Source: Basidiobolus meristosporus CBS 931.73 (Eukaryota > Fungi > Basidiobolomycota). Taken from it: a DNA stretch of 64,000 nucleotides. The stretch lies in assembly GCA_002104905.1 (NCBI GenBank), contig MCFE01000292.1:1-64000 (forward strand). The letters run 5' to 3'. Positions 1 to 64,000 of this stretch are shown here, piece after piece. Numbering within the stretch: position 1 is the stretch's first letter; each line of letters starts with the position of its first letter. The notes under the pieces are model-generated. The model had not been told where the DNA came from. It did no database searches and was given only the letters and a program-made list of their open reading frames with translations. A program made the position numbers and the translations under genes.

Positions 1-1401
1 AACTCGGTGCAATAAGTAATCGTTTCGGGATTTTAGATGTGACAGGAGTATAATTGCTGCTGCAAGAAGCATTGGGATCAACCAAGAAAGGCCCGCTATT
101 AAATTAAATTGTGGCTGATAAACGTAACCTGTGTAGATAATTGTAGCATTCTTGGCCTGTTGCAGTGTCGCCTCTCTTGTAAATTCACCAAGAGTCTCCT
201 GTAATAGCATATGTGCGGGTTTGTATCTTCCTAATGACTGAAACATATCATACTTAGACGTCGCTGCTTCTTTTACGAGATTTGTCGCATAAACAATCGG
301 ACCGTTTTCACACGTTGAATTGTTTCCGCAAGAAATCCAATTATTCAAAACGCCGATTTCTAGCTGCACCTTTTCTCGCATAAATGTAATGAGACCTTTT
401 ACACTCTTAGCAGAATAATTACTGTTTTGGTTGTACCATTCGACCTCTCCTTTGATGTTTGTGAATATTTCCCAGCGAGTGATGGAAGCATTGATGCTGC
501 ATGAATACTGAACACGGCACGATTTGGTCGTATTTACTTGCAACCGAAGATTGTCAATAGACTCCATAGTATATGGTGAGTTGTCGGCAATAGCCGAATG
601 TTGCCCGATGAACTCGAATACTGCTGGAAGTAAGCTACATTTCTGAACGGTTTCCTCTTGAACTATATCAAGCTTATCATCTCCAAATGAAACTGATGGT
701 GTGATGTCAGGAACTTCTTCTGTGGCTTCTGCTGTATATATCATGCAACTCTTTTGTAGAGGATGTACCTTCAACTTCCACCATCGCCAGTGTGCTTCCA
801 CAGGTTTGAGTTCGGCCAACGTCATTCGCAAAGGATGCTTTTTCAAGATATCATATCCAAGCAAAGGCTTTTCATTGTACACGATGTTATTCATGGAGGT
901 TAGTAGTGGGGCTCGTTGCTCAACTGATTTAAATAATGAATGTTCGCCTAAGTGGATTACTTGCGTTATTTGATAGGGAATATCTCCATATCGAACAATA
1001 TAGTGAGACCAAAGTAAACTTGTCAGTGGTAGTATGATCCCAATCAGAATTAGAGTACCAAACAAGGATGCGGTCGCTTTTTGTAATCCAAATCTATGTA
1101 TTCTCGCAAAGGATCCCAGTAACGTAAATACACCAGGAATATGTGTCATTGCAGTGGCAATTGCCCAATTATGTCCATAAAGCCGCGTTGTCTCCATTGT
1201 GCGGCGTCTGTTAATCCACCAGAGGCTCCATATAGCAGAACCAATTATTAATACGGATATAGAGCGAACACTAGTAAAAAATTGCAATACTAGCGTAGCC
1301 CATTTATCATCCAGAATGATTGACCCAAGCTGGGTTTCACATTGAGCTTCCATCAAGACATTTGCGACATCTGGGACTTTACAAGGAGTAAGGTGAACCA
1401 T
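1..1401 (-). CDS. Uncharacterised ~500 aa membrane protein family, paralogue M1 (3' end runs off the window)
   Basis: Absent from the ORF track because there is no stop in the window. Hand translation from the ATG at 1401 is open for 467 codons: MVHLTPCKVP..AQCE..WSLWW..YGHNWAIATAMTHIPG..YNEKPLL..WRWWK..KEAATSKY..SLG..ETLGEFTREA..C-terminal TM. These motifs match M2-M5. TATA-like TATAAATA lies about 33 bp upstream. Confidence 0.85.
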   Translation of the reverse strand, partial: MVHLTPCKVPDVANVLMEAQCETQLGSIILDDKWATLVLQFFTSVRSISVLIIGSAIWSLWWINRRRTMETTRLYGHNWAIATAMTHIPGVFTLLGSFARIHRFGLQKATASLFGTLILIGIILPLTSLLWSHYIVRYGDIPYQITQVIHLGEHSLFKSVEQRAPLLTSMNNIVYNEKPLLGYDILKKHPLRMTLAELKPVEAHWRWWKLKVHPLQKSCMIYTAEATEEVPDITPSVSFGDDKLDIVQEETVQKCSLLPAVFEFIGQHSAIADNSPYTMESIDNLRLQVNTTKSCRVQYSCSINASITRWEIFTNIKGEVEWYNQNSNYSAKSVKGLITFMREKVQLEIGVLNNWISCGNNSTCENGPIVYATNLVKEAATSKYDMFQSLGRYKPAHMLLQETLGEFTREATLQQAKNATIIYTGYVYQPQFNLIAGLSWLIPMLLAAAIILLSHLKSRNDYLLHRV

Positions 1402-1776
1402 TTTCAGCTGCCTTTTTGGTTGTTACTACGCTTATATTTATAGAACTTTATGTATACCAGGAATATATCGTTTGAGAACTTCTATGGCGGGGTATATTAG
1501 AGTAATACTGAATATCCTAATAGGGTACAATGATACACGGATAAATTGAATTGGTTCGTACTTGTAATCCTGTACTTAGCACATTTGCTGATTAATCTTT
1601 GTACACAAATCGGGATGTTTTATAATTATACCGCAAACTTGGCCATATAAAGAGAAAAGGGAAGCCATTACAAAAACGTTGGTGTAGCAACAAAACTATT
1701 ATTATTGAAGGTAACACTAATAGACACCGGGGGTAAAGGGGAGCAAGGTGCATCTTTAGATATGTATGAAGCTAGA

Positions 1777-3258
1777 CTATTCTTTATTATAAATGGTAGG
1801 CCATCTGTACAGTGCAAGCTCTGATTCACCTTGGGAAGGTGACTGGTAGGTGATAGCTGTTTTATCAATCAATTCCCAGGAATCTAGCATGTCTTTGACA
1901 GGCTTGTGGTGCCTCGATTTGAAGATCGAAATACCAATTGTAATTCCACTCAGGAGCATAGTTATTAGCCAGCACAAACCCATCACCCAGGAAACCATTA
2001 ATTTCCGAACGACCCCTTCAATTTTGAGCTCTACTTCTCCGAAATTCTTTGTAGCAGCCTCACGAAGAAGCTCATTAAATGTCTCAGCAAGGATTGTCGA
2101 GGGTGATCGATTTCTGCCTAGACTTCTGTATGCAAGGTACTTGGCACTTGCGGCTTGTTTCAAAATGTTGATGATTTTATACTTCCATTCTTGCTCATTC
2201 AGCCAAGAACGCATTTTTTCATCATCGATACCAATTGATTCTTGCCAATGATTTACAAACTCATTGAGATTGTTGAAGGTATTTGATGAAGAATCTATTA
2301 GCCACCCTATTTCATTGGTCGTGTTGGTGTAAATGTTGCCTTCGGTAACTCGGATTTCAATGCCACATGTGTAGCTAAGTGAGCACCGCTGACCAGTGAG
2401 GTTCGCCTCCTTGATACCAATAACGCTATCAAGCTTCAGTGGCGAATTATTGCTAATAAACTTATCATCAAAGAAAAAGTCAATTGAAGATCTTAAAATG
2501 GTGCACTCTCCTGTAAGAGTTTCTGAAACCCTCTCAGCATTATCCTCTCCAAAGCTAACGGTGAAGTTAGTCTTTGGTCTGACTGAGTGAACCACACCTT
2601 TGGCAATATTGCAGGAGCCCAATTTTGGTACAATCTCGGTGTACCACCATGCTGGCACCGGTTTGGGAGGAAAAATAGCGGCATTAGACATTCGTTTGGA
2701 ATGTTCCTTGAATATATCCCCAGATAGAAAAGGTTTTTCTGAATAGGACACTTCTCCAAAAGATGTCACTAATGCATTTCGATTTTTGATAGATGCCGTT
2801 ATATTCGATTCAATCTTTTTACTCCATCTGTAATGATATGAAACCTCAGTTTCGCCCTGGATGTAAACCCCGGAGGTAAAGCCCAGCAGTGGTAGTGCTA
2901 CTCCTGTTGCAAAGACCCAGAGAATTAACGAGAGAGAAGGCACTTTATATTTGTACATCTTCCAAAGTGAGCTGGTAGCAGTGATAATTCCTGGCATATG
3001 AGTCATTGCAGTTCCAACGACCCAGGAATTTCCATGCAGCTGTTTGACTGGACTATTCGCGTACCGACGCCACCACCATATGCTCCAAATCGCCTGCGTA
3101 GCCAACATTACCATTAACGGCCGAATTAAGGAGACCAGGTTTGAAGCAATTGAGGCCCATGCTACATCCATTGTCACCATACCAAAAGGTACCTCACATT
3201 GGGCCTGAATTGTGCCTTCGCCCGCACCAGGAACATTGCATGATGTATAATATACCAT
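1777..3258 (-). CDS. Uncharacterised membrane protein, paralogue M2 (493 aa; 2 N-terminal TM, large loop, 1 C-terminal TM)
   Basis: Intact ORF with the family motifs AQCEVPFG, WSIWWW, HGNSWVVGTAMTHMPG, YSEKPFL, KQAASAKY, ETFNELLREA, DSW and LYRWP. Confidence 0.85.
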   Translation of the reverse strand: MVYYTSCNVPGAGEGTIQAQCEVPFGMVTMDVAWASIASNLVSLIRPLMVMLATQAIWSIWWWRRYANSPVKQLHGNSWVVGTAMTHMPGIITATSSLWKMYKYKVPSLSLILWVFATGVALPLLGFTSGVYIQGETEVSYHYRWSKKIESNITASIKNRNALVTSFGEVSYSEKPFLSGDIFKEHSKRMSNAAIFPPKPVPAWWYTEIVPKLGSCNIAKGVVHSVRPKTNFTVSFGEDNAERVSETLTGECTILRSSIDFFFDDKFISNNSPLKLDSVIGIKEANLTGQRCSLSYTCGIEIRVTEGNIYTNTTNEIGWLIDSSSNTFNNLNEFVNHWQESIGIDDEKMRSWLNEQEWKYKIINILKQAASAKYLAYRSLGRNRSPSTILAETFNELLREAATKNFGEVELKIEGVVRKLMVSWVMGLCWLITMLLSGITIGISIFKSRHHKPVKDMLDSWELIDKTAITYQSPSQGESELALYRWPTIYNKE

Positions 3259-4169
3259 ATTAGTAGGTTTGAAGTTCGCTCATTGAGAAGATCTGCCATT
3301 TATATACAAATGTTGTTACCTCACACTGGAAAATATAATTCACCCTCAGCTTCCTAAGCCATTGAGACTGGAACTGAACTTGCATCGACAACCGGAATCA
3401 AATGTCATTTTATCATTTACACGATGTGGTGCACGAGTATTTCCTAACAAGTTCGATATACTCCTACCTTAGTGGCACATTTTTATCCAGTTTAGGATAT
3501 ATCGGGCGAAAAGTGCAATTACACAGCTGCCCTAATCCGAAACGGCTACCAATTGAACCGCACTATAAATAATTTGAATTTAAAGTTGCACAACCATCGA
3601 TTACTTCCAGGTTCCTCTAGGATTGACAGCAGGTATGCCGAAACTAGTATAGTAGCTAATCTCGAGATAAATGAACTGTAAGATATTTCTAAATCTTCGT
3701 TAATTTTGAGAAACAGCTCTTGGATAAATTAGCTTGATCAGTACCTCTTGTAGTCTTTCCTCCAATACCTTGGAGATATAATCATTGCTATCAATAGGGA
3801 TCTAATAATCTTTTCTACATTATAGGTAGTTACCTTTAGTTTGTCACTGGTTCAATTCCAGCAAGAGATGCCCCGGTATTGTGATAGTTACCTTGATAGA
3901 GAAAAGATATTAACGTACCTCAAACAAGCAATTGCAATAGCAGTTGTCGCACCCTATATCCACTTAGTATTACTTCAGTGTCTAACAATTCGATCTGGTT
4001 GACTGGAGTTTATGATTTCGAGGTGGCACATATAGGGGAAAGTCAAGAGCAGCAGCATTTACGATAATACCTATGGCTCCATGTAATATACTTGCATTAC
4101 ACTGTGAGATACTTTAAACATGCATCATTTCTTCACCTAATCCAGCCTCGGTAGAATATAACTTTCATA

Positions 4170-4400
4170 TTACGTGGTTGCTTCCCAGGCACAAGAGAGG
4201 CTAGTACTTAATGAGATGTTTTTTATTGGCTCAATCACCTCAGTATTTCGGGTACCAGGCTTGGCCAATATTTCGAGTTGGTCATATATCACGGAGCCTT
4301 CCGACGCTATTGTATTTAGCCTAGCATTCAAGCAATCATCCGCTTTGGGATGAGATTGTATTATGAAAAACGGCTACCTACCTTGATAGACTTGGGGCTT
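4170..4400 (+). repeat. Dispersed degenerate coding-like repeat (LLPRHKR relic), copy 1
   Basis: cttcccaggcacaagagagg..aagcaatcatccgctttgg..ctaccttgatag is shared with 7150-7385 and partly with 9915-10065. This copy has stops in the shared frame. Confidence 0.7.
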
Positions 4401-5689
4401 AAACCAAGTATTTTTACTTTACGAATAAGACGAATATACTCTAAATACTGTTTATTGCATTGTGCAACCACAATAATCCACTAGTTGGAATTCCACTAAG
4501 CTTAATTTCCTCGATTTGTTATACTGATCAGACTGTGACTTCAAGTGCGAGTATAAATGTGTAGAAATCAAGTAGCTGAACTAGATAACGGATCTGAGCC
4601 TCCTTAGTCCGGTTGTGGCTGTGAATGCAGTTAGTTAGTATGCATACTAATGGGCAGGTAGCATCGTGGTCCACATATTATCGAGATTGCGAATCACGAA
4701 CTTCAGGTATCAGGATCTAGATCTGGATATCTTACACGTGTTGCCCATTTCGGTAGACTCTGCAACCGCAAACCAAACAGTTGTACCAAGGATACTAGCT
4801 CCATTTTTGTAACAAAAAACGAAACTGTTGATATATCGGGATGTAGTCAAGCGTCAACTGCCCTATCATAACATACGGTTGAAGGTGAAAACGCCTTTTT
4901 AGGTGTTGTACCTGGATATCCTCACAGCCTAATGCTTGTTAACTCTGCTTGAATTGAAGGGCAATGATCATATGGGAATTTTTAAGAGGGATGAAGGGCT
5001 CAATTTTACCGGAAAAAACTCATCAGGTATGTCCCGGCGTATATGACATTAACTGCTGATAGTGTTATTCTTTCCAAATATAATATACACTGGGTATTAC
5101 TGAATATTGCCATTCTTAGCCTTGGGTATGGCAATTTAATTCATGTGAAAGCACTATATCCGTAGGTTCAGAATGACTATAACATTACTAAGGTTTTTCG
5201 AAATCATATGTTGATTCGGTGCAATCTTCCGCAAATCGAACAACTATTTTTAGTATACAGCTCTTCTAGCTGAACCAATTTAAATTGTGTGAAACTCAGT
5301 AGATTTTGCATTCGAGGCCGGAACGGTATTTATAAACTGCCCAAGCTTTGGATGCGAGTTATTGTTTCATCATTATAAAGTAATACGTTGAACACAATCG
5401 CTAGCACCAATCGTTTCAAAAGTCATCGGTGGTTTCTAAATGCCATCCACATTTATGAATGCGTGCCACGCCCTACTTTTTACTTTCTTATATTGGCTAG
5501 GTAATATGGGGTATTGAGGAATAATACTAGATCACCGAGTGGACTAAAAATCTTTTAAATTTTATTACGAATCAATTCCTTGCCAGATACTTTTTATACA
5601 ATTATAGGTCCAACATCAAGTCAAATATTTGGGATTATGGTAGTCAGGTGTTAACAAGTATATTCGAAATGACTCATCCACTAGTATAC

Positions 5690-5696
5690 TATAAAT
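5690..5696 (+). promoter_or_regulatory. TATA box of S1
   Basis: TATAAAT 43 bp upstream of the ATG at 5739. Equivalent boxes precede S3 (23374), M3 (12503), P3, P6 and P7. Confidence 0.5.
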
Positions 5697-5738
5697 TGCT
5701 CTTGTCACAGCTCATTAAACCATACTCAAGGTATCAAG

Positions 5739-6697
5739 ATGGTCAAGCTTCTAGTAATAGCTCTGACGTGGTACATTGGCATTGCTCAAGCACTTAATTA
5801 CGATGAAGTTTATATGCTGCAAGACTCCGACTTATATCTTTCCCCAGACCTGTCAAGCAAAAGTCATCTTAGAATAAGTAGGGGAGCTGCTGTAAAAGTT
5901 GTGTGCCAAGTGCCGGATGCTAAACCAAGTGCCGGAAAGAAGCCAAAGTAGGTGCCTTTACATCCAAGATACCTGGACTTATATTAACACCGAAATTTAG
6001 TGTATGGAGTAAGGTTCAATATGGAGAGCTCCGTGGCTTTATACCCTATGTACGGATGGAGCATATCGAAAGCTGGCTGCCAGGGGCTCCCCAATGTAAA
6101 TGTCGGGAACCTCCCAGCGTACTCTGCGTGGACGATCGAAAGATTACACACATGGAAGCTTTGGAGTCCTTAAAGACCCATAATATTTCAATTAGTTGCA
6201 GTGAAGATACAGGATGCCCTTCACTTGAAAATATCCGTTACGAAACTCTTAACGGGTTTATTAATTTTATTGCGGCTAGCCCATGCAAAGGTGTTCAGCT
6301 TATTGGAGGGACAGAGTTGCAAGATCCCATACAAAACTTCTCCCATCATTATTCACATCAAAATGGCTTCCGTGTGGACTTCACATCAAGCCCTTGTATT
6401 GATGCATTCATCCATAATCAATTCCTTGACATTGGTTACCGAGCTTATGGAAGTCCAGATCAGCTGTACGTCGCATGTAGCGGGAATACGGTGGCATGGA
6501 AGCAAGACTATTGGGAGATGAGTGCCTACGTTAATGGTGGAAGTAAAATTGTAGCAGAAAACTCAAATTGCACTGCAAGTTCCTCAGGGGAATATCAAGC
6601 ACCAATTCAACAGGTTACAGGGACCGCCAACATTGAGGAGCATCGTCCAATTTATCTGTTCCTAAGCATAATCATGTTTTTGGGTTGGAACATATAA
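5739..6697 (+). CDS. Secreted SH3b-like + M15/DD-peptidase-like protein with GPI-like tail, S1 (301 aa, 2 exons)
   Basis: Exon 1 5739-5947, intron 5948-6000 (GTAGGT..TTTAG), exon 2 6001-6697; the splice is in frame. Signal peptide, then VKVVCQ..VWSKVQYGELRGFI..WLPGAPQC (SH3b-like), then CPSLENIR..GGTE..SHQNGFRVD (HxxxxxxD), then a hydrophobic C-terminus. Confidence 0.8.
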
Positions 6698-7149
6698 TTG
6701 GTTCAATATCATCAAACAAAACGTAAAAAGCAACAGCTTAGGAGTTATCGACTAGTAGATGGTTCATAAATTCTCCCCTTTGTATACATGAGGACCATTA
6801 GGTATAGGGCTCAAATGAAATCATATTTAGATTGATTACTCCTGATAGATGTTCTTTATATAAATCCCATATGCCATAGTGCAAGGAACTTGAAATCACC
6901 AAAGCAAATACTAGTTTCTGAATTCGATTAATATGTCTACAGAACGGAACAGAATTCTCTAGAATTGCCTCATTAATTAACTTAGTTCTAGCCTATGATT
7001 TTCAAATATTGTATTGCCCAAAACCCGGAGAACCCGGGCTTTGACCATATTGCAGAAGCTCAATTTTCGTAGTCTCTACGTATCAGAACTCTACTATATT
7101 TTTTGGTCGCCCATATCAGTACAGCTAGGATCTGGTTTTCACACGGTGC

Positions 7150-7385
7150 GGTTACTTCCCAGGCACAAGAGAGCTTGGTACTTTATGAGAGACCATGTAT
7201 TGGCATATTCACCCCTAGAGCTTCGGATGTCGAGCTCGGATAATATTTGGAGTCGATCATATCTCATGGTGCCTACCGATACTCTTTATTCAACCATTTG
7301 TTCAAGCAATCATCCGCTTTGGAACAAACAGTATATTGTGCACAACACTTCACGGAAGGGTACAACCTACCTTGATAGGCTCATA
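7150..7385 (+). repeat. Dispersed degenerate coding-like repeat (LLPRHKR relic), copy 2
   Basis: Lies within ORF 7014-7403: RLLPRHKRAWYFMRDHVLAYSP..SSNHPLW..TYLDRL. Homologous to 4170-4400. Confidence 0.7.
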
Positions 7386-8682
7386 TCAAGTATTCTGGCT
7401 TGACAAATTGGTCCAGTGCAATTAAGAATACTGCTTAAGGTCATGGGTTGGGACTCCGTGTGTAACTGCATGAGAGTTCATTAGGTTTAGTCATAATTAT
7501 TTGAAATACAGACCGGACTGTAGAACAATCATTAATTTACTATAGGAAACCCGCTAAATTGAATTTGCTCTATATGCTATACAGAGTAAAGTGTTACCTT
7601 AGGCGAGATTAACAATGAAGAGGAGTCATATAGCGGAACTAGAACCGTGCCTTCTTAATCCGGTTGTGACTGTGAAAGTGGATTTTTGCAATGTAGGAAT
7701 GGTATAGTGTAACTGGACGAAGATCCGAGACTTCTTAATCCAGTAATAACTGTGAACGTGATTTGCCATTAAGCATATTACCCAACGTTCGTTCCAATAT
7801 TATCAAGGCGAATTTTTGGTATCTCGATCTGGTTCTGAAAATTACGCTACGAGCATTTATTTTGGAGAATTCTTCAACGGTATATCATCTTTGAAAAAGG
7901 GGTAATATTCTGTCGCTTGAGGAGAGCTCCGAAGGATGCGACCGGAGGAAGTGAAGTAACCACCCTGGGGATATGAGAAAATGTCATTGGAATGGTTCGC
8001 GGTGTAATAAGCTCAATAATCATAAAATAAGATGGCACAACTAAATAGATATATATTTTCTTATCAGCGAAGATAAATAGAAATTTATGCGCTTATGCTC
8101 TGAGATGACTCATATTGCCAATACGTTTGAGAGTATGATCACCTATAACACTATAATTATCATTTTAGATTTCACTAAGCCACTGTGTAATGGGTATATT
8201 TATCGTGCGTAGATAATACTCGAGCTCTAATAGATGTCGGTAAGGTTGGCATATACTGCAATACGAAGTAATGCAAAAAACCCCAAGCCAAGAATATACA
8301 TTACTGTTTCAGTCATGAGATAATAAAATCTAAATGAACATACCAAGTAGGTTGGTAATTAGTGATACCTTTAGGTGGTTCAAACATGGTCACAAGAATA
8401 CGTCAAGGTGTAAACATGTTAGTTCTATTTCTGTAGCAATGCCAAACTAGATATTCCTAATATCTCCTGATAATATCATAGATCCGGAACATGAGCAAGG
8501 CCACAACGGCAGTTCTTCTGAAGGAGGCATGGTACACCAGTTTGATTTGTCGCAAACTACATATCTCAAAAGGAAAATAAAATCCACTTGCTATAGAGCT
8601 TGTCAGGAAATAACTGAGCATATATATATATATATATAGTTTACCTGTCATTCATACTACCATCAGATACTCTATTATCAGG

Positions 8683-9281
8683 ATGTCCAAGGCTGGGATT
8701 TTCAAAGACAACAACCGCTCATCCACCGTAATCATTTGTGACATTGCCACCGTGAATGCGACCACAATGCCAAAGTTAGGGGAACCATGGTTTACTCCAA
8801 GTATTCCAATGGGGGCTTTGGAATTTCTATATCTGTAATTGGGCCTTTGTCTTCATTTTCAGTGCCTAAAAACACCACCATTCAGCGGGCTGTAGGAGGA
8901 TACAGTATGCACCTTGAGTCTAATGACACCTCTGAAGTTTCCATGTTCAAGCTCTAGGATGGTGAACAAACATCAGGGATTTCTAATGTGTTTATGGGTG
9001 AATTTTCGCATCGCTCCGCCATTAAATACAGAAGAGAAGACAAAAAGGTCGTGATGGCAAGCTTCTATTGCTCATCCTTCATGGTGGTTCGCAATGTGAT
9101 GAAGTATGCCTACATGTGCGACATTGCTATCATGTTAGATGGTAGCGGTTCTTCTCAGATATTGGGAGTTGACCCATCCATGGTATCGAGTAGCAATCGA
9201 AAAGGTACATACTATGGGAGCTACTCTAATGAAAGTCGTGCAATATACTCCATGGTTACCGTCAACAGTAACTCATGTTAA
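8683..9281 (+). pseudogene. Phosphodiester glycosidase family pseudogene P1 (decayed paralogue of P8)
   Basis: Starts ATGTCCAAGGCTGGGATTTTCAAAGAC like P8 at 37448. A deletion of roughly 130 bp removes the GINGGFF motif, and there is a TAG at 8955-8957. The 3' part retains SHRSAI, DIAIMLDGSGSSQ and IYSMVTV. Confidence 0.85.
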
Positions 9282-9914
9282 CAGAGTGGTCATTCCCATA
9301 TCCAAGGCAAGATATAAGCTACAAAAATAGATTTAAATCATTGCTATAAATACACATTAACTATTCTGCTTTTAACTAGTATTCCTTCGTATAACAGTTG
9401 CGCGGTTATTTTGTAACTCCGTGCTTAATGTATTCCGCTTCTCCTGTATATTCTCTATACATTGCCTACCTCGCAGGCCTGGGAACTTGGAATCTGTTCA
9501 ATAAGGGTCGTGGGGCATTGTAGTGGCGATATCTGATTGGAATGTGATATTCCTGGACTATATGAATCACAATAAGGGTCAAGCATGAGGTGCCCTATCA
9601 TGATATATGATTGAGGGTGAAACTGTTGTTTTAGGTGTTGTAACTGGACATCCTCAGTCCAATCGCTAATTAACTTTACATAGATTTATGAGCTCCATTC
9701 AGTATTATGATCAAACATTGGCTCAATAGACTATATTTGAAATATTGTATTTCAAGTGAATTTAATATCACGAAGCACATAGAATTTTGTATTTACAATT
9801 GTAGCATTTTGGTGTATTCCGGTTTTAAAAGCGCTATGAGAAAAGTGCAATCATATGATGAGATACTTAAAGTGTGCACCTAATTGAACGTCGCTAGAAC
9901 CCAGCTTTAATTTG

Positions 9915-10065
9915 ATATGGTTACTTTCCAAGCACAAGAGAGGTTGGCGCTTATTGAGAGGTCATTTATTGGCCCATTCACCTCAGTATTTCATATGTCA
10001 AGCTCGGTCAATATTTCAAGCTAACCCTATTTCATGGAGCCTTCCGATACCACTGTATGTAGCTA
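9915..10065 (+). repeat. Dispersed degenerate coding-like repeat (LLPRHKR relic), copy 3
   Basis: Translates WLLSKHKRGWRLLRGHLLAHSPQYF and aligns with copies 1 and 2. Confidence 0.65.
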
Positions 10066-10174
10066 TTTACTCTATATATATTAACGTTTGACAACAACAT
10101 CCGAATGTTCTGTAGATATATGCTGACAATCACATTAAATAGAGCTCCGGGCATTGAGTAAGCATCAAGAAGAG

Positions 10175-10942
10175 ATGTCTACCAAAAATGATCTCAATGA
10201 AGCAAGAGTCAACAAGTTCACTTTTAGTGGTCTTAAAGTAACTGCTATTGTTACAAGTATCGAAGCAGTAGATATCACCAATGTTGGACCCACTACCGTC
10301 GGAAAAAGTAACTTCTGTGGATCAAACGGCTGCTATTTTAATTATTCTACTGGAAACTTGGTAGCGATTGCTTGTACTTCTGGAGGGAAAGCTGTCCGTA
10401 GTGGTGGTGAAGAGCATGCTAACAAATACAAGCGAGGGACCATGATTTGCCGCAAACTAGCCAATGGAGAACTGACCATCTCGGTCTCAGCTATAAATAA
10501 GCTATCTGAATTAGCAATACCTCTCGGTGAGATAAGGTGGGCCATTGGTGGACTCGGGCTTCATTTGGACTCAACTATGACCAATGAAAATTGGATGGAC
10601 CATATTGTACGTACGGAGCATGCAAAGAGCGTTGGCCGAATATATCCTGAGGGCAAGGCAGCTAGAACAGCTATTGGATATAGGAGAGCTGATAACAAAA
10701 TTGTCTTGACCAGCATTGAATCAGCTACGCCCTCGATGGTTCGAGACCTGATGAAGTCATATATTGGATGTGACCTTGGCGTGATGCTTGATGGAGGAGC
10801 TTCATCCCAAATCAAAGGTAAAACTCCAGGGGGTGTTGTTGAACTTGCGGACTATGAGAACCAGGGCAAAGATCAGCATATTTATTCCATGGTTACAGTT
10901 AGCCCTTCCCGTTGGATATCTAATCCTCAAATGCGTAGATAG
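10175..10942 (+). CDS. Phosphodiester glycosidase (NAGPA/DUF2233-like) P2, 255 aa, no signal peptide
   Basis: Motifs GSNGCYF, RGTM, WAIGG, ARTAIG, VMLDGGASSQ and IYSMVTV. The first ATG is at 10175; the ORF track start is a TTG. Confidence 0.8.
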   Translation: MSTKNDLNEARVNKFTFSGLKVTAIVTSIEAVDITNVGPTTVGKSNFCGSNGCYFNYSTGNLVAIACTSGGKAVRSGGEEHANKYKRGTMICRKLANGELTISVSAINKLSELAIPLGEIRWAIGGLGLHLDSTMTNENWMDHIVRTEHAKSVGRIYPEGKAARTAIGYRRADNKIVLTSIESATPSMVRDLMKSYIGCDLGVMLDGGASSQIKGKTPGGVVELADYENQGKDQHIYSMVTVSPSRWISNPQMRR

Positions 10943-11785
10943 CGCAATGCATCATCTCTAGCAGAAGCAGCCATACTAGTTACCAGTACGTTATGAATAT
11001 CTGTAGCTAGAGCTATAATGCTCTAGTTAAGAGATTTAGAAATAAATACATGAATTCGATGAGAAATTTGAAAATCATCATTAAACATCTAGGCTTACGG
11101 CGCCTGTCCTGATTTCTATAGAGCTTGTTCGTAGCGGTAATAAGGGCTGATTGGTAATCCAGATGCGTACCAAGTAGAGTTAGAGTTAGCACGAAGTATA
11201 CCAAGGTATTAGTAATCATGACTGCACCAGTCAAACATGAACCAACTTGCTATCTTATACGTTAAAACCTATCTAGAGTATATAGTATTTCTCTGCTCTG
11301 TATGATCCTTAGGATATTTAATAGAAGGCTCAAAATGATATATACCTTACAGATACTCTAAACTCAACGAACCAAATTATGTCTAGTATGGCTGAAATTT
11401 AAAACCAGTTATCAACAATCGTGAGTAGCCATGTAGGAAAGCCAATATTCTCTCGCTAAAATTAGCCATTCCCGGTTAGCACTTGAGAGTAGAGGACTGA
11501 TCAGGATTTCCGAGATTTTAGTACCAGTATTTCGCTAATTCAAGTATCAATATTATCTGGCATAATCCAAGATTTGGAATCTAGGTTCCGGTTTCCATTG
11601 CGCAACTTTCTATGTAGATGACTTGAATTATCTTGTCAACGTAATATTCTCACACATGATTACAGTGCACCTAAGGGCATCTAAAATAAATATGTATACT
11701 GGTGCTGTTAAAAATCAGTTTTTTGAGCTTTATAAATGCTAAAAAGTGTTAAACGCCCCTACCTAACACCAGTTCCAGTATCAAG

Positions 11786-12052
11786 ATGCTCTGTTGTTTG
11801 TGGCTCTATCTTATTATATACGCTTATGCGGTGCTAGCTCTAGATGCTTACGACGGGATTCGTATGAAGCAAGATTCGGATTTGTTTCAGGAACCCAACC
11901 TGGTAAGTGTAAGCAACGTGAGAATTCCAAATGGAACATTGGGCAAAGCGAGCTTTGCGCACTACGCAAACGATAGCACTCCTATAGGGCGTAGGTATGT
12001 AATCAGAAATTTTGTACATATGAACTATTTTAACACAAACCCAGTATTTTGA
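11786..12052 (+). pseudogene. Truncated SH3b-M15 gene S2 (exon 1 only)
   Basis: Close paralogue of S3 exon 1 with an in-frame deletion of SIVRVLCQ that removes the conserved Cys. The donor GGTATGT is retained, but no exon 2 sequence follows before M3. Confidence 0.8.
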
Positions 12053-12552
12053 AAATAAAAGTTTTATGTATAGTTGTAAGCTTGATCTAGTAGGTATATG
12101 TGTTTCTTTATAACTTCCTATTGCAGAAGACAGCTATATTTACACGGTAATTTCAGATAGGGTCATCGTTGCATCTCACTTTCAACTGAACGCATGGGAT
12201 TTATAATCCTTTTTTACTAGTCTAATATTTCATATTCAGGGAGTGTAACCAGGTTGGTATAGGGCGTTATTTGTATCTTTCTATTTCAAGATACAGGTAT
12301 ATATCCCGGTATTATATCAAGCAAGGATACTTTTGAGAAAGGAAGGGCGAACTAGTGATCTATTTTTCTAATATCCAGGCAATATGTTTCTTGGTGCTTT
12401 ATGGCAATAAATGTTGAGTTTATTGAAAAATTATATTTCAAATTTTAATCTATTAGCACGTGAGACCCACCGCTATTGAACATCTAGGCTATATTCGATG
12501 AATTATAAAAAATAAGATGTCAGTCCTCAAAATCATTCCCTTCTGGACTCCA

Positions 12553-14034
12553 ATGGTATACTACACTTGTAACATTGATACTAGTAGCGGACGCCAGGAG
12601 CTTGCAAGATGCCTGTTACCTATGGGTTCCATAATCATTGATGACAAATGGAACTGGATCTCTACTTCCTTAGTTCCCATCGCCCGTACTATACTTGTTG
12701 CCACAGCAACGCTGGCCATATGGCACTTATGGTGGTGGAGAAGATATAGCTCCATGAATCGTCAGACCCATCATGGTAGTAGTTGGGCAATTGGAACTTC
12801 CATGACTCATATGTCAGGGCTCAACTCCACATATATTTGTCTACGAACTGCTATGAAGTATGGCATTGAGAAAGTCACGTCTACATTGCTAATTTTGTTG
12901 GTTGGTACTGGTATAGTGTTGCCACTGGCAAGTATCTACTGGGCTTCCCACGTGTTCCAGAACACAATGGTGCAGTATGAATACAAAACGCATCGACCGT
13001 CTGGAGATAGTATAGTCGAAGCTATCAAAGGCAGAACTGCTCTGGTGTCATCATTTGGACAGGTGACATATGGTGAAAAGCCACTTTTGACGTCTGATGT
13101 ATTTCTTGATATACCAGTCGGAATGGAGTCTGCAACCATTCTGCGACCTCCAGGAATACCTTCATGGTGGAAGGTAGATATAACTCCAAAGGCTTTGGAA
13201 TGCCATGTTGAATTTGGCGACGTACTTGAGTCAAGCTCAAATGTTGAATTCTACGTGAACTATGGTGATTATGCTAACAGCATAGTGGCCGAGTCGTTGA
13301 CCAGTCGTTGTGGCCGAGTCATACCCTCAGTTAACTTCCTTACCAATCAGGATTTTGAAAAACGAAACCCTGAGCTCGCTGCATCTCTCAAGCAAATATT
13401 AGATACAAATCGCGCTCAACAGTGGTGCAAACTGAACTACACTTGCCCTATAGAAACAAAAATTTCCTATGGCAATATAAGTGTCAACAACACCCAGAAA
13501 ATTCAATGGCAGCAAACCTCACTAACCACAACACATGAAAATGATGGTGGCTTGATGAGTCAACTCCAAGACGAGAAAATGAAATCATGGCTTGAGTCTG
13601 ATCAGTGGAAAGAGAAAGCCATCGGTACTATTAAGGAAGCAGCTTCCATCAAGTACAATATTTACAGCAGTCTTGGACAAAACCAGCCAGCTCACCAGGT
13701 CTTAAGCGAGACATTTAATGAGTTCTTCCGAGAAGCGATTCTGCAGAGTTTTGACCAAGTGGAGATTCAATTCAATGGCGCAACTTCGAGGCTGCAATTC
13801 TCCTGGTTAAGTGTGGTACTGTGGGCCATCATTGTTCTGTCGGCAGTCACTACTTTGTCAATCTCTAATATTAATGCAAAGAAGCTACCGCTGCTGAAAG
13901 AAATGCTCGAGTCTTGGGATATAATATCCAAGACTTCCGTTATCAGCGATGGCAACTCCGGCACAAGCGATATTCCACTATACCGTTGGCCAACAGTATA
14001 TGATGATGAGAAAGAGGCCGACTTGATAAATTAG
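12553..14034 (+). CDS. Uncharacterised membrane protein, paralogue M3 (493 aa from MVYYT; ORF opens at 12517)
   Basis: Family motifs are present. TATAAA at 12503 favours the 12553 ATG. Near-identical to M4. Confidence 0.85.
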   Translation: MVYYTCNIDTSSGRQELARCLLPMGSIIIDDKWNWISTSLVPIARTILVATATLAIWHLWWWRRYSSMNRQTHHGSSWAIGTSMTHMSGLNSTYICLRTAMKYGIEKVTSTLLILLVGTGIVLPLASIYWASHVFQNTMVQYEYKTHRPSGDSIVEAIKGRTALVSSFGQVTYGEKPLLTSDVFLDIPVGMESATILRPPGIPSWWKVDITPKALECHVEFGDVLESSSNVEFYVNYGDYANSIVAESLTSRCGRVIPSVNFLTNQDFEKRNPELAASLKQILDTNRAQQWCKLNYTCPIETKISYGNISVNNTQKIQWQQTSLTTTHENDGGLMSQLQDEKMKSWLESDQWKEKAIGTIKEAASIKYNIYSSLGQNQPAHQVLSETFNEFFREAILQSFDQVEIQFNGATSRLQFSWLSVVLWAIIVLSAVTTLSISNINAKKLPLLKEMLESWDIISKTSVISDGNSGTSDIPLYRWPTVYDDEKEADLIN

Positions 14035-14874
14035 TCCCGGAAAGTTCATAATCAAGGCAGCATCTCGCAAACATAGCTAGCTCAGAGAATGTTTGCATTG
14101 CTGCCAGACGCTATATTGGTTTCATAAAAATCTGACTCTGCAATAAATCTTGGATTCACTATTGCACTAGTGCATCTGAAGGTATAAAAAGCGATTCCTA
14201 GAGAAGCATACCTAATCATTTTTTGTGTCCAGGATGTAATGATGTGCCTACTTCGTATTCATTGACCTTTTGTTATATTGATTATTTACTACTTTGTCGA
14301 ATATTCTAAGCCATAAAAGTATACCCTCGACAGAATTGCGGATCTGATTACATTCAATCTGATTAACACCCAAGGCAATGCGCTTTAGGGCAAGATAACA
14401 AATTTACTCGCATTACTGTATTTTGGGTAAACAGCCTATCACCAAATACTCACATCGCTCTTATTCTTTTGAATCTCACCATTAAACACGGTGTTAATTT
14501 CGTCCAGAACGTGTCGAAGGGTAGTTCTGTTCCCTTATTATGCCACAGCATAATTCTAGAAGTCGGTATCTCCTTGTGTCAGGCTGATGCTATCGAAAGT
14601 GTATGACTTGTATTCATATCGTTGCTTATCAATTCCTATATCAGTATTATGCTCATGTGTGGCTTCACTACTGGCAAAATGACAGTGGATACGCTCATCG
14701 TTGCTAGGTCTGCCGCTAGTGCTATTGCATTCGTCAGTACCCTAAGGTTTGTTGCAATCGTGATACTGAAATAACAGTCGAAGACCCATAAAGAGTCGAT
14801 CACTGTAACATTTTGTAGAATTTCTGGTTGCTTCTTTTAGCAAAAAACCCGTTAATTTGAGTAAGTTGTGCTCA

Positions 14875-15673
14875 ATCGTCCATGCAAACCTGTATCAAGC
14901 AAACTAAGCCTTGAATGATCTGATCCAGATTCTGTGTGATCATGCACACTGGATATACAATTGCGAATCTCGAACTCCACATCTTGGGGTTGACAAAGCC
15001 TCCAACATGGGAATAGCTCTGGATGCAACTACCAGTGGGATGCATGTATTCGGTGAGAAGATCACATGAATCTTCGCAAGATTTGATCTCCGATTATATC
15101 GCATCCACCACAATCGTACGATCTGAAACCGGGACATCATGACTTGATGCATCTCAGCGTATCGGTATTCTCCTTTGTCCTGGGAAGCGTACGGAAGGCC
15201 AGAAAGGCCCTTCATGGAAATGTTGAGTGCAATACAGGCTGACCTGTAGTACGGTCTGCATGAAAAGAATGGGCTACTGAGGCGTCAGGCTACGTTGCGT
15301 TTGACATATAGGCAAATTGGGCATGCGGGTAAACATGACTTGGCAGTTGATGGTTTGGATGCCGCAAGAACCGGAGTTTGAATCTGGTGTTACATGATTC
15401 AGTGCTCATCTTGGATAAGGTAAGTATGTATGCTCACCACTCAGCATGTACCCATTGTATTCAAAGCAGAAGCAGTGGATTTCAGCCATTCTAATCTTGA
15501 TCCCGAAGGTCGTACATTGCCCAGGGGATCCAGTTTGGCTAATGCTAACTAGTTGCAACAACGGCCCTGGTTGGGTACATAGCTGATGATATATTTACGT
15601 GATACAACATGATTATTGTATAGCGTTACGAAAATGCACACAAGGCAATTCTACCATATTCCCTCGAAAAGCT
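14875..15673. repeat. 799-bp dispersed repeat, copy A
   Basis: Near-identical to 21696-22494 with sharp matching ends (atcgtccatgcaa ... ccctcgaaaagct). A partial third copy lies at about 33960-34550. Confidence 0.9.
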
Positions 15674-16149
15674 AGAACCAATTTTTATTAGCCAATATTA
15701 AGCTTAACATGCAGGCATCACACACATATATACGGCGCTGAAACCATCCAGAATTATTAACATAGAAGTTTCAGAATTGATCATTCTAATGTTCTCATAA
15801 TACATTGATTACACCTTATAACGAGAGTGCAGTTTGTCTGTTGGAGGGGCTTGTGTTGTATTCGATAGAGGGGTTTACACAGGTAGATGCTGTTAACAGC
15901 ATATGGGCATTATTTACTGTAATCTAGATCCCAAAGCAATGTATGCACTATTTGACAGACACCGGTGAGCTACGTTGTTGATATTTAAAGCGTTTAAACC
16001 TTCAAAGACTACAAGTGTCTGAAGTAAATATCTTTTTGAATACTGAACACTAATTAGATATTTTACATTCTTATTATTATCGACTATTTGTTAAGTATTT
16101 GAATCCTTTACGACTAAATTTTTGCAAGCACGACCTTTTTGTCAATCCA

Positions 16150-16400
16150 CAAGTTGGTATTTTGGTGTTGGTGGAATGCATATGTATTGTGCGAATATCG
16201 CTCATCTCATGCTAACAAGAGTGATTTTGTTGTTCATGCATCTGTATCCAATTGGTACCTTGCTTAAGTACAACTGGCTTTCATGGCACCAAAATCTCCC
16301 GAGCCTTCATTTTTGCTATGACTGGCCTTTCTCGGTGCACGCCATACCGAGATGTAAGATCAAACCACCCACCGCTCCACAGACTATTGCTACATAGGAT
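16150..16400 (-). pseudogene. Phosphodiester glycosidase relic P4
   Basis: The minus strand translates GAVGGLILHLGMACTEK..VPIGYRCMNNKITLVSM with stops, matching WAVGGLSLHLDKAYTDK..TAIGYRSTDNKIILVSI of P7. Confidence 0.7.
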
Positions 16401-17136
16401 ATGCGTCTGAATTGAGGACCAGTTTAACATTGCTTTGGCGAACGAAAAAAATAACAAACCATAAATACCAAGCACTAATAGCATCTGCTCACTGCCGCTG
16501 TTGTTGGCTTCATATATGTGCCAACTTCAATTAAACTACCATTCAGTGTAAAACAGTGGGTTAGATTGATTATATTAAGCACTGGCCATACTTTGCTGAA
16601 CCATTATCTATTAATGGTAATATTGGTTTCCCGATGCAGTACTCTACATAAGATGCTAATAGCAATTATTTCTAGTGACAACATAAACATTTTATTGATT
16701 TGTATTCCTTATGCATAAATCCACGATGGGAGCAGTAGTAACAATATCCCTTTTCTTATGCGTTACCTTTCGATCTAAACCGCCAAACACCAAAATATTC
16801 TGAAAATGCAAGTTGACATGCGATACTGTGGATGGCCATCAATACGTATATATGGAATATACAGATTCCCGCCAATATGAGCTGCCTAGTTAGATTTGCC
16901 CTGGTTATTAGAAATATGATCCCGGCTTTGGGCTAGATTAACAAATGAAGCTGATGACAAATACGGAATGTTATATATAGAAGAAATATATGAGAACCAA
17001 AATATAGTTGTCAATGACAATTAGCTACCTTTAATAAAAATATTCACTTCTAATAGAAAATGAATCACATGATATACGATGTGTATCAAGGACAAACCTT
17101 GATACAGTAACAGAACAAACTACTCATAGATTATGA

Positions 17137-18078
17137 TTAGCATCGGCCTCTACTTCTTCTGCCAATAGTAATGGCAGCTGGAATAGGAACCTTTTGCACA
17201 ATCAAAGAGCTCACATCGACCCAGGTATCAGGGTTGACTGTAACCATGGAATAGATAGCGCGCCCTCCTTTGAAGTCCTTCCCCTTCCTTCTAATCTGGG
17301 CCTCAAAGCTGTAGTCCATATGAATTTCGGGTGCTACATTAGATTTGGAAGTATCGGTCTTGACACCAACCCCTGAGATCTGCGAAGAGCCACCACCATC
17401 AAGCATGATCCCAATATCGCATTGGTAGTCATGTTTCATGGCGTTTCTAACTTCCAAGACTGAACAGCTACGAAAACTGGCCAATACCATTTTTCCATCT
17501 GTTCTTCTAAACCCAAGAGCTGATCTATGGGTGCAGCGGCCCCTTCCAACTTCATTGATACTGCATGCATGCTCTTCCACATAAAGCTTCATCATGTATT
17601 CATGATCGGTATAGCTCTTGTCCAGATGCAGGCTGTATCCTCCAATAGCCCATTGTATATTCTCTTCCTCAATCTTGGACTCCTTAATATGTCTAATGAC
17701 TGCCACATCGGCAGTTAATGCTCCATTAGAATCCTGGTGGCAGATCATTGTTCCCCTGGTGTAGTTTGTTGGCTTTGACTTGTCATAGCAAAGACCTTCT
17801 ATTAGCTTTCCATTTTGGTCGCATCTAGAGCTTCCATTACCAGCTTGCTGCTTTTGGTTTTTCTGGCCAGTTTCCCCCTTTGAGAAGTAAGTTATTGACA
17901 ATAACTCCCCAGCTGGTTTACTGAGAGAATTAAAAAATCCACCATTAATTCCATAGCGTCCAGAATTAGCAACTGATTTTTCACCAATGTAGGCAACGCC
18001 CACTGCTTCGATATCGCTGATGATTGCAGTAGAGGAGAGTTCTTTGGCTTCCACGATTCCGGCCTCAGTAGTAGTCAT
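17137..18078 (-). CDS. Phosphodiester glycosidase P3, 313 aa with insertions, no signal peptide
   Basis: Motifs YGINGGFF, RGTM, WAIGGYSLHL, HRSALG, IMLDGGGSSQ and IYSMVTV. TATAAATA at 18121-18128 (minus strand) favours the ATG at 18078 over 18114. Confidence 0.85.
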   Translation of the reverse strand: MTTTEAGIVEAKELSSTAIISDIEAVGVAYIGEKSVANSGRYGINGGFFNSLSKPAGELLSITYFSKGETGQKNQKQQAGNGSSRCDQNGKLIEGLCYDKSKPTNYTRGTMICHQDSNGALTADVAVIRHIKESKIEEENIQWAIGGYSLHLDKSYTDHEYMMKLYVEEHACSINEVGRGRCTHRSALGFRRTDGKMVLASFRSCSVLEVRNAMKHDYQCDIGIMLDGGGSSQISGVGVKTDTSKSNVAPEIHMDYSFEAQIRRKGKDFKGGRAIYSMVTVNPDTWVDVSSLIVQKVPIPAAITIGRRSRGRC

Positions 18079-18568
18079 GTTGCTGTTAGTTCTGCTGCAT
18101 TGGAATGAATGCATGTGGCATATTTATAGTGATATGCTCAAGTTATAGATATCAGCTCCAGAGCTATCCTTTGGACGCAACATAGGATGATGCTACATAG
18201 CACGACTAGTTTTTGACTGGAAGCTGACTAGGATGGCATGAACATACCAATGAAGACCTCAACTAGTATTACTTCTGGTATGACCTGCACTACGCTACTG
18301 ATTTCTTTTACTAGTTTCAAGTAACGACGGAGTCAAACTTTTGATTCCCTTTAGGACTATCTAGTCTACTAACCATCGGATCAACTCTATGCCAATAAAA
18401 AGCCGAATTATTGAAACCTGATATATATCAGATCATGATAATCGCAGTTTTACAAAGTGGTAGTGGAGCTTTGTATTATTACCAGAATATATACAATGTG
18501 GGCCGCGAATTTGAAGAAACAGATATATTCAATGAGCAAGGCTAGAACAGCCAAGTGATGCTAGGCAG

Positions 18569-19431
18569 TGGTTCTGGTGTATTTGTGAGCCTAATATTAT
18601 CACATGGATTACGCAAGTAGATATCGCAGATGTCAGAAGCACGAATGTTACCAGTGTGGGAATCTGTAATGAAGCATATCTATTTTACCAATCAAGACTT
18701 TGTCAAGTTATGGTGCTTTGAGATAGTACCAATAGCACCAAAAAAGCATGGTGCTGTAAGTAGAATGCTACAATATGATGAATCCATGGGTGTGTTACAG
18801 TCAGCAGTAGCTATTTGATAGCGGTAGTGGTAGTAGGGGCAGAACAATATATCAATGGTGCTACTTGAATCAGTTCACTTTGGCAAATGGTTTTTGATCT
18901 AACACTAAATGCAAATTACGAGAAATGCTTGCAACAGGTATGTGATCAAACATTAGATGCTTACCCGATTGAATCCAGGCTGCCACACTTTGACTGGGAC
19001 AAAGCCTAATGATACACGTGATACTAACTCTAATTGGAGGTAACTGGTTTCGACATCAGATTCACTATTTTAACTCGTTGGTTCACCAACAGATTTGACT
19101 GGTTTACCCGAATTCGGTCACTGTAGTCAGGATTTGAGTATTTCAAATTACATGGCATACGACTTATGTGAATACCATCCAGACGCCTACCCACATGAAC
19201 TTCGATTGGCGACTACCATACATGAGCACCACTGCCATAACTGACACACTGGAAAATCCTTAATATCAAGTAAGTTGACAATTGCTTAGATAGGCACATT
19301 CTTGATTGGTCGGCAACTAATTTTCCGATCTGTAGTGGCGATTGGTGGTAACTTGAGGCAATATGGGGCTGTACTCATTCTGGTACACTAAACTCCAAAG
19401 GTTACCTGCTATCAATTGACGATATTTAAAA
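18569..19431. repeat. ~860-bp block upstream of the AAA gene, duplicated at 32456-33318
   Basis: Near-identical direct copy from tggttctggtgtatttgtgagcc to gatatttaaaa; no long ORF. Confidence 0.9.
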
Positions 19432-19574
19432 AGGTGGTATATGAGTGATGATATGTGTTCGTCAAACTATGGTTATGTAGTATCTGTACTTTTTAATGAG
19501 ACATTCATTAGTTTGCTAGCGGGGGATAGTGTAGTCCTCACCCCATGAGTTTGATACTCACCTGACTGTATTTT

Positions 19575-21479
19575 ATGGGATTATCTTGCCACCGAAGTCA
19601 CCTAGTCTACAACTATTCTTACCCTTTTCAAATCACTACAGCAATGACAGTACCAGGCAATGGAATCACTGAAGCATTAGAGCATGGCTCTATCAGCTTA
19701 ATCCACCATAGTAGGACCATAGAAGACGGCAACTCTTTCTTGCAGGCCGATTCTATCAGAAATATATGGGCACCGTTCACTTCTCTGTTTACCAATTCCC
19801 AGGTCAATATGATGCTCATGGCCTGGCTTCCATTCAAGATGGAAAAGTACTTCTCTACTGGCATCATGGCAGTAGATATGTTTATAGTTTCTGCTTTTGC
19901 CGCGGGGATTGTTGCATTATTCAATTTCCTGGGATATTTTGCAGTATCAGCATCTAAGTATCAGTCAAAGGCACAGACGGACTCGATAATTGTGCAGGTT
20001 GAGCCCAAGTTTATTGGCCTTTACGATGAGCTAGAACACAATGAGCATCATAAAGCCTTATCCTGGATAATATCGGAGAAAAGCAAGCATCTACCCAAAG
20101 GACTATTTCTGATGGTGCCTGAGGTTGATCGCTTCGAAACACACAATGAAGATGAGGACTTGAGAATTCCACTTTTCAATATTCTACCGCAAGATAATGA
20201 AACACTATATATGCAGCATAAAAGTGATGTGTATAAAGTTTACTTTAAGGAGACCTCTGACAATGACTATCAGAAGCCTATAGAAGAAGAAGAAAACGAA
20301 GGGAGTACCAACTCCAGTAGCAAGCAGAGAAGAAACATCAGAGCTCTACCATCGATAATGGTCGAACTTTGCCATGAATTTACCACAGATTCGAATTCCA
20401 AGGCCCTGCCTCAAACAGCTAAGGGAGATAAACAAAATCAGATAGCCGATGATGGAATTACCGACATGAACAAAATCTTGGATTTCATAGTGACAGTTAC
20501 AAAAGCGTATCTTATGGTCCAAAAAAATGAACAGGTCCGGTCACGTTATGAGCGGGGATCTTGCGGATGGAGTGCTGTACAAACACTGATGCTATCCCGA
20601 GGGTTGGATGCTGTAAGTCTGGAAAGATGCAACGAAGACTTACTAAAGCTAGACCTCGAAGCATTCTTAAACGACAAAGATTTTTATCAGCAACTTGGTC
20701 TTCCATATCGTCGTGGTATTCTTCTATATGGAAGGCCTGGAACTGGGAAGACATCACTAGTGAATGCGATTGCAAGTGAATTAAGCCGTGATCTGTACAT
20801 GATCAACCTGAAGGAAATCGACAGTGATGCTTCATTGAACGCCATCTTCAACTCCATCCCGCCTAATCAGATCATTGTTGTGGAGGATTGCGACACTCAA
20901 AGCAGGGTTTTGCATCCACGCAGGCAAATCAATTCCATCGAGACTACCGACACGGTTAGCACAAACATTTTCTCGGAGGGCTTTGGAGCTTTGGGCAAAG
21001 GTGGAGGTATAGATGGCTCATTTTCTTTGGCGACCTTTCTTGCCAACCTTGATGGCCATTGTCTTGCTCCGGGAAACATTATTATTTTGACAACCAATCA
21101 CCCCGAAATGCTCGATCCTGCCATTGTGCGACCGGGCCGAATGGATTTGAAGATCGAAATGGGCTACTGCTCACATTATCAAATCCAAAAGATGTACTCC
21201 TCAGTCATGAGAAATGCCGAAGCACAGATTAATCAGGCATTCCTAGATGGGTACGTCCCCGAAGGCTTACTTCCTCCTTGTGAGGTGATGACCTGTTTCG
21301 TCCTGTACCGCCGCACACCGAAGGTCATACCCGAGATGCTGAGTCAGTTGGTCAGCAAATTCAAAACTACCGATGCCCCTAGTGCAGAGAATCTTCTGAC
21401 TGAAGCTGTATTGCCTGAGAAAACTGATCTTGGCTCCAAAATACCTGCGATGGACTCGGGCTATAGCTCAGACTCGTAA
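19575..21479 (+). CDS. BCS1-like AAA+ ATPase (intronless; start may be 19644)
   Basis: YRRGILLYGRPGTGKT (Walker A), IIVVEDCD (Walker B), FLANLDG, IILTTNHPEMLDPAIVRPGRMD (second region of homology) and an N-terminal TM segment. Confidence 0.9.
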   Translation: MGLSCHRSHLVYNYSYPFQITTAMTVPGNGITEALEHGSISLIHHSRTIEDGNSFLQADSIRNIWAPFTSLFTNSQVNMMLMAWLPFKMEKYFSTGIMAVDMFIVSAFAAGIVALFNFLGYFAVSASKYQSKAQTDSIIVQVEPKFIGLYDELEHNEHHKALSWIISEKSKHLPKGLFLMVPEVDRFETHNEDEDLRIPLFNILPQDNETLYMQHKSDVYKVYFKETSDNDYQKPIEEEENEGSTNSSSKQRRNIRALPSIMVELCHEFTTDSNSKALPQTAKGDKQNQIADDGITDMNKILDFIVTVTKAYLMVQKNEQVRSRYERGSCGWSAVQTLMLSRGLDAVSLERCNEDLLKLDLEAFLNDKDFYQQLGLPYRRGILLYGRPGTGKTSLVNAIASELSRDLYMINLKEIDSDASLNAIFNSIPPNQIIVVEDCDTQSRVLHPRRQINSIETTDTVSTNIFSEGFGALGKGGGIDGSFSLATFLANLDGHCLAPGNIIILTTNHPEMLDPAIVRPGRMDLKIEMGYCSHYQIQKMYSSVMRNAEAQINQAFLDGYVPEGLLPPCEVMTCFVLYRRTPKVIPEMLSQLVSKFKTTDAPSAENLLTEAVLPEKTDLGSKIPAMDSGYSSDS

Positions 21480-21695
21480 GAGATTGTTGATAAAATCAAA
21501 TGTAAAGCAGCGATTTGGTGAACTATAGAAATACTGATGGCCTCTAACTCGATTCTATGGAGGAATAATTGATCCAATAAATGTCATATATTACTTTATT
21601 TTCACTTTGTAAATAGTGACTGTCGGCACTGCATCACATCACACGAAGCTCAACAGTAAATGGAGTTCTAACGCACGGCAGTTCATCTGTGTTCC

Positions 21696-22494
21696 ATCGT
21701 CCATGCAAGCCTGTATCAAGCAAACTAAGCCTTGAATGATCTGATCCAGATTCTGTGTGATCATGCACACTGGATATACAATTGCGAATCTCGAACTCCA
21801 CATCTTGGGGTTGACAAAGCCTCCAACATGGGAATAGCTCTGGATACAACTACCAGTGGGATGCATGTATTCGGTGAGAAGATCACATGAATCTTCGTAA
21901 GATTTGATCTCCGATTATATCGCATCCACCACAATCGTACGATCTGAAACCGGGACATCATGACTTGATGCATCTCAGCGTATCGGTATTCTCCTTTGTC
22001 CTGGGAAGCGTACGGAAGGCCAGAAAGGCCCTTCATGGAAATGTTGAGTGCAATACAGGCTGACCTGTAGTACGGTCTGCATGAAAAGAATGGGCTACTG
22101 AGGCGTCAGGCTACGTTGCGTTTGACATATAGGTAAATTGGGCATGTGGGTAAACATGACTTGGCAGTTGATGGTTTGGATGCCGCAAGAACCGGAGTTT
22201 GAATCTGGTGTTACATGATTCAGTGCTCATCTTGGATAAGGTAAGTATGTATGCTCACCACTCAGCATGTACCCATTGTATTCAAAGCAGAAGCAGTGGA
22301 TTTCAGCCATTCTAATCTTGATCCCGAAGGTCGTACATTGCCCAGGGGATCCAGTTTGGCTAATGCTAACTAGTTGCAACAACGGCCCTGGTTGGGTACA
22401 TAGCTGATGATATATTTACGTGATACAACATGATTATTGTATAGCGTTACGAAAATGCACACAAGGCAATTCTACCATATTCCCTCGAAAAGCT
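21696..22494. repeat. 799-bp dispersed repeat, copy B
   Basis: See copy A; lies directly downstream of the AAA gene. Confidence 0.9.
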
Positions 22495-23419
22495 TAGCCC
22501 ATTGTGTATTGGTTAACATCAATTGCACTTTTAGATATTGCCAATTGCTACTATGTCTCCCTCATAGAGATAGGGAGTATAATTTGAAGAATATACCGGA
22601 TCTAAAACCTGGTATTTGAGATTGCAATGTTGACTCTGGTTGTCAGGGGAAATTATTGGTGAATATAGGTTCCAAGAGTTGCATGGGACATCCCTTATGT
22701 TACCTGAAGTGATGTTTAGATTTTGTATTATATTTCAGATATCTGAAGTATCCAAATACTTAAAAGATAAAACAACCATTGACCTAATTTAATTGTGGAA
22801 TAATTGGGTTCACGGAGATAGAATTTCTAGAGCTTACCAGACTACAGTTTAATAAAATACATTACTAGCTGACTGTATAAAGATTGTGTCCAGACTCAAA
22901 ACATTTACGTACCATTGCTGATAGTTTCATCACACACAATCGACGCTAGTGTCATTGGCACAATCCAATAATATTTCTGCCGGTATTTTTGGTACAGGTA
23001 TTTTCTTGCTACACTCAAAATAATAGCTAATTTGCGCATAACCTGATCTTAGACAGATTCTTTTGCAGTACTACCCTAAATGATAGTTTCTTCTAAGAGA
23101 AAAAAAATCACGCTAACGCTTTAACAAAACTATGCATTTGCTATAATAATTACCAAAACCGTACACTTATTTTAGTTATTGAAGTCGAATATTTTACAAA
23201 TGAATAGGAAGGGACAAGTAAATCACTTAAAATTTTTACTCCAACACGAGGCTTCTATATATCGTGTAAACTAATATTTTTTTTATCACACAGGATTTCG
23301 GCGTTACCTGAGGATATCTTAAATAGATATATATTGGTACTGTTAAAAATCCGTTTTTGGGCTTTGTAAGTACTATAAAGTGTTAAACGCCCCTACCTAA
23401 CATTAGTTGCAGTATCAAG

Positions 23420-24371
23420 ATGCTCCGTTGTTTGTTGTTCTATCTTATTGTATACGCTTATGCGGTGCTAGCTCTAGGTGCTTACGACGAGATTCGTATG
23501 AAGCAAGACTCGGATTTGTTTCAGGAACCCAGCCTGGCAAGTCCAAGCAACACAAGAATTCCAAATGGAAGTATTGTAAGGGTTTTGTGCCAAACATTGG
23601 ACACAGCGAGCTTTGCGCGCTACTCAAATGATAGCACTCCTATAGGGCGCAGGTATGTAATCCGAAGTTGTGTATATTTGAGCTATTTTAATGTTGTATC
23701 ATAGTGTTTGGAGTCAAGTGGCATATAAGCAGTATACAGGCTTTGTACCCTACGAGAGAATGGAGAGCTTTGAAAGCTGGCTACCTGGTGCCCCTCAATG
23801 TAGATGCAGACAGGAGCAAACTGTACTCTGTGTCGACACTCGCAAGATACAACATGAAGAGGCTGCCCAATATCTGCAATCGCGTAATATTCTTACGCAG
23901 TGCAACTATTCGTTGAATAACACATGCCCGTCATTTGAAGGAATCAGAAACGAAACAATCTCAGGACTGGTGAATTTCATCCACACCAGCAATTGCACTG
24001 GAGTCAGTATAGTGGGTGGAACTGAAGTGCTGGATCCTGAATCCTATTATTCTCACAAACTAGGGTTCAGAGTTGACATCGCACCAAATCCATGCATTGA
24101 CAATTTTATCAAGAAGAACTTCCATTATATTGGCAATCGAAAGTATGGTACTCCAGATAAACTGTATATTGCATGCAGTGGAAATATGTTTGCCTGGAAA
24201 CAAGATCGCTGGGAGGTGAGCGCCTACGTTAATGGCGGGAATCGAGTGGTGTTGGCTAACGACACTAAATGCTACGTCCCAAGTAGAGCTTCTACATTGA
24301 GTATGACGTATATTCATTATACCACTCTGTTAATATCTTTCAAGCTATTTTTTGCTAGTTTACTTGACTAG
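23420..24371 (+). CDS. Secreted SH3b-like + M15-like protein with GPI-like tail, S3 (299 aa, 2 exons)
   Basis: Exon 1 23420-23652, intron 23653-23704 (GTATGT..CATAG), exon 2 23705-24371. Motifs VLCQ..VWSQV..GFVP..WLPGAPQC; CPSFEGIR..GGTE..SHKLGFRVD..WKQDRWE; hydrophobic tail. Confidence 0.8.
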
Positions 24372-24757
24372 TCGAATAAAATATAATAGGATTAGGAAAC
24401 ATAGTCACAACTAATTTTTCTAATTTATCATTGCTCCTACCCAAGCACGCTGAAATATGGTCTTGTCACAAGCATGGTCAAATTAATATGTATATTTTGT
24501 TTTAACTAAAAGTTACAAAAATCATGTATATATAAATATATATATATCCTGGTTTTATCAAATATGGTTTTCTACTAGAAATCTAGCGCAAAATGGTGCC
24601 CTGTTTCACATATCGCTATGTTACAAGTCTTTTGATACTTCAATCCGGTAGTAGATCACAAATTCATAATTTATCGATATACTTGATATCAAGTCATACG
24701 TAAAACCCATCGTGATTGTGCAATGAGGCTAGATCTGAGGAACTATAAAAATATAAG

Positions 24758-26275
24758 ATGTCAGTCCTCAAAATTATTCATATGATGATACGAACGGTAT
24801 ACCACAATTGTAACATTGATACTAGTAGCGGACGCCAGGAGCTTGCAAGATGCCTGTTACCTATGGGTTCCATAATCATTGATGACAAATGGAACTGGAT
24901 CTCTACTTCCTTAGTTCCCATCGCCCGTACTATACTTGTTGCCACAGCAACGCTGGCCATATGGCACTTATGGTGGTGGAGAAGATATAGCTCCATGAAT
25001 CGTCAGACCCATCATGGTAGTAGTTGGGCAATTGGAACTTCCATGACTCATATGTCAGGGCTCAACTCCACATATATTTGTCTACGAACTGCTATGAAGT
25101 ATGGCATTGAGAAAGTCACGTCTACATTGCTAATTTTGTTGGTTGGTACTGGTATAGTGTTGCCACTGGCAAGTATCTACTGGGCTTCCCACGTGTTCCA
25201 GAACACAATGGTGCAGTATGAATACAAAACGCATCGACCGTCTGGAGATAGTATAGTCGAAGCTATCAAAGGCAGAACTGCTCTGGTGTCATCATTTGGG
25301 CAGGTGACATATGGTGAAAAGCCACTTTTGACGTCTGATGTATTTCTTGACATACCAGTCGGAATGGAGTCTGCAACCATTCTGCGACCTCCAGGAATAC
25401 CTTCATGGTGGAAGGTAGATATAACTCCAAAGGCTTTGGAATGCCATGTTGAATTTGGCGACGTACTTGAGTCAAGCTCAAATGTTGAATTCTACGTGAA
25501 CTATGGTGATTATGCTAACAGCATAGTGGCCGAGTCGTTGACCAGTCGTTGTGGCCGAGTCATACCCTCAGTTAACTTCCTTACCAATCAGGATTTTGAA
25601 AAACGAAACCCTGGGCTCGCTGCTTCTATCAAAAGAATGTTAGTTACAAATCGCGCTCAACAGTGGTGCAAACTGAACTACACTTGCCCTATAGAAACAA
25701 AAATTTCCTATGGCAATATAAGTGTCAACAACACCCAGAAAATTCAATGGCAGCAAACCTCACTAACCACAACACATGAAAATGATGGTGGCTTGATGAG
25801 TCAACTCCAAGACGAGAAAATGAAATCATGGCTTGAGTCTGATCAGTGGAAAGAGAAAGCCATCGGTACTATTAAGGAAGCAGCTTCCATCAAGTACAAT
25901 ATTTACAGCAGTCTTGGACAAAACCAGCCAGCTCACCAGGTCCTAAGCGAGACATTTAATGAGTTCTTCCGAGAAGCGATTCTGCAGAGTTTTGACCAAG
26001 TGGAGATTCAATTCAATGGCGCAACTACGAGGCTGCAATTCTCCTGGTTAAGTGTGGTACTGTGGGCCATCATTGTTCTGTCGGCAGTCACTACTTTGTC
26101 AATCTCTAATATTAATGCAAAGAAGCTACCGCTGCTGAAAGAAATGCTCGAGTCTTGGGATATAATATCCAAGACTTCCGTTATCAGCGATGGCAACTCC
26201 GGCACAAGCGATATTCCACTATACCGTTGGCCAACAGTATATGATGATGAGAAAGAGGCCGACTTGATAAATTAG
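24758..26275 (+). CDS. Uncharacterised membrane protein, paralogue M4 (recent duplicate of M3)
   Basis: Near-identical to M3 from about 24807 to 26458. Differs in the N-terminus and in one short internal patch. Confidence 0.85.
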   Translation: MSVLKIIHMMIRTVYHNCNIDTSSGRQELARCLLPMGSIIIDDKWNWISTSLVPIARTILVATATLAIWHLWWWRRYSSMNRQTHHGSSWAIGTSMTHMSGLNSTYICLRTAMKYGIEKVTSTLLILLVGTGIVLPLASIYWASHVFQNTMVQYEYKTHRPSGDSIVEAIKGRTALVSSFGQVTYGEKPLLTSDVFLDIPVGMESATILRPPGIPSWWKVDITPKALECHVEFGDVLESSSNVEFYVNYGDYANSIVAESLTSRCGRVIPSVNFLTNQDFEKRNPGLAASIKRMLVTNRAQQWCKLNYTCPIETKISYGNISVNNTQKIQWQQTSLTTTHENDGGLMSQLQDEKMKSWLESDQWKEKAIGTIKEAASIKYNIYSSLGQNQPAHQVLSETFNEFFREAILQSFDQVEIQFNGATTRLQFSWLSVVLWAIIVLSAVTTLSISNINAKKLPLLKEMLESWDIISKTSVISDGNSGTSDIPLYRWPTVYDDEKEADLIN

Positions 26276-27170
26276 TCCCGGAAAGTTCATAATCAAGGCA
26301 GCATCTCGCAAACATAGCTAGCTCAGAGAATGTTTGCATTGCTGCCAGACGCTATATCGGTTTCATAAAAATCTGACTCTGCAATAAATCTTGGATTCAC
26401 TATTGCATTAGTGCATCTGAAGGTATAAAAAGTGATTCCTTGAGAAGCATACCTAATCTCTTTATATTGTTAGCTTCATATCCGCAACTTTAATTATCAG
26501 CTGTGTTCCATATTACATATATTGTAACAATGTTCAAGTTTGGCGGAATGCGGTCGCCCCAAATGGTATCTGAAACCATAATGGTTACATGGCAATATTG
26601 GTTTGTAATATTCCACTGCTACAGCATTTTATACTATGTGTTGTTATATAACTCTGCTGGCATGTTTGGTGCTCAAAATCAGTGCCAGTATCTTATGTAT
26701 AATCAACTAGTTTTCAAGTGTATAATTTACCTGGAAACTAATTGAGTACAACACTATCTTAAGATCTATGTCAAACCACCCGGGATCTACAATTTCGAAT
26801 TGATTCAATGGATCCATTTTCGAATGCAAATTTGGCGCAGTGACGCTAGTTACAGAATTTGAGTATCACTTTATCTAAATTCTTGTCGAGATGGATTCTT
26901 TTATGCCTTCGATTTGTCGAAGAGAACTTGATCTAACTATCATGCTAGCGTTTCAAACCTACCTACTTCTAAGCATGCACATTTGTTGCAAGAAATGTAA
27001 AAAGTGTACGCACTCGAAATATTCGCATAAACTGGTACTTTATTCTTAACAATGAGTTATAATCTCCTGGCTAATAGATTAAGAAGGACAGGTTGAGCAT
27101 TCAAGTGTATTGTGGTAAATTCAACTTCATTAAGGCGTACTGCTTACAATTGCGAATCCTGTCAATAGCC

Positions 27171-28730
27171 TTACCTTATGGATCTTCCATCTGGATTGTG
27201 TAGAGTATTAGCAATCTCATCATCGCAAGAGACACTGGATGGCCAGTTATAATAGGTTTTCGCTTCGCTAAAGTTTCCTAGGTTTGTTTCCTCTAGGATC
27301 ACGGCCACTCTGGCGATCACTTTCCATGAATCCAGAACTTGCTGTAATAGAATATCCGAGCGCAACCTCTTAGAGGACATTGCAAATATCCCTGCTGATA
27401 TCACCATGACAATAAGCCAGGCTAGGCCTGCAATCCATCTAACCTGAATTTTTTTTGTTCTACCATTGATTCGAACTACAGCCACTTGTGGTTGTTGCAA
27501 AGTTGCTTCTCTGGTGAACTCGCGAAGCGTTTGTTGTAGTGTTTCGTAGGCTGATTTGTATTTCCCTAGTGAGATGTACATTGCGTACTTGGTAATTGCT
27601 GCTTCCTTGACCACCTGTACTGCCTTATTCTGCCAGGTTTCATTCCAAGCAACCTCTAGCCACTCATCAAGTCTGTATGCACTTATTTTGGCTGCGCCGC
27701 TTATTGCACTTACGGTTTTATGAATATCAGTATAATCGTATGTGCCCGAGTAGTTTCCCCAAGTTACTTCTCCTTTCGAATCGGTCAATATTTCCCCTCG
27801 TAAGATATGCACCTTAATCTGGCAGGAGTATTGTATATGACACCAATTATCCTTAATATCAGGACTCTGAAGACTCTTGATAGTTTCAGAAGATACTGGT
27901 GAATTGTCATCAATGAGCTCTCGCGATCCAAGGAAGCTCAGAGTAGGCTCCAAAGTACTACATTTGGTACTTACTTCCTCTGACAAGATATCGTTTGTTA
28001 TACTTCCAAAATTTACGACTGAAACGGCAGCTGGTTGTTTCTTCGAAAAGGCAGCGGTGGATATCATACAACTCTTCTCTTTGGGAAGTACTTGAACCTT
28101 CCACCACCTCCAATGGCTTTCTACGGGAATGATTTCAGCAGCCTCCATGCCCATGGTATAGTCCTTCAACAGATCGATCCCAAGCAGCGGTTTTTCACCA
28201 TAGACTACTCTACCCATTGACATTAGTAATGGTGCTCGGCTCTTCACGGCCTCCGACAAAGGGAGATTATCGAGCTTAACATTGATCGTATGTTCCAGTT
28301 TATAAGGTACATCGTCAACCTTGATTACGAATAAAGACCATAGCAAGCTGAGAAGGGGTACCACTACACCAACTAGGAGCAGCATCCAAATTAAAGTGAC
28401 AGTAGCTTTCTTCACTCCAAATTCGCGGATCTTGAGCAATGAACCGAACAGAGTCATCAATCCGGGCATATGTGTCATGGCTGTGGCAATTGCCCAACTG
28501 GGCCCGTAGTATCTTCTAGTGTTGAATTTCTTTCGCCTGTTCAACCACCAAAGACGCCAGAGTGCAAGCCCAACAACTGTCACCCCCATTGGTTGAGCTA
28601 CTGATACAATGGCGACAACAACTCTACTCCACTCCTCCCCCATCGTAATAGTGCCAAATGGTACCTCACATTGAGCCAATACTGGTGATCGGCTTTGGGA
28701 AAGGACTTTACACGATGTGTAGTATACCAT
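27171..28730 (-). CDS. Uncharacterised membrane protein, paralogue M5 (519 aa from MVYYTSC)
   Basis: Family motifs AQCEVPFG, LWRLWW, YGPSWAIATAMTHMPG, YGEKPLL, KEAAITKY, SLG, EFTREA, DSW and WP. The ORF track start at 28832 is a TTG. Confidence 0.85.
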   Translation of the reverse strand: MVYYTSCKVLSQSRSPVLAQCEVPFGTITMGEEWSRVVVAIVSVAQPMGVTVVGLALWRLWWLNRRKKFNTRRYYGPSWAIATAMTHMPGLMTLFGSLLKIREFGVKKATVTLIWMLLLVGVVVPLLSLLWSLFVIKVDDVPYKLEHTINVKLDNLPLSEAVKSRAPLLMSMGRVVYGEKPLLGIDLLKDYTMGMEAAEIIPVESHWRWWKVQVLPKEKSCMISTAAFSKKQPAAVSVVNFGSITNDILSEEVSTKCSTLEPTLSFLGSRELIDDNSPVSSETIKSLQSPDIKDNWCHIQYSCQIKVHILRGEILTDSKGEVTWGNYSGTYDYTDIHKTVSAISGAAKISAYRLDEWLEVAWNETWQNKAVQVVKEAAITKYAMYISLGKYKSAYETLQQTLREFTREATLQQPQVAVVRINGRTKKIQVRWIAGLAWLIVMVISAGIFAMSSKRLRSDILLQQVLDSWKVIARVAVILEETNLGNFSEAKTYYNWPSSVSCDDEIANTLHNPDGRSIR

Positions 28731-30489
28731 TGTATAATATCTGCAGTCTGAGTTGAGTTGTATATTTAAGGGATTCCAGATGTGATAGGATTTCGTTGAG
28801 TTGAAACTACTACTTCTCAAATGGAATGCCAACCAAGATATAACAAGTTAGTGCTGGTACAAATTGTTTAAGCCTTAGATTCCCGATGAAAAATTAGTGA
28901 GGAATATTCCATAGATGTGGCAAACCAGATTTATCAGTCGCGATTCGACATCGACTACTTCTTGTCATCAACAATCTTGGGTAGTGTCGTACAAAAAACA
29001 ATAGCCTATATAAATAAAGTTGGAACTATCTGGTCACTACTACACCTGGATTAGAGAACCTATTAGGATTTGAAGAAATACAGGATTTTCTATCGGCAAT
29101 TTTGTCTGGTGGTTCATGATACGGGATCTAGTATCCAACTCCAGGTGCATGATTTAGTGTGAATGGCTTTGATTAGTGTTGTGATCAAAATTTTCCCACA
29201 TAGGATTGCAATAATGAGGGTATCCGAGATCGATCTGAATATCAATGGTAATTTTAGAAATAGCATTTAGAATTTAATATGCCAATCAATCGTCGTGATA
29301 TTCAGTGGTTTGCCTCATTGCACCTCCTAAACAATACTTGTTCAATAGAGGTAACTAGTGATTAAATCACTATTTTCAAGCAGCTTGCGCTAGCAAATAT
29401 TGCACGAATATTCTCAATTTTTGTAACTAACTTGGCATGATTATTGACGATGCATTATCGAACCACTGGACTCTAACGCCAGGATTAATCCGGCTGGTAG
29501 ATTAATATTGCTTTTTGGCTGACATCTCCCACACGTATTTAACTTGTGTTATTGAATGCATGATCATACGCACTGCTCCATGATCTCTGTTATTAGAAAT
29601 CAGTAAGCACATGATAGCATTCTAGATGTAGAATTGTGCATCTACGCAAATTGTGATATATCTCGATCGATTCTATCTAAGTTACCAGCCGGTTTGCTGA
29701 GTTGTATGCGTCGACTGAAGTTTTATTGCGTTCACATTGCAGCTACTTAACTATATATAGGCTATTGCTGCAGTTATAGTTTATAGTCATAGTGCCAGAT
29801 TAGGCTCTAACTGGTACTGGTTTGAGATCTTTTGACTTGATTAATAATGCGTAAGACTGCTTTACCTGTACCACCGGTAGTTTGATGGGAATTTCGCACA
29901 AGAATCTTAGGATAATTAAAATAAAATTTGATCTTGTTAATGGATAGTACGCAATCACATCTGGCAGCATTGAGGTAGAGGTAAAATTGTCAGCCCAGCC
30001 ATAGATAGTTAGGCAGGTTTCACTCAAATGGAAAACTTGGTAAAGTATTACGGACGAAAATATGCTTGAGCATTTCCGGTATATACTGATATAGAATAAG
30101 TAATCATTACAGATATTTAGTCTATACCCATATCTAGATATATGTGAGCTTTCGCATAATAATGTCAGTTGTTTCTATGAATATTAAACTGATTTTTTCT
30201 GTAGCAGGATTTGTATGTAATACTACAGACTCTTTTTTTGTGCAAACTTCAATGTCACAGTGTATGTGATTAAAGGATCGGGATTGCATTTATTGCCGTG
30301 AACTACCTGTAGAAGGTACATATATGGTTCAATAGATATCAGTAAAAAAAATTATAATTTGAAACGATGCACTCAATGTAACATGCCAGGTTGAGTATAA
30401 TTTCTTGTGGATGTCATTAATATTTATCCAGCGGTATGGGGTGGCAGTTGCCATCGAGAATATACCTAGAACATTCTGCACAACAGATA

Positions 30490-30690
30490 CGCCCCAAAAA
30501 CCAGCAAGAATATCAACACTTACAGCAGTTTTTTATTTGATTTGAGAGGAATTCGAACCGCCAAGTATGACACCAATTTTGCTCCCAATGTGGGTTTTCA
30601 CCAATCCTCTCGCTTGGCCAGGAGTCGCCAATGCTATGCTGACAAGAGTAATTTTGTTGTCTGTGTTTCTGGATTCAATTGCTGTACCAA
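30490..30690 (-). pseudogene. Phosphodiester glycosidase fragment P5 (P7-like 3' half)
   Basis: TAIESRNTDNKITLVSIALATPGQARGLVKTHIGSKIGVILGGSNSSQIK aligns with P7; the 5' half is missing. Confidence 0.8.
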
Positions 30691-30812
30691 TGAAGACCTC
30701 AACTAGTATTACTTCTGATATGACCTGCACTACGCTAGTGGTTTCTTTCACTAGCTTTAAGTAATGACGGAGTCAAACTTTCGATTCTCCTTAGGACTAT
30801 TCGGTCTTTCTG

Positions 30813-31050
30813 TTTTTCTAAGCTTACAGAATTCAGTCCTCAAGATAGGATCAGTGTTTGCACTGCATTCCAACCGCAGGATCCCCGTTTGTAACGAGAC
30901 CGGACCTGATCTGTTTTGAGCCACCAGGCACTCTTGTGATTGGCATAATAAAGTCTAATGGTTCAACCTGCATCTTCGATTTGATCGATATTTGCTTGAG
31001 TAGTGATTGCAGCATACAGCATAGTGATCAAAATACCAAGTTCGCCATCT
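30813..31050 (-). pseudogene. BCS1-like AAA ATPase fragment
   Basis: The minus strand translates DQVRSRYKRGSCGWNAVQTLILS*GLNSVSLEK versus EQVRSRYERGSCGWSAVQTLMLSRGLDAVSLER in the intact gene. The stop at 30840-30842 corresponds to a CGA codon. Confidence 0.8.
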
Positions 31051-31517
31051 CAAACCACTTCCATATACATATTGTGTTATACAGCAGTTCCTTTAGGTAG
31101 CGCTGGATATATTTTTCCAGTAAATCGCCAGAATTAAGGAATCCCGTTTTGGTAATTACTAGTCAACTACGTAAATTATCGTAGTACTAACTAAATATGT
31201 CTAGTCTGAGCATTGTAGGACACATACCTGCCTTTGGTGGTCATATGTTCACGCTCAATTTTATTGTTCAAACATGCGAAGTGTAAAGAACTAAGTAAGC
31301 ATTGACAACCCTAGTAGATTGCTATAATAGCATCCAATGCAAATTTTGTAATATACTATACCACTCAGCAATCTTTCAGCTGATGAATGGTTGATTTATT
31401 ATAGAGCGATATTGAATCTTAATTTTTGCCAGGACATCGTTAACGACAAGAAGTAAGACGTCTATGCAACATCGTCCCATTGTAAAACTAGAATTCTGGG
31501 GTGAATGAATTAGGCTT

Positions 31518-32240
31518 TCAATTCAACCATTTTGATGGATTTACAGTAATCATTGAAAATATTTTGCGTCTCTCATGAGAATAATCTACATCGATTCTCT
31601 GATTTTTCGGACCGACACCAGAAATTTGTGAAGAACCACCTCCATCCAGCATGATGGCGATATCACAATGATAACGTTGCTTCATAATCTTGCGGACCTC
31701 GAATGCAGAGGTATTTCGAAAGCTTGCTAGTACGATTTTTCTATCCGACTTTCTGAACCCAATAGCGGATTGGTGATGCAACTCTCCTTCTAGTACTTTG
31801 ATACTTTCTGAGGTCTCTGGCTTGATCTTAGCCCGATATTCATCCTTGTTGCTGTTCAGGTGCAGACTGTATCCACCAACAGCCCAGTAAACGCTAATAT
31901 GTCTTCTACAAGTGAATTCCTGCAGATTTTTCAATACTGCGACTTCCACTTCGACTTTGTTGCTACGGTTATCCCTGTAGCAGATCATAGTTCCCCTCTT
32001 AATTGGCTGCTGAACTACCTTCTTTTCATCTTGATTCTTCGAGTACGTGATCGAGTAGAGATTGCCATAGGTCTTTTTGTTTTTTGCACTTGGCTCAAAG
32101 TATCCCCCGTTGATACCATAATGACAAGATTTGGCCACAGAGACAGCTCCAACCTGCATCACATCAACAGCATCAAGATCACTGATGATTACAGTCGATT
32201 GGGGATCCTTAGCTTGGCGGGTTTCAGCTACTGAAGGCAT
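31518..32240 (-). CDS. Phosphodiester glycosidase P6, 240 aa, no signal peptide
   Basis: Motifs YGINGGYF, RGTM, WAVGGYSLHL, HQSAIG, AIMLDGGGSSQ and IFSMITV. ATG at 32240 with TATAAA 39 bp upstream. Confidence 0.85.
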   Translation of the reverse strand: MPSVAETRQAKDPQSTVIISDLDAVDVMQVGAVSVAKSCHYGINGGYFEPSAKNKKTYGNLYSITYSKNQDEKKVVQQPIKRGTMICYRDNRSNKVEVEVAVLKNLQEFTCRRHISVYWAVGGYSLHLNSNKDEYRAKIKPETSESIKVLEGELHHQSAIGFRKSDRKIVLASFRNTSAFEVRKIMKQRYHCDIAIMLDGGGSSQISGVGPKNQRIDVDYSHERRKIFSMITVNPSKWLN

Positions 32241-33319
32241 GGTACGTTTGCTGTATTGGAACACTCCTAAAAGCTCAATTTATAGAAAGGTACTGTAGTA
32301 AATACACACCAATCACGGTATTTCTAGACTTCTGCTATAGTGGTACCTTGAGTTGTACTAGTCTGGCATGTGTATTGTATCGACTTATAATATGGACCAT
32401 TTTGTTTTTTATATCGTCATACTATTTTTAGCTAGATATTTAGATACAGCTAATATGGTTCTGGTGTATTTGTGAGCCTAATATTATCACATGGATTACG
32501 CAAGTAGATATCGCAGATGTCAGAAGCACGAATGTTACCAGTGTGAGAATCTGTAATGAAGCATATCTATTTTACCAATCAAGACTTTGTCAAGTTATGG
32601 TGCTTTGAGATAGTACCAATAGCACCAAAAAAGCATGGTGCTGTAAGTAGAATGCTACAATATGATGAATCCATGGGTGTGTTACAGTCAGCAGTAGCTA
32701 TTTGATAGCGGTAGTGGTAGTAGGGGCAGAACAATATATCAATGGTGCTACTTGAATCAGTTCACTTTGGCAAATGGTTTTTGATCTAACACTAAATGCA
32801 AATTACGAGAAATGCTTGCAACAGGTATGTGATCAAACATTAGATGCTTACCCGATTGAATCCAGGCTGCCACACTTTGACTGGGACAAAGCCTAATGAT
32901 ACACGTGATACTAACTCTAATTGGAGGTAACTGGTTTCGACATCAGATTCACTATTTCAACTCGTTGGTTCACCAACAGATTTGACTGGTTTACCCGAAT
33001 TCGGTCACTGTAGTCAGGATTTGAGTATTTCAAATTACATGGCATACGACTTATGTGAATACCATCCAGACGCCTACCCACATGAACTTCGATTGGCGAC
33101 TACCATACATGAGCACCACTGCCATAACTGACACACTGGAAAATCCTTAATATCAAGTAAGTTGACAATTGCTTAGATAGGCACATTCTTGATTGGTCGG
33201 CAACTAATTTTCCGATCTGTAGTGGCGATTGGTGGTAACTTGAGGCAATATGGGGCTGTACTCATTCTGGTACACTAAACTCCAAAGGTTACCTGCTATC
33301 AATTGACGATATTTAAAAG

Positions 33320-33744
33320 AGTGGCTTTGCTACACAGGAAACATACTTATTTTGACAGCCAATTACCTTGAAATACTAAATCCTGCCATTTTGCGACCAG
33401 GCCGAATGGATTTGAAGATCGAAATGGGCTACTGCTCACATTATCAAATCCAAAAGATGTACTCCTCAGTCATGAGAAATGCCGAAGCACAGATTAATCA
33501 GGCATTCCTAGATGGGTACGTCCCCGAAGGCTTACTTCCTCCTTGTGAGGTGATGACCTGTTTCGTCCTGTACCGCCGCACACCGAAGGTCATACCCGAG
33601 ATGCTGAGTCAGTTGGTCAGCAAATTCAAAACTACCGATGCCCCTAGTGCAGAGAATCTTCTGACTGAAGCTGTATTGCCTGAGAAAACTGATCTTGGCT
33701 CCAAAATACCTGCGATGGACTCGGGCTATAGCTCAGACTCGTAA
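33320..33744 (+). pseudogene. 5'-truncated chimeric copy of the BCS1-like AAA ATPase
   Basis: From about 33382 it is near-identical to 21117-21479. The segment 33320-33400 is a diverged version of 21052-21135. Walker A and B are absent. Confidence 0.85.
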
Positions 33745-35642
33745 GAGATTGTTGATAAAATCAAATGTAAAGCAGCGATTTGGTGAACTATAGAAATACT
33801 GATGGCCTCTAACTCGATTCTATGGAGGAATAATTGATCCAATAAATGTCATATATTACTTCATTTTCACTTTGTGAATAGTGACTGTCGGCATTGCATC
33901 ACATCACACGAAGCTCAACAGTAAATGGAGTTCTAACGCACGGCAGTTCATCTGTGTTCCATCGTCCATGCAAGCCTGTATCAAGCAAACTAAGCCTTGA
34001 ATGATCTGATCCAGATTCTATGTGATCATGCACACTGGATATACAATTGCGAATCTCGAACTCCACATCTTGGGGTTGACAAAGCCTCCAACATGGGAAT
34101 GGCTCTGGATACAACTACCAGTGGGATGCATGTATTCGGTGAGAAGATCACATGAATCTTCGCAAGATTTGATCTCCGATTATATCGCATCCACCACAAT
34201 CGTACGATCTGAAACCGGGACATCATGACTTGATGCATCTCAGCGTATCGGTATTCTCCTTTGTCCTGGGAAGCGTACGGAAGGCCAGAAAGGCCCTTCA
34301 TGGAAATGTTGAGTGCAATACAGGCTGACCTGTAGTACGGTCTGCATGAAAAGAATGGGCTACTGAGGCGTCAGGCTACGTTGCGTTTGACATATAGGTA
34401 AATTGGGCATGTGGGTAAACATGACTTGGCAGTTGATGGTTTGGATGCCGCAAGAACCGGAGTTTGAATCTGGTGTTACATGATTCAGTGCTCATCTTGG
34501 ATAAGGTAAGTATGTATGCACACCACTCAGCATGTGCCCATTGTATTCAGAGCAGAATCCATGGATGACGGGATTTTTAACTCGATTCTGAAACTAAACT
34601 ATGAGAACTATGGTGTACTATCTGGATAATTCTAGCCAGCTAAACCAATAGCCTTAGCCAGGTACCTTACTGGTGAGACACCTATGTGATACAATATGAT
34701 TACAGCGTGGTGTTACGAAAATACATACAAGACAATTTTGTGATTCTCCGTCAAAGAGCTAGGCCCAATTGCCGTTCTTGCTAAAGTAGAATCAGCTACC
34801 ATTACGCCAACACCTCCAATGCTCACAATGCGACTAGGCAGCACTTTAAATTCATTGAAATATATGTACAGCGTAGCGCTTCAATCACTCTTAGTGTGAT
34901 TTAGACTCCAGTTGCTAGCTTCGATGTCATTCCTCAACGATTCTTCAAGGGTTAACGGCGTGGTAGAAGATGCGTTTAAACGAGAATTGGCAATCCACTT
35001 TTCCATAAATAATTTGCATCATACTCAAGTCTTCCTTATTTCTGACTTATTGCAAATGCAATTACACGGGATATCAGTATTGTATTACATGTCGCATTCT
35101 ATCGTTTATTTCCGGGCAATAATATTTTCTGATCATGCGATGTGCATTTGTTATGGACAATAGTGTGGAGACCGATTTCACGCAACTTGGTAGATGGATC
35201 AAGATGTAGCTTCGATTTAGTTGAGCCATGTGTTACTAAGAACGCCATAAAATTAACCTATTGCGGTAGAATGTACAATATATCATTCATAGCGTGTCTT
35301 GGTTTAGTTTGTTTAAATCAGGAATCAGAAACCTAGATAGCTGAGAACATAACGAGAATAATCCCTTTTTTATATTGACGAATATGTGGCTGGTATGTAC
35401 CTAAGGTAATTTCATGGGTATCTAAAATCTGCATTGATTTTGTAAGGGTATTAAGACGTCACCATATCCTGGTGCGTTTTACGTAGCTATGTTTACTTGG
35501 CGTTATGTATTATTGGTTCTATGCATTGGTGGTGACGCTTGGTAATGGTCCAGTGATCAAGTGTTCCGACAAATGGGTTGAGTAAGATACGATAGCTTTA
35601 TTAAAGTCAAAATCCGTGAAGTCATTTTCGCAAAAATCACCG

Positions 35643-36404
35643 TTACTTGCGAACATTGGTCGAGTTTACCCAGCGGGACGGGGTGACAGTTACCATCGAG
35701 TATATGCCTGGGCCTTGTTTAAGTTGAGTTACGTTTCCGAAACCAGCGAGGACATCCTGACCTCCGGCAGTCTTTCCTTTGATCTGGGAGGAATTCGATC
35801 CATCAAGCATGACGCCAATTTTACAGCCAATGTATGTTTTCATTAGGCTTCTCACTTGGCCAGGAGTTGCCGACATTATGCTGACAAGAATAATTTTGTT
35901 GTCTGTGCTTCTGTACCCAATTGCTGTCCTTGCTGAAGTAGAATTGGCTCCCATGGCGCCAACGCGACCCGCATGTTCACTCGCAGTGATATCATCTAGC
36001 CACTCTTTATCGGTGTACGCCTTATCCAGATGAAGACTCAAGCCGCCTACTGCCCATTGAATACTCTCCTTCTGGTAGCCATTAAGGTTGGATATCACAT
36101 CAGTAGAGAGGAACAGATTCCCGCTGGAGCTTTTGGTGCATATCATGGTTCCCCTGCTGAAATCCCCGTAGTTATGAGCATCTCCGCCGTTTCTTACGGG
36201 CGCACCTCCAGCTTTGCAGACAATTGCCACCAGGTCCTTGGTAGGCGAGTCCCGATTGAAGTAGCCTCCATTGCAGCCATAGTAGGATGAAGCGTAGACA
36301 TTAGTGTTGCCCACATCAGCGACGTCAATGGTGGGGACATCAGCAACAATTGCTGTGACACTGATGCCTTGATAGGTAAATTGGTTGACTCGAGCTTCAG
36401 ACAT
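35643..36404 (-). CDS. Phosphodiester glycosidase P7, 253 aa
   Basis: Motifs YGCNGGYF, RGTM, WAVGG, ARTAIG, VMLDGSNSSQ and IYSMVTV. TATAAAT about 41 bp upstream. Confidence 0.85.
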   Translation of the reverse strand: MSEARVNQFTYQGISVTAIVADVPTIDVADVGNTNVYASSYYGCNGGYFNRDSPTKDLVAIVCKAGGAPVRNGGDAHNYGDFSRGTMICTKSSSGNLFLSTDVISNLNGYQKESIQWAVGGLSLHLDKAYTDKEWLDDITASEHAGRVGAMGANSTSARTAIGYRSTDNKIILVSIMSATPGQVRSLMKTYIGCKIGVMLDGSNSSQIKGKTAGGQDVLAGFGNVTQLKQGPGIYSMVTVTPSRWVNSTNVRK

Positions 36405-37447
36405 GGGGATTGCGCTTGTCTAGAACACAGTTGGCCATGGCAGTATTTATAGTATGAGCAGTGACCCATACGCTACATTCACTGTATACTGTGGGGTGTT
36501 CACAATGCGGATTACAGATCCAATACCCGTATTTGATGTAGCTACTTCCCAAGCACAAGAGGGCTTGTAGTTTGGTGTGCAAACTTGCATTGATTCAATT
36601 TCTCATACCCACCAGATATCAAGCGTAACCAGGGTTTAGAATCGGCTATTTGTCTTGCAAGATCAAAAACTTAAATATTGCAGCAATCATCTCATTCGAA
36701 TCCAGACTTTTTACTCATAGCTAATGTGATCTAGATTGACTTGGACCAAGTAACTGGGCTGCTGCAATAATGTTATTGGTCAACTAAAATAGTAAGCTAG
36801 TACTTTGTTGCTAACATGACATAGAATTTGGCAATCCAAATGCTATTTATATGTTAATTAAGCTAGGACCTGTGAAACATATAGCGATTTAAGAGTATTC
36901 TTCTAATAGTATGATGTAGTCATGAATGTGGGATTTTCCAATCTATGTCCCCAAAATATGTTGGTTCTTAAGTGAGCAAATACTTGAATCACCTGAGAGG
37001 CGCACTAATCATATTGCTACGAGTTGTGCATTCCAGAAAGGTTGATAATGGCACAAGGATCCGAAGCCAAGATATTGTATGAAGTTGCAAGAATAGTGCT
37101 TAAAGCAACTTCTAAATACTTGGCCTAATTAATCCGATCTAGGTACATCCTGGAGTCATAATAAGAATGCGCATAATCTAATATGCATTATAACTTGTTT
37201 GCTATCAAAAGGTGGAACCCTCTTGAAATTTTATTTTCATATATCTTCGGGCCATGAGCCATGCCTAGATTACGTCCAAGAGAAAAACTAGATTAATTCA
37301 ATGGAAGTAAGGGTGAACCAATACAATATTTCGTAAATGGCACATTTCATGAAATGAATACTCCCAATGCAAAACTTGGTTGGTTGATAAAAAATATATA
37401 TATAGTGGACTGCCACCTGAGTAGTCTTCAGATACTCCAGTTGAAAC

Positions 37448-38227
37448 ATGCCTAAGGCCGGAATTTTTAAAGATGACAATCATTCATCCACTGTAATCAT
37501 TTGTGACATTGATACGGTGAATGTCGCCTCTGTAGGTCCCAAAACAGTTGCCAGCTCCAAACTGCATGGAATAAACGGCGGATTCTTTTACCGGGGAAAT
37601 CTACTGTCTATAGCTGCTAGCACTGGAGGAAAGAGCGTCCACAATGGAGGTGACAAAAATGCTAAAAAAAGGGGAACCATGGTTTGCTACAAATTTTCTA
37701 ATGGCAGCTTTGGTGTCGACGTGCCCGTAATCGGGTCATTGTCCGAATTTACAGTTCCTGAGAAAAGTACCATTGAATGGGCTGTTGGAGGATACAGTCT
37801 GCATCTTGAGTCCACTGACGCCTCAGACGCATTCATATCCAAACTTCAGAAGGATGAGCAAACAGATAATATATCAAATGTGTTCAAAGGTGGCTTTTCG
37901 CATCGCTCTGCCATTGGCTATAGAAGACAAGACGGGAAGATCGTGATGGCCAGCTTCTATTGTTCGTCGGTTCTTGAGGTTCGCAATGTGATGAAGAATG
38001 CTTACATGTGTGATATTGCTATCATGTTGGATGGTGGTGGCTCTTCCCAGATATCTGGAATTGCTATTGTCCCCGGTAGCAATAAGCAGAGCGTATACCA
38101 TGGAAACTACTCCAAGGGAAGCCGTGCAATATACTCTATGGTCACCGTCACTGCCAGCACCTGGGGAGATGTTAGCTTATTGGTCAATACCACCACCAAG
38201 AGTTACACTAAAAGTCGAACATGTTAA
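37448..38227 (+). CDS. Phosphodiester glycosidase P8, 259 aa
   Basis: Motifs HGINGGFF, RGTM, WAVGGYSLHL, SHRSAIG, AIMLDGGGSSQ and IYSMVTV. Confidence 0.85.
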   Translation: MPKAGIFKDDNHSSTVIICDIDTVNVASVGPKTVASSKLHGINGGFFYRGNLLSIAASTGGKSVHNGGDKNAKKRGTMVCYKFSNGSFGVDVPVIGSLSEFTVPEKSTIEWAVGGYSLHLESTDASDAFISKLQKDEQTDNISNVFKGGFSHRSAIGYRRQDGKIVMASFYCSSVLEVRNVMKNAYMCDIAIMLDGGGSSQISGIAIVPGSNKQSVYHGNYSKGSRAIYSMVTVTASTWGDVSLLVNTTTKSYTKSRTC

Positions 38228-39470
38228 CAGATTATTGTTCCAAAATCCATCAAATGTGACAACTGGATACATGCGAAGTTTTATCAAAATCACCACTGAG
38301 AGTAGGACCATGAGTCAAATATGCTGATTCCCATGTTCTTGAAACAGTATTATAAATAAATATTGTATTCTCCGTGTCCAGGTAACCCTTAGTGCCAAAG
38401 ACATGAATTTTGATTTGGCATTGTTACCCAATATTGCATGAAATTATTTCCAGTAATAACAATGGTATTATGTTGTTCATTTGTATATGTTGCATGTGGT
38501 GAAGGTGGTCCCCATATGCAAAGAACTCATGGTACCAAAGAGAAATAGTTGGTAGAATGCAGAATCGTTATTAATTTTTATATATATGGTAATATGCAAT
38601 GACTCACCTACTGGATGTACTATACTAATCCATGTTCACTTGGTCATGCCCAAATAGATGCGAATGTAAAGCGATATATCTAATCCAAGGCATTTCACTA
38701 CAGACAAGTACCGTTTCTATAACATGCCCGGTTGAGTTTTGCCACGCAGGCTTTCTTCATACCAGCAATGAGATGTTGCAAGTAGATTAAATCGAGAATA
38801 ACCATCAAATCAAACTATTTTTGGATGCATGACGTCCTTAGTCCCATGGTGGCCAAAAAAAATCAATGAATTTTACACCACCGGCCTAATACAATTTGGG
38901 CTAGACGTACTTCTATTCTCGGCTGAATTTATGCTGTGTTGCCTCCAACAGGCTTGAGGATCTGGTACCACTGGAAGAACCAGAAAGGGTTCAGTACGGC
39001 AAACAAACCTTTTCTGGTGAAGCCATTCAGATCTTGATTGATTACACTTCTGAGATGCGACCAGTTAAGTGAATCCAGAGAAATATTCACATCGCCTTAT
39101 TTCCAAATTTGGAACATTCTGATACCCATATCGCTCCTAAGAGGTTAAGGAACGTGATATAGCTTGACCTGCCTGGTTTGTTTCAAACCCGTCGAACGTA
39201 ATAAGGGTTGGATCTATATTATTCCTGCTAACTGCCGCCATTCTGATCACAAATCGCCAGCAATCTTGGCTCATTTATGTCGATAGATTTCATGATTGTA
39301 TACTTAGCTATCACTAAATTATTACCGTTACTCAACCCCAAAATAAGCTTAGAAGTATCGCTTGAATGGAAGATTCGGTAGAATATAACCGAAGAAATTT
39401 GGGTTGAATAGTGCCGTTATGAGATTGTATATAAAGTTAATCCATGATAAGGAGCATTCCGACTTCAGCG

Positions 39471-40353
39471 ATGTCCTGGTGTTTATATCTTCATCTACTA
39501 TTCATAGTCACTCATACCGTAAATGGCATAGATCACTTTCAACTGGAGGAAGATTCATTCGTATACAGCACTACTAGTCTTCAAAGTCATAAAGTAACCA
39601 CCGTGAAAAAGGGTAATACTGTGAAAGTACTTTGCCAGCTTGTGAGCAACGAAAATAACATCACCCAGTGAGTATCATGATTAATTAGTAATATGGAAAT
39701 GTTGGCTAATTAATGACAGGATTTGGAGCGAAGTACAATATGGCAGTGCGCAAGGCTATATTCAATACTCCCATATGCATAAAGTGCAGGAATGGATTCC
39801 GGGCGCTCCAAATTGCGCTTGTAGAGACCCCGGGATCCCGACGCTTGGTGAAACGAAATTAACAAGTGACGAAGCTTTCAGAATTTTAACTAACGCAAAA
39901 ATCAAGATCCCGAACATATGCATTTCAAATGGTGATAATTGTGTTTCATTACAAGGCTTACGAAACGAGACTACGCAAGGTTTAGTAAGTTTTGTTAAGT
40001 CTACAAAATGCGGTATATCGCTCATCGGAGGAACTGAAGTATCAACCAGTGAGCCCAAGTACTCTTACAACGATGGATTTAAGGTGGACATGGAATTAAA
40101 CCCGTGCCTTGAAAAATACCTCACTACCAATCTCACCTTTATTGGAAACCAACAGAATGGAGATCAAGATGCACTTTATGTTGCATGCAGTTCAAACCTA
40201 TTTGTTTTAAGGAAAGATCGAATAAGTGCCGCCTTTTATATTGACGGAGGAAAGAGCCCAAAACCACTTACTGCAAATGAATCTGCAGGCAGAGCAATGA
40301 CTATTATGACTATCTACCTTTTGATTTTTGTACTAGTATATACATGGCTATGA
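39471..40353 (+). CDS. Secreted SH3b-like + M15-like protein with GPI-like tail, S4 (276 aa, 2 exons; ORF opens at 39444)
   Basis: Exon 1 ends at 39667, intron 39668-39719 (GTGAGT..GACAG), exon 2 39720-40353. Motifs VKVLCQ..IWSEVQYG..WIPGAPNC; CVSLQGLR..GGTE..SYNDGFKVD; hydrophobic tail. Confidence 0.8.
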
Positions 40354-41112
40354 ATATACTGAACAAGGATAAAATCACCATGAAATGGGCAATACAGCAT
40401 CAGAACAGATGTTTCGGAACAATTTTTAACTAACATGGAGAATGGATTATTTGTTCATTTGCGTCCTGTTGATTGCATCATTAGGAGTTCCATTTTGTCA
40501 TTACACTGATTGTTACTGGGATAAATCGAGAGATTTTCCATGTGCCATATACCTGGTCTTCGATGAAATGTCAGTTGTACAGCATAGCGCTTCAATAACT
40601 CTTAGTGTGATTTAAATTCCAGTAGCTAGCTTCGATGCTATACCTCCACGTTTCTTCGAGGGTTAACGGTGTGGTAGAAGATTTGTTTAAGCAAGCATTG
40701 GTAATCAACTTTTCCATAAATAATCTACATAATACTCAAGTCTCCTTTATTTCTGATTTATTCAAAATGCATTTTAAAAGGCTATCAGTATTATATTGCA
40801 TATCGCATTCTATCGTCTATATCCGAGCGATGATACTTTTTGTTCATGCGATGAGCATTCGTTATGGACAATAGTTTGGAGTTCGATTTTACACTACTTG
40901 GTTGTTGGACCAAGATGCATAACCGATATAGTTGAGCCATGTGTTACTAAGAATATCGCACACGAATCCTAAAGCTGAAATCTTTGTTCTTTGTATTTAT
41001 GGTGGCGCTTAGTAATGGTCCAGTGATCAAGTGTTCGGACAAATTGGTTGAGTAAGATATGATAGCTTTATTAAAGTCAAAATCCGTGAAGTCATTTTCG
41101 CAAAAATCACCG

Positions 41113-41874
41113 TTACTTGCGAACATTGGTCGAGTTTACCCAGCGGGACGGGGTGACAGTTACCATCGAGTATATGCCTGGGCCTTGTTTAAGTTGAGTT
41201 ACGTTTCCGAAACCAGCGAGGACATCCTGACCTCCGGCAGTCTTTCCTTTGATCTGGGAGGAATTCGATCCATCAAGCATGACACCAATTTTACAGCCAA
41301 TGTATGTTTTCATTAGGCTTCTCACTTGGCCAGGAGTTGCCGACATTATGCTGACAAGAATAATTTTGTTGTCTGTGCTTCTGTACCCAATTGCTGTCCT
41401 TGCTGAAGTAGAATTGGCTCCCATGGCGCCAACGCGACCCGCATGTTCACTCGCAGTGATATCATCTAGCCACTCTTTATCGGTGTACGCCTTATCCAGA
41501 TGAAGACTCAAGCCGCCTACTGCCCATTGAATACTCTCCTTCTGGTAGCCATTAAGGTTGGATATCACATCAGTAGAGAGGAACAGATTCCCGCTGGAGC
41601 TTTTGGTGCATATCATGGTTCCCCTGCTGAAATCCCCGTAGTTATGAGCATCTCCGCCGTTTCTTACGGGCGCACCTCCAGCTTTGCAGACAATTGCCAC
41701 CAGGTCCTTGGTAGGCGAGTCCCGATTGAAGTAGCCTCCATTGCAGCCATAGTAGGATGAAGCGTAGACATTAGTGTTGCCCACATCAGCGACGTCAATG
41801 GTGGGGACATCAGCAACAATTGCTGTGACACTGATGCCTTGATAGGTAAATTGGTTGACTCGAGCTTCAGACAT
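41113..41874 (-). CDS. Phosphodiester glycosidase P9 (protein identical to P7)
   Basis: Part of a ~1.07 kb block present three times (about 35545-36610, 41000-42080 and 48140-49205). Confidence 0.85.
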   Translation of the reverse strand: MSEARVNQFTYQGISVTAIVADVPTIDVADVGNTNVYASSYYGCNGGYFNRDSPTKDLVAIVCKAGGAPVRNGGDAHNYGDFSRGTMICTKSSSGNLFLSTDVISNLNGYQKESIQWAVGGLSLHLDKAYTDKEWLDDITASEHAGRVGAMGANSTSARTAIGYRSTDNKIILVSIMSATPGQVRSLMKTYIGCKIGVMLDGSNSSQIKGKTAGGQDVLAGFGNVTQLKQGPGIYSMVTVTPSRWVNSTNVRK

Positions 41875-42829
41875 GGGGATTGCGCTTGTCTAGAACACAG
41901 TTGGCCATGGCAGTATTTATAGTATGAGCAGTGACCCATACGCTACATTCACTGTATACTGTGGGGTGTTCACAATGCGGATTACAGATCCAACACCCGT
42001 ATTTGATGTAGCTACTTCCCAAGCACAAGAGGGCTTGTAGTTTGGTGTGCAAACTTGCATTGATTCGCTTTCTCATAACCACAAGATATCAAGCGGGGTC
42101 AAAGCTGGGGATACGTTGTGTTACAGTGCCTCACAATACCTTCGGAATATGATGAATAATTCAAGCTATCTACTTTTGGGATGAACGTGGATTTTGAGTA
42201 CACATATCAAAACTTGGTGATGAATGATATACATAATGTGCAATTTAAGATACGATACTCAGCATTTGATACTGATTACAGCTATTTCCAGTTTTAACAT
42301 CCATATCTCTTTTGCAACCAGATATGTCATGCAATGAAATGCATTCTATGAGGAGTTACTAGTTTCATTAAATATGTACTAGTTCAATCTAATACAAAGG
42401 ACGAATCGTGGAGCATCCTATCAAGATTAGTACAGGAATTTATTTAAAATTGCTCACCAACTCCTCCAAGCTCTTTTGGCCAACCCAAGATCGGATTAGC
42501 TGATACATCCATCTGTAATTATTGCTAGGTGGATCAGAAGTACCACAGATATAATAGTGATGGAAAACATCCTTTCTGGTATTGCTATTCCGATCCTGCT
42601 AAACAGTGGTTTTGAGATATCACCGGATGAATCATAAGCACCAACTGTATCAAAATATTTTTACATGTAATGCATACTAGTTCTAATAGTACCTCACACA
42701 AGCCATGCAATTGGGAAATCAAAACCATGGCTGAGTCACAGATATCACTGTAATGCTTAACATGCTGTTCCGTGCGCCATAATTCAAAACTTCCCAATCC
42801 CAATTTTGGGAAGTGGTATGTTGTCAGTG

Positions 42830-44500
42830 TCGAGGATAACCTCCGCATCAGGTTATCTTCACAATGTTGAACATTCAAGCCCATTTGCCTCAAACAGGCT
42901 TAGGAATCTGGTACTACCTGGCCAAGCCGTCTTACAGCCAAACCTGTAGAGCGTGATCGGGGTGGGACTTCTACCATCTACTGTCTGTATTCATTCACTC
43001 AAGATCCAGGTTTGTATCATACAGTCTGGATTTGACACCCTTGTGACACATGGTTCGATTACTTGATGCTGCGATCGCTAGATCCTAGATGTTCGCGTAT
43101 GATGAGTTCTGGTTGAAATCATGGCACTAATGTGCACATTATTCCCTTTTCATTGATGCACTAGACTGCACTCCCTGCAAAACAGGAAAGCCAATCCTGC
43201 GAATACGTACAGATGGCGTTCTCACAAATGCTGAGTTAAGCTTATTTCGAAAGCAGTCACCTGCCTACCAGCATTGCCATGCCATTGAGAAGAGTAGATA
43301 TTTCAAGGTATGTTTATTTGGGTTACGTTTTCGAGCAAGTGTCGATTAGTCAATTGCACAACGAATCATGGCTTAGGGGCCGTTTGAAGAAGCCCACTCT
43401 GTGTGCCAGCTATACAATCCGATTTGACTCTCATTCTAGCATTATCGGAGTTGGCTTCCTTGGCGGTGGCTGATTTGCCGATCTCTCTGCCTCTTGCGTT
43501 GTTGAAGAGATCCATGGATGAGGCTGCTGCACTATTTTGCCCAAACACTTCGTGAGCATCACCGACTTCCTTTGCCTGAGACTCACCAATACTAATGGTC
43601 ATCAACGCACTCCAATAGCAGTGACGGAACGCATCAGCTTTACCATTTACGTCGGAACCGACTGGGAATGTTTTATCGTTTATCAATGCCTGGGTGGTGT
43701 CCAAAGCCGTACTGGTGTCACGGGCAACCGAAATGCAGTCGAAGATGCCAACTTGGATAGCGCAGTTCCATCCTTCAGCCCACGATTTTTTATGCAACGG
43801 AGCCGCTGACGCCCAAGGAAGGGTGATTAGTGCAAGAGCGCCGATTAGAGTGAATGACTTCATTGTGTTTACTGCCGGAAGTTAGAAGAAGGCTGTGTTA
43901 GTGAGGCTTTACTCCGTTCTTCGGTCCATTTATAGCTGATAGGCAGAAAAGAATTGTCAGACAGTATCAGGATCCTCTTTATTGGTGTTGGATCGCTTAT
44001 GTTGGGCCAATATGTTCTGTGAAACGATGGCATTTGCAATGCGAACTCTGATACCCCAGAGAGGGACCCTTTGTTGACTGAGCTGCATGTCGGGTGGTAG
44101 AATTCGGAAAACATATCAGAGCTGCCCTGCAAGCTGGTGGGAAGGTCTTTCGAAGTAGTCAATTACTAGATACTGAGTCATTGCTAGTATCCATACCTTA
44201 GTTTACCCCCTTGATGTATCACAATTATGGAGATTGGTGGCAACGACTGCGTTCATTGTAGAACATTCGAAGCCTTATTGTGATGTACCGAAAATAGATT
44301 GAAGATTGTGGTCATTCATACTCTTTATAGTCAGTGTGCACTATTTGTGAAGCATCCAATGAAGGCTTTACTTGAACCGTCATCCGAGGGGGCTTTCGTG
44401 ATCTGAGATTCGGCTCCAGCCATGACCTGTATTCTACTCAGCCCTTGTTTCTTAGCTTGAGAACTTTCAGGATATAGCAAGAAATACCGGAGATGCCAAG
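42830..44500. repeat. ~1.65 kb segmental duplication carrying the DUF6973-like gene (second copy about 51516-53165)
   Basis: Near-identical direct repeat starting at gtgtcgaggataacctccgc. Confidence 0.9.
43366..43863 (-). CDS. Small secreted DUF6973-like protein D1 (165 aa)
   Basis: Signal peptide, dibasic KK, then DAFRHCYWSALM..DAHE..MDLFNNARGREIG, which matches the DUF6973 motif pattern as I recall it. Four Cys. Confidence 0.75.
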   Translation of the reverse strand: MKSFTLIGALALITLPWASAAPLHKKSWAEGWNCAIQVGIFDCISVARDTSTALDTTQALINDKTFPVGSDVNGKADAFRHCYWSALMTISIGESQAKEVGDAHEVFGQNSAAASSMDLFNNARGREIGKSATAKEANSDNARMRVKSDCIAGTQSGLLQTAPKP

Positions 44501-45661
44501 CCGTGTGTTGTGCACTATCCATAACTTGCATAGTGCTTAACCGAGGTTTCATGAGAGTACGGTATATTTGTGCCTATGATAACAATACCAATTATCTCCT
44601 ATCACTGTAGCGTACAAGCATCTGGTAGCATTGTAGTTAGTAATCTAAAAGGCCATAACTTGTTTACCTAAATAAGGGCTTTTGCAATTGTAGTATCTTC
44701 CCGAATATAATATCAAGAAATGATTGTTAGCTGTGAAGATGAAATATTCACTGTATGTGTAGAGTTCTCCAGGATATTATTCACCCACTATGATGATAAC
44801 AATAAGTCTGTTTCTTTGAAATTTTGTACTTGTTACTAAATCTACATTACATAGAATAAAGGCTACCAGTTCAGCAACTCGAACTATTTTTGTTTCTTAA
44901 TTCAATAGCAGTTTCTTATAAACATGTTTCCAGCAACGGTTGAATAGTTACAGAGCTCAAAAAATACCCCGGACTGTGTTATCAGAACTGTAGTGCTATT
45001 AGCATTTGGTTTTTAAAACACTTTCAGTTTTGCTTTCCCCTATTAGCAATTACCGAGAAGGACCTATGAAAATACTGTCACGAAATTGGAAGTGTTGCTC
45101 ATCATTGCAATTAAAATTGCAACTTCCCTACCCAATATTGATTGGTATTTCTTTGATTTCTTTGATTCAAACTGTTGATATATCTCAAGTTTCAATTAAG
45201 CAAATTGCTAAATTATTAGCTTTTGACCGGAGATTTAGTTTGTAATATATTAGCTAATACTCTGAATTAGTGAAATCCTGGAGCTTATCAAATTGATCTG
45301 ACTTCGCAAAATGACTTCAAACCATGACGTTGTTTCCGGCAGATTTTTTTAAAACACTTGTATCGTTAGTCCACAAGCTCTCCTAAAAAAAGATATACAG
45401 CATCTAAGGACTCGGAGCATGTGTCGATCACCATTGGATGTGGTTTACCATAAAAGAATGATTTAAAGCTATCTCCTTGATAAATAAGCGTTGCAAAGTC
45501 ACGCGGGAAAATTCTCACCCAATCTAAAAGCCATCATAGTTGAGCCGAATTCCTATCAAATATTGTATCACGCATTCGTGATTCTAATCAGCTTAATTAG
45601 CACAATACTCAAGTCTTCTTTATTTCTGACATATTGCGAATAATTAACAAGTAGAGATTAG

Positions 45662-47911
45662 CCCAATCGGACCATTTGGTCCGATTGTATTTAAATTATT
45701 TTGACCTCATAGCAAGGATATATGAAGTCTAAATGAAGTTTATGAAATTTCTCTGGTATACACTTTGTGCTGGTATTTTAATTTTTTCAAAATGGTTGCA
45801 AATACTTTGTCTTATATTACCTTTACTGAAGCAACTTTTGGCAAATTTTAATCGGACCAAATGGTCTAACACTTCATTGATGAATAATGGGTATGGCTTT
45901 AAGCAATTATATTTCAAACATTTAATGGCCAATCCAACTAACTGCGAAGAATTATTGAGCATTATTTGTTTTTTCATATACCACCTTCAAGTGCCTGGTA
46001 TAGCAGTCCTTACACATTGGGTGGCCAGGGTTGCAACTGCATGAAAACTCAACCTTAGTGCTTGTAACATGAGCGGCAGTACAAGTTTTGCAAGCTAATC
46101 TACGGCGCTTTGAGCCATAACCTTTACTCATCGACAGGTAAGTGTGATTTTCATCACTTCTGAGTTGCCTCTGACTACCCAAGGGCCCCTTGATGTCTGA
46201 ACCGGCCAAATTCTTACAATATTGCAAGAAATTGTATGCTAAAATATCCTTGAAAGAGAAATGAGATACGCCACACTTTTGATAAGAAAATGTACAATAA
46301 GTGCTATAGGCATTGGCGTCACAGATACCCAGGATGAAGCCGTAGAAACGCATCTCCCATCTTTCTGTACATATAACATCATGATAAGATGTCAAATTAT
46401 CTTGAAGGTTATTAGCAGCATCAACCGAACCTACAAATATAGTAAATGGAGCACATGTTGTTTCTTCAAGACAGGATTCTACAATACAAGTTGCCAACAC
46501 TGGCAACAATATTGGTGGTGGGCATACCACATGGCCAGTAGCAGCGTTTAGTCACTTGCATAATGGAATACAGACCAAGTTCAGCCAGCATCATTGTCAT
46601 ATTTGGGGATCCGAACCAAGAGTCAGCAATAACGGTACGGCCAGTACCAAACCAAGGCTTGACTAATCGCTTGACAGTGGAAGTCAACTTGGACATACCA
46701 GGATCATTGTCATATTCCTTCTGTAACCAATCACTCACTGTATCTATTCTCAGGATACAAGCAGTGTGATGGTCTGCTAAAGTCTTGAACTCCTGTCCGA
46801 TGGGATGCGGCTTCCTTGGGACTTTCTTAACATTGGGCAAACCAGCTCCTAACCATTGATTCATTGATTCGTCAATGACTAAATACTTGCAGGGCTCTAA
46901 ACAAGTTTTCATGTGCTCATTAAAGGCGTCAATAGTTGATCTAATTTGATAAAGAGCATCGATTTCTTGATGTTCTCGGGAAGGGATTTCAAGAACGTGC
47001 ATTTTCAGAATCTCTTTAAATCTTCTATACGACATATATTCCGTAAAGTCAATGTTCATTAAGAAATGAGAAGAGCCTTGCTTCCAGTAAGCTTTTTTGT
47101 CGGAATGATTGATTAATGCAATCCACATCATGTACTCGGCAAATGTAATGTCAGTCCATGGGCCAATGCTAGTTGCATAAGTATTAATCCTCCAAACGAT
47201 AGTGCGAAAGTGATCTAAAGGAAGGAAGAACAAGAAATAATCCAGCGGTGAGGCATTTCTAGCATTTTTCATATTTAACCAAGCTTTCAAGGAGGTAAAA
47301 CCATCAGCTGGCCCACTTGTACGGGAATCAATATATACTTCCCCAGTTATCCAGGTGTCTGCTGCAGTAAGGTCAATTTCATCTTCCTCCTGCTCCTCTT
47401 CTTGGATTGCATCCTCCAATAGGTCTTTAGTAACAATACTCTCGGTAGTATTAGCAGTTGCAGGTTCAATGTTTCCCAAGGTATCATTACTGTTAGTCTT
47501 GATATACTTTAAACAGTTTTGTGAAAGAGTCAATGTAATCCCCGGTACCAGATCCAAAATGACATCATATTCCAAATTGCCGTTGACTGTTGAGCGTGCA
47601 GTGGTAACTCCCTTGAAGCTCAAACCAGGTGTATTCCAGTCAAAACGCAGAGATAAAAGTCGTTTGACTTCCTTATGTTTGATAAATCGCTTGGATACTG
47701 ATACACGCACATTAACATCAAGATGTTTACTGGCAGGAGGCATGGTTTAAGTCTTAAGAAAAGATAAAACGAATATGACGAATTATCAAAACAACTCCAA
47801 AAAATAAATATTCAGATTCTTGTTTATCAGAATATGATATGAAATAAACAAAGTAAGACACCCATCCAGAAAAAACAATTGTATTTAATTAGACCATTTG
47901 GTCCAATTTGG
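45662..47911 (-). mobile_element. piggyBac DNA transposon with a disrupted transposase
   Basis: ORF 46466-47743 carries VIDESM, RKPHPIG and IADSWF (D1, D2). ORF 45952-46530, in another frame, carries GSVDAANN (D3), RWEMRF..NAY and a C-terminal CxxC..CxC..CxxC..H domain. The ends match at 16/21 as inverted repeats, and the left end begins CCC after TTAG. Confidence 0.85.
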
Positions 47912-48251
47912 ACCAGCCGAATAGCACTCCTACATCTCATGTCGCATTCTATCATTAGTTTCTCGGCGATAATATTTCCTAGTCATGCATTGCGCATTCT
48001 ATACGGACAATACTTCGGCGTCTGGTTTCACACTACTTGGTTGTTGGACCAAGATGCATAACCGATATAGTTGGGCCATGTGTTACTAAGAATATCGCAC
48101 ACGAATCCTAAAGCTGAAATCTTTGTTCTTTGTATTTATGGTGGCGCTTAGTAATGGTCCAGTGATCAAGTGTTCCGACAAATGGGTTGAGTAAGATATG
48201 ATAGCTTTATTAAAGTCAAAATCCGTGAAGTCATTTTCGCAAAAATCACCG

Positions 48252-49013
48252 TTACTTGCGAACATTGGTCGAGTTTACCCAGCGGGACGGGGTGACAGTT
48301 ACCATCGAGTATATGCCTGGGCCTTGTTTAAGTTGAGTTACGTTTCCGAAACCAGCGAGGACATCCTGACCTCCGGCAGTCTTTCCTTTGATCTGGGAGG
48401 AATTCGATCCATCAAGCATGACACCAATTTTACAGCCAATGTATGTTTTCATTAGGCTTCTCACTTGGCCAGGAGTTGCCGACATTATGCTGACAAGAAT
48501 AATTTTGTTGTCTGTGCTTCTGTACCCAATTGCTGTCCTTGCTGAAGTAGAATTGGCTCCCATGGCGCCAACGCGACCCGCATGTTCACTCACAGTGATA
48601 TCATCTAGCCACTCTTTATCGGTGTACGCCTTATCCAGATGAAGACTCAAGCCGCCTACTGCCCATTGAATACTCTCCTTCTGGTAGCCATTAAGGTTGG
48701 ATATCACATCAGTAGAGAGGAACAGATTCCCGCTGGAGCTTTTGGTGCATATCATGGTTCCCCTGCTGAAATCCCCGTAGTTATGCGCATCTCCGCCGTT
48801 TCTTACGGGCGCACCTCCAGCTTTGCAGACAATTGCCACCAGGTCCTTGGTAGGCGAGTCCCGATTGAAGTAGCCTCCATTGCAGCCATAGTAGGATGAA
48901 GCGTAGACATTAGTGTTGCCCACATCAGCGACGTCAATGGTGGGGACATCAGCAACAATTGCTGTGACACTGATGCCTTGATAGGTAAATTGGTTGACTC
49001 GAGCTTCAGACAT
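48252..49013 (-). CDS. Phosphodiester glycosidase P10 (one A-to-V change versus P7/P9)
   Basis: Third copy of the triplicated block. Confidence 0.85.
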   Translation of the reverse strand: MSEARVNQFTYQGISVTAIVADVPTIDVADVGNTNVYASSYYGCNGGYFNRDSPTKDLVAIVCKAGGAPVRNGGDAHNYGDFSRGTMICTKSSSGNLFLSTDVISNLNGYQKESIQWAVGGLSLHLDKAYTDKEWLDDITVSEHAGRVGAMGANSTSARTAIGYRSTDNKIILVSIMSATPGQVRSLMKTYIGCKIGVMLDGSNSSQIKGKTAGGQDVLAGFGNVTQLKQGPGIYSMVTVTPSRWVNSTNVRK

Positions 49014-50020
49014 GGGGATTGCGCTTGTCTAGAACACAGTTGGCCATGGCAGTATTTATAGTATGAGCAGTGACCCATACGCTACATTCACTGTATACTG
49101 TGGGGTGTTCACAATGCGGATTACAGATCCAACACCCGTATTTGATGTAGCTACTTCCCAAGCACAAGAGGGCTTGTAGTTTGGTGTGCGAACTTGCATT
49201 GATTTGATTTCGGAACTAGGAATGGGTCGTGTTACAGTGCCTTACAATATATTCAGAATATGATCAATAAATTAAGATACTACTTTTGGGAGGAGTGTGG
49301 ATTGAGTACGTATGTTACAACTTAATTGTTGGCACACATAACGTAATTCAAGATGGAATACTCGGTATTTGATGCGGCTCACAGCTATATCCAGTTTTAA
49401 CATTGATGTCTATCTTTGAAATAAGATAAGTTAAATGCTTTCTGCGTGCAGCTACTAGTTTCATGAAAAATGTACTAGAGCAATCTAATACACGGGAAGA
49501 ATCGTGTGGTGTCATTTCAAGATTGCGCAGTGGTTAGTTCGTAATTATTCATTAACTCACAATACGGTGCTACCCCAGGCTCACTTTGCCAAACCAAAAT
49601 CATAATAGTTGATATATCATCTGTAACTAAGGCTAGGTAGATCAGTGGTGTCACAGATATCATAGTGGTGGAAGACAACTTTTCTTGTCTTGCTATTCCG
49701 ATTTTGCTGGACAGTAGTTTTGAGATATCACCGGATGAATCGAGATCTGTCGCTGTTTATAAATATCTCTACATGTAGAACACTCTAGGTCTAGTGAAAT
49801 CTCATACAGGCTTTGCAATTGGCTACCTCTGGACCGAAACTGTTATGAAAGCCCCTATCACCACCCAACACTAGGGCGGTCGATTTGTGATTTTTTCTAT
49901 CACGCTAGTTCTTTCTTAAACATGAATGAGGAAAGAAACTATTTATTTGTTCCTTCAAGCGCTAGTGTTTGTTCGCGGAATCAAGAATTATCCACGATAG
50001 ATTCACCGAACTAAACTTGT

Positions 50021-50509
50021 TCAAGAGATGGTTTGCAGCATACCTTTCCGGGCTGCATCAAGACAGCCATCCATAGCAAGAGCATTCGCGCTTTTTGAGG
50101 TTTTGTAAAGATTCCCGATCTCTCGACCTTGAGCATTGTTGAATAGGTCCATTTTTGACTCAGCCGACAGGTTATTGCCATTGTCCTCATGACTGTCTGC
50201 CACTTTCTGAGCTTGATCTGCGCCGAATCGAATGGTCATCAGGGCATTCCAGTAGCAGTGACGGAAAGCATCCCCTTTGCCATAGTGGAGAGATGCCGAG
50301 GAGAAGTATCCCTTTGGGGCGAGAGCCTGAGCTGTCTCTTAAGCCGTGTCTGCATCTTCCTTAGCATCCAAGCAGTCAAGAGGTCCAATAAGGAATACAC
50401 AAGCCACCTTCTCTGATAAGGATGCATTATTTTGTCTCTTGAGCGGCACAGCAAGCGAGATAGCAGGAAGAAGCAGAGTTGCAACACCGAAGATCTGAGC
50501 AAGTTTCAT
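50021..50509 (-). pseudogene. Diverged DUF6973-like paralogue D2 with one premature stop
   Basis: MKLAQIFGVATLLLPAISLAVPLKR..DADTA*ETAQAL..GDAFRHCYWNALM..SHE..MDLFNNAQGREIG. The single TAA is codon 57 (50339-50341); the frame is otherwise intact over 163 codons. Confidence 0.8.
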
Positions 50510-52051
50510 TGTAACGGGGTGGTAATTGAATTATGGCACAAACAGACTTGAAACCCTTTTATAAATACCGTTGGCGTAAGGATGCGTGCTACATTTACCA
50601 TCAACCTGAATGCAGAGTACTGCCAAAGAAGTTGTGATCCGTGGAAGTATTCTCATAATCAGTTCCATGTTGTTTCAACTCAATCTACCCTGCCTTTGCG
50701 AAACTTTGCGTAATCTGGAATACAACAATAACCATGAGAAATGCTAAGCCATGTACAACACTATCATGGGCGGATAGCATACCTAACAGGTCTTTCTGGT
50801 GGCTGTTCCAAGCGATTACTGCCGTTCCAAGTTATATATATTGTGGTGTACACCAGACCCAAATACGCATTTTGGCTACTATGTACAATTGTAAATTCTA
50901 GAAATGCCAAGTCGAGTGATACTCTATCTGGTTGCACTCTCTAACGAAATAATTCGAGCACTGGTTGATGGCATTGTGTAGGGTATTTTAGGCTACGTTA
51001 CAGAGTTCTCTTATTGAGTTGGAGGTTTGAGTGCATAAATTCAGATTGGGGAATGCAGTAAACAAGTATTCATAGCTGCAAAGTCTCACACATTGCTTGC
51101 TTTTTTCCAAGGATCAAGATTAGAAATCGTAGATGTCGGGTATTTCGATCACGACTCTGATACTAGAGATCTGTTGCTATCTGGGATCCATCCATCATGG
51201 TGAGAATCTCAACCGCAGTTCACAGTGTATACGAAATAGCAACCTCTATATCAAGATACCAGGTATCTCGATTACTGGCTGTTCATCTGTGTGGTGTATA
51301 ACCTAAAACTAGTGCACCAGGCACAGGTTATGCAGACTAATCCAACAGGAAGTTGTCCAAGATTGTCCACAATCACCGTTAATAGTTGCAATCGGGCCAT
51401 TCTTCACAAGCACCCCCGAGCGGCAAAAACTACCGTTGTGAATAACAAGCAATTTCGTGCGCCTTAACGCCAATTGTTCTCAATCTTAGTTTTAGGACGG
51501 GGTATGCTGTTAGTGTCGAGGATAACCTCCGCATCAGGTTATTTTCACAATGTTGAACATTCAAGCCCATTTGCCTCAAACAGGCTTAGGAATCTGGTAC
51601 TACCTGGCCAAGCCGTCTTACAGCCAAACCTGTAGAGCGTGATCGGGGTGGGACTTCTACCATCTACTGTCTGTATTCATTCACTCAAGATCCAGGTTTG
51701 TATCATACAGTCTGGATTTGACACCCTTGTGACACATGATTCGATTACTTGATGCTGCGATCGCTAGATCCTAGATGTTCGCGTATGATGAGTTCTGGTT
51801 GAAATCATGGCACTAATGTGCACATTATTCCCTTTTCATTGATGCACTAGACTGCACTCCCTACAAAACAGGAAAGCCAATCCTGCGAATACGTACAGAT
51901 GGCGTTCTCACAAATGCTGAGTTAAGCTTATTTCGAAAGCAGTCACCTGCCTACCAGCATTGCCATGCCATTGAGAAGAGTAGATATTTCAAGGTATGTT
52001 TATTTGGGTTACGTTTTCGAGCAAGTGTCGATTAGTCAATTGCACAACGAA

Positions 52052-52549
52052 TCATGGCTTAGGGGCCGTTTGAAGAAGCCCACTCTGTGTGCCAGCTATA
52101 CAATCCGATTTGACTCTCATTCTAGCATTATCGGAGTTGGCTTCCTTGGTGGTGGCTGATTTGCCGATCTCTCTGCCTCTTGCGTTGTTGAAGAGATCCA
52201 TGGATGAGGCTGCTGCACTATTTTGCCCAAACACTTCGTGAGCATCACCGACTTCCTTTGCCTGAGACTCACCAATACTAATGGTCATCAACGCACTCCA
52301 ATAGCAGTGACGGAACGCATCAGCTTTACCATTTACGTCGGAACCGACTGGGAATGTTTTATCGTTTATCAATGCCTGGGTGGTGTCCAAAGCCGTACTG
52401 GTGTCACGGGCAACCGAAATGCAGTCGAAGATGCCAACTTGGACAGCGCAGTTCCATCCTTCAGCCCACGATTTTTTATGCAACGGAGCCGCTGACGCCC
52501 AAGGAAGGGTGATTAGTGCAAGAGCGCCGATTAGAGTGAATGACTTCAT
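52052..52549 (-). CDS. Small secreted DUF6973-like protein D3 (2 aa differences from D1)
   Basis: Duplicate of D1. Confidence 0.75.
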   Translation of the reverse strand: MKSFTLIGALALITLPWASAAPLHKKSWAEGWNCAVQVGIFDCISVARDTSTALDTTQALINDKTFPVGSDVNGKADAFRHCYWSALMTISIGESQAKEVGDAHEVFGQNSAAASSMDLFNNARGREIGKSATTKEANSDNARMRVKSDCIAGTQSGLLQTAPKP

Positions 52550-53699
52550 TGTGTTTACTGCCGGAAGTTAGAAGAAGGCTGTGTTAGTGAGGCTTTACTC
52601 CGTTCTTCGGTCCATTTATAGCTGATAGGCAGAAAAGAATTGTCAGACAGTATCAGGATCCTCTTTATTGGTGTTGGATCGCTTATGTTGGGCCAATATG
52701 TTCTGTGAAACGATGGCATTTGCAATGCGAACTCTGATACCCCAGAGAGGGACCCTTTGTTGACTGAGCTGCATGTCGGGTGGCAGAATTCGGAAAACAT
52801 ATCAGAGCTGCTCTGCGAGCTGGTGGGAAGGTCTTTCGAAGTAGTCAATTACTAGATACTGAGTCATTGCTAGTATCCATACCTTAGTTTACCCCCTTGA
52901 TGTATCACAATTATGGAGATTGGTGGCAACGACTGCGTTCATTGTAGAACATTCGAAGCCTTATTGTGATGTACCGAAAATAGATTGAAGATTGTGGTCA
53001 TTCATACTCTTTATAGTCAGTGTGCACTATTTGTGAAGCATCCAATGAAGGCTTTACTTGAACCGTCATCCGAGGGGACTTTCGTGATCTGAGATTCGGC
53101 TCCAGCCATGACCTGTATTCTACTCAACCCTTGTTTCTTATCTTGAGAACTTCAGGATATATCAAGCAAGACGAGTGAGTTCAAGCTGTGTGCTACGCCT
53201 TTATGGGTAAATATTGTACATTCATGGCTTACGTAGTGGTTGACCTAAGTTTTATGAGTGTGGCATATTTTTGCCTGTGACCACGATACCAATTCTACCA
53301 TTGTAGCGTGTTCACATCAGGATTCGGAAGTAGAATTCGTCGCATCACGTCCTAGCTATCCTGATGGCATCGCTTGGCTTGAGCCTGTTCCATCAGCAAA
53401 TGGGCTCCCCTGAGAATATCTCCGGGAGATCCAATGCGAAGATCCGCCCTATTTCTAACTTGGCCAGCATATCTTCGAGTGGCGGAGGACATCGATCCCT
53501 CTTATTTTCAGTATGCCGCTAAATTTCACTTCTGCTCAGAATAGCACTGTCACAATGCATGCTAATTTCGTATCGCAAAATATTCAACATTAGTTGTACA
53601 ACTTCTATTTAAGTCTTCACAGTAACCTAGCAGTGGGGCTATTAATAACAACGCTATCTTTCCAGATTTCTCAGATGTAGACTAATATTTGGGGTCATT

Positions 53700-56600
53700 T
53701 TTGCAAGCTTGAATAACACTTGACCAAGTTATTACTCAACAATTGGTTACAGAGAAGTCTGTAATTTAATATCAAATAAGTTGTCTAGCTCATTATCACT
53801 ACTGTTTTCTATAGGCATTGAGCTGCCCAGTGTATATGTTGCCCAGACATCAGCTTTTTTGCTTGCTTTATCCCAGTACAAAGTCTGAGTCCACACAGTC
53901 ATTTGCAGCTTGGAAGTGACTTTAAATGCTGTCAGAAAGTATGCAAGTACTATCAGCAGACTTAATAGGCAAATTTGAATTCTGGCAGCCATGCTCTTTT
54001 GCAGATTTTGAAGATATAAGCAATTAACTATTCTCCAATATTTCCAAAATGCTGATACAATCTTGGCCATATGGTATGCGTAGTCTCCTACTGAAAAAGG
54101 TGTTCTCTTGTCTGCTCAACAGTGAATACTTGGTATATAAGAAGCTTTCAGTTTTGAGTAACTTGAAATTTTGCTTTCAATATGACAGTATTTTGCAGGC
54201 CTTTTTGTAATTCTTTTACTTGGAGATTTTCAGAGTGATTCTACCAAAATGAGTATAATGTTGCTTTACTATCTGGCTTGCTGAATGCAAAAGTGGAACT
54301 TATACTTTGACATGGGCTTTGGGGCTCTAAAAGATGCTTGGAGACATGGAGAGTTACTGGGAGAACAAGTATAATGTGTGGTCTTGACTTAATGACATAT
54401 TGAGTGTAGAAATAGCTTTTACTTTTACATAACCTTGGTAGAAAAGGTGCCTAGAATATGCTCAGGAAGGTCAATTTGTTATATGTAGAAGTCTTGGAAC
54501 TCTTTGGACTATTAGAGGCTTTTCATGTCCTGCACACAAGATATCTTAATCAGATTTTCTGAAGATATTCTTGCAAGTTGTTTGGCTTTAGAACCTCTAA
54601 GCTTGTACATTTTGATCCAAGTGACTTAATTTAGGCAACGCTTTAGTGTATCTCCAAAACCCATAACAGGATGAATAAGTGACATCAAACTTTGTATCAA
54701 AGGCTTGGAAGCCTCTGGATTACTCTTAGCTTCCCTCCCCGTACAAAATCTGAGACTCTGAACTTTTATAATCTTCAGCAGTTGTTCTACTGGTATTTTA
54801 ATGGTATTTTGCCAGTGTTCAGATGGTGTTTTCCCTTCAGGTTCTCATTTGCAATGCTTAGTGAAGGCAGTAAGCAGCTTATTACCCAGTTAGGTACAAA
54901 TGCTAGTTGACCTAGTTGCCTCCTGGAAAATATGTCTGCTTGACTGCACAATAGCTGGTATTGGGATATCAAGAGCTGACAGTTTTGAGATACTTGGAAT
55001 TCAGCTGATATCTTGGATGATATTCTGCTGGTGTTTTCTTAATTCTTTAGGGCTCATGTTCTAAGTACTTGAGGTCTTGAAAAGATATTCCAAGTAAAGC
55101 CCACAAAGGGACTATACAAGAAGTCCAAAGTTCTCTTTGCTCTGATCTAATCAAATAAGCTAACAGAGTACTCATATGTAATTTGCAATCTCTTGTTTGA
55201 TCATATATTGAAAGTTAAGGTAATGCATATATAGTTATGGCAAAAAAACCCTCTACTGTATCATCAAGATGGTGGAAATGTATTTATTATGTTTTCTCCT
55301 TGCTAAATGCTATACTGGTACATCCATTTTTGTCTGCTTGTCCCTTACCTGCTCTCTCCCAGCAATCTAAAGTTTGTTTGATGCTTGTTTTGGGCTCTCT
55401 ACCCTGCTTATAACAGGCTCCTGAGAAAGCCAGGGTTTTTATCACTGCCAGGTCCTTCACTGCTACCTTTACTGTATGCTTCTTGTATTGAACTAAATTC
55501 TTTCTTAATAAATGCTGCATTGATTCTTTTGAAGCTGCCTGCTTGTTCCTTACCAGCAGTCTTCTGGCTATCTAATGTTTTTTGCCACTTGTTTGGAGCT
55601 TTCAGCCCTGCTTGTGACAAGCTCTTGAGGAAGCTACTAGTTTTTAGCCATGGCACCTTTGTTCTGCCTTTGATAGTCTCTGCTATTCTTGAGATACTCT
55701 CTTACTATATCAATGCTGGCCCAAAATCTGTTTGTTTGCTTGAATCCAGGACAATGATTATGGAGCTGATCATTCATATACTACTAGGCCATGAGTTCCT
55801 GATGATCTTATGGTATGCAAGTCTTAAGGTGATGCCATGCTAGACTTCTTACAGCCTCTTGAATATTGGCCTACTCTTCATTATTGCACTCAACTGCTTC
55901 ATAGATCTTCAGTGTCTTTTGATTTTTAGGCTTGGGTATAAAAATCATATTTTCTCTCTCCCATGCTGTGATAGGTCTTTCTGTGGGCTTTATCTTTGGG
56001 CACTGTTGTTGTGCTTCAAATACTCTATGGTGTTCCTCTACTGTTACATTAGGAAATGGCTCAACTCTTGGCTGTGACATTGAGCTGCTTGAGTTCCTTC
56101 TTTGCAGCTTGGATATTGCATTCTCTACCTGAAATATTGATTGCTCTATGCATATTTCCTGCTCATCCTGTCTCTGGACTATTTCCTGCCTTCTCTGGGC
56201 CATTGCATTTAATGTAGTAGCCACTGCACCTAGTTGCCTCATAGGTGCTTTGGTAGGAGCTGACAACATACACACTAATACTGGCAGTAGTAATACTATG
56301 ATGGTCATTTGCCAGTTTGTACCAGAGGTACTGTGTTTGCTATGTTCTCATCTGCCTGAGCATTATGGTCAGCTTGCAGCTTGGCAGAGATCCTCAATTG
56401 CCTACATGACAGAGCCTGAGGAGTCCACATTATTACCTTCAGGGGTACACTCTCAATATGGCCTTTTTTGAGTGTAGCCATGCTTGTTGTGCTCAATGTG
56501 AAGGCAAGCTGTTGTCCAACTATTCTTCTGCTGCTGTCAATAGTGCAGTTTGGTTGGGAACCAGACAACTTTGACTTATTTTTTGGTAGCATATATGTGT
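53700..56600 (-). other. CpG-depleted, stop-riddled coding relic, probably transposon-derived and unclassified
   Basis: Long minus-strand reading frames broken by stops, for example NHCPGFKQTNRFWASIDIVREYLKNSRDYQR. Almost no CG dinucleotides. No diagnostic catalytic motif recognised. Confidence 0.35.
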
Positions 56601-56834
56601 AAGTGAGTCAAATCAAGTAGGAAGTAGAGCTGCATATATTGTGTATGTAGTACCACAGCTTTATATATAATGCTTACTATGGAGAAACATCATTGAATTG
56701 GACACTCATGTAGGTGCAATGTCTCTAGTAACAGGCTCTCTTATATTCACAAGAGTAGTGACAAAAAAGTGATACAATAGCATTGATTGTTGAAAGTCAA
56801 GCTGTTTGCTCCATTAACAAGACTACTTTGATTC

Positions 56835-57182
56835 TGTTGTAGGATTTTTGGAGATATTGGAAGTGATTGGAAGGACAAGTAGATTATGTGGTTTTCACTT
56901 AATGATTTATTGAATGTAATAGTAGTGTTTCTACTATTGAATGGTCTTGGCATTACAAACAAGTAGAATAGGCTAAGAAAGGTCCCTAGAAGATGTGTGC
57001 AAAGTTTGGGGCTGTTTGGACAACTTTGAGAATTTTCATGTTCTATGTACCTGGTATTTTAGTGAAAATATTCTAAGTAAATCCCAACAGGGAATTTGGT
57101 CAGTATTCTCTATGATTTTAAGGTAATGAGCTAAGTGACTAAGCTAGGTGAATATTTAGGTGGAATTTCAAGTTTTACAACA
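56835..57182 (-). mobile_element. Solo LTR (348 bp) of a copia-type family
   Basis: Termini TGTTGTA...TACAACA are flanked by a perfect 5-bp target-site duplication GATTC (56830-56834 and 57183-57187). Homologous to the LTR at 62283-62635. Confidence 0.85.
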
Positions 57183-57930
57183 GATTCAATGCCATAAGAG
57201 AAGGGAAAAACAAATATGTGGCTATTGTTACAAACCTCTCAGTACTGAAGCATGCAGACAGCATCAGAACTATTACAAGGATCACAGCCAGTGTTTATCA
57301 CACAAGTCAAACATTGGCATTCATCAGTTACTACTGTACTAAAAATATCCTATCTGCCACTAAATACTTCTATAATGGCACCTAGCCTTTCATGATCACA
57401 TGGTATGCTTGACCTTTCATGATCCGGCCAAATCATATTAGTGAAGAAATCCCAGTTCCTTCTAGAAAGCTCTACTACATTCTAGCAACTTCTGGAAAGC
57501 TCCAAGTCAACTTTACACAATGGAATATTCTATGAAAGCTTCCTTTGAGAATTTATGTAACTCAGTACTATATGTGGTAATTGCATGTCACATGACCTAG
57601 TCATATGATCAGCTGACCCTTGGCATATCCCAATGTAATGTTCTAGTCTGTTCTTTAGTATATTTCTATCTTGGCACACTTACTGTGCCTCACCCCAGAA
57701 CCCCATCAGTATTAGCCAATATCTCTTGGCATCCATATTGACACAAAAGACTTGTTCCATTGGATAGTGCCACAAAGTGCCAGCCTATATATGGTGCCAG
57801 ATTGATCTGGCACTCTATGGCACCATCTGGCAGTATAATTTCTACCATGATGCCAGTGGTATGGTACAGTTACTGGTAATTTTACTCAATCTTACTTATG
57901 TTGCTCAGAATAGTGCTTTCCTTGCTTTAT

Positions 57931-58815
57931 TTACTCTTCATAATGCTCCAGACACATTTCTCTCAGTGGATGTCTTCTTGTATGAACATACTGTGCATTA
58001 ATAAGTATCTTAACTATTTTACCTATTCTGCTGTTTTCTCCTATATATGACTTTCCTCTGTATTAACCTGCCAATATGCTGAATCTCTTCAGATATCCAA
58101 ATGTGTGCTCTACCCTCACTCTGAAATGGTTAAATATCTCATTGTAGAGCTTCTGCTTCTTGCTAAGCACACCATTCCTTGGCTTCCTATAAGCTGTAAT
58201 ATATCCTAATCTCTGACAATCCTCTCCTATATAGTCTAAGTCTGCCATACATTTCTCCCCTCTACTGAATTCAGGATGATTCTCTACCCAGAGTGCTTTG
58301 TCATGCCTACTTCCAGCAAATGGCCCACAAAACCAGATGATGTTACCCTCAATGTCAGACAGTGCTTGAAACTTCACACAGTGTGCCTTGTACTTGCCAG
58401 AATAAAAGTGCCTCTGCCCTCTAGAAGGTCTGTTAATCCTCACTGGGAAGGTATCCAAAATACTCCTGACATGGAACCTGTTGCTGAACACTCTGGGATA
58501 TGGAAGTCTATTGGAGCTTCTGAACCTAGTACTCCAAGCTTGCTCTAAGTCAATCATACCCTCTGCAAGGTGGTTCTCCATTGCTGTCAGCTGGGAATGA
58601 AAGCTTCTAGGACTTTTGTTGCCATGGATGGTGGGATAAAACCTTGTAGGGCATTAGTTCTTGTAATAGCAGAGAAGCTTAACAAGGGATCTCCTTGAGT
58701 AGATTGGGGTTGATGGTCCACAGTACTTGGAATAGATCTCCTCTAGTGTGTCAAAAGGAAATCCAGTGGTAGTGATGGGATTGATGAGAAAAGACCATTC
58801 AGATGAGTAAGTCAT
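57931..58815 (-). pseudogene. PIF/Harbinger DDE transposase (DDE_Tnp_4-like), two in-frame stops
   Basis: A 295-codon frame with ILDTFP, FYSGKYKAHCVKFQ, GSRHD, MADLDYIG, RVRVEHTFGYLKRF and a C-terminal HPLR. Stops at 58654-58656 and 58063-58065. Confidence 0.85.
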
Positions 58816-59174
58816 ATTAAAATTGGTGGATGATTGTATAGAGGCGGTTTGAATTGATTTGGTGTGATCTGCGTTATTTATCTGACTTTTAATACATTAT
58901 GGTTAAATCTCCATCAATTGCCGTGTATCCCATCATTATGTTGCAAAAATCATCCGCAAACAATGCCTTGGTACTTTTATTGATGCTTTAATCCTAGGTC
59001 TATAATCAAATAGGAAATCTGCAATTGATGAGATCTGATCTGTGTCAATGTGATCCAAGATGCATCATGCATAACATATGGAAAATTCAACAATCACATT
59101 AGTTTTCATATATATTTCACATAAGACCAGGTTGATGCCAATATACTGCTGTATAAGTAACCAAATCCATTGCT

Positions 59175-60422
59175 ATGGTCCCCATACCAAGCCTCAACTC
59201 ATCTTTAGTACAACCCAGACAAAACCCATCCCCCAGCTCACAAGCGCAGTCAGGACCAAAAAATTTGATGTTGGATCCATTCAAGTTCTTGCCAAATGAT
59301 TTTAGTATGGCCCAAGTGTCTATGATGAGCCTTCATACAGATATTTGGGCACTACTGATTAATCTAGCAGAACTAGATACCTCAGAGAGTCAACAAAGAT
59401 GGAAGAATTTGAGTAGAAAGCTGTTGCATGAGCTCTACATCAAGATGCCAGCCAATGTATGTAAGAAGATATATAACAAGACAAGTATTGAAATCAAGAA
59501 TGAGCTGAGAGTGAGGGGATTTGACAAAGAAGCTGCACGGGAACAATTTTGTGCGCAATTTGCACAGTACAGGCTGGACGCGTCTGTTTGTGCCTCAACT
59601 TTGGGAACCAAAGAGATTTTGAATGAGTTTTTGCCTCAACTGACTAATGTACTATGTGATATATTAGTAGAGCTAAGTGGCTTCTGAGAGCAATATACAC
59701 AGGACTCATCCAGGCAACAGCTCCAAAGTATCAGACAGAGGGTAAGTGAATACCTTGAGGAATCAGATGGTGAGCTTCAGGAGGAAGATTACAGACCGCA
59801 AGCAACATTGTCCAGATTGCGCCAGCACGCCTTGCTGGATTCCCTACCATTGCTTGCAACCACAGCGTGCCGGCACACGTCAGTCCAGACCATGCCAACA
59901 CCCTTTACCAGAACGCCCCGCATCAAGTCAACGTGCATTGAGTCAACGCACGTGCTTCAGAGCAAAACTACAAGAACTTGCCAAACTGCTCACTTAGACA
60001 CAAGTCCATTGGAGCGGACCAAGTTGCGTCAACATGCGGCATCACATCAGACTCAGCCAAGGGCCATCTCAACACGTCAAGGTGCACCTGTGCATGCCAT
60101 TTTGCCTGACTATCAGCAAGTTACTTCTGGTGAACTGACTGATGATGACCAACATGAAGTGCCTCAACCACCGGAGCCCTTGGCAAGTAAAAGAATGCAT
60201 CAGCACATGGCACTACAGGCCGGTTCAGTTGGTTCAGTTGGAGCAATTCAGCGCGGCCAAGCTGCAGCATTGCACTCATCAACTAGGAGGCAAAATACTG
60301 ACTACAAATACACAAGTAGCCAAGATGATAGTCAGCTAGGAAGTAGTATAGGTGTGCAAAGTGAGTCACTACCAAATGCTTCAGTAGTAATCCCTGTGAG
60401 AAAAAAACCCAGGAGAAGATGA
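59175..60422 (+). pseudogene. Putative Harbinger ORF2 (Myb/SANT/MADF-like DNA-binding partner), one in-frame TGA
   Basis: ORFs 59175-59687 and 59808-60422 are the same frame, separated only by a TGA at 59685-59687. Contains IWALL..ESQQRWKNLSRKL and a basic C-terminus PVRKKPRRR. Divergent from the transposase. Confidence 0.55.
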
Positions 60423-61559
60423 TGCAATTGCTTTGAGTTGCTCATATTTGTAATGATCCCAACAACCCATTTTTTTGCAATCCAAATCAAGCCATTGCAA
60501 ATCAGTGATCATCATATTTTTGATATAAATAATATCAAGGTTGTCTCACATTTGAGACAGAACCCCTATAAATGAGCTCCCTGCATATATATATGTCATC
60601 TGTAATACCAGTGCAGCTATTGGATCTGTTTTGCACCTACACAATTGCTTGCGTGCTAGCTAAGACACCTTGTCCAATCACTAGGATCAGGGATTTACTT
60701 GCTCAATGGGCAAAATGGGATATTTGATGGCAAATCAGGTAGCTTTTTTAATAGTCAATGAGCCAATTGGGGGCTGCCAGCTTCAGGATACTTTTGGACC
60801 AATTAACCACTGAGATACTGTCCAATTGGAGTGAGGGTAACCAAAATGGTAAGTATCAGTGTAGTTTATAGCGTGATACACATTTATTTCTATTTACATT
60901 AAAGAAACATATCCAAATACTGGATTTTACCTGCCATATTAGCGGTATCCAATTGCGCATGTGATGCAAACATTACAAGTTGGCGCAATCATCCGTGCCA
61001 ATCTCATTGTGGCAGATTGTGCCATAGTGTGCAAGATTGTCCCACATAGTGCAGAATTGTCCAAGAACAATCCTGCCTTCTGGTAGCTATAATATTGCAC
61101 CCAATTGTTCTTTACAACTGCGGATTGTGCCACACGCCCTGGCACAGTGCAATGGAACAAGTCTAAAGTATAAATAGTTCTATCCCCCCTTATGTATTTC
61201 TCAGTCTGATAAACATAGGTCTTGAATAAACAGTGTTGCCTTGTTGATTCACACCTAAGTCCTTTCCTGGTCCTGCCTTGCCTAGCCCTACTCTCCCACC
61301 TTGTGTCTATACATAACATATGCATACTTGTCACCATGTGCAAATTAAATATGGTGAGTTTGTGACACCTATTGGTTAACCTCAGCCTTCTAAATATGGC
61401 CTGCAGAGTGATAACTTTGCAGAAGAAGGCTAACTGATGGATTGTGAGTCTATCTCCCCTCACAACAGTATCCTGTATGAGCCCAGCAAAGCTTTGATGT
61501 GCAATGAGACAACACCTGTGGAAAAGAATGCCAAGGATACTTTATGGAGCCAAGTGGGT

Positions 61560-61711
61560 TAGCCCCAAACTTTGCACACATCTCCTTGGGACCTTTGCAA
61601 ACATATTCTACAAGTTTACTATACTTTTACACTTAGTATATTATTAAGTGATGACTAAATAATCTATATCTTCTTCCAATTGCTTCTAGTATCTCCAAGA
61701 CTCTTACAACA
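61560..61711 (+). mobile_element. Partial LTR of the same family in opposite orientation, truncating gag
   Basis: Reverse complement of the segments at about 62283-62460 and 56835-57010; ends TACAACA at 61711. Confidence 0.7.
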
Positions 61712-62253
61712 CCATATATATAATATAAGATCAAATTGTCAGCTGTGGACTTTAAGGCTGATACAAGGCCTTGAAACTTGTCTACCAGGCTATTCCAGAG
61801 GGTAACTATCATATCTTCCTCAGTAGTTAGCACACCAACATATTCCATCTCATCAACCCACAGGGTAATTCTGTTAATTAGAGAGCTCATTTCTTCTCCT
61901 GGCAGAATATTTGTAGTAAGGAATTTTTGTCTAGGGTACATCTACTTGGTGGCTGAACATGACTGGTAGGTGTCTTTTAATGTCTTCTAGGCATTCTTTG
62001 CTGTTTTTGCTGTTGAACATTGATTTATCAATTTGTCTTTAGCATTAAGACAAATGCTTTAAAGGCACTTTGCTCCTTCTTCTGGTACTTTAAGGCTTCT
62101 CTCACTTTTCTTTAAAGGCATTCTTCTCCCATTGAAATATACCAAGGCCTCTTCTTTGTGGCAGAATCATCATCTTACCTTCCAGACTTGGTAGTTGGAT
62201 CCATCCAACTTTTCAGCAGAGGGAAAAGTTCCAGTATTAGCAGTATTAAGCAT
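61712..62253 (-). pseudogene. Ty1/copia gag relic
   Basis: MLNTANTGTFPSAEKLDGSNYQVWKVRM, then ICLN..TAKTAK..TLKDTYQS, then QKFLT..GEEMSSLINRI..EEDMIVTLWNSLVDKFQGLVSAL (UBN2-type gag), with frameshifts and stops. Confidence 0.85.
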
Positions 62254-62269
62254 TGCAGAGTGACAGCTT

Positions 62270-62635
62270 GGGGCTCATAGCCAGTTGTAAGAGTCTTCGA
62301 GATATTGGAAGTAATTGGGAAAACAAGTATACAGAGTGGTTTTACTAAATGATTTATTTAATATAAAAGTAGTAAATATACCTTTACATGATCTTGGCAA
62401 AACAAATGCAAGGAGTATGCTTGAGAGAATTCCATGAATATGTGCAAAGTATGGGGCTGTTTGGGCAACTTTGCAAAACTTCATGATCTGGGTACATGAT
62501 AGATTTATAAATGTAGCTCAAGTAAATCCCAACATAGTATTTAGTCAGAGTTCTGAAATATTTGTAGGTAATGATCTGAGTGACTAAGTGAAGTGAATAC
62601 TCAGGTAGAATCACAAACTTTTAGGGCATACAACA
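62270..62635 (-). mobile_element. 5' LTR (62283-62635) and primer-binding site of a copia retrotransposon
   Basis: On the minus strand the LTR starts TGTTGTA and ends TTACAACT. It is followed by GGCTATGAGCCCC (62282-62270), a GGTTATG(A/G)GCCC-type copia PBS, and then the gag ATG at 62253. Confidence 0.8.
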
Positions 62636-64000
62636 CTATTAGAAATAGATTTGATAAATAAGTCTGTGAACTTCATCATGCATCTAATATATGTGACTTA
62701 ACTACTACTCTAAGATACACAAAGCTGTTTTAAATATCAAGGGTACACATAGTAGGTCACCTGCAATATAAGGGTATTTCATAGCTTGATAGGGCAATGT
62801 AAGACACACAGTACTCTGAATTCTGGTGCAGGGGTCTGTGATATGTCACAAAATAACTATAATAAGCTATAAGCTCCTGTATAAAATAATTCTATAATAT
62901 CAATTGAGACTTATGTTTGCACCAAAATAATCATATAAGCCTGACCACTGTGTAAGACAGATACCTAGGCCATTAAGTTTTTATGTAGTACAACAGTCCT
63001 CACACTTTATGTATATGTTCATGGCATATTGTACATGTTTTTTTTGCCAGAACCATGTATAAATATCACTTTTACATTCAATATATCATAGAGCAAAAGC
63101 CACTTAGTTTAGTTGTTGTCCCAGTCACTTACAACATCTACAAGACTCACAGCATATTGTTGGTGAGAAGCTAAGCTTACTTTTAAATACACTAAACCAC
63201 TGGCAAGTTCTCATTGCCATTTTCCACCGCCACTATATAGTGATCATTGCATATGTTGGATGCAAGTACTTTTTGAAATATATTCCACATATTTGGTATG
63301 GATTAGCACTTTTAATCTGCTTAGGTTGTTATGAATTCGAGTAGCAATAAATAGTACAAATACATAGACCGGCTTTAGCAATTTTGGATAGCCTGAACCA
63401 ACTATACATCTTCCCAAATCTTCTCTAAGGCTGATTATATATCTCAATGATATGGTTGACCAAGCCTGTGAGAAATCAAAAGATACTTGCGACGCATTAC
63501 ACATTGGCATGACTCAGTGGTTATTGGACCAGAAATTACTTTGATTGCTAATCGATTGGCTATGATGTACTGAATAAGCGCAGTCGAATGATTAAGAGTA
63601 TGGCCAACGCATAGCAGAGAAGAATACCACCAAAATTCCAATTAGGAGTGGTTACTGCGGATCACCCAACACCGTTCATTCATCAAATCGAGGGCCACTT
63701 AGTAATCAGCCGGCCGGGTAGTGAACCGACTCGAAGTGGAGGAAAGAATCCAGTTTTCCCCGAAACACAACTGATGACGGCTCATGAATCTCCAGGAGAC
63801 CGTGTCCGGTGATGTCCAATGCACCCACATTCGCAACTCCTCCGGTGATTCGTGGCGCGAATTATCGAGAGCGGCGGCATATCCTATGGGCTGCACTTGC
63901 CCGTTCGGTTACAAAATGTGCGGTGCCACCAAGCAATACCAATCCGGAAGCATTGTCCTGCGAATTTTAATATGGATGGCCGGGCACCATTGGCCCTGGA

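Follow-up and report, generated by a model that had tools for sequence, protein, structure and literature searches.

A Basidiobolus-restricted gene cluster that brings Min-Wnt Lipocone and NAGPA-like genes together with BCS1-like and orphan membrane and surface families

The first 53.3 kb of contig MCFE01000292.1 of Basidiobolus meristosporus CBS 931.73 is a Basidiobolus-restricted multigene cluster that has been shaped by birth-and-death evolution. Our window, the whole stretch of DNA analyzed, spans positions 1-64000 of this contig. Family tblastn, self-BLASTN and public gene calls show that five families alone, plus one piggyBac-like element, fill the interval 1-53.3 kb: M, an orphan membrane protein; S, a probable surface protein; P, a NAGPA-like enzyme; A, a BCS1-like AAA ATPase; and D, a DUF6973 protein. 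About 25 members (genes, fragments and relics) are present, comprising five M copies, one of them truncated at the contig end; three two-exon S genes and one exon-1 relic; seven intact and two fragmentary P genes; a single intact 634-aa A ORF with three fragments; and two intact D genes beside a third that bears an in-frame stop. The same searches returned no housekeeping gene in this interval, confirming the initial annotation's account of some 25 interleaved, co-duplicated members of five families. The sole coding feature outside these families is the piggyBac-like transposase (DDE_Tnp_1_7; 45952-47743, - strand), whose two overlapping ORFs separate the duplicated P3-D units, while 53.3-64 kb is rich in transposons and contains no called genes as far as 59 kb, where the gene table ends. 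Tentatively, and short of a confident assignment, we read the predicted proteins as possibly serving a gut fungus in its conflict with bacteria.

Recent copying is evident from self-BLASTN. The block 12458-14217 recurs at 24698-26458 (97% identity), 35513-36602 is triplicated at 40983-42095 and 48122-49211 (98.6%), and 42758-44613 recurs at 51443-53309 (95%); the flanks of the AAA genes are also duplicated (89-99.5%). Protein identity between older paralogues is just 27-52%. Such a history invites a reading in which the genes are merely co-duplicated neighbors with no common function, lineage-specific sequences copied jointly in a transposon-rich, fast-evolving region. Their roles would then be separate: for example, organelle protein handling for A, the fungal surface for S and M, and glycan metabolism for P, with D alongside by chance. 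We consider this possible but somewhat unlikely. In its favor, each large recent segmental duplication carried several genes, transposable elements lie both inside and beside the cluster, and many copies are fragmentary. The linkage of D, moreover, derives from a single block, and no linkage is evident in bacteria: neither P-D, P-S nor P-M linkage was found in 22 bacterial or metagenomic loci.

What weighs against mere co-duplication is the recurrence of the arrangement. The initial annotation proposed asking whether the families co-localize in related genomes, and S, M, P and A do so on two more B. meristosporus contigs. One (L004) carries an A fragment and M2-like, S1-like, M1-like, P3-like, S2-like and S3-like genes; the other (L029) carries an S3-like gene, an M gene, a P1-like gene and a full-length A. 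Proteins in these paralogous blocks are 44-79% identical to those of this locus. In B. ranarum, S is followed by M on one contig (L005), and an S2-like gene adjoins a P4-like gene on another (L030). Subfamilies are paired one-to-one, S1 with M1 three times plus a relic, and S2 with P4 in both species. All three paralogous blocks are old (dS 0.6-2.5), and dN/dS values of 0.09-0.25 in every pair tested indicate purifying selection; these gene-wide values are low, with no overall arms-race signal. The detected M copies all sit within S/M/P/A clusters or on B. ranarum fragments of 1-3 kb. The four families S, M, P and A have thus stayed linked across several old paralogous blocks and in a second species. 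D was not found on L004, L029, L005 or L030, and joins the other families at one edge of this locus only, via one recently duplicated P3-D block.

A bacterial origin is supported for D, judging from its relatives. D1 (43366-43863, -) is a predicted secreted DUF6973/Min-Wnt Lipocone protein with a 165-aa ORF, only 70 aa of which are covered by the GenBank model ORX92093.1. D3 (52052-52549, -) is intact and 99% identical to D1, and D2 (50021-50509, -), with 42-44% identity to D1, has an in-frame stop at 50339-50341; GenBank model ORX92095.1 represents the portion past that stop. D1 scores 82.3 bits against PF22322 (DUF6973; cut-off 27), and the family profile matches BteO (9uu0) at E=1e-14 and Wnt5a at E=0.026. 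D1, D3 and what is left of D2 all keep the motifs AFRH, AHE and D-L-F-N-N-x-x-G-R, whose His, Glu, Asp, Asn and Gly residues are invariant among bacterial homologues; the published motif of the SAA-Wnt clade consists of a His in H2, a polar pair in H3, an Asp in H4 and sNxxGR (PMC12419801). D shares 37-51% identity with domains from five distant bacterial genera, and one bacterial homologue forms the C-terminal tip of a 1560-aa RHS protein. The small secreted protein of the initial annotation is, then, homologous to bacterial toxins that are directed at the envelope.

Two of the three D genes here have already been published, in 2025, as "Min-Wnt" Lipocone toxins: ORX92093.1 and ORX92095.1, which are parts of D1 and D2, are listed in Min-Wnt.tsv (PMC12419801). 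That study states that Min-Wnt domains were transferred to fungi and predicts an antibacterial role for the fungal proteins (Burroughs & Aravind, eLife 2025, PMC12419801), which are described as stand-alone and secreted, as D is. The assertion that no such locus had been described therefore holds for the combination of families, but not for D. Bacterial Min-Wnt homologues bear the same domain as RHS or lipoprotein toxin tips, and BteO (PNAS 2025, PMC12541434; PDB 9UU0) shares it too. BteO is a B. fragilis T6SS effector that binds OmpA C-domains and is non-enzymatic as reported (PMC12541434); Lipocones are predicted to be enzymatic, acting on lipid-linked wall precursors (PMC12419801). Because BteO acts in the periplasm after T6SS injection, a free fungal D would need to cross the outer membrane. 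D differs from these precedents in adjoining a NAGPA gene within a larger fungal cluster, with no evident immunity gene. A further parallel is provided by Bacillota conflict proteins in which a NAGPA-type enzyme is likewise found with a Lipocone-type toxin (prok-TelC) and a cell-wall-binding module, here as fusions (PMC12419801). Those fusions are single secreted bacterial polypeptides, whereas the fungal genes are separate; the Lipocone here is Min-Wnt rather than TelC, and P-D adjacency is confined to one locus. Domesticated antibacterial effectors are known in eukaryotes, for instance the tick and mite "dae" amidases, which derive from T6SS Tae effectors. As in that case, a eukaryote has retained an interbacterial toxin domain, with gain of a signal peptide and expansion of the family, although the "dae" enzymes belong to another class, and D lies in a multi-family cluster and its antibacterial activity is putative.

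P is, by family assignment, a NAGPA-type sugar-1-phosphodiester glycosidase. Six of the seven intact genes exceed the cut-off of 25 for PF09992 (NAGPA/DUF2233; 27.8-42.3 bits), the seventh being a near-identical duplicate left out of the Pfam scan, and the P profile matches the solved NAGPA structure 6pku at E=2.4e-4. These scores, with those for DUF6973 (82 bits) and AAA (64 bits), bear out the corresponding assignments of the initial annotation. The invariant DGGGS loop is reported to be needed for substrate recognition and catalysis in NAGPA (PMC13474241). It is intact in P2 (17137-18114, -; 27.8 bits) and P4 (37448-38227, +; 31.3 bits), each of which has a C-terminal Cys at its end, in P5 (31518-32264, -; 42.3 bits), and in the B. 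ranarum protein P0014; the B. ranarum counterpart of P4 is 69% identical. The motif is changed to DGGAS in P1 (10154-10942, +; 31.9 bits) and to DGSNS in P3 (35643-36404, -; 29.8 bits) and its copies P3' (41113-41874, -), identical to P3 in protein and embedded in the 98.6% DNA block, and P3'' (48252-49013, -), which differs by one residue. There are also a P4-like pseudogene fragment (8683-9275, +), 63% identical over residues 65-238 with its N-terminal piece out of register and DNA similar to 37639-38150, and a fragment encoding the C-terminal 94 aa (30404-30757, -; 61% to P3).

No copy of P has an N-terminal hydrophobic segment, nor do its nearest bacterial relatives, and the enzyme, which in P1 as elsewhere has no signal peptide, is predicted to be cytosolic. 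Its motifs (NGG-F, ARTAIG and the DGGGS type) are those of animal uncovering enzyme and bacterial DUF2233 proteins, but P is a stand-alone protein of about 250 aa that has neither signal peptide, propeptide nor EGF stalk, and DGGGS is altered in two subfamilies. It is nearer to a small signal-less bacterial/metagenomic subfamily, related over its full length at 30-35% identity, than to animal NAGPA or to Bacteroides DUF2233 (3ohg, E=1.3). Among more distant gut-Bacillota relatives, P-like genes adjoin a phage holin. In a tree of fungal P, bacterial and metagenomic sequences, with two outgroups (L014 and L015) that have no assigned taxon, the fungal clade under the gut-clade root adjoins a bacterial sequence within a metagenomic grade, although the single fungal P clade is weakly supported (77/72). 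P is probably of bacterial-family descent, with moderate support.

S is probably secreted and anchored at the surface. Its predicted layout is a signal peptide, a weak SH3-like domain, an orphan Cys-rich domain and a hydrophobic tail, as in S3 (5739-6697, +), which encodes 301 aa in two exons around a GT-AG intron at 5948-6000 and ends in a C-terminal hydrophobic tail. S1 (23420-24371, +; intron 23653-23704) lies 386 bp upstream of M1', and S2 (39471-40353, +; intron 39668-39719) also has two exons. An S1-type exon 1, with its upstream region, survives as a relic shortly upstream of M1 (11647-12033, +; 81.6% DNA identity to 23283-23691). The S introns are spliceosomal, of the GT-AG type and 52-53 bp long. 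Most genes of the cluster are intronless. S carries many sequons, and the B. ranarum protein has a Ser/Thr-rich linker; no relatives of S were found beyond Basidiobolus.

The SH3b domain and M15-type peptidase of the initial annotation fared differently. SH3 matches exist below threshold: Pfam SH3_3 (bacterial SH3, PF08239) reaches 14.9 bits over P0007:20-105 (cut-off 27, E=0.032), SH3 domains in the PDB match the S profile at E=0.006-0.7, and a B. ranarum S2-like protein has a precomputed SH3_3 match classed as "weak". AF2 confidence is low across this region. Going by these sub-threshold matches, peptidoglycan binding by S would be putative. The peptidase assignment is rejected, for it depended on one short motif that is unconserved within the family, and no homology to M15/LAS enzymes (VanX/DdpX, MepK, hedgehog N-domain) was detectable. 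Some S copies do contain an H-x2-G-x3-D string reminiscent of the M15 pattern S-x-H-x-x-G-x-A-x-D, and the low-confidence S model gives weak matches to ShhN (E about 0.4). The zinc ligands, in contrast, namely the His and Asp of H-x6-D and a downstream His, are not conserved: Tyr replaces the presumed metal-binding His in both S2-type copies, S2 included, Asn replaces Asp in the B. ranarum S2-like copy, there is no conserved downstream (third) His, and only Y, S, G and F are invariant in the motif region. S gave no Pfam match to peptidase M15 up to E=10, no PDB profile match to it, no phage M15 endolysin match and nothing significant in Foldseek; hhalign probability against E. coli DdpX and MepK was 0.1%.

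M is an orphan, glycoprotein-like membrane protein with three predicted transmembrane segments and conserved Cys pairs. M3 (1777-3258, -; 493 aa, three hydrophobic segments, no Pfam family), M1 (12517-14034, +; 505 aa, AF2 model pLDDT 69) and M2 (27171-28730, -; 519 aa annotated) are intact, M1' (24758-26275, +) is a recent duplicate of M1 with 97% protein identity, and M4 (1-1401, -), annotated at 466 aa and 42% identical to M2 by tblastn, has lost its 3' end at the contig end. A profile search of 1.84 billion representative proteins recovered six M members, all from Basidiobolus, and no relatives beyond that genus. The horizontal seeding claimed for the island is accordingly supported for D (BteO at E=1e-14, RHS tips) and, moderately, for P through its tree, but not for M and S, which have no relatives outside Basidiobolus. 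That Basidiobolus has acquired genes from bacteria is already on record (PMC7466969).

A is a predicted membrane-anchored, BCS1-like AAA ATPase. A1 (19575-21479, +) is an intact 634-aa ORF, although its public annotation extends to 174 aa only, with a hydrophobic segment at residues 94-127. It scores 64 bits against Pfam AAA (PF00004), and the five best-matching distinct sequences in the PDB are all BCS1 (E=1e-32 to 3e-29), above Cdc48/p97. Fragments match A1 residues 39-140 (14526-14807, +; 38%), 317-364 (30774-30917, -; 56%) and, as a 3' piece, 500-634 (33337-33744, +; 95%), and the paralogue on L029 is 79% identical with dN/dS 0.12. The closest AAA module is thus that of the mitochondrial translocase BCS1, and A, too, has an N-terminal membrane anchor. 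Its 310-residue N-terminal region is nonetheless unrelated: BCS1_N (PF08740) was not found in residues 1-342, which gave one chance-level Pfam match only. A is a clustered, lineage-specific paralogue and not the housekeeping BCS1. BCS1 can move folded proteins across a membrane.

How might these parts combine? What is demonstrated here goes no further than anatomy, linkage and the descent of D and P; that the five families constitute one system is something we infer, and an antibacterial role is plausible on the same footing. Basidiobolus inhabits amphibian and reptile guts with their dense bacterial communities. There, D could be released by its signal peptide and strike the envelope, either at lipid-linked wall precursors, following the Lipocone prediction, or at OmpA-type peptidoglycan-binding proteins, following BteO. 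P might cleave phosphodiester-linked sugars of wall polymers, for which, because it has no signal peptide, it would need a putative export route. M and the BCS1-like A may work at the membrane to place or export signal-less P, in parallel with the holin beside Bacillota P-like genes and with folded-protein transport by BCS1, and S may be a cell-wall-binding or surface-tethering module. The bacterial-envelope attack island originally envisaged thus keeps its cluster, its linkage and the ancestry proposed for D and, moderately, for P, while losing the M15 peptidase, the transfer of M and S, and D linkage beyond one edge. A bolder and distinctly improbable extension holds that S-M-P-A is a new system by which a fungus delivers a bacterial-type wall hydrolase, in which M and A would export P and SH3-like S would tether the activity to bacterial peptidoglycan, joined with Min-Wnt as an antibacterial immune locus of the vertebrate gut. 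It is equally speculative that holin-dependent release in Bacillota would find its eukaryotic counterpart in such a system.

The system could instead be directed at the fungus itself, in surface remodeling or recognition during development, adhesion or self/non-self discrimination, with bacteria not the target. P would then act on phosphodiester-linked glycans or on dolichol/GPI-type intermediates, and S and M would be wall and membrane proteins. We judge this unlikely, even though it would suit the predicted cytosolic location of P and the fungal invention of M and S. In its favor, too, S has the look of a GPI-type wall protein of fungi, with its signal peptide, hydrophobic tail, many sequons and, in B. 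ranarum, a Ser/Thr-rich linker, and recognition systems typically have surface families that are diversified and present in many copies. Against it, the nearest relatives of P are bacterial or metagenomic, some of them holin-associated, the toxin family of D is bacterial and aimed at the bacterial envelope, and we know of no fungal wall pathway with NAGPA-type enzymes. Bacterial contamination or mis-assembly, which the bacterial relatives of P and D and the intronless state of most genes might suggest, is dismissed with near certainty given the 52-53 bp GT-AG introns of the S genes, a uniform GC content of about 40% across the genes and the eukaryotic piggyBac and Harbinger elements, the same families in an independent B. 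ranarum assembly, and identities to bacterial proteins of just 24-51%.

Should the families prove to be coupled, as the tentative reading of conflict with bacteria would have it, the cluster would offer a testable case of a fungus building antibacterial equipment from transferred toxin parts, joining two envelope-active families of bacterial derivation to three membrane or surface families that are specific to the fungus. Fungal Min-Wnt toxins and signal-less NAGPA-like enzymes would also gain a genomic context for the first time. Even if the families are functionally unrelated, the locus would still illustrate cleanly how orphan genes evolve by birth and death in whole blocks.

Five gene families make up the window as far as 53.3 kb, where a split piggyBac-like transposase is the sole other coding feature. 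A family map drawn from tblastn of representatives, self-BLASTN and public gene calls bears out the gene count, the interleaving and the lack of housekeeping genes described in the initial annotation. Family M, a three-transmembrane orphan, has four intact members and a fifth cut by the contig end, with no broken copies, while the NAGPA/DUF2233 family P comprises seven intact genes and two fragments. The SH3-like, Cys-rich family S is present as three intact two-exon genes and one exon-1 relic; the BCS1-like AAA ATPase family A as one intact gene and three fragments; and the DUF6973/Min-Wnt family D as two intact genes and one with a single in-frame stop (50339-50341). D is restricted to the right edge of the locus, in a recently duplicated P3-D unit whose copies (40799-44613 versus 47938-53309) lie around the piggyBac-like insertion, the transposase (45952-47743, minus strand; DDE_Tnp_1_7, 114 bits; two overlapping ORFs) sitting exactly between them.

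The public annotation under-calls several of these genes. A1 (19575-21479) is annotated as 174 aa of a 634-aa ORF, and its paralogue on a further B. meristosporus contig (L029) is intact; D1 (43366-43863) is given 70 aa out of a 165-aa ORF; and the call for D2 (50021-50509) covers just the part downstream of the in-frame stop. The remainder of the window, 53300-64000, holds few genes and many transposons. There are no called genes between 52.5 and 59 kb, a Harbinger/PIF-type transposase ORF (DDE_Tnp_4) occupies 58063-58581 on the minus strand, a repeat pair of 74% identity lies at 56836-57166 and 62284-62611, and AT skew is strongly negative at 54-58 kb. GC content is even throughout the window, at about 40%, and neither tRNAs nor tandem repeats were found within it.

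Recent segmental duplications in the window (87-99.5% DNA identity by self-BLASTN) account for part of the co-occurrence of the families; the association itself is older. Two further B. meristosporus contigs carry the same families: L004 (15.7 kb) holds an A fragment and M2-like, S1-like, M1-like, P3-like, S2-like and S3-like genes, and L029 (10.6 kb) holds S3-like, M and P1-like genes with a full-length A. These copies share 44-79% protein identity with the window, each with one particular subfamily. In B. ranarum, on contigs just 1.5-3 kb long, an S1-type gene precedes an M1-type gene by about 450 bp (L005) and an S2-type gene adjoins a P4-type gene (L030). The S1-then-M1 order recurs at 23.4-26.3 kb of the window and on L004, and an S1 exon-1 relic lies upstream of M1 at 11.6-12.0 kb. 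Pairwise dN/dS among old copies of M, S, P and A is 0.09-0.25. Given these matching subfamilies and dN/dS values, S-M-P-A is, on comparative sequence evidence, a conserved module under selection. That neighbours without any functional relation were co-duplicated is a main rival reading, to which the recent duplications lend weight; the greater age of the association speaks against it, and we regard it as rather unlikely. Pseudogenisation has reached the paralogous block too, as an S3-like copy on L004 (14952-15677) is interrupted by an in-frame stop and cut off by the contig end. HMM searches for M, S, P and D that covered every ORF of 22 bacterial or metagenomic loci found no second family beside any P or D homologue.

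Family D belongs to a known group of toxins. The 165-aa protein is secreted, with a signal peptide and family-conserved residues intact. Among its homologues in bacterial species genomes, one sits at the C-terminal tip of a 1560-aa Cohnella RHS/YD protein and another, from a Bifidobacterium MAG, is an RHS-type C-terminus; Microbacterium and Bdellovibrio have secreted or lipoprotein forms, and Niveispirillum has one more homologue. A profile of D with these bacterial homologues matched PDB 9UU0 (E=1e-14) and Wnt5a (E=0.026), and the D motifs AFRH, AHE and D..NN..GR match the signature of the SAA-Wnt clade of the Lipocone superfamily (PMC12419801). On this sequence evidence, a bacterial toxin ancestry of D is well supported. 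The same study lists ORX92093.1 and ORX92095.1, which represent portions of the D1 and D2 sequences, in its Min-Wnt table, and states that Min-Wnt toxins passed to fungi and expanded there, probably for antibacterial immunity; what concerns D has thus been published before, but without the genomic neighbourhood.

The P proteins, of about 250-325 aa, are real NAGPA/DUF2233 members, as first proposed, and they lack a signal peptide. P2, P4 and P5 retain the DGGGS loop, which is reported to be essential in human NAGPA (PMC13474241); in P1 and P3 the loop is changed. A terminal Cys follows a basic stretch (…GRC, …RTC, …RSC) in P2 (17137-18114, minus strand), P4 (37448-38227, plus strand) and a B. 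ranarum P4-like gene (L030:1636-2421). This feature is kept across both species and may serve for lipidation or attachment to a membrane; it does not fit a CaaX box.

A word-based (k-mer) protein search with S, M and P returned Basidiobolus proteins only, and a pattern scan of metagenome contigs for P yielded 17 loci. The closest bacterial relatives are two near-identical loci, 35% identical to P over the full length and without a signal peptide, on a bacterial contig of 62% GC that also holds apparent TypA, ThiI and cysteine-desulfurase genes. The gene itself has a GC content of 50% and may be foreign to that bacterium; it is flanked by an apparent TerC-like membrane protein and a small lipoprotein gene (L012:5866-6714). 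Relatives on two short contigs of unassigned taxon are 30-35% identical, and a group from gut Bacillota 24-26%. The latter, from human-gut metagenomes, form clusters of two to three signal-less paralogues (for instance L017:1465-8698), one paralogue being fused to a ricin-type lectin, and adjoin a Phage_holin_4_1 gene, RCC1-repeat proteins and a sigma factor; such clusters may represent a holin-dependent wall-active or bacteriocin-like module. P was not found in phages or viral contigs, and a PHROGs search with P and D returned nothing. Rooting a maximum-likelihood tree on the gut Bacillota places all nine fungal sequences in a single clade (support 77/72), which lies beside the bacterial sequence and within a grade of metagenomic sequences. 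The topology speaks for a bacterial origin of P with later expansion in the fungus; it is not decisive, since the tree holds no eukaryotic NAGPA sequences and two of its outgroups are of unassigned taxon; our confidence in a bacterial enzyme ancestry is moderate.

The S proteins, of about 300 aa, begin with a signal peptide, and a 52-53 bp GT-AG intron interrupts the coding sequence of their N-terminal region. That region gives SH3 signals, all sub-threshold, and is followed by a Cys-rich domain and a short hydrophobic tail, a putative GPI signal or membrane anchor. The M15-type peptidase initially assigned to S was built on an H-x2-G-x3-D string and lacks support. In an alignment of eight members, S2-type copies have Tyr in place of the His, one B. 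ranarum copy has Asn in place of the Asp, and there is no conserved downstream His. Searches for an M15/LAS relationship were likewise empty in Pfam (up to E=10), in two PDB profile searches, in hhalign against E. coli DdpX and MepK, in Foldseek with the AF2 model (pLDDT 52) and, for M15-type matches, in tblastn against phages.

The M proteins, of about 500 aa, carry three hydrophobic segments, and the parts with a predicted outward orientation contain invariant Cys residues. They matched no Pfam family, and an eight-member profile run against 1.84 billion representative proteins returned six matches, all from two Basidiobolus species; no relatives were found in a scan of viral contigs. By these searches M is an orphan confined to the genus. 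Its AF2 model (pLDDT 69), shallow like the S model at 7-8 sequences apiece, had no significant PDB match and resembled no solved fold. The only Foldseek match in BFVD, between the model (12517-14034) and an uncharacterised Red algae totivirus 1 protein of 569 aa (E=3.4e-4), spans 529 aligned columns with only nominal significance, a TM of 0.16 and an rmsd of 19; we do not trust it, and it is probably without meaning. Family A offers an intact 634-aa ORF with one N-terminal hydrophobic segment and an AAA module closest to BCS1, which carries folded protein across a membrane.

An antibacterial, envelope-directed role is, tentatively, the single most likely function of the locus. We infer this from the habitat of the fungus among gut bacteria (PMC7466969), the signal peptide and intact residues of D, and the fusion of NAGPA to Lipocone (prok-TelC) and wall-binding domains in Bacillota conflict proteins (PMC12419801). 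More speculatively, M and the BCS1-like A might place or export P, since P, like the related bacterial proteins, has no signal peptide, and some of those are found next to a holin. It seems improbable that the locus acts on the surface or glycans of the fungus itself. Bacterial contamination is excluded by the introns, the transposable elements and the second species.

NAGPA, BCS1-like AAA and SH3-like modules are known kinds, while M and the C-terminal domain of S are orphans. Our literature search found no paper naming DUF6973, and none of those found on DUF2233 and fungi concerns Basidiobolus. The initial view that no such locus had been described stands for the combination: neither the conserved S-M-P-A module nor its junction with the Min-Wnt genes appears to have been described before, whereas D had already been published (PMC12419801). 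The locus fits a known theme, in which antibacterial effectors of bacteria are domesticated by eukaryotes.

Follow-up and report, generated by a model that had tools for sequence, protein, structure and literature searches.

The window (the 64-kb stretch of Basidiobolus meristosporus DNA analysed here) carries exactly ten NAGPA/PF09992 loci when it is searched with the family by tblastn. Seven are intact intronless ORFs and three are relics, the same count at which an earlier reading of the sequence alone (the sequence-only reading) had arrived, and the motifs that it had described, NG(G/C)(F/Y)F, RGTM, WAxGG, (R/Q)(T/S)A(I/L)G and MLDGxxSSQ, are present in the copies. The loci, with the types defined below, are:

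8748-9275, plus strand: relic P1, a type II-a-like pseudogene, 63% identical to residues 65-238 of the 37448 copy
10175-10942, plus strand: type I-a NAGPA-like gene, intact, 255 aa from the first ATG (PF09992, 31.9 bits)
16187-16411, minus strand: relic P4, type I-like, heavily decayed (tblastn E 8e-5 to type I-b residues 118-183)
17137-18114, minus strand: type II-b NAGPA gene, intact, 325 aa, or 313 aa from Met13 (PF09992, 27.8 bits)
30404-30685, minus strand: relic P5, type I-b-like, C-terminal 94 aa only, 61% identical to I-b residues 160-253
31518-32240, minus strand: type II-c NAGPA gene, intact, 240 aa from the first ATG (PF09992, 42.3 bits, profile positions 3-153 of 169)
35643-36404, minus strand: type I-b NAGPA-like gene, intact, 253 aa (PF09992, 29.8 bits)
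37448-38227, plus strand: type II-a NAGPA gene, intact, 259 aa (PF09992, 31.3 bits)
41113-41874, minus strand: type I-b, recent duplicate, 253 aa, protein identical to that of the 35643 copy
48252-49013, minus strand: type I-b, recent duplicate, 253 aa, one amino-acid difference from the 35643 copy

With three pseudogenes among its ten copies, the array is in part decaying. Relic P1 has one in-frame stop, a missing N-terminal third, a W-to-R change in WAxGG (RAVGG) and the loop DGSGS; P4 has at least three in-frame stops; P5 has one, and its catalytic Asp is replaced by Gly (ILGGSNSS). The product of 17137-18114 is probably the 313-aa form starting at Met13, because a TATAAATA box lies only ~12 nt 5' of the first ATG and the B. 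ranarum orthologue begins at the Met13 position.

The host contig is 102 kb long with a uniform GC content of ~40%, and eukaryotic genes and transposons stand between the NAGPA genes. Neighbours in the window are:

1777-3258, minus strand: T family, further copy
12517-14034, plus strand: T family, ~500-aa multi-pass membrane protein
19575-21479, plus strand: BCS1-like AAA ATPase (PF00004 at 1.9e-17)
24758-26275, plus strand: T family, further copy
27171-28832, minus strand: T family, further copy
33352-33744: truncated duplicate of the BCS1-like AAA ATPase, in a duplicate block
43366-43863, minus strand: secreted DUF6973 protein with a clear signal peptide (PF22322 at 2.8e-23)
46466-47743, minus strand: piggyBac-type transposase ORF between duplicated blocks (PF13843 DDE_Tnp_1_7 at 1.1e-32)
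52052-52549: second copy of the DUF6973 gene

The T family genes are always interleaved with NAGPA genes in the window and have no Pfam match; their language-model neighbours, fungal DUF3176-type proteins, serve as a lead only. The same grouping of NAGPA, T, S-family and AAA genes is seen again on two contigs of B. meristosporus.

The NAGPA/DUF2233 assignment, for which the sequence-only reading had proposed a PF09992 search and a superposition of AlphaFold models on UCE/DUF2233 structures, holds on both counts. At 27.8-42.3 bits, the seven intact ORFs all clear the Pfam gathering threshold of 25 bits, if by a modest margin, and family profiles matched NAGPA crystal structures in the PDB at E 1e-4 and 7e-12, the latter with profile A2, headed by the 37448-38227 protein. 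The AF2 model of the type I-b 35643-36404 protein, of moderate confidence (pTM 0.77, pLDDT 69), aligns with guinea-pig NAGPA 6pku_A at Z 19.9 and an rmsd of 2.9 Å over 216 residues (VIA-align), with residues 2-243 of the model lying on the whole NAGPA catalytic core, 74-327. The same model aligns with 3ohg at Z 16.8 (VIA-align), and Foldseek gives probability 1.00, with E 8e-9 to 3ohg. The earlier view that the family is unusual in fungi is also borne out.

In the ML tree, the fungal family forms two well-supported clades, type I (100/99) and type II (100/99); the copies do diverge, as had been claimed, although they group into these two clades rather than into several subtypes. All seven type II sequences have both the DGGGS loop and the Arg, and all five type I sequences have neither. 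In the window, the type II proteins (17137, 31518 and 37448) carry DGGGS together with the Arg, which in the 37448 protein is Arg226, 31 residues past the Asp, and two of them have C-terminal tails with Cys as the last residue, that of the 17137 protein being basic. The type I loops are DGSNS (35643/41113/48252) and DGGAS (10175), and the column of human Arg316 holds Pro or Gln in type I (Pro in the 35643 protein; the 10175 protein likewise has no Arg316-equivalent). The Asp-to-Arg spacing is 31 residues in fungal type II versus 30 in human NAGPA, and the structural alignment end-points (243 with 327) place R316 on the type I Pro/Gln column. Type II thus appears to keep the catalytic set of Asp, GGG phosphate loop, Ser, Arg316-equivalent and a Glu near E226, the equivalence of the Arg with R316 and of the Glu with E226 being drawn from spacing and alignment end-points, not from residue-level superposition. 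The DGGGS sugar-phosphate loop is reported to be strictly invariant; in human NAGPA, DGGGS, D286 and R316, the phosphate-binding Arg, are important, and G288A and G289A abolish activity (PMC13474241). A division into active type II and inactive type I enzymes is consistent with these residues and is fairly probable. Variant loops also occur in about half of the bacterial relatives described below, so a changed loop may signal activity on other substrates and not a dead enzyme. That half of the copies have lost both loop and Arg had escaped the sequence-only reading.

Three tandem units have a type II copy followed by a type I copy (8748/10175, 17137/16187 and 31518/30404), and one II/I pair is divergent, 35643-36404 on the minus strand with 37448-38227 on the plus strand. 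This tandem pairing had likewise gone unnoticed. The three 253-aa copies encode proteins that are 99.6-100% identical and reflect recent segmental duplication, with 98.6% DNA identity over 1.1 kb (35513-36625 versus 40983-42095, and 35513-36602 versus 48122-49211). Compared with the 35643 copy, the 41113-41874 CDS has one synonymous difference, and the 48252-49013 CDS has two synonymous and one non-synonymous. The seven intact ORFs therefore represent five distinct intact lineages and not seven.

Type I is under purifying selection despite the loss of loop and Arg: dN/dS is 0.20 for 10175-10942 versus its orthologue P0004 and 0.14 for 35643-36404 versus P0002, at dS 0.55-0.91. These values speak against the copies being drifting passengers, that is, an old functionless bacterial acquisition multiplied by segmental duplications within an accessory region rich in repeats and transposons and now slowly decaying, as do the counterparts with intact ORFs, at 74-80% identity, that all five lineages have among B. 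meristosporus or B. ranarum records, the core motifs, invariant family-wide, and the retained promoter-like TATA boxes. Such drift would fit the three pseudogenes, the near-identical copies made by recent block duplication near the piggyBac-type transposase, and the missing catalytic residues of type I; on balance we consider it improbable.

No N-terminal signal-like or transmembrane segment was found in any intact copy, with the DUF6973 neighbour as positive control, in agreement with the sequence-only reading. The 240-325-aa ORFs have no hydrophobic segment at either terminus and comprise the catalytic core only; their sole moderately hydrophobic stretch, residues ~14-22, is a conserved β-strand that follows 13 polar residues. 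An upstream exon supplying a signal peptide, which that reading had named as a challenge to its view, is unlikely, because in-frame stops lie 1-13 codons and TATA-like boxes 12-50 nt upstream of the fungal ORFs, and the orthologues, as modelled in public records, begin at the Met that starts the ORFs in the window.

An exhaustive HMMER search found 244 relatives, nearly all of 215-300 aa. About 240 are bacterial or metagenomic and have the same length and conserved N-terminus as the fungal copies, with profile matches spanning positions 1-248 in proteins of 232-267 aa (E 1e-30 to 1e-47). Fungal and bacterial proteins have in common the N-terminus M-S/T-x-A-R/K..., alignable from residue 2-3, and among 68 bacterial relatives of matching length, 65 have no hydrophobic leader. 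Since the relatives are leaderless too and begin alike, the short form of ~250 aa is, as judged from these alignments, ancestral, inherited from bacterial donors and no fungal novelty. In full-length collinearity, size (215-300 aa) and leaderless N-terminus, the fungal copies belong to what we define here as the leaderless minimal Paenibacillaceae NAGPA subfamily, for which no characterised member, bacterial or fungal, was found in the literature.

Every named non-fungal relative is from Paenibacillus, and 11 of the 12 loci found in a scan of bacterial genomes are in Paenibacillaceae. Identity between the fungal copies and any bacterial protein is only 30-35%. Orthologues or paralogues are present in B. 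meristosporus and B. ranarum, and all Basidiobolus sequences form one clade in the ML tree (99/94), nested among bacterial relatives, with a sister group that includes Paenibacillus sp. N3.4 (95/98). This nesting of a single fungal clade among Paenibacillus-type sequences indicates a single horizontal transfer of a Paenibacillus-type gene into Basidiobolus, and it is not the placement expected of vertical eukaryotic descent. For Basidiobolus, some 800 candidates for HGT from bacteria have been described, among them 112 with a Firmicutes origin and mostly without introns (PMC7466969). The bacterial origin of the genes was missed by the sequence-only reading.

In almost every bacterial locus, an NTF2-fold lipoprotein gene adjoins the NAGPA gene. 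A YvrJ/BhlA-holin-like mini-protein is encoded in at least nine loci (YvrJ Pfam scores of 19 bits, below the cut-off of 29.5), and a Sigma70_r4 and HTH_16 pair, a split sigma factor, in five; in P. yanchengensis and P. roseus whole donor-type cassettes are duplicated. The linkage to a membrane-anchored lipoprotein and a holin-like mini-protein argues for non-Sec export of the donor proteins and for action on the envelope, outside the cell rather than in the cytosol, and from this neighbourhood we infer that the cassette may comprise an exported lysin or toxin with an immunity lipoprotein. The donor partners are absent from the fungal window (13 lipoproteins and 7 YvrJ-like proteins, tblastn, best E 0.7), as is the split sigma pair, which counts in favour of a cytosolic role for the fungal proteins.

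The Paenibacillus affinity of the nearest non-fungal relatives and the intronless genes could also point to bacterial contamination or a mis-assembled bacterial fragment. However, eukaryotic genes and transposons are interleaved on one contig of uniform GC, identity to bacterial proteins is low, the fungal-only clade is deep and has several sub-lineages common to different Basidiobolus assemblies, TATA-like boxes are present and the donor neighbour genes are not. Contamination is thus effectively refuted, and we give it a negligible chance.

The one transferred, short and leaderless Paenibacillus-type gene most likely duplicated in the fungus into types I and II, and an ancestral tandem II-to-I pair was then copied several times, along with neighbouring T, S-family and AAA genes, with one member of most pairs having since decayed. 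That these are genuine fungal NAGPA-fold genes from one transfer, split into two types and copied as pairs, we regard as very probable taken jointly. Type II proteins are predicted to be active retaining glycosidases that free a GlcNAc-like sugar from a sugar-1-phosphodiester. Type I proteins would be non-catalytic or re-specialised partners and, because NAGPA enzymes act as dimers, may pair with type II. The likeliest substrates are, tentatively, sugar-1-phosphate linkages in bacterial wall glycopolymers of the teichoic-acid type, and the absence of a signal peptide may be a legacy of a donor system that exported the protein by a holin-like route. The explanation as a whole, with enzyme roles, substrate and leaderless legacy added to the better-established part, is one that we only narrowly favour. 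If the bacterial-wall substrate is correct, a gut and dung fungus living amid bacteria would have gained a means to attack or digest them; within the NAGPA cluster, the secreted DUF6973 protein, which has weak similarity to the Bacteroides fragilis T6SS effector 9uu0 (E 0.1), provides an antibacterial context.

Alternatively, the proteins could be cytosolic enzymes acting on the fungus's own sugar-phosphates (UDP-GlcNAc, GlcNAc-1-P or dolichol-PP-GlcNAc) and tuning chitin or glycan precursor pools. The missing signal peptide and transmembrane segment, and the missing donor-type export partner, agree with this. Furthermore, human NAGPA accepts GlcNAc-1-P, the minimal analogue, as a substrate (PMC13474241), and the eukaryote-specific, basic, Cys-ending C-terminal tail of II-a and II-b could tether these proteins to the cytosolic face of a membrane. 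The sequence-only reading had argued from the missing signal to a cytosolic site and hence a different substrate, a chain that is not supported, since the leaderless state appears inherited rather than evolved for the cytosol and, in the donors, neighbours of the gene encode an extracytoplasmic lipoprotein and a holin-like mini-protein. Nor does a housekeeping metabolic role sit easily with genes that are confined to one fungal genus, whose copies turn over fast, include pseudogenes and have to one half lost catalytic residues; a cell that freely hydrolysed its cytosolic UDP-GlcNAc would also waste it. Cytosolic action is therefore unlikely in our view, and action on bacterial walls remains, tentatively, the reading that we prefer.

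Compared with known systems, the proteins have the fold of vertebrate NAGPA (6PKU, 6PKY, 6PKI, 6U11; human cryo-EM, PMC13474241) over the catalytic core (Z 18-20, ~216 residues), with the NGGFF, R/D-GT, SARTAIG-like and LDGGGS motifs in common and, in type II, the Asp, GGG loop, Ser and Arg at R316 spacing. Unlike vertebrate NAGPA, to which they are ~17% identical, they have no signal peptide, furin-cleaved propeptide, EGF-like stalk or membrane anchor, and type I lacks the "invariant" DGGGS loop and Arg. The fungal genes branch within the bacterial radiation and are not orthologous to vertebrate NAGPA, to which profile searches lead only at E 1e-4 to 1e-11; a UCE orthologue of the mannose-6-phosphate pathway is ruled out by this nesting and by the missing type I membrane architecture. 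Exported bacterial DUF2233 proteins (BACOVA_00430, 3OHG; BPSS2145, 6OZD; Slr0280, 5H3K) have the same fold (Z 16-19.5) but carry signal peptides and/or extra domains, whereas the fungal proteins are the bare leaderless core. Large Bacillota conflict proteins described in the Lipocone preprint join prok-TelC and NAGPA, with or without NlpC/P60 (10.1101/2025.01.14.632903); they stem from spore-forming Bacillota, the broad group to which the donors also belong, and place NAGPA in a predicted anti-envelope role in inter-organism conflict, although they are giant, secreted and multi-domain, and the fungal NAGPA domain stands alone, leaderless and with no fusion partners seen. The closest counterparts are the uncharacterised leaderless "phosphodiester glycosidase family proteins" of ~230-270 aa from Paenibacillus (among them WP_377770156, WP_374019834 and WP_147950393), which align end to end with the fungal proteins at 30-35% identity, and in the Paenibacillus-type sister clade loop variants (DSNPS, DGNPS and others) and Arg loss occur as in fungal type I. 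The bacterial genes are accompanied by the NTF2-fold lipoprotein, the YvrJ/BhlA-like mini-protein and often the split sigma factor, all absent from the fungal window, whereas the fungal genes have eukaryotic promoters, as judged from the TATA-like boxes, a I/II split as gene pairs and, in II-a and II-b, added C-terminal tails.

The window is eukaryotic DNA with a GC content of about 40%, and a six-frame ORF listing together with tblastn of the family against it gives ten loci of NAGPA (DUF2233, PF09992) phosphodiester glycosidases and no more. The sequence-only reading had described a ten-copy expansion of seven intact genes and three relics; this count is borne out, and every motif it gave for the family is present in the window copies. 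Below, types I and II denote the two fungal NAGPA clades, with sub-lineages in brackets.

NAGPA loci in the window
8748-9275, plus strand, relic with one in-frame stop, N-terminal third absent
10175-10942, plus strand, intact intronless ORF, type I (I-a)
16187-16411, minus strand, relic with at least three stops
17137-18114, minus strand, intact intronless ORF, type II (II-b)
30404-30685, minus strand, relic, a C-terminal fragment with one stop, catalytic Asp gone
31518-32240, minus strand, intact intronless ORF, type II (II-c)
35643-36404, minus strand, intact intronless ORF, type I (I-b)
37448-38227, plus strand, intact intronless ORF, type II (II-a)
41113-41874, minus strand, intact intronless ORF, type I (I-b)
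48252-49013, minus strand, intact intronless ORF, type I (I-b)

The three 253-aa copies (starting at 35643, 41113 and 48252) share 98.6% DNA identity over 1.1 kb, with 0-1 amino-acid differences. They are recent block duplicates, and the distinct intact NAGPA lineages in the window therefore number five.

Both the PF09992 search and the structural superposition that the earlier reading had proposed place these proteins in the NAGPA family. All seven intact ORFs score 27.8-42.3 bits against PF09992, modestly above its Pfam gathering score of 25 bits, and a profile of the family reaches the guinea-pig NAGPA crystal structures at E 1e-4 (E 7e-12 for a profile of type II and bacterial relatives). 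An AlphaFold model of the 35643 copy (pLDDT 69, pTM 0.77) matches DUF2233 (3ohg) and NAGPA in Foldseek, and VIA-align superposes its residues 2-243 on chain residues 74-327 of 6pku_A (Z 19.9, rmsd 2.9 Å, 216 residues). Given this span, "minimal", as the proteins had been called, means the whole catalytic core and nothing more. A vertebrate-type uncovering enzyme (UCE) orthologue was considered and rejected, and NCBIfam holds no model for any component.

The relatives of these genes point to bacteria. A word search returned the window's own proteins, which NCBI, UniRef and EukProt record on a contig of 102,104 bp, as well as proteins of B. meristosporus CBS 931.73 and B. ranarum at 37-78% identity. 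Searched exhaustively with HMMER, 1.84 billion representatives yielded only 244 relatives, nearly all 215-300 aa long and aligned end to end; among 30 looked up, the named non-fungal ones are all Paenibacillus "phosphodiester glycosidase family protein", and of the 12 loci confirmed when 185,579 prokaryotic species genomes were scanned, 11 belong to Paenibacillaceae. In an unrooted maximum-likelihood tree of 60 sequences (LG+C20+F+G4), one clade holds all Basidiobolus sequences (support 99/94), its sister is a clade with Paenibacillus sp. N3.4 (95/98), and the two are nested in further Paenibacillus-rich clades. Since a single eukaryotic genus sits within a broad bacterial radiation, bacterium-to-fungus is the parsimonious direction in this unrooted tree, and the fungal NAGPA genes have a single bacterial origin.

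Such an origin raises the question of bacterial contamination, which is excluded on three grounds. The NAGPA genes are set among a piggyBac-type transposase, a BCS1-like AAA ATPase and membrane proteins of fungal type; the identity of the fungal proteins to any bacterial protein is just 30-35%; and each intact gene has a TATAAAT-like box 12-50 nt upstream of its ATG (CTATAAATAC before 36404, 41874 and 49013), a closeness that also implies very short 5' UTRs. Two other B. meristosporus contigs, L020 and L021, carry the same mix of NAGPA, T-family, S-family and AAA genes at 70-78% protein identity, and are probably diverged paralogous blocks. Tabima et al. (2020; PMC7466969) report 806 candidates for horizontal gene transfer in Basidiobolus, 112 of them from Firmicutes and mostly intronless, a picture that the NAGPA transfer fits.

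The fungal NAGPA proteins all lack a hydrophobic leader at the N-terminus and any TM segment, as the sequence-only reading had claimed, and 65 of 68 bacterial relatives of the same length class are likewise leaderless. The bacterial N-termini (M-S/T-x-A-K/R-...) align to the fungal ones from residue 2-3, and this segment forms the first beta-strand of the fold in the AlphaFold model. The N-terminus is thus a conserved protein start, onto which any upstream signal-peptide exon would have to splice. Such an exon, which the reading had named as evidence that would count against it, is opposed by in-frame stops 1-13 codons upstream of the ORFs and by the public gene models for relatives in B. meristosporus and B. 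ranarum, which use the same Met. A query for RNA sequencing runs covering 35000-38900 listed none. Together, the shared N-terminus, the upstream stops and the matching gene models indicate that the leaderless state was inherited. It no longer follows, therefore, that signal-less proteins imply a cytosolic substrate, as had been argued, although a cytosolic substrate is possible in itself. For the 17137-18114 copy, a TATAAATA box about 12 nt before the first ATG and a B. ranarum orthologue that starts at the position of Met13 suggest Met13 as the likelier start; the upper length of 313 aa given earlier is this product counted from Met13.

Within the fungal clade, the tree separates type I (100/99; the 10175, 35643, 41113 and 48252 copies and the B. 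meristosporus proteins P0002 and P0004) from type II (100/99; the 17137, 31518 and 37448 copies and four B. ranarum proteins), and the two differ in the active site. In human NAGPA, the DGGGS loop was described as strictly invariant, activity is abolished by D286A, G288A, G289A and S290A, R316 holds the leaving phosphate, and GlcNAc is held by E226 and T227 (PMC13474241, 2026). All seven type II proteins have the DGGGS loop and, 31 residues beyond its Asp, an Arg (human spacing 30), whereas in all five type I proteins the loop is DGSNS or DGGAS and Pro or Gln replaces the Arg. R316 would fall on this Pro/Gln column, as placed from the alignment end-points (model 243, chain 327) and not from residue-level superposition. 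A Glu that is invariant in the whole family lies within one position of E226 in HMM alignments, the mapping of E226, T227 and T260 onto the fungal proteins being approximate only. Type I is under constraint despite its altered active site, with dN/dS against the closest counterparts of 0.14 (dS 0.91) and 0.20 (dS 0.55). Variant loops, including DSNPS, DGSGS, DGDGS, DGGSS and DGGKS, occur in 35 of 68 leaderless bacterial and metagenomic relatives, and the sister bacterial clade is of this kind; loss of the Arg is commoner among the 35 relatives with variant loops than among the other 33 (13/35 versus 4/33; naive Fisher p 0.025, uncorrected for relatedness). With variant loops so common, DGGGS is not invariant in the leaderless subfamily, and type I may have been re-specialised rather than be dead.

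The type II-a and II-b proteins (37448-38227 and 17137-18114) carry a basic-rich C-terminal extension of 20-25 aa that bacterial relatives and type I are without. In the two window copies and the two B. ranarum orthologues it ends in Cys (…SRTC, …RGRC, …SRSC, …KYC), which may be a lipidation or disulphide site. Of the further proteins compared (P0006, P0008 and P0009), P0009 has KDKCGGKK in its place.

The two types are paired on the DNA. In three units they lie head to tail, the type I gene some 0.9 kb downstream of the type II gene, and in each one member has decayed; a fourth unit is divergent and intact, and two I-b copies are solo recent duplicates.

NAGPA pairs in the window
8748-10942, plus strand, relic II-a and I-a
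18114-16187, minus strand, II-b and relic I
32240-30404, minus strand, II-c and relic I-b
35643-36404 (minus strand) and 37448-38227 (plus strand), divergent intact pair of I-b and II-a

The repeated pairing suggests an ancestral two-gene unit, and as NAGPA works as a dimer, a partnership of types I and II would be, by analogy, a reasonable idea. Interleaved with the NAGPA genes are four copies of the T family (multi-pass membrane proteins of about 500 aa), three of the S family (proteins of about 200 aa), one AAA ATPase and two secreted DUF6973 genes.

Neighbouring genes
1777-3258, minus strand, T family
12517-14034, plus strand, T family
24758-26275, plus strand, T family
27171-28832, minus strand, T family
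8719-10200 and 12081-13640 on contig L020, T family
2376-3893 on contig L021, T family
19575-21479, plus strand, BCS1-like AAA ATPase, 634 aa
33352-33744, plus strand, truncated AAA duplicate, last 130 residues
43366-43863 and 52052-52549, minus strand, secreted DUF6973 genes, near-identical, in a duplicated 1.7-kb block of 98% identity
46466-47743, minus strand, piggyBac-type (DDE_Tnp_1_7) transposase ORF, 425 aa, between the duplicated blocks

The T family has no Pfam hit, is nearest to fungal DUF3176-type proteins by language-model features only, and is always interleaved with NAGPA in the window and the two other B. meristosporus contigs, a linkage that is either functional or mere co-duplication. 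The S family matches no PDB sequence and nothing in the atlas. The AFRHxxW…AHE…NN.GR region of DUF6973 bears a weak likeness (E 0.1) to the Bacteroides fragilis T6SS effector 9uu0. Two pairs of blocks, 18569-19431/32456-33318 and 21064-22292/33327-34557, match at 98-99.8% identity, and as both flanks are duplicated, the middle of the AAA gene was deleted in the second copy. A second ORF of 192 aa (45952-46530, minus strand) overlaps the transposase ORF and seems to encode, in a different frame, the Cys-rich C-terminal portion of the transposase; the element is probably frameshifted.

In bacteria, the NAGPA gene has a conserved neighbourhood. It is adjoined, usually convergently, by a lipoprotein of 160-200 aa with a lipobox, a conserved YIDESKYEGDEL-like motif, a W-K-I..ID C-terminus and an NTF2-like fold in its model (pLDDT 80). 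Near it in at least nine independent loci is a mini-protein of 52-80 aa that has a single TM helix at its N-terminus and a coiled tail, and resembles YvrJ and the BhlA holin family; two scanned copies score below the Pfam family cut-off, and two others carry precomputed YvrJ matches. In five loci the gene is flanked by Sigma70_r4 and HTH_16 proteins, as in the split sigma factor YvrI/YvrHa of Bacillus. The cassette also duplicates: P. yanchengensis has the mini-protein, NAGPA and lipoprotein in tandem (locus L001, 5294-7323 and 9668-11698) and a third, truncated copy on another contig (L015), and P. roseus has NAGPA and lipoprotein in tandem (L010, 358-1432 and 2094-3533). A conserved 191-aa protein (MPHKLSS…YGC.ICDLAMF…), with no Pfam hit on record, occurs with NAGPA and lipoprotein in both loci of the sister clade (L018 10139-10714, minus strand; L019 11231-11806, plus strand) and could be a further component of its cassette. 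This neighbourhood suggests that the bacterial protein would be a leaderless wall-active enzyme, with holin-like export and a protective or regulatory lipoprotein on the membrane. None of these partners (lipoprotein, YvrJ-like protein, sigma pair) occurs in the fungal window.

A prophage endolysin origin is not supported: PHROGs gives no match for fungal NAGPA and only weak matches of unknown function for the bacterial ones, and tblastn of the relative P0015 against 50,697 phage records finds nothing. Nor does PADLOC point to a known anti-phage defence system, matching none of the NAGPA, lipoprotein, YvrJ-like and T proteins and only the AAA ATPase, to generic IetA/TRIP13. Our literature search turned up no paper that deals with what YvrJ does or with NAGPA proteins lacking a leader.

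From their sequences, type II proteins are predicted to be active sugar-1-phosphodiester glycosidases and type I proteins to be non-catalytic or re-specialised partners. We infer that candidate targets are sugar-phosphate-linked polymers of bacterial walls, and the absent leader may be a legacy of holin-type export. NAGPA domains have been noted in predicted conflict proteins of spore-forming Bacillota (Lipocone preprint, 10.1101/2025.01.14.632903), which, with the likeness of DUF6973, lends mild support to an antibacterial or bacteria-digesting role. In a bolder form, which we consider improbable, the fungal cluster would be a domesticated and amplified Paenibacillus weapon, an exported enzyme/pseudo-enzyme pair that strips wall teichoic acids. 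A leaderless Paenibacillus "lysin/bacteriocin" cassette would have entered Basidiobolus, lost its holin-like exporter and immunity lipoprotein, and evolved into a heterodimer of catalytic type II and substrate-binding or regulatory type I. The pair would exit the hypha through an unconventional pathway. Acting with the secreted DUF6973 and S-family proteins encoded nearby, it would remove polymers linked by sugar-1-phosphate (wall teichoic acids) from Gram-positive bacteria in the gut. If so, the task of YvrJ-type mini-proteins in Bacillota would be to export wall enzymes that have no leader. Should the antibacterial reading hold, the enzymes could serve as candidate tools against bacteria with teichoic acids and would be an example of a gut fungus arming itself; should it fail, this is an ordinary lineage-specific family acquired by horizontal transfer.

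The NAGPA genes offer one clean, datable case of a gene that passed from bacterium to fungus and then expanded into a family, and the recipient is a fungus in which much horizontal transfer was already suspected. The donor group, the recipient clade and the changes after transfer (eukaryotic promoters, added tails, and the split between canonical and degenerate active sites) are all visible. Leaderless Paenibacillus NAGPA is an uncharacterised subfamily. Its conserved neighbourhood suggests export outside the Sec pathway and a lipoprotein that protects, and provides a role for YvrJ-type mini-proteins that can be tested. The fungal set is a variant of a known enzyme family, acquired by well-resolved horizontal gene transfer, and the DGGGS loop, recently called strictly invariant, varies in about half of the leaderless subfamily to which it belongs.
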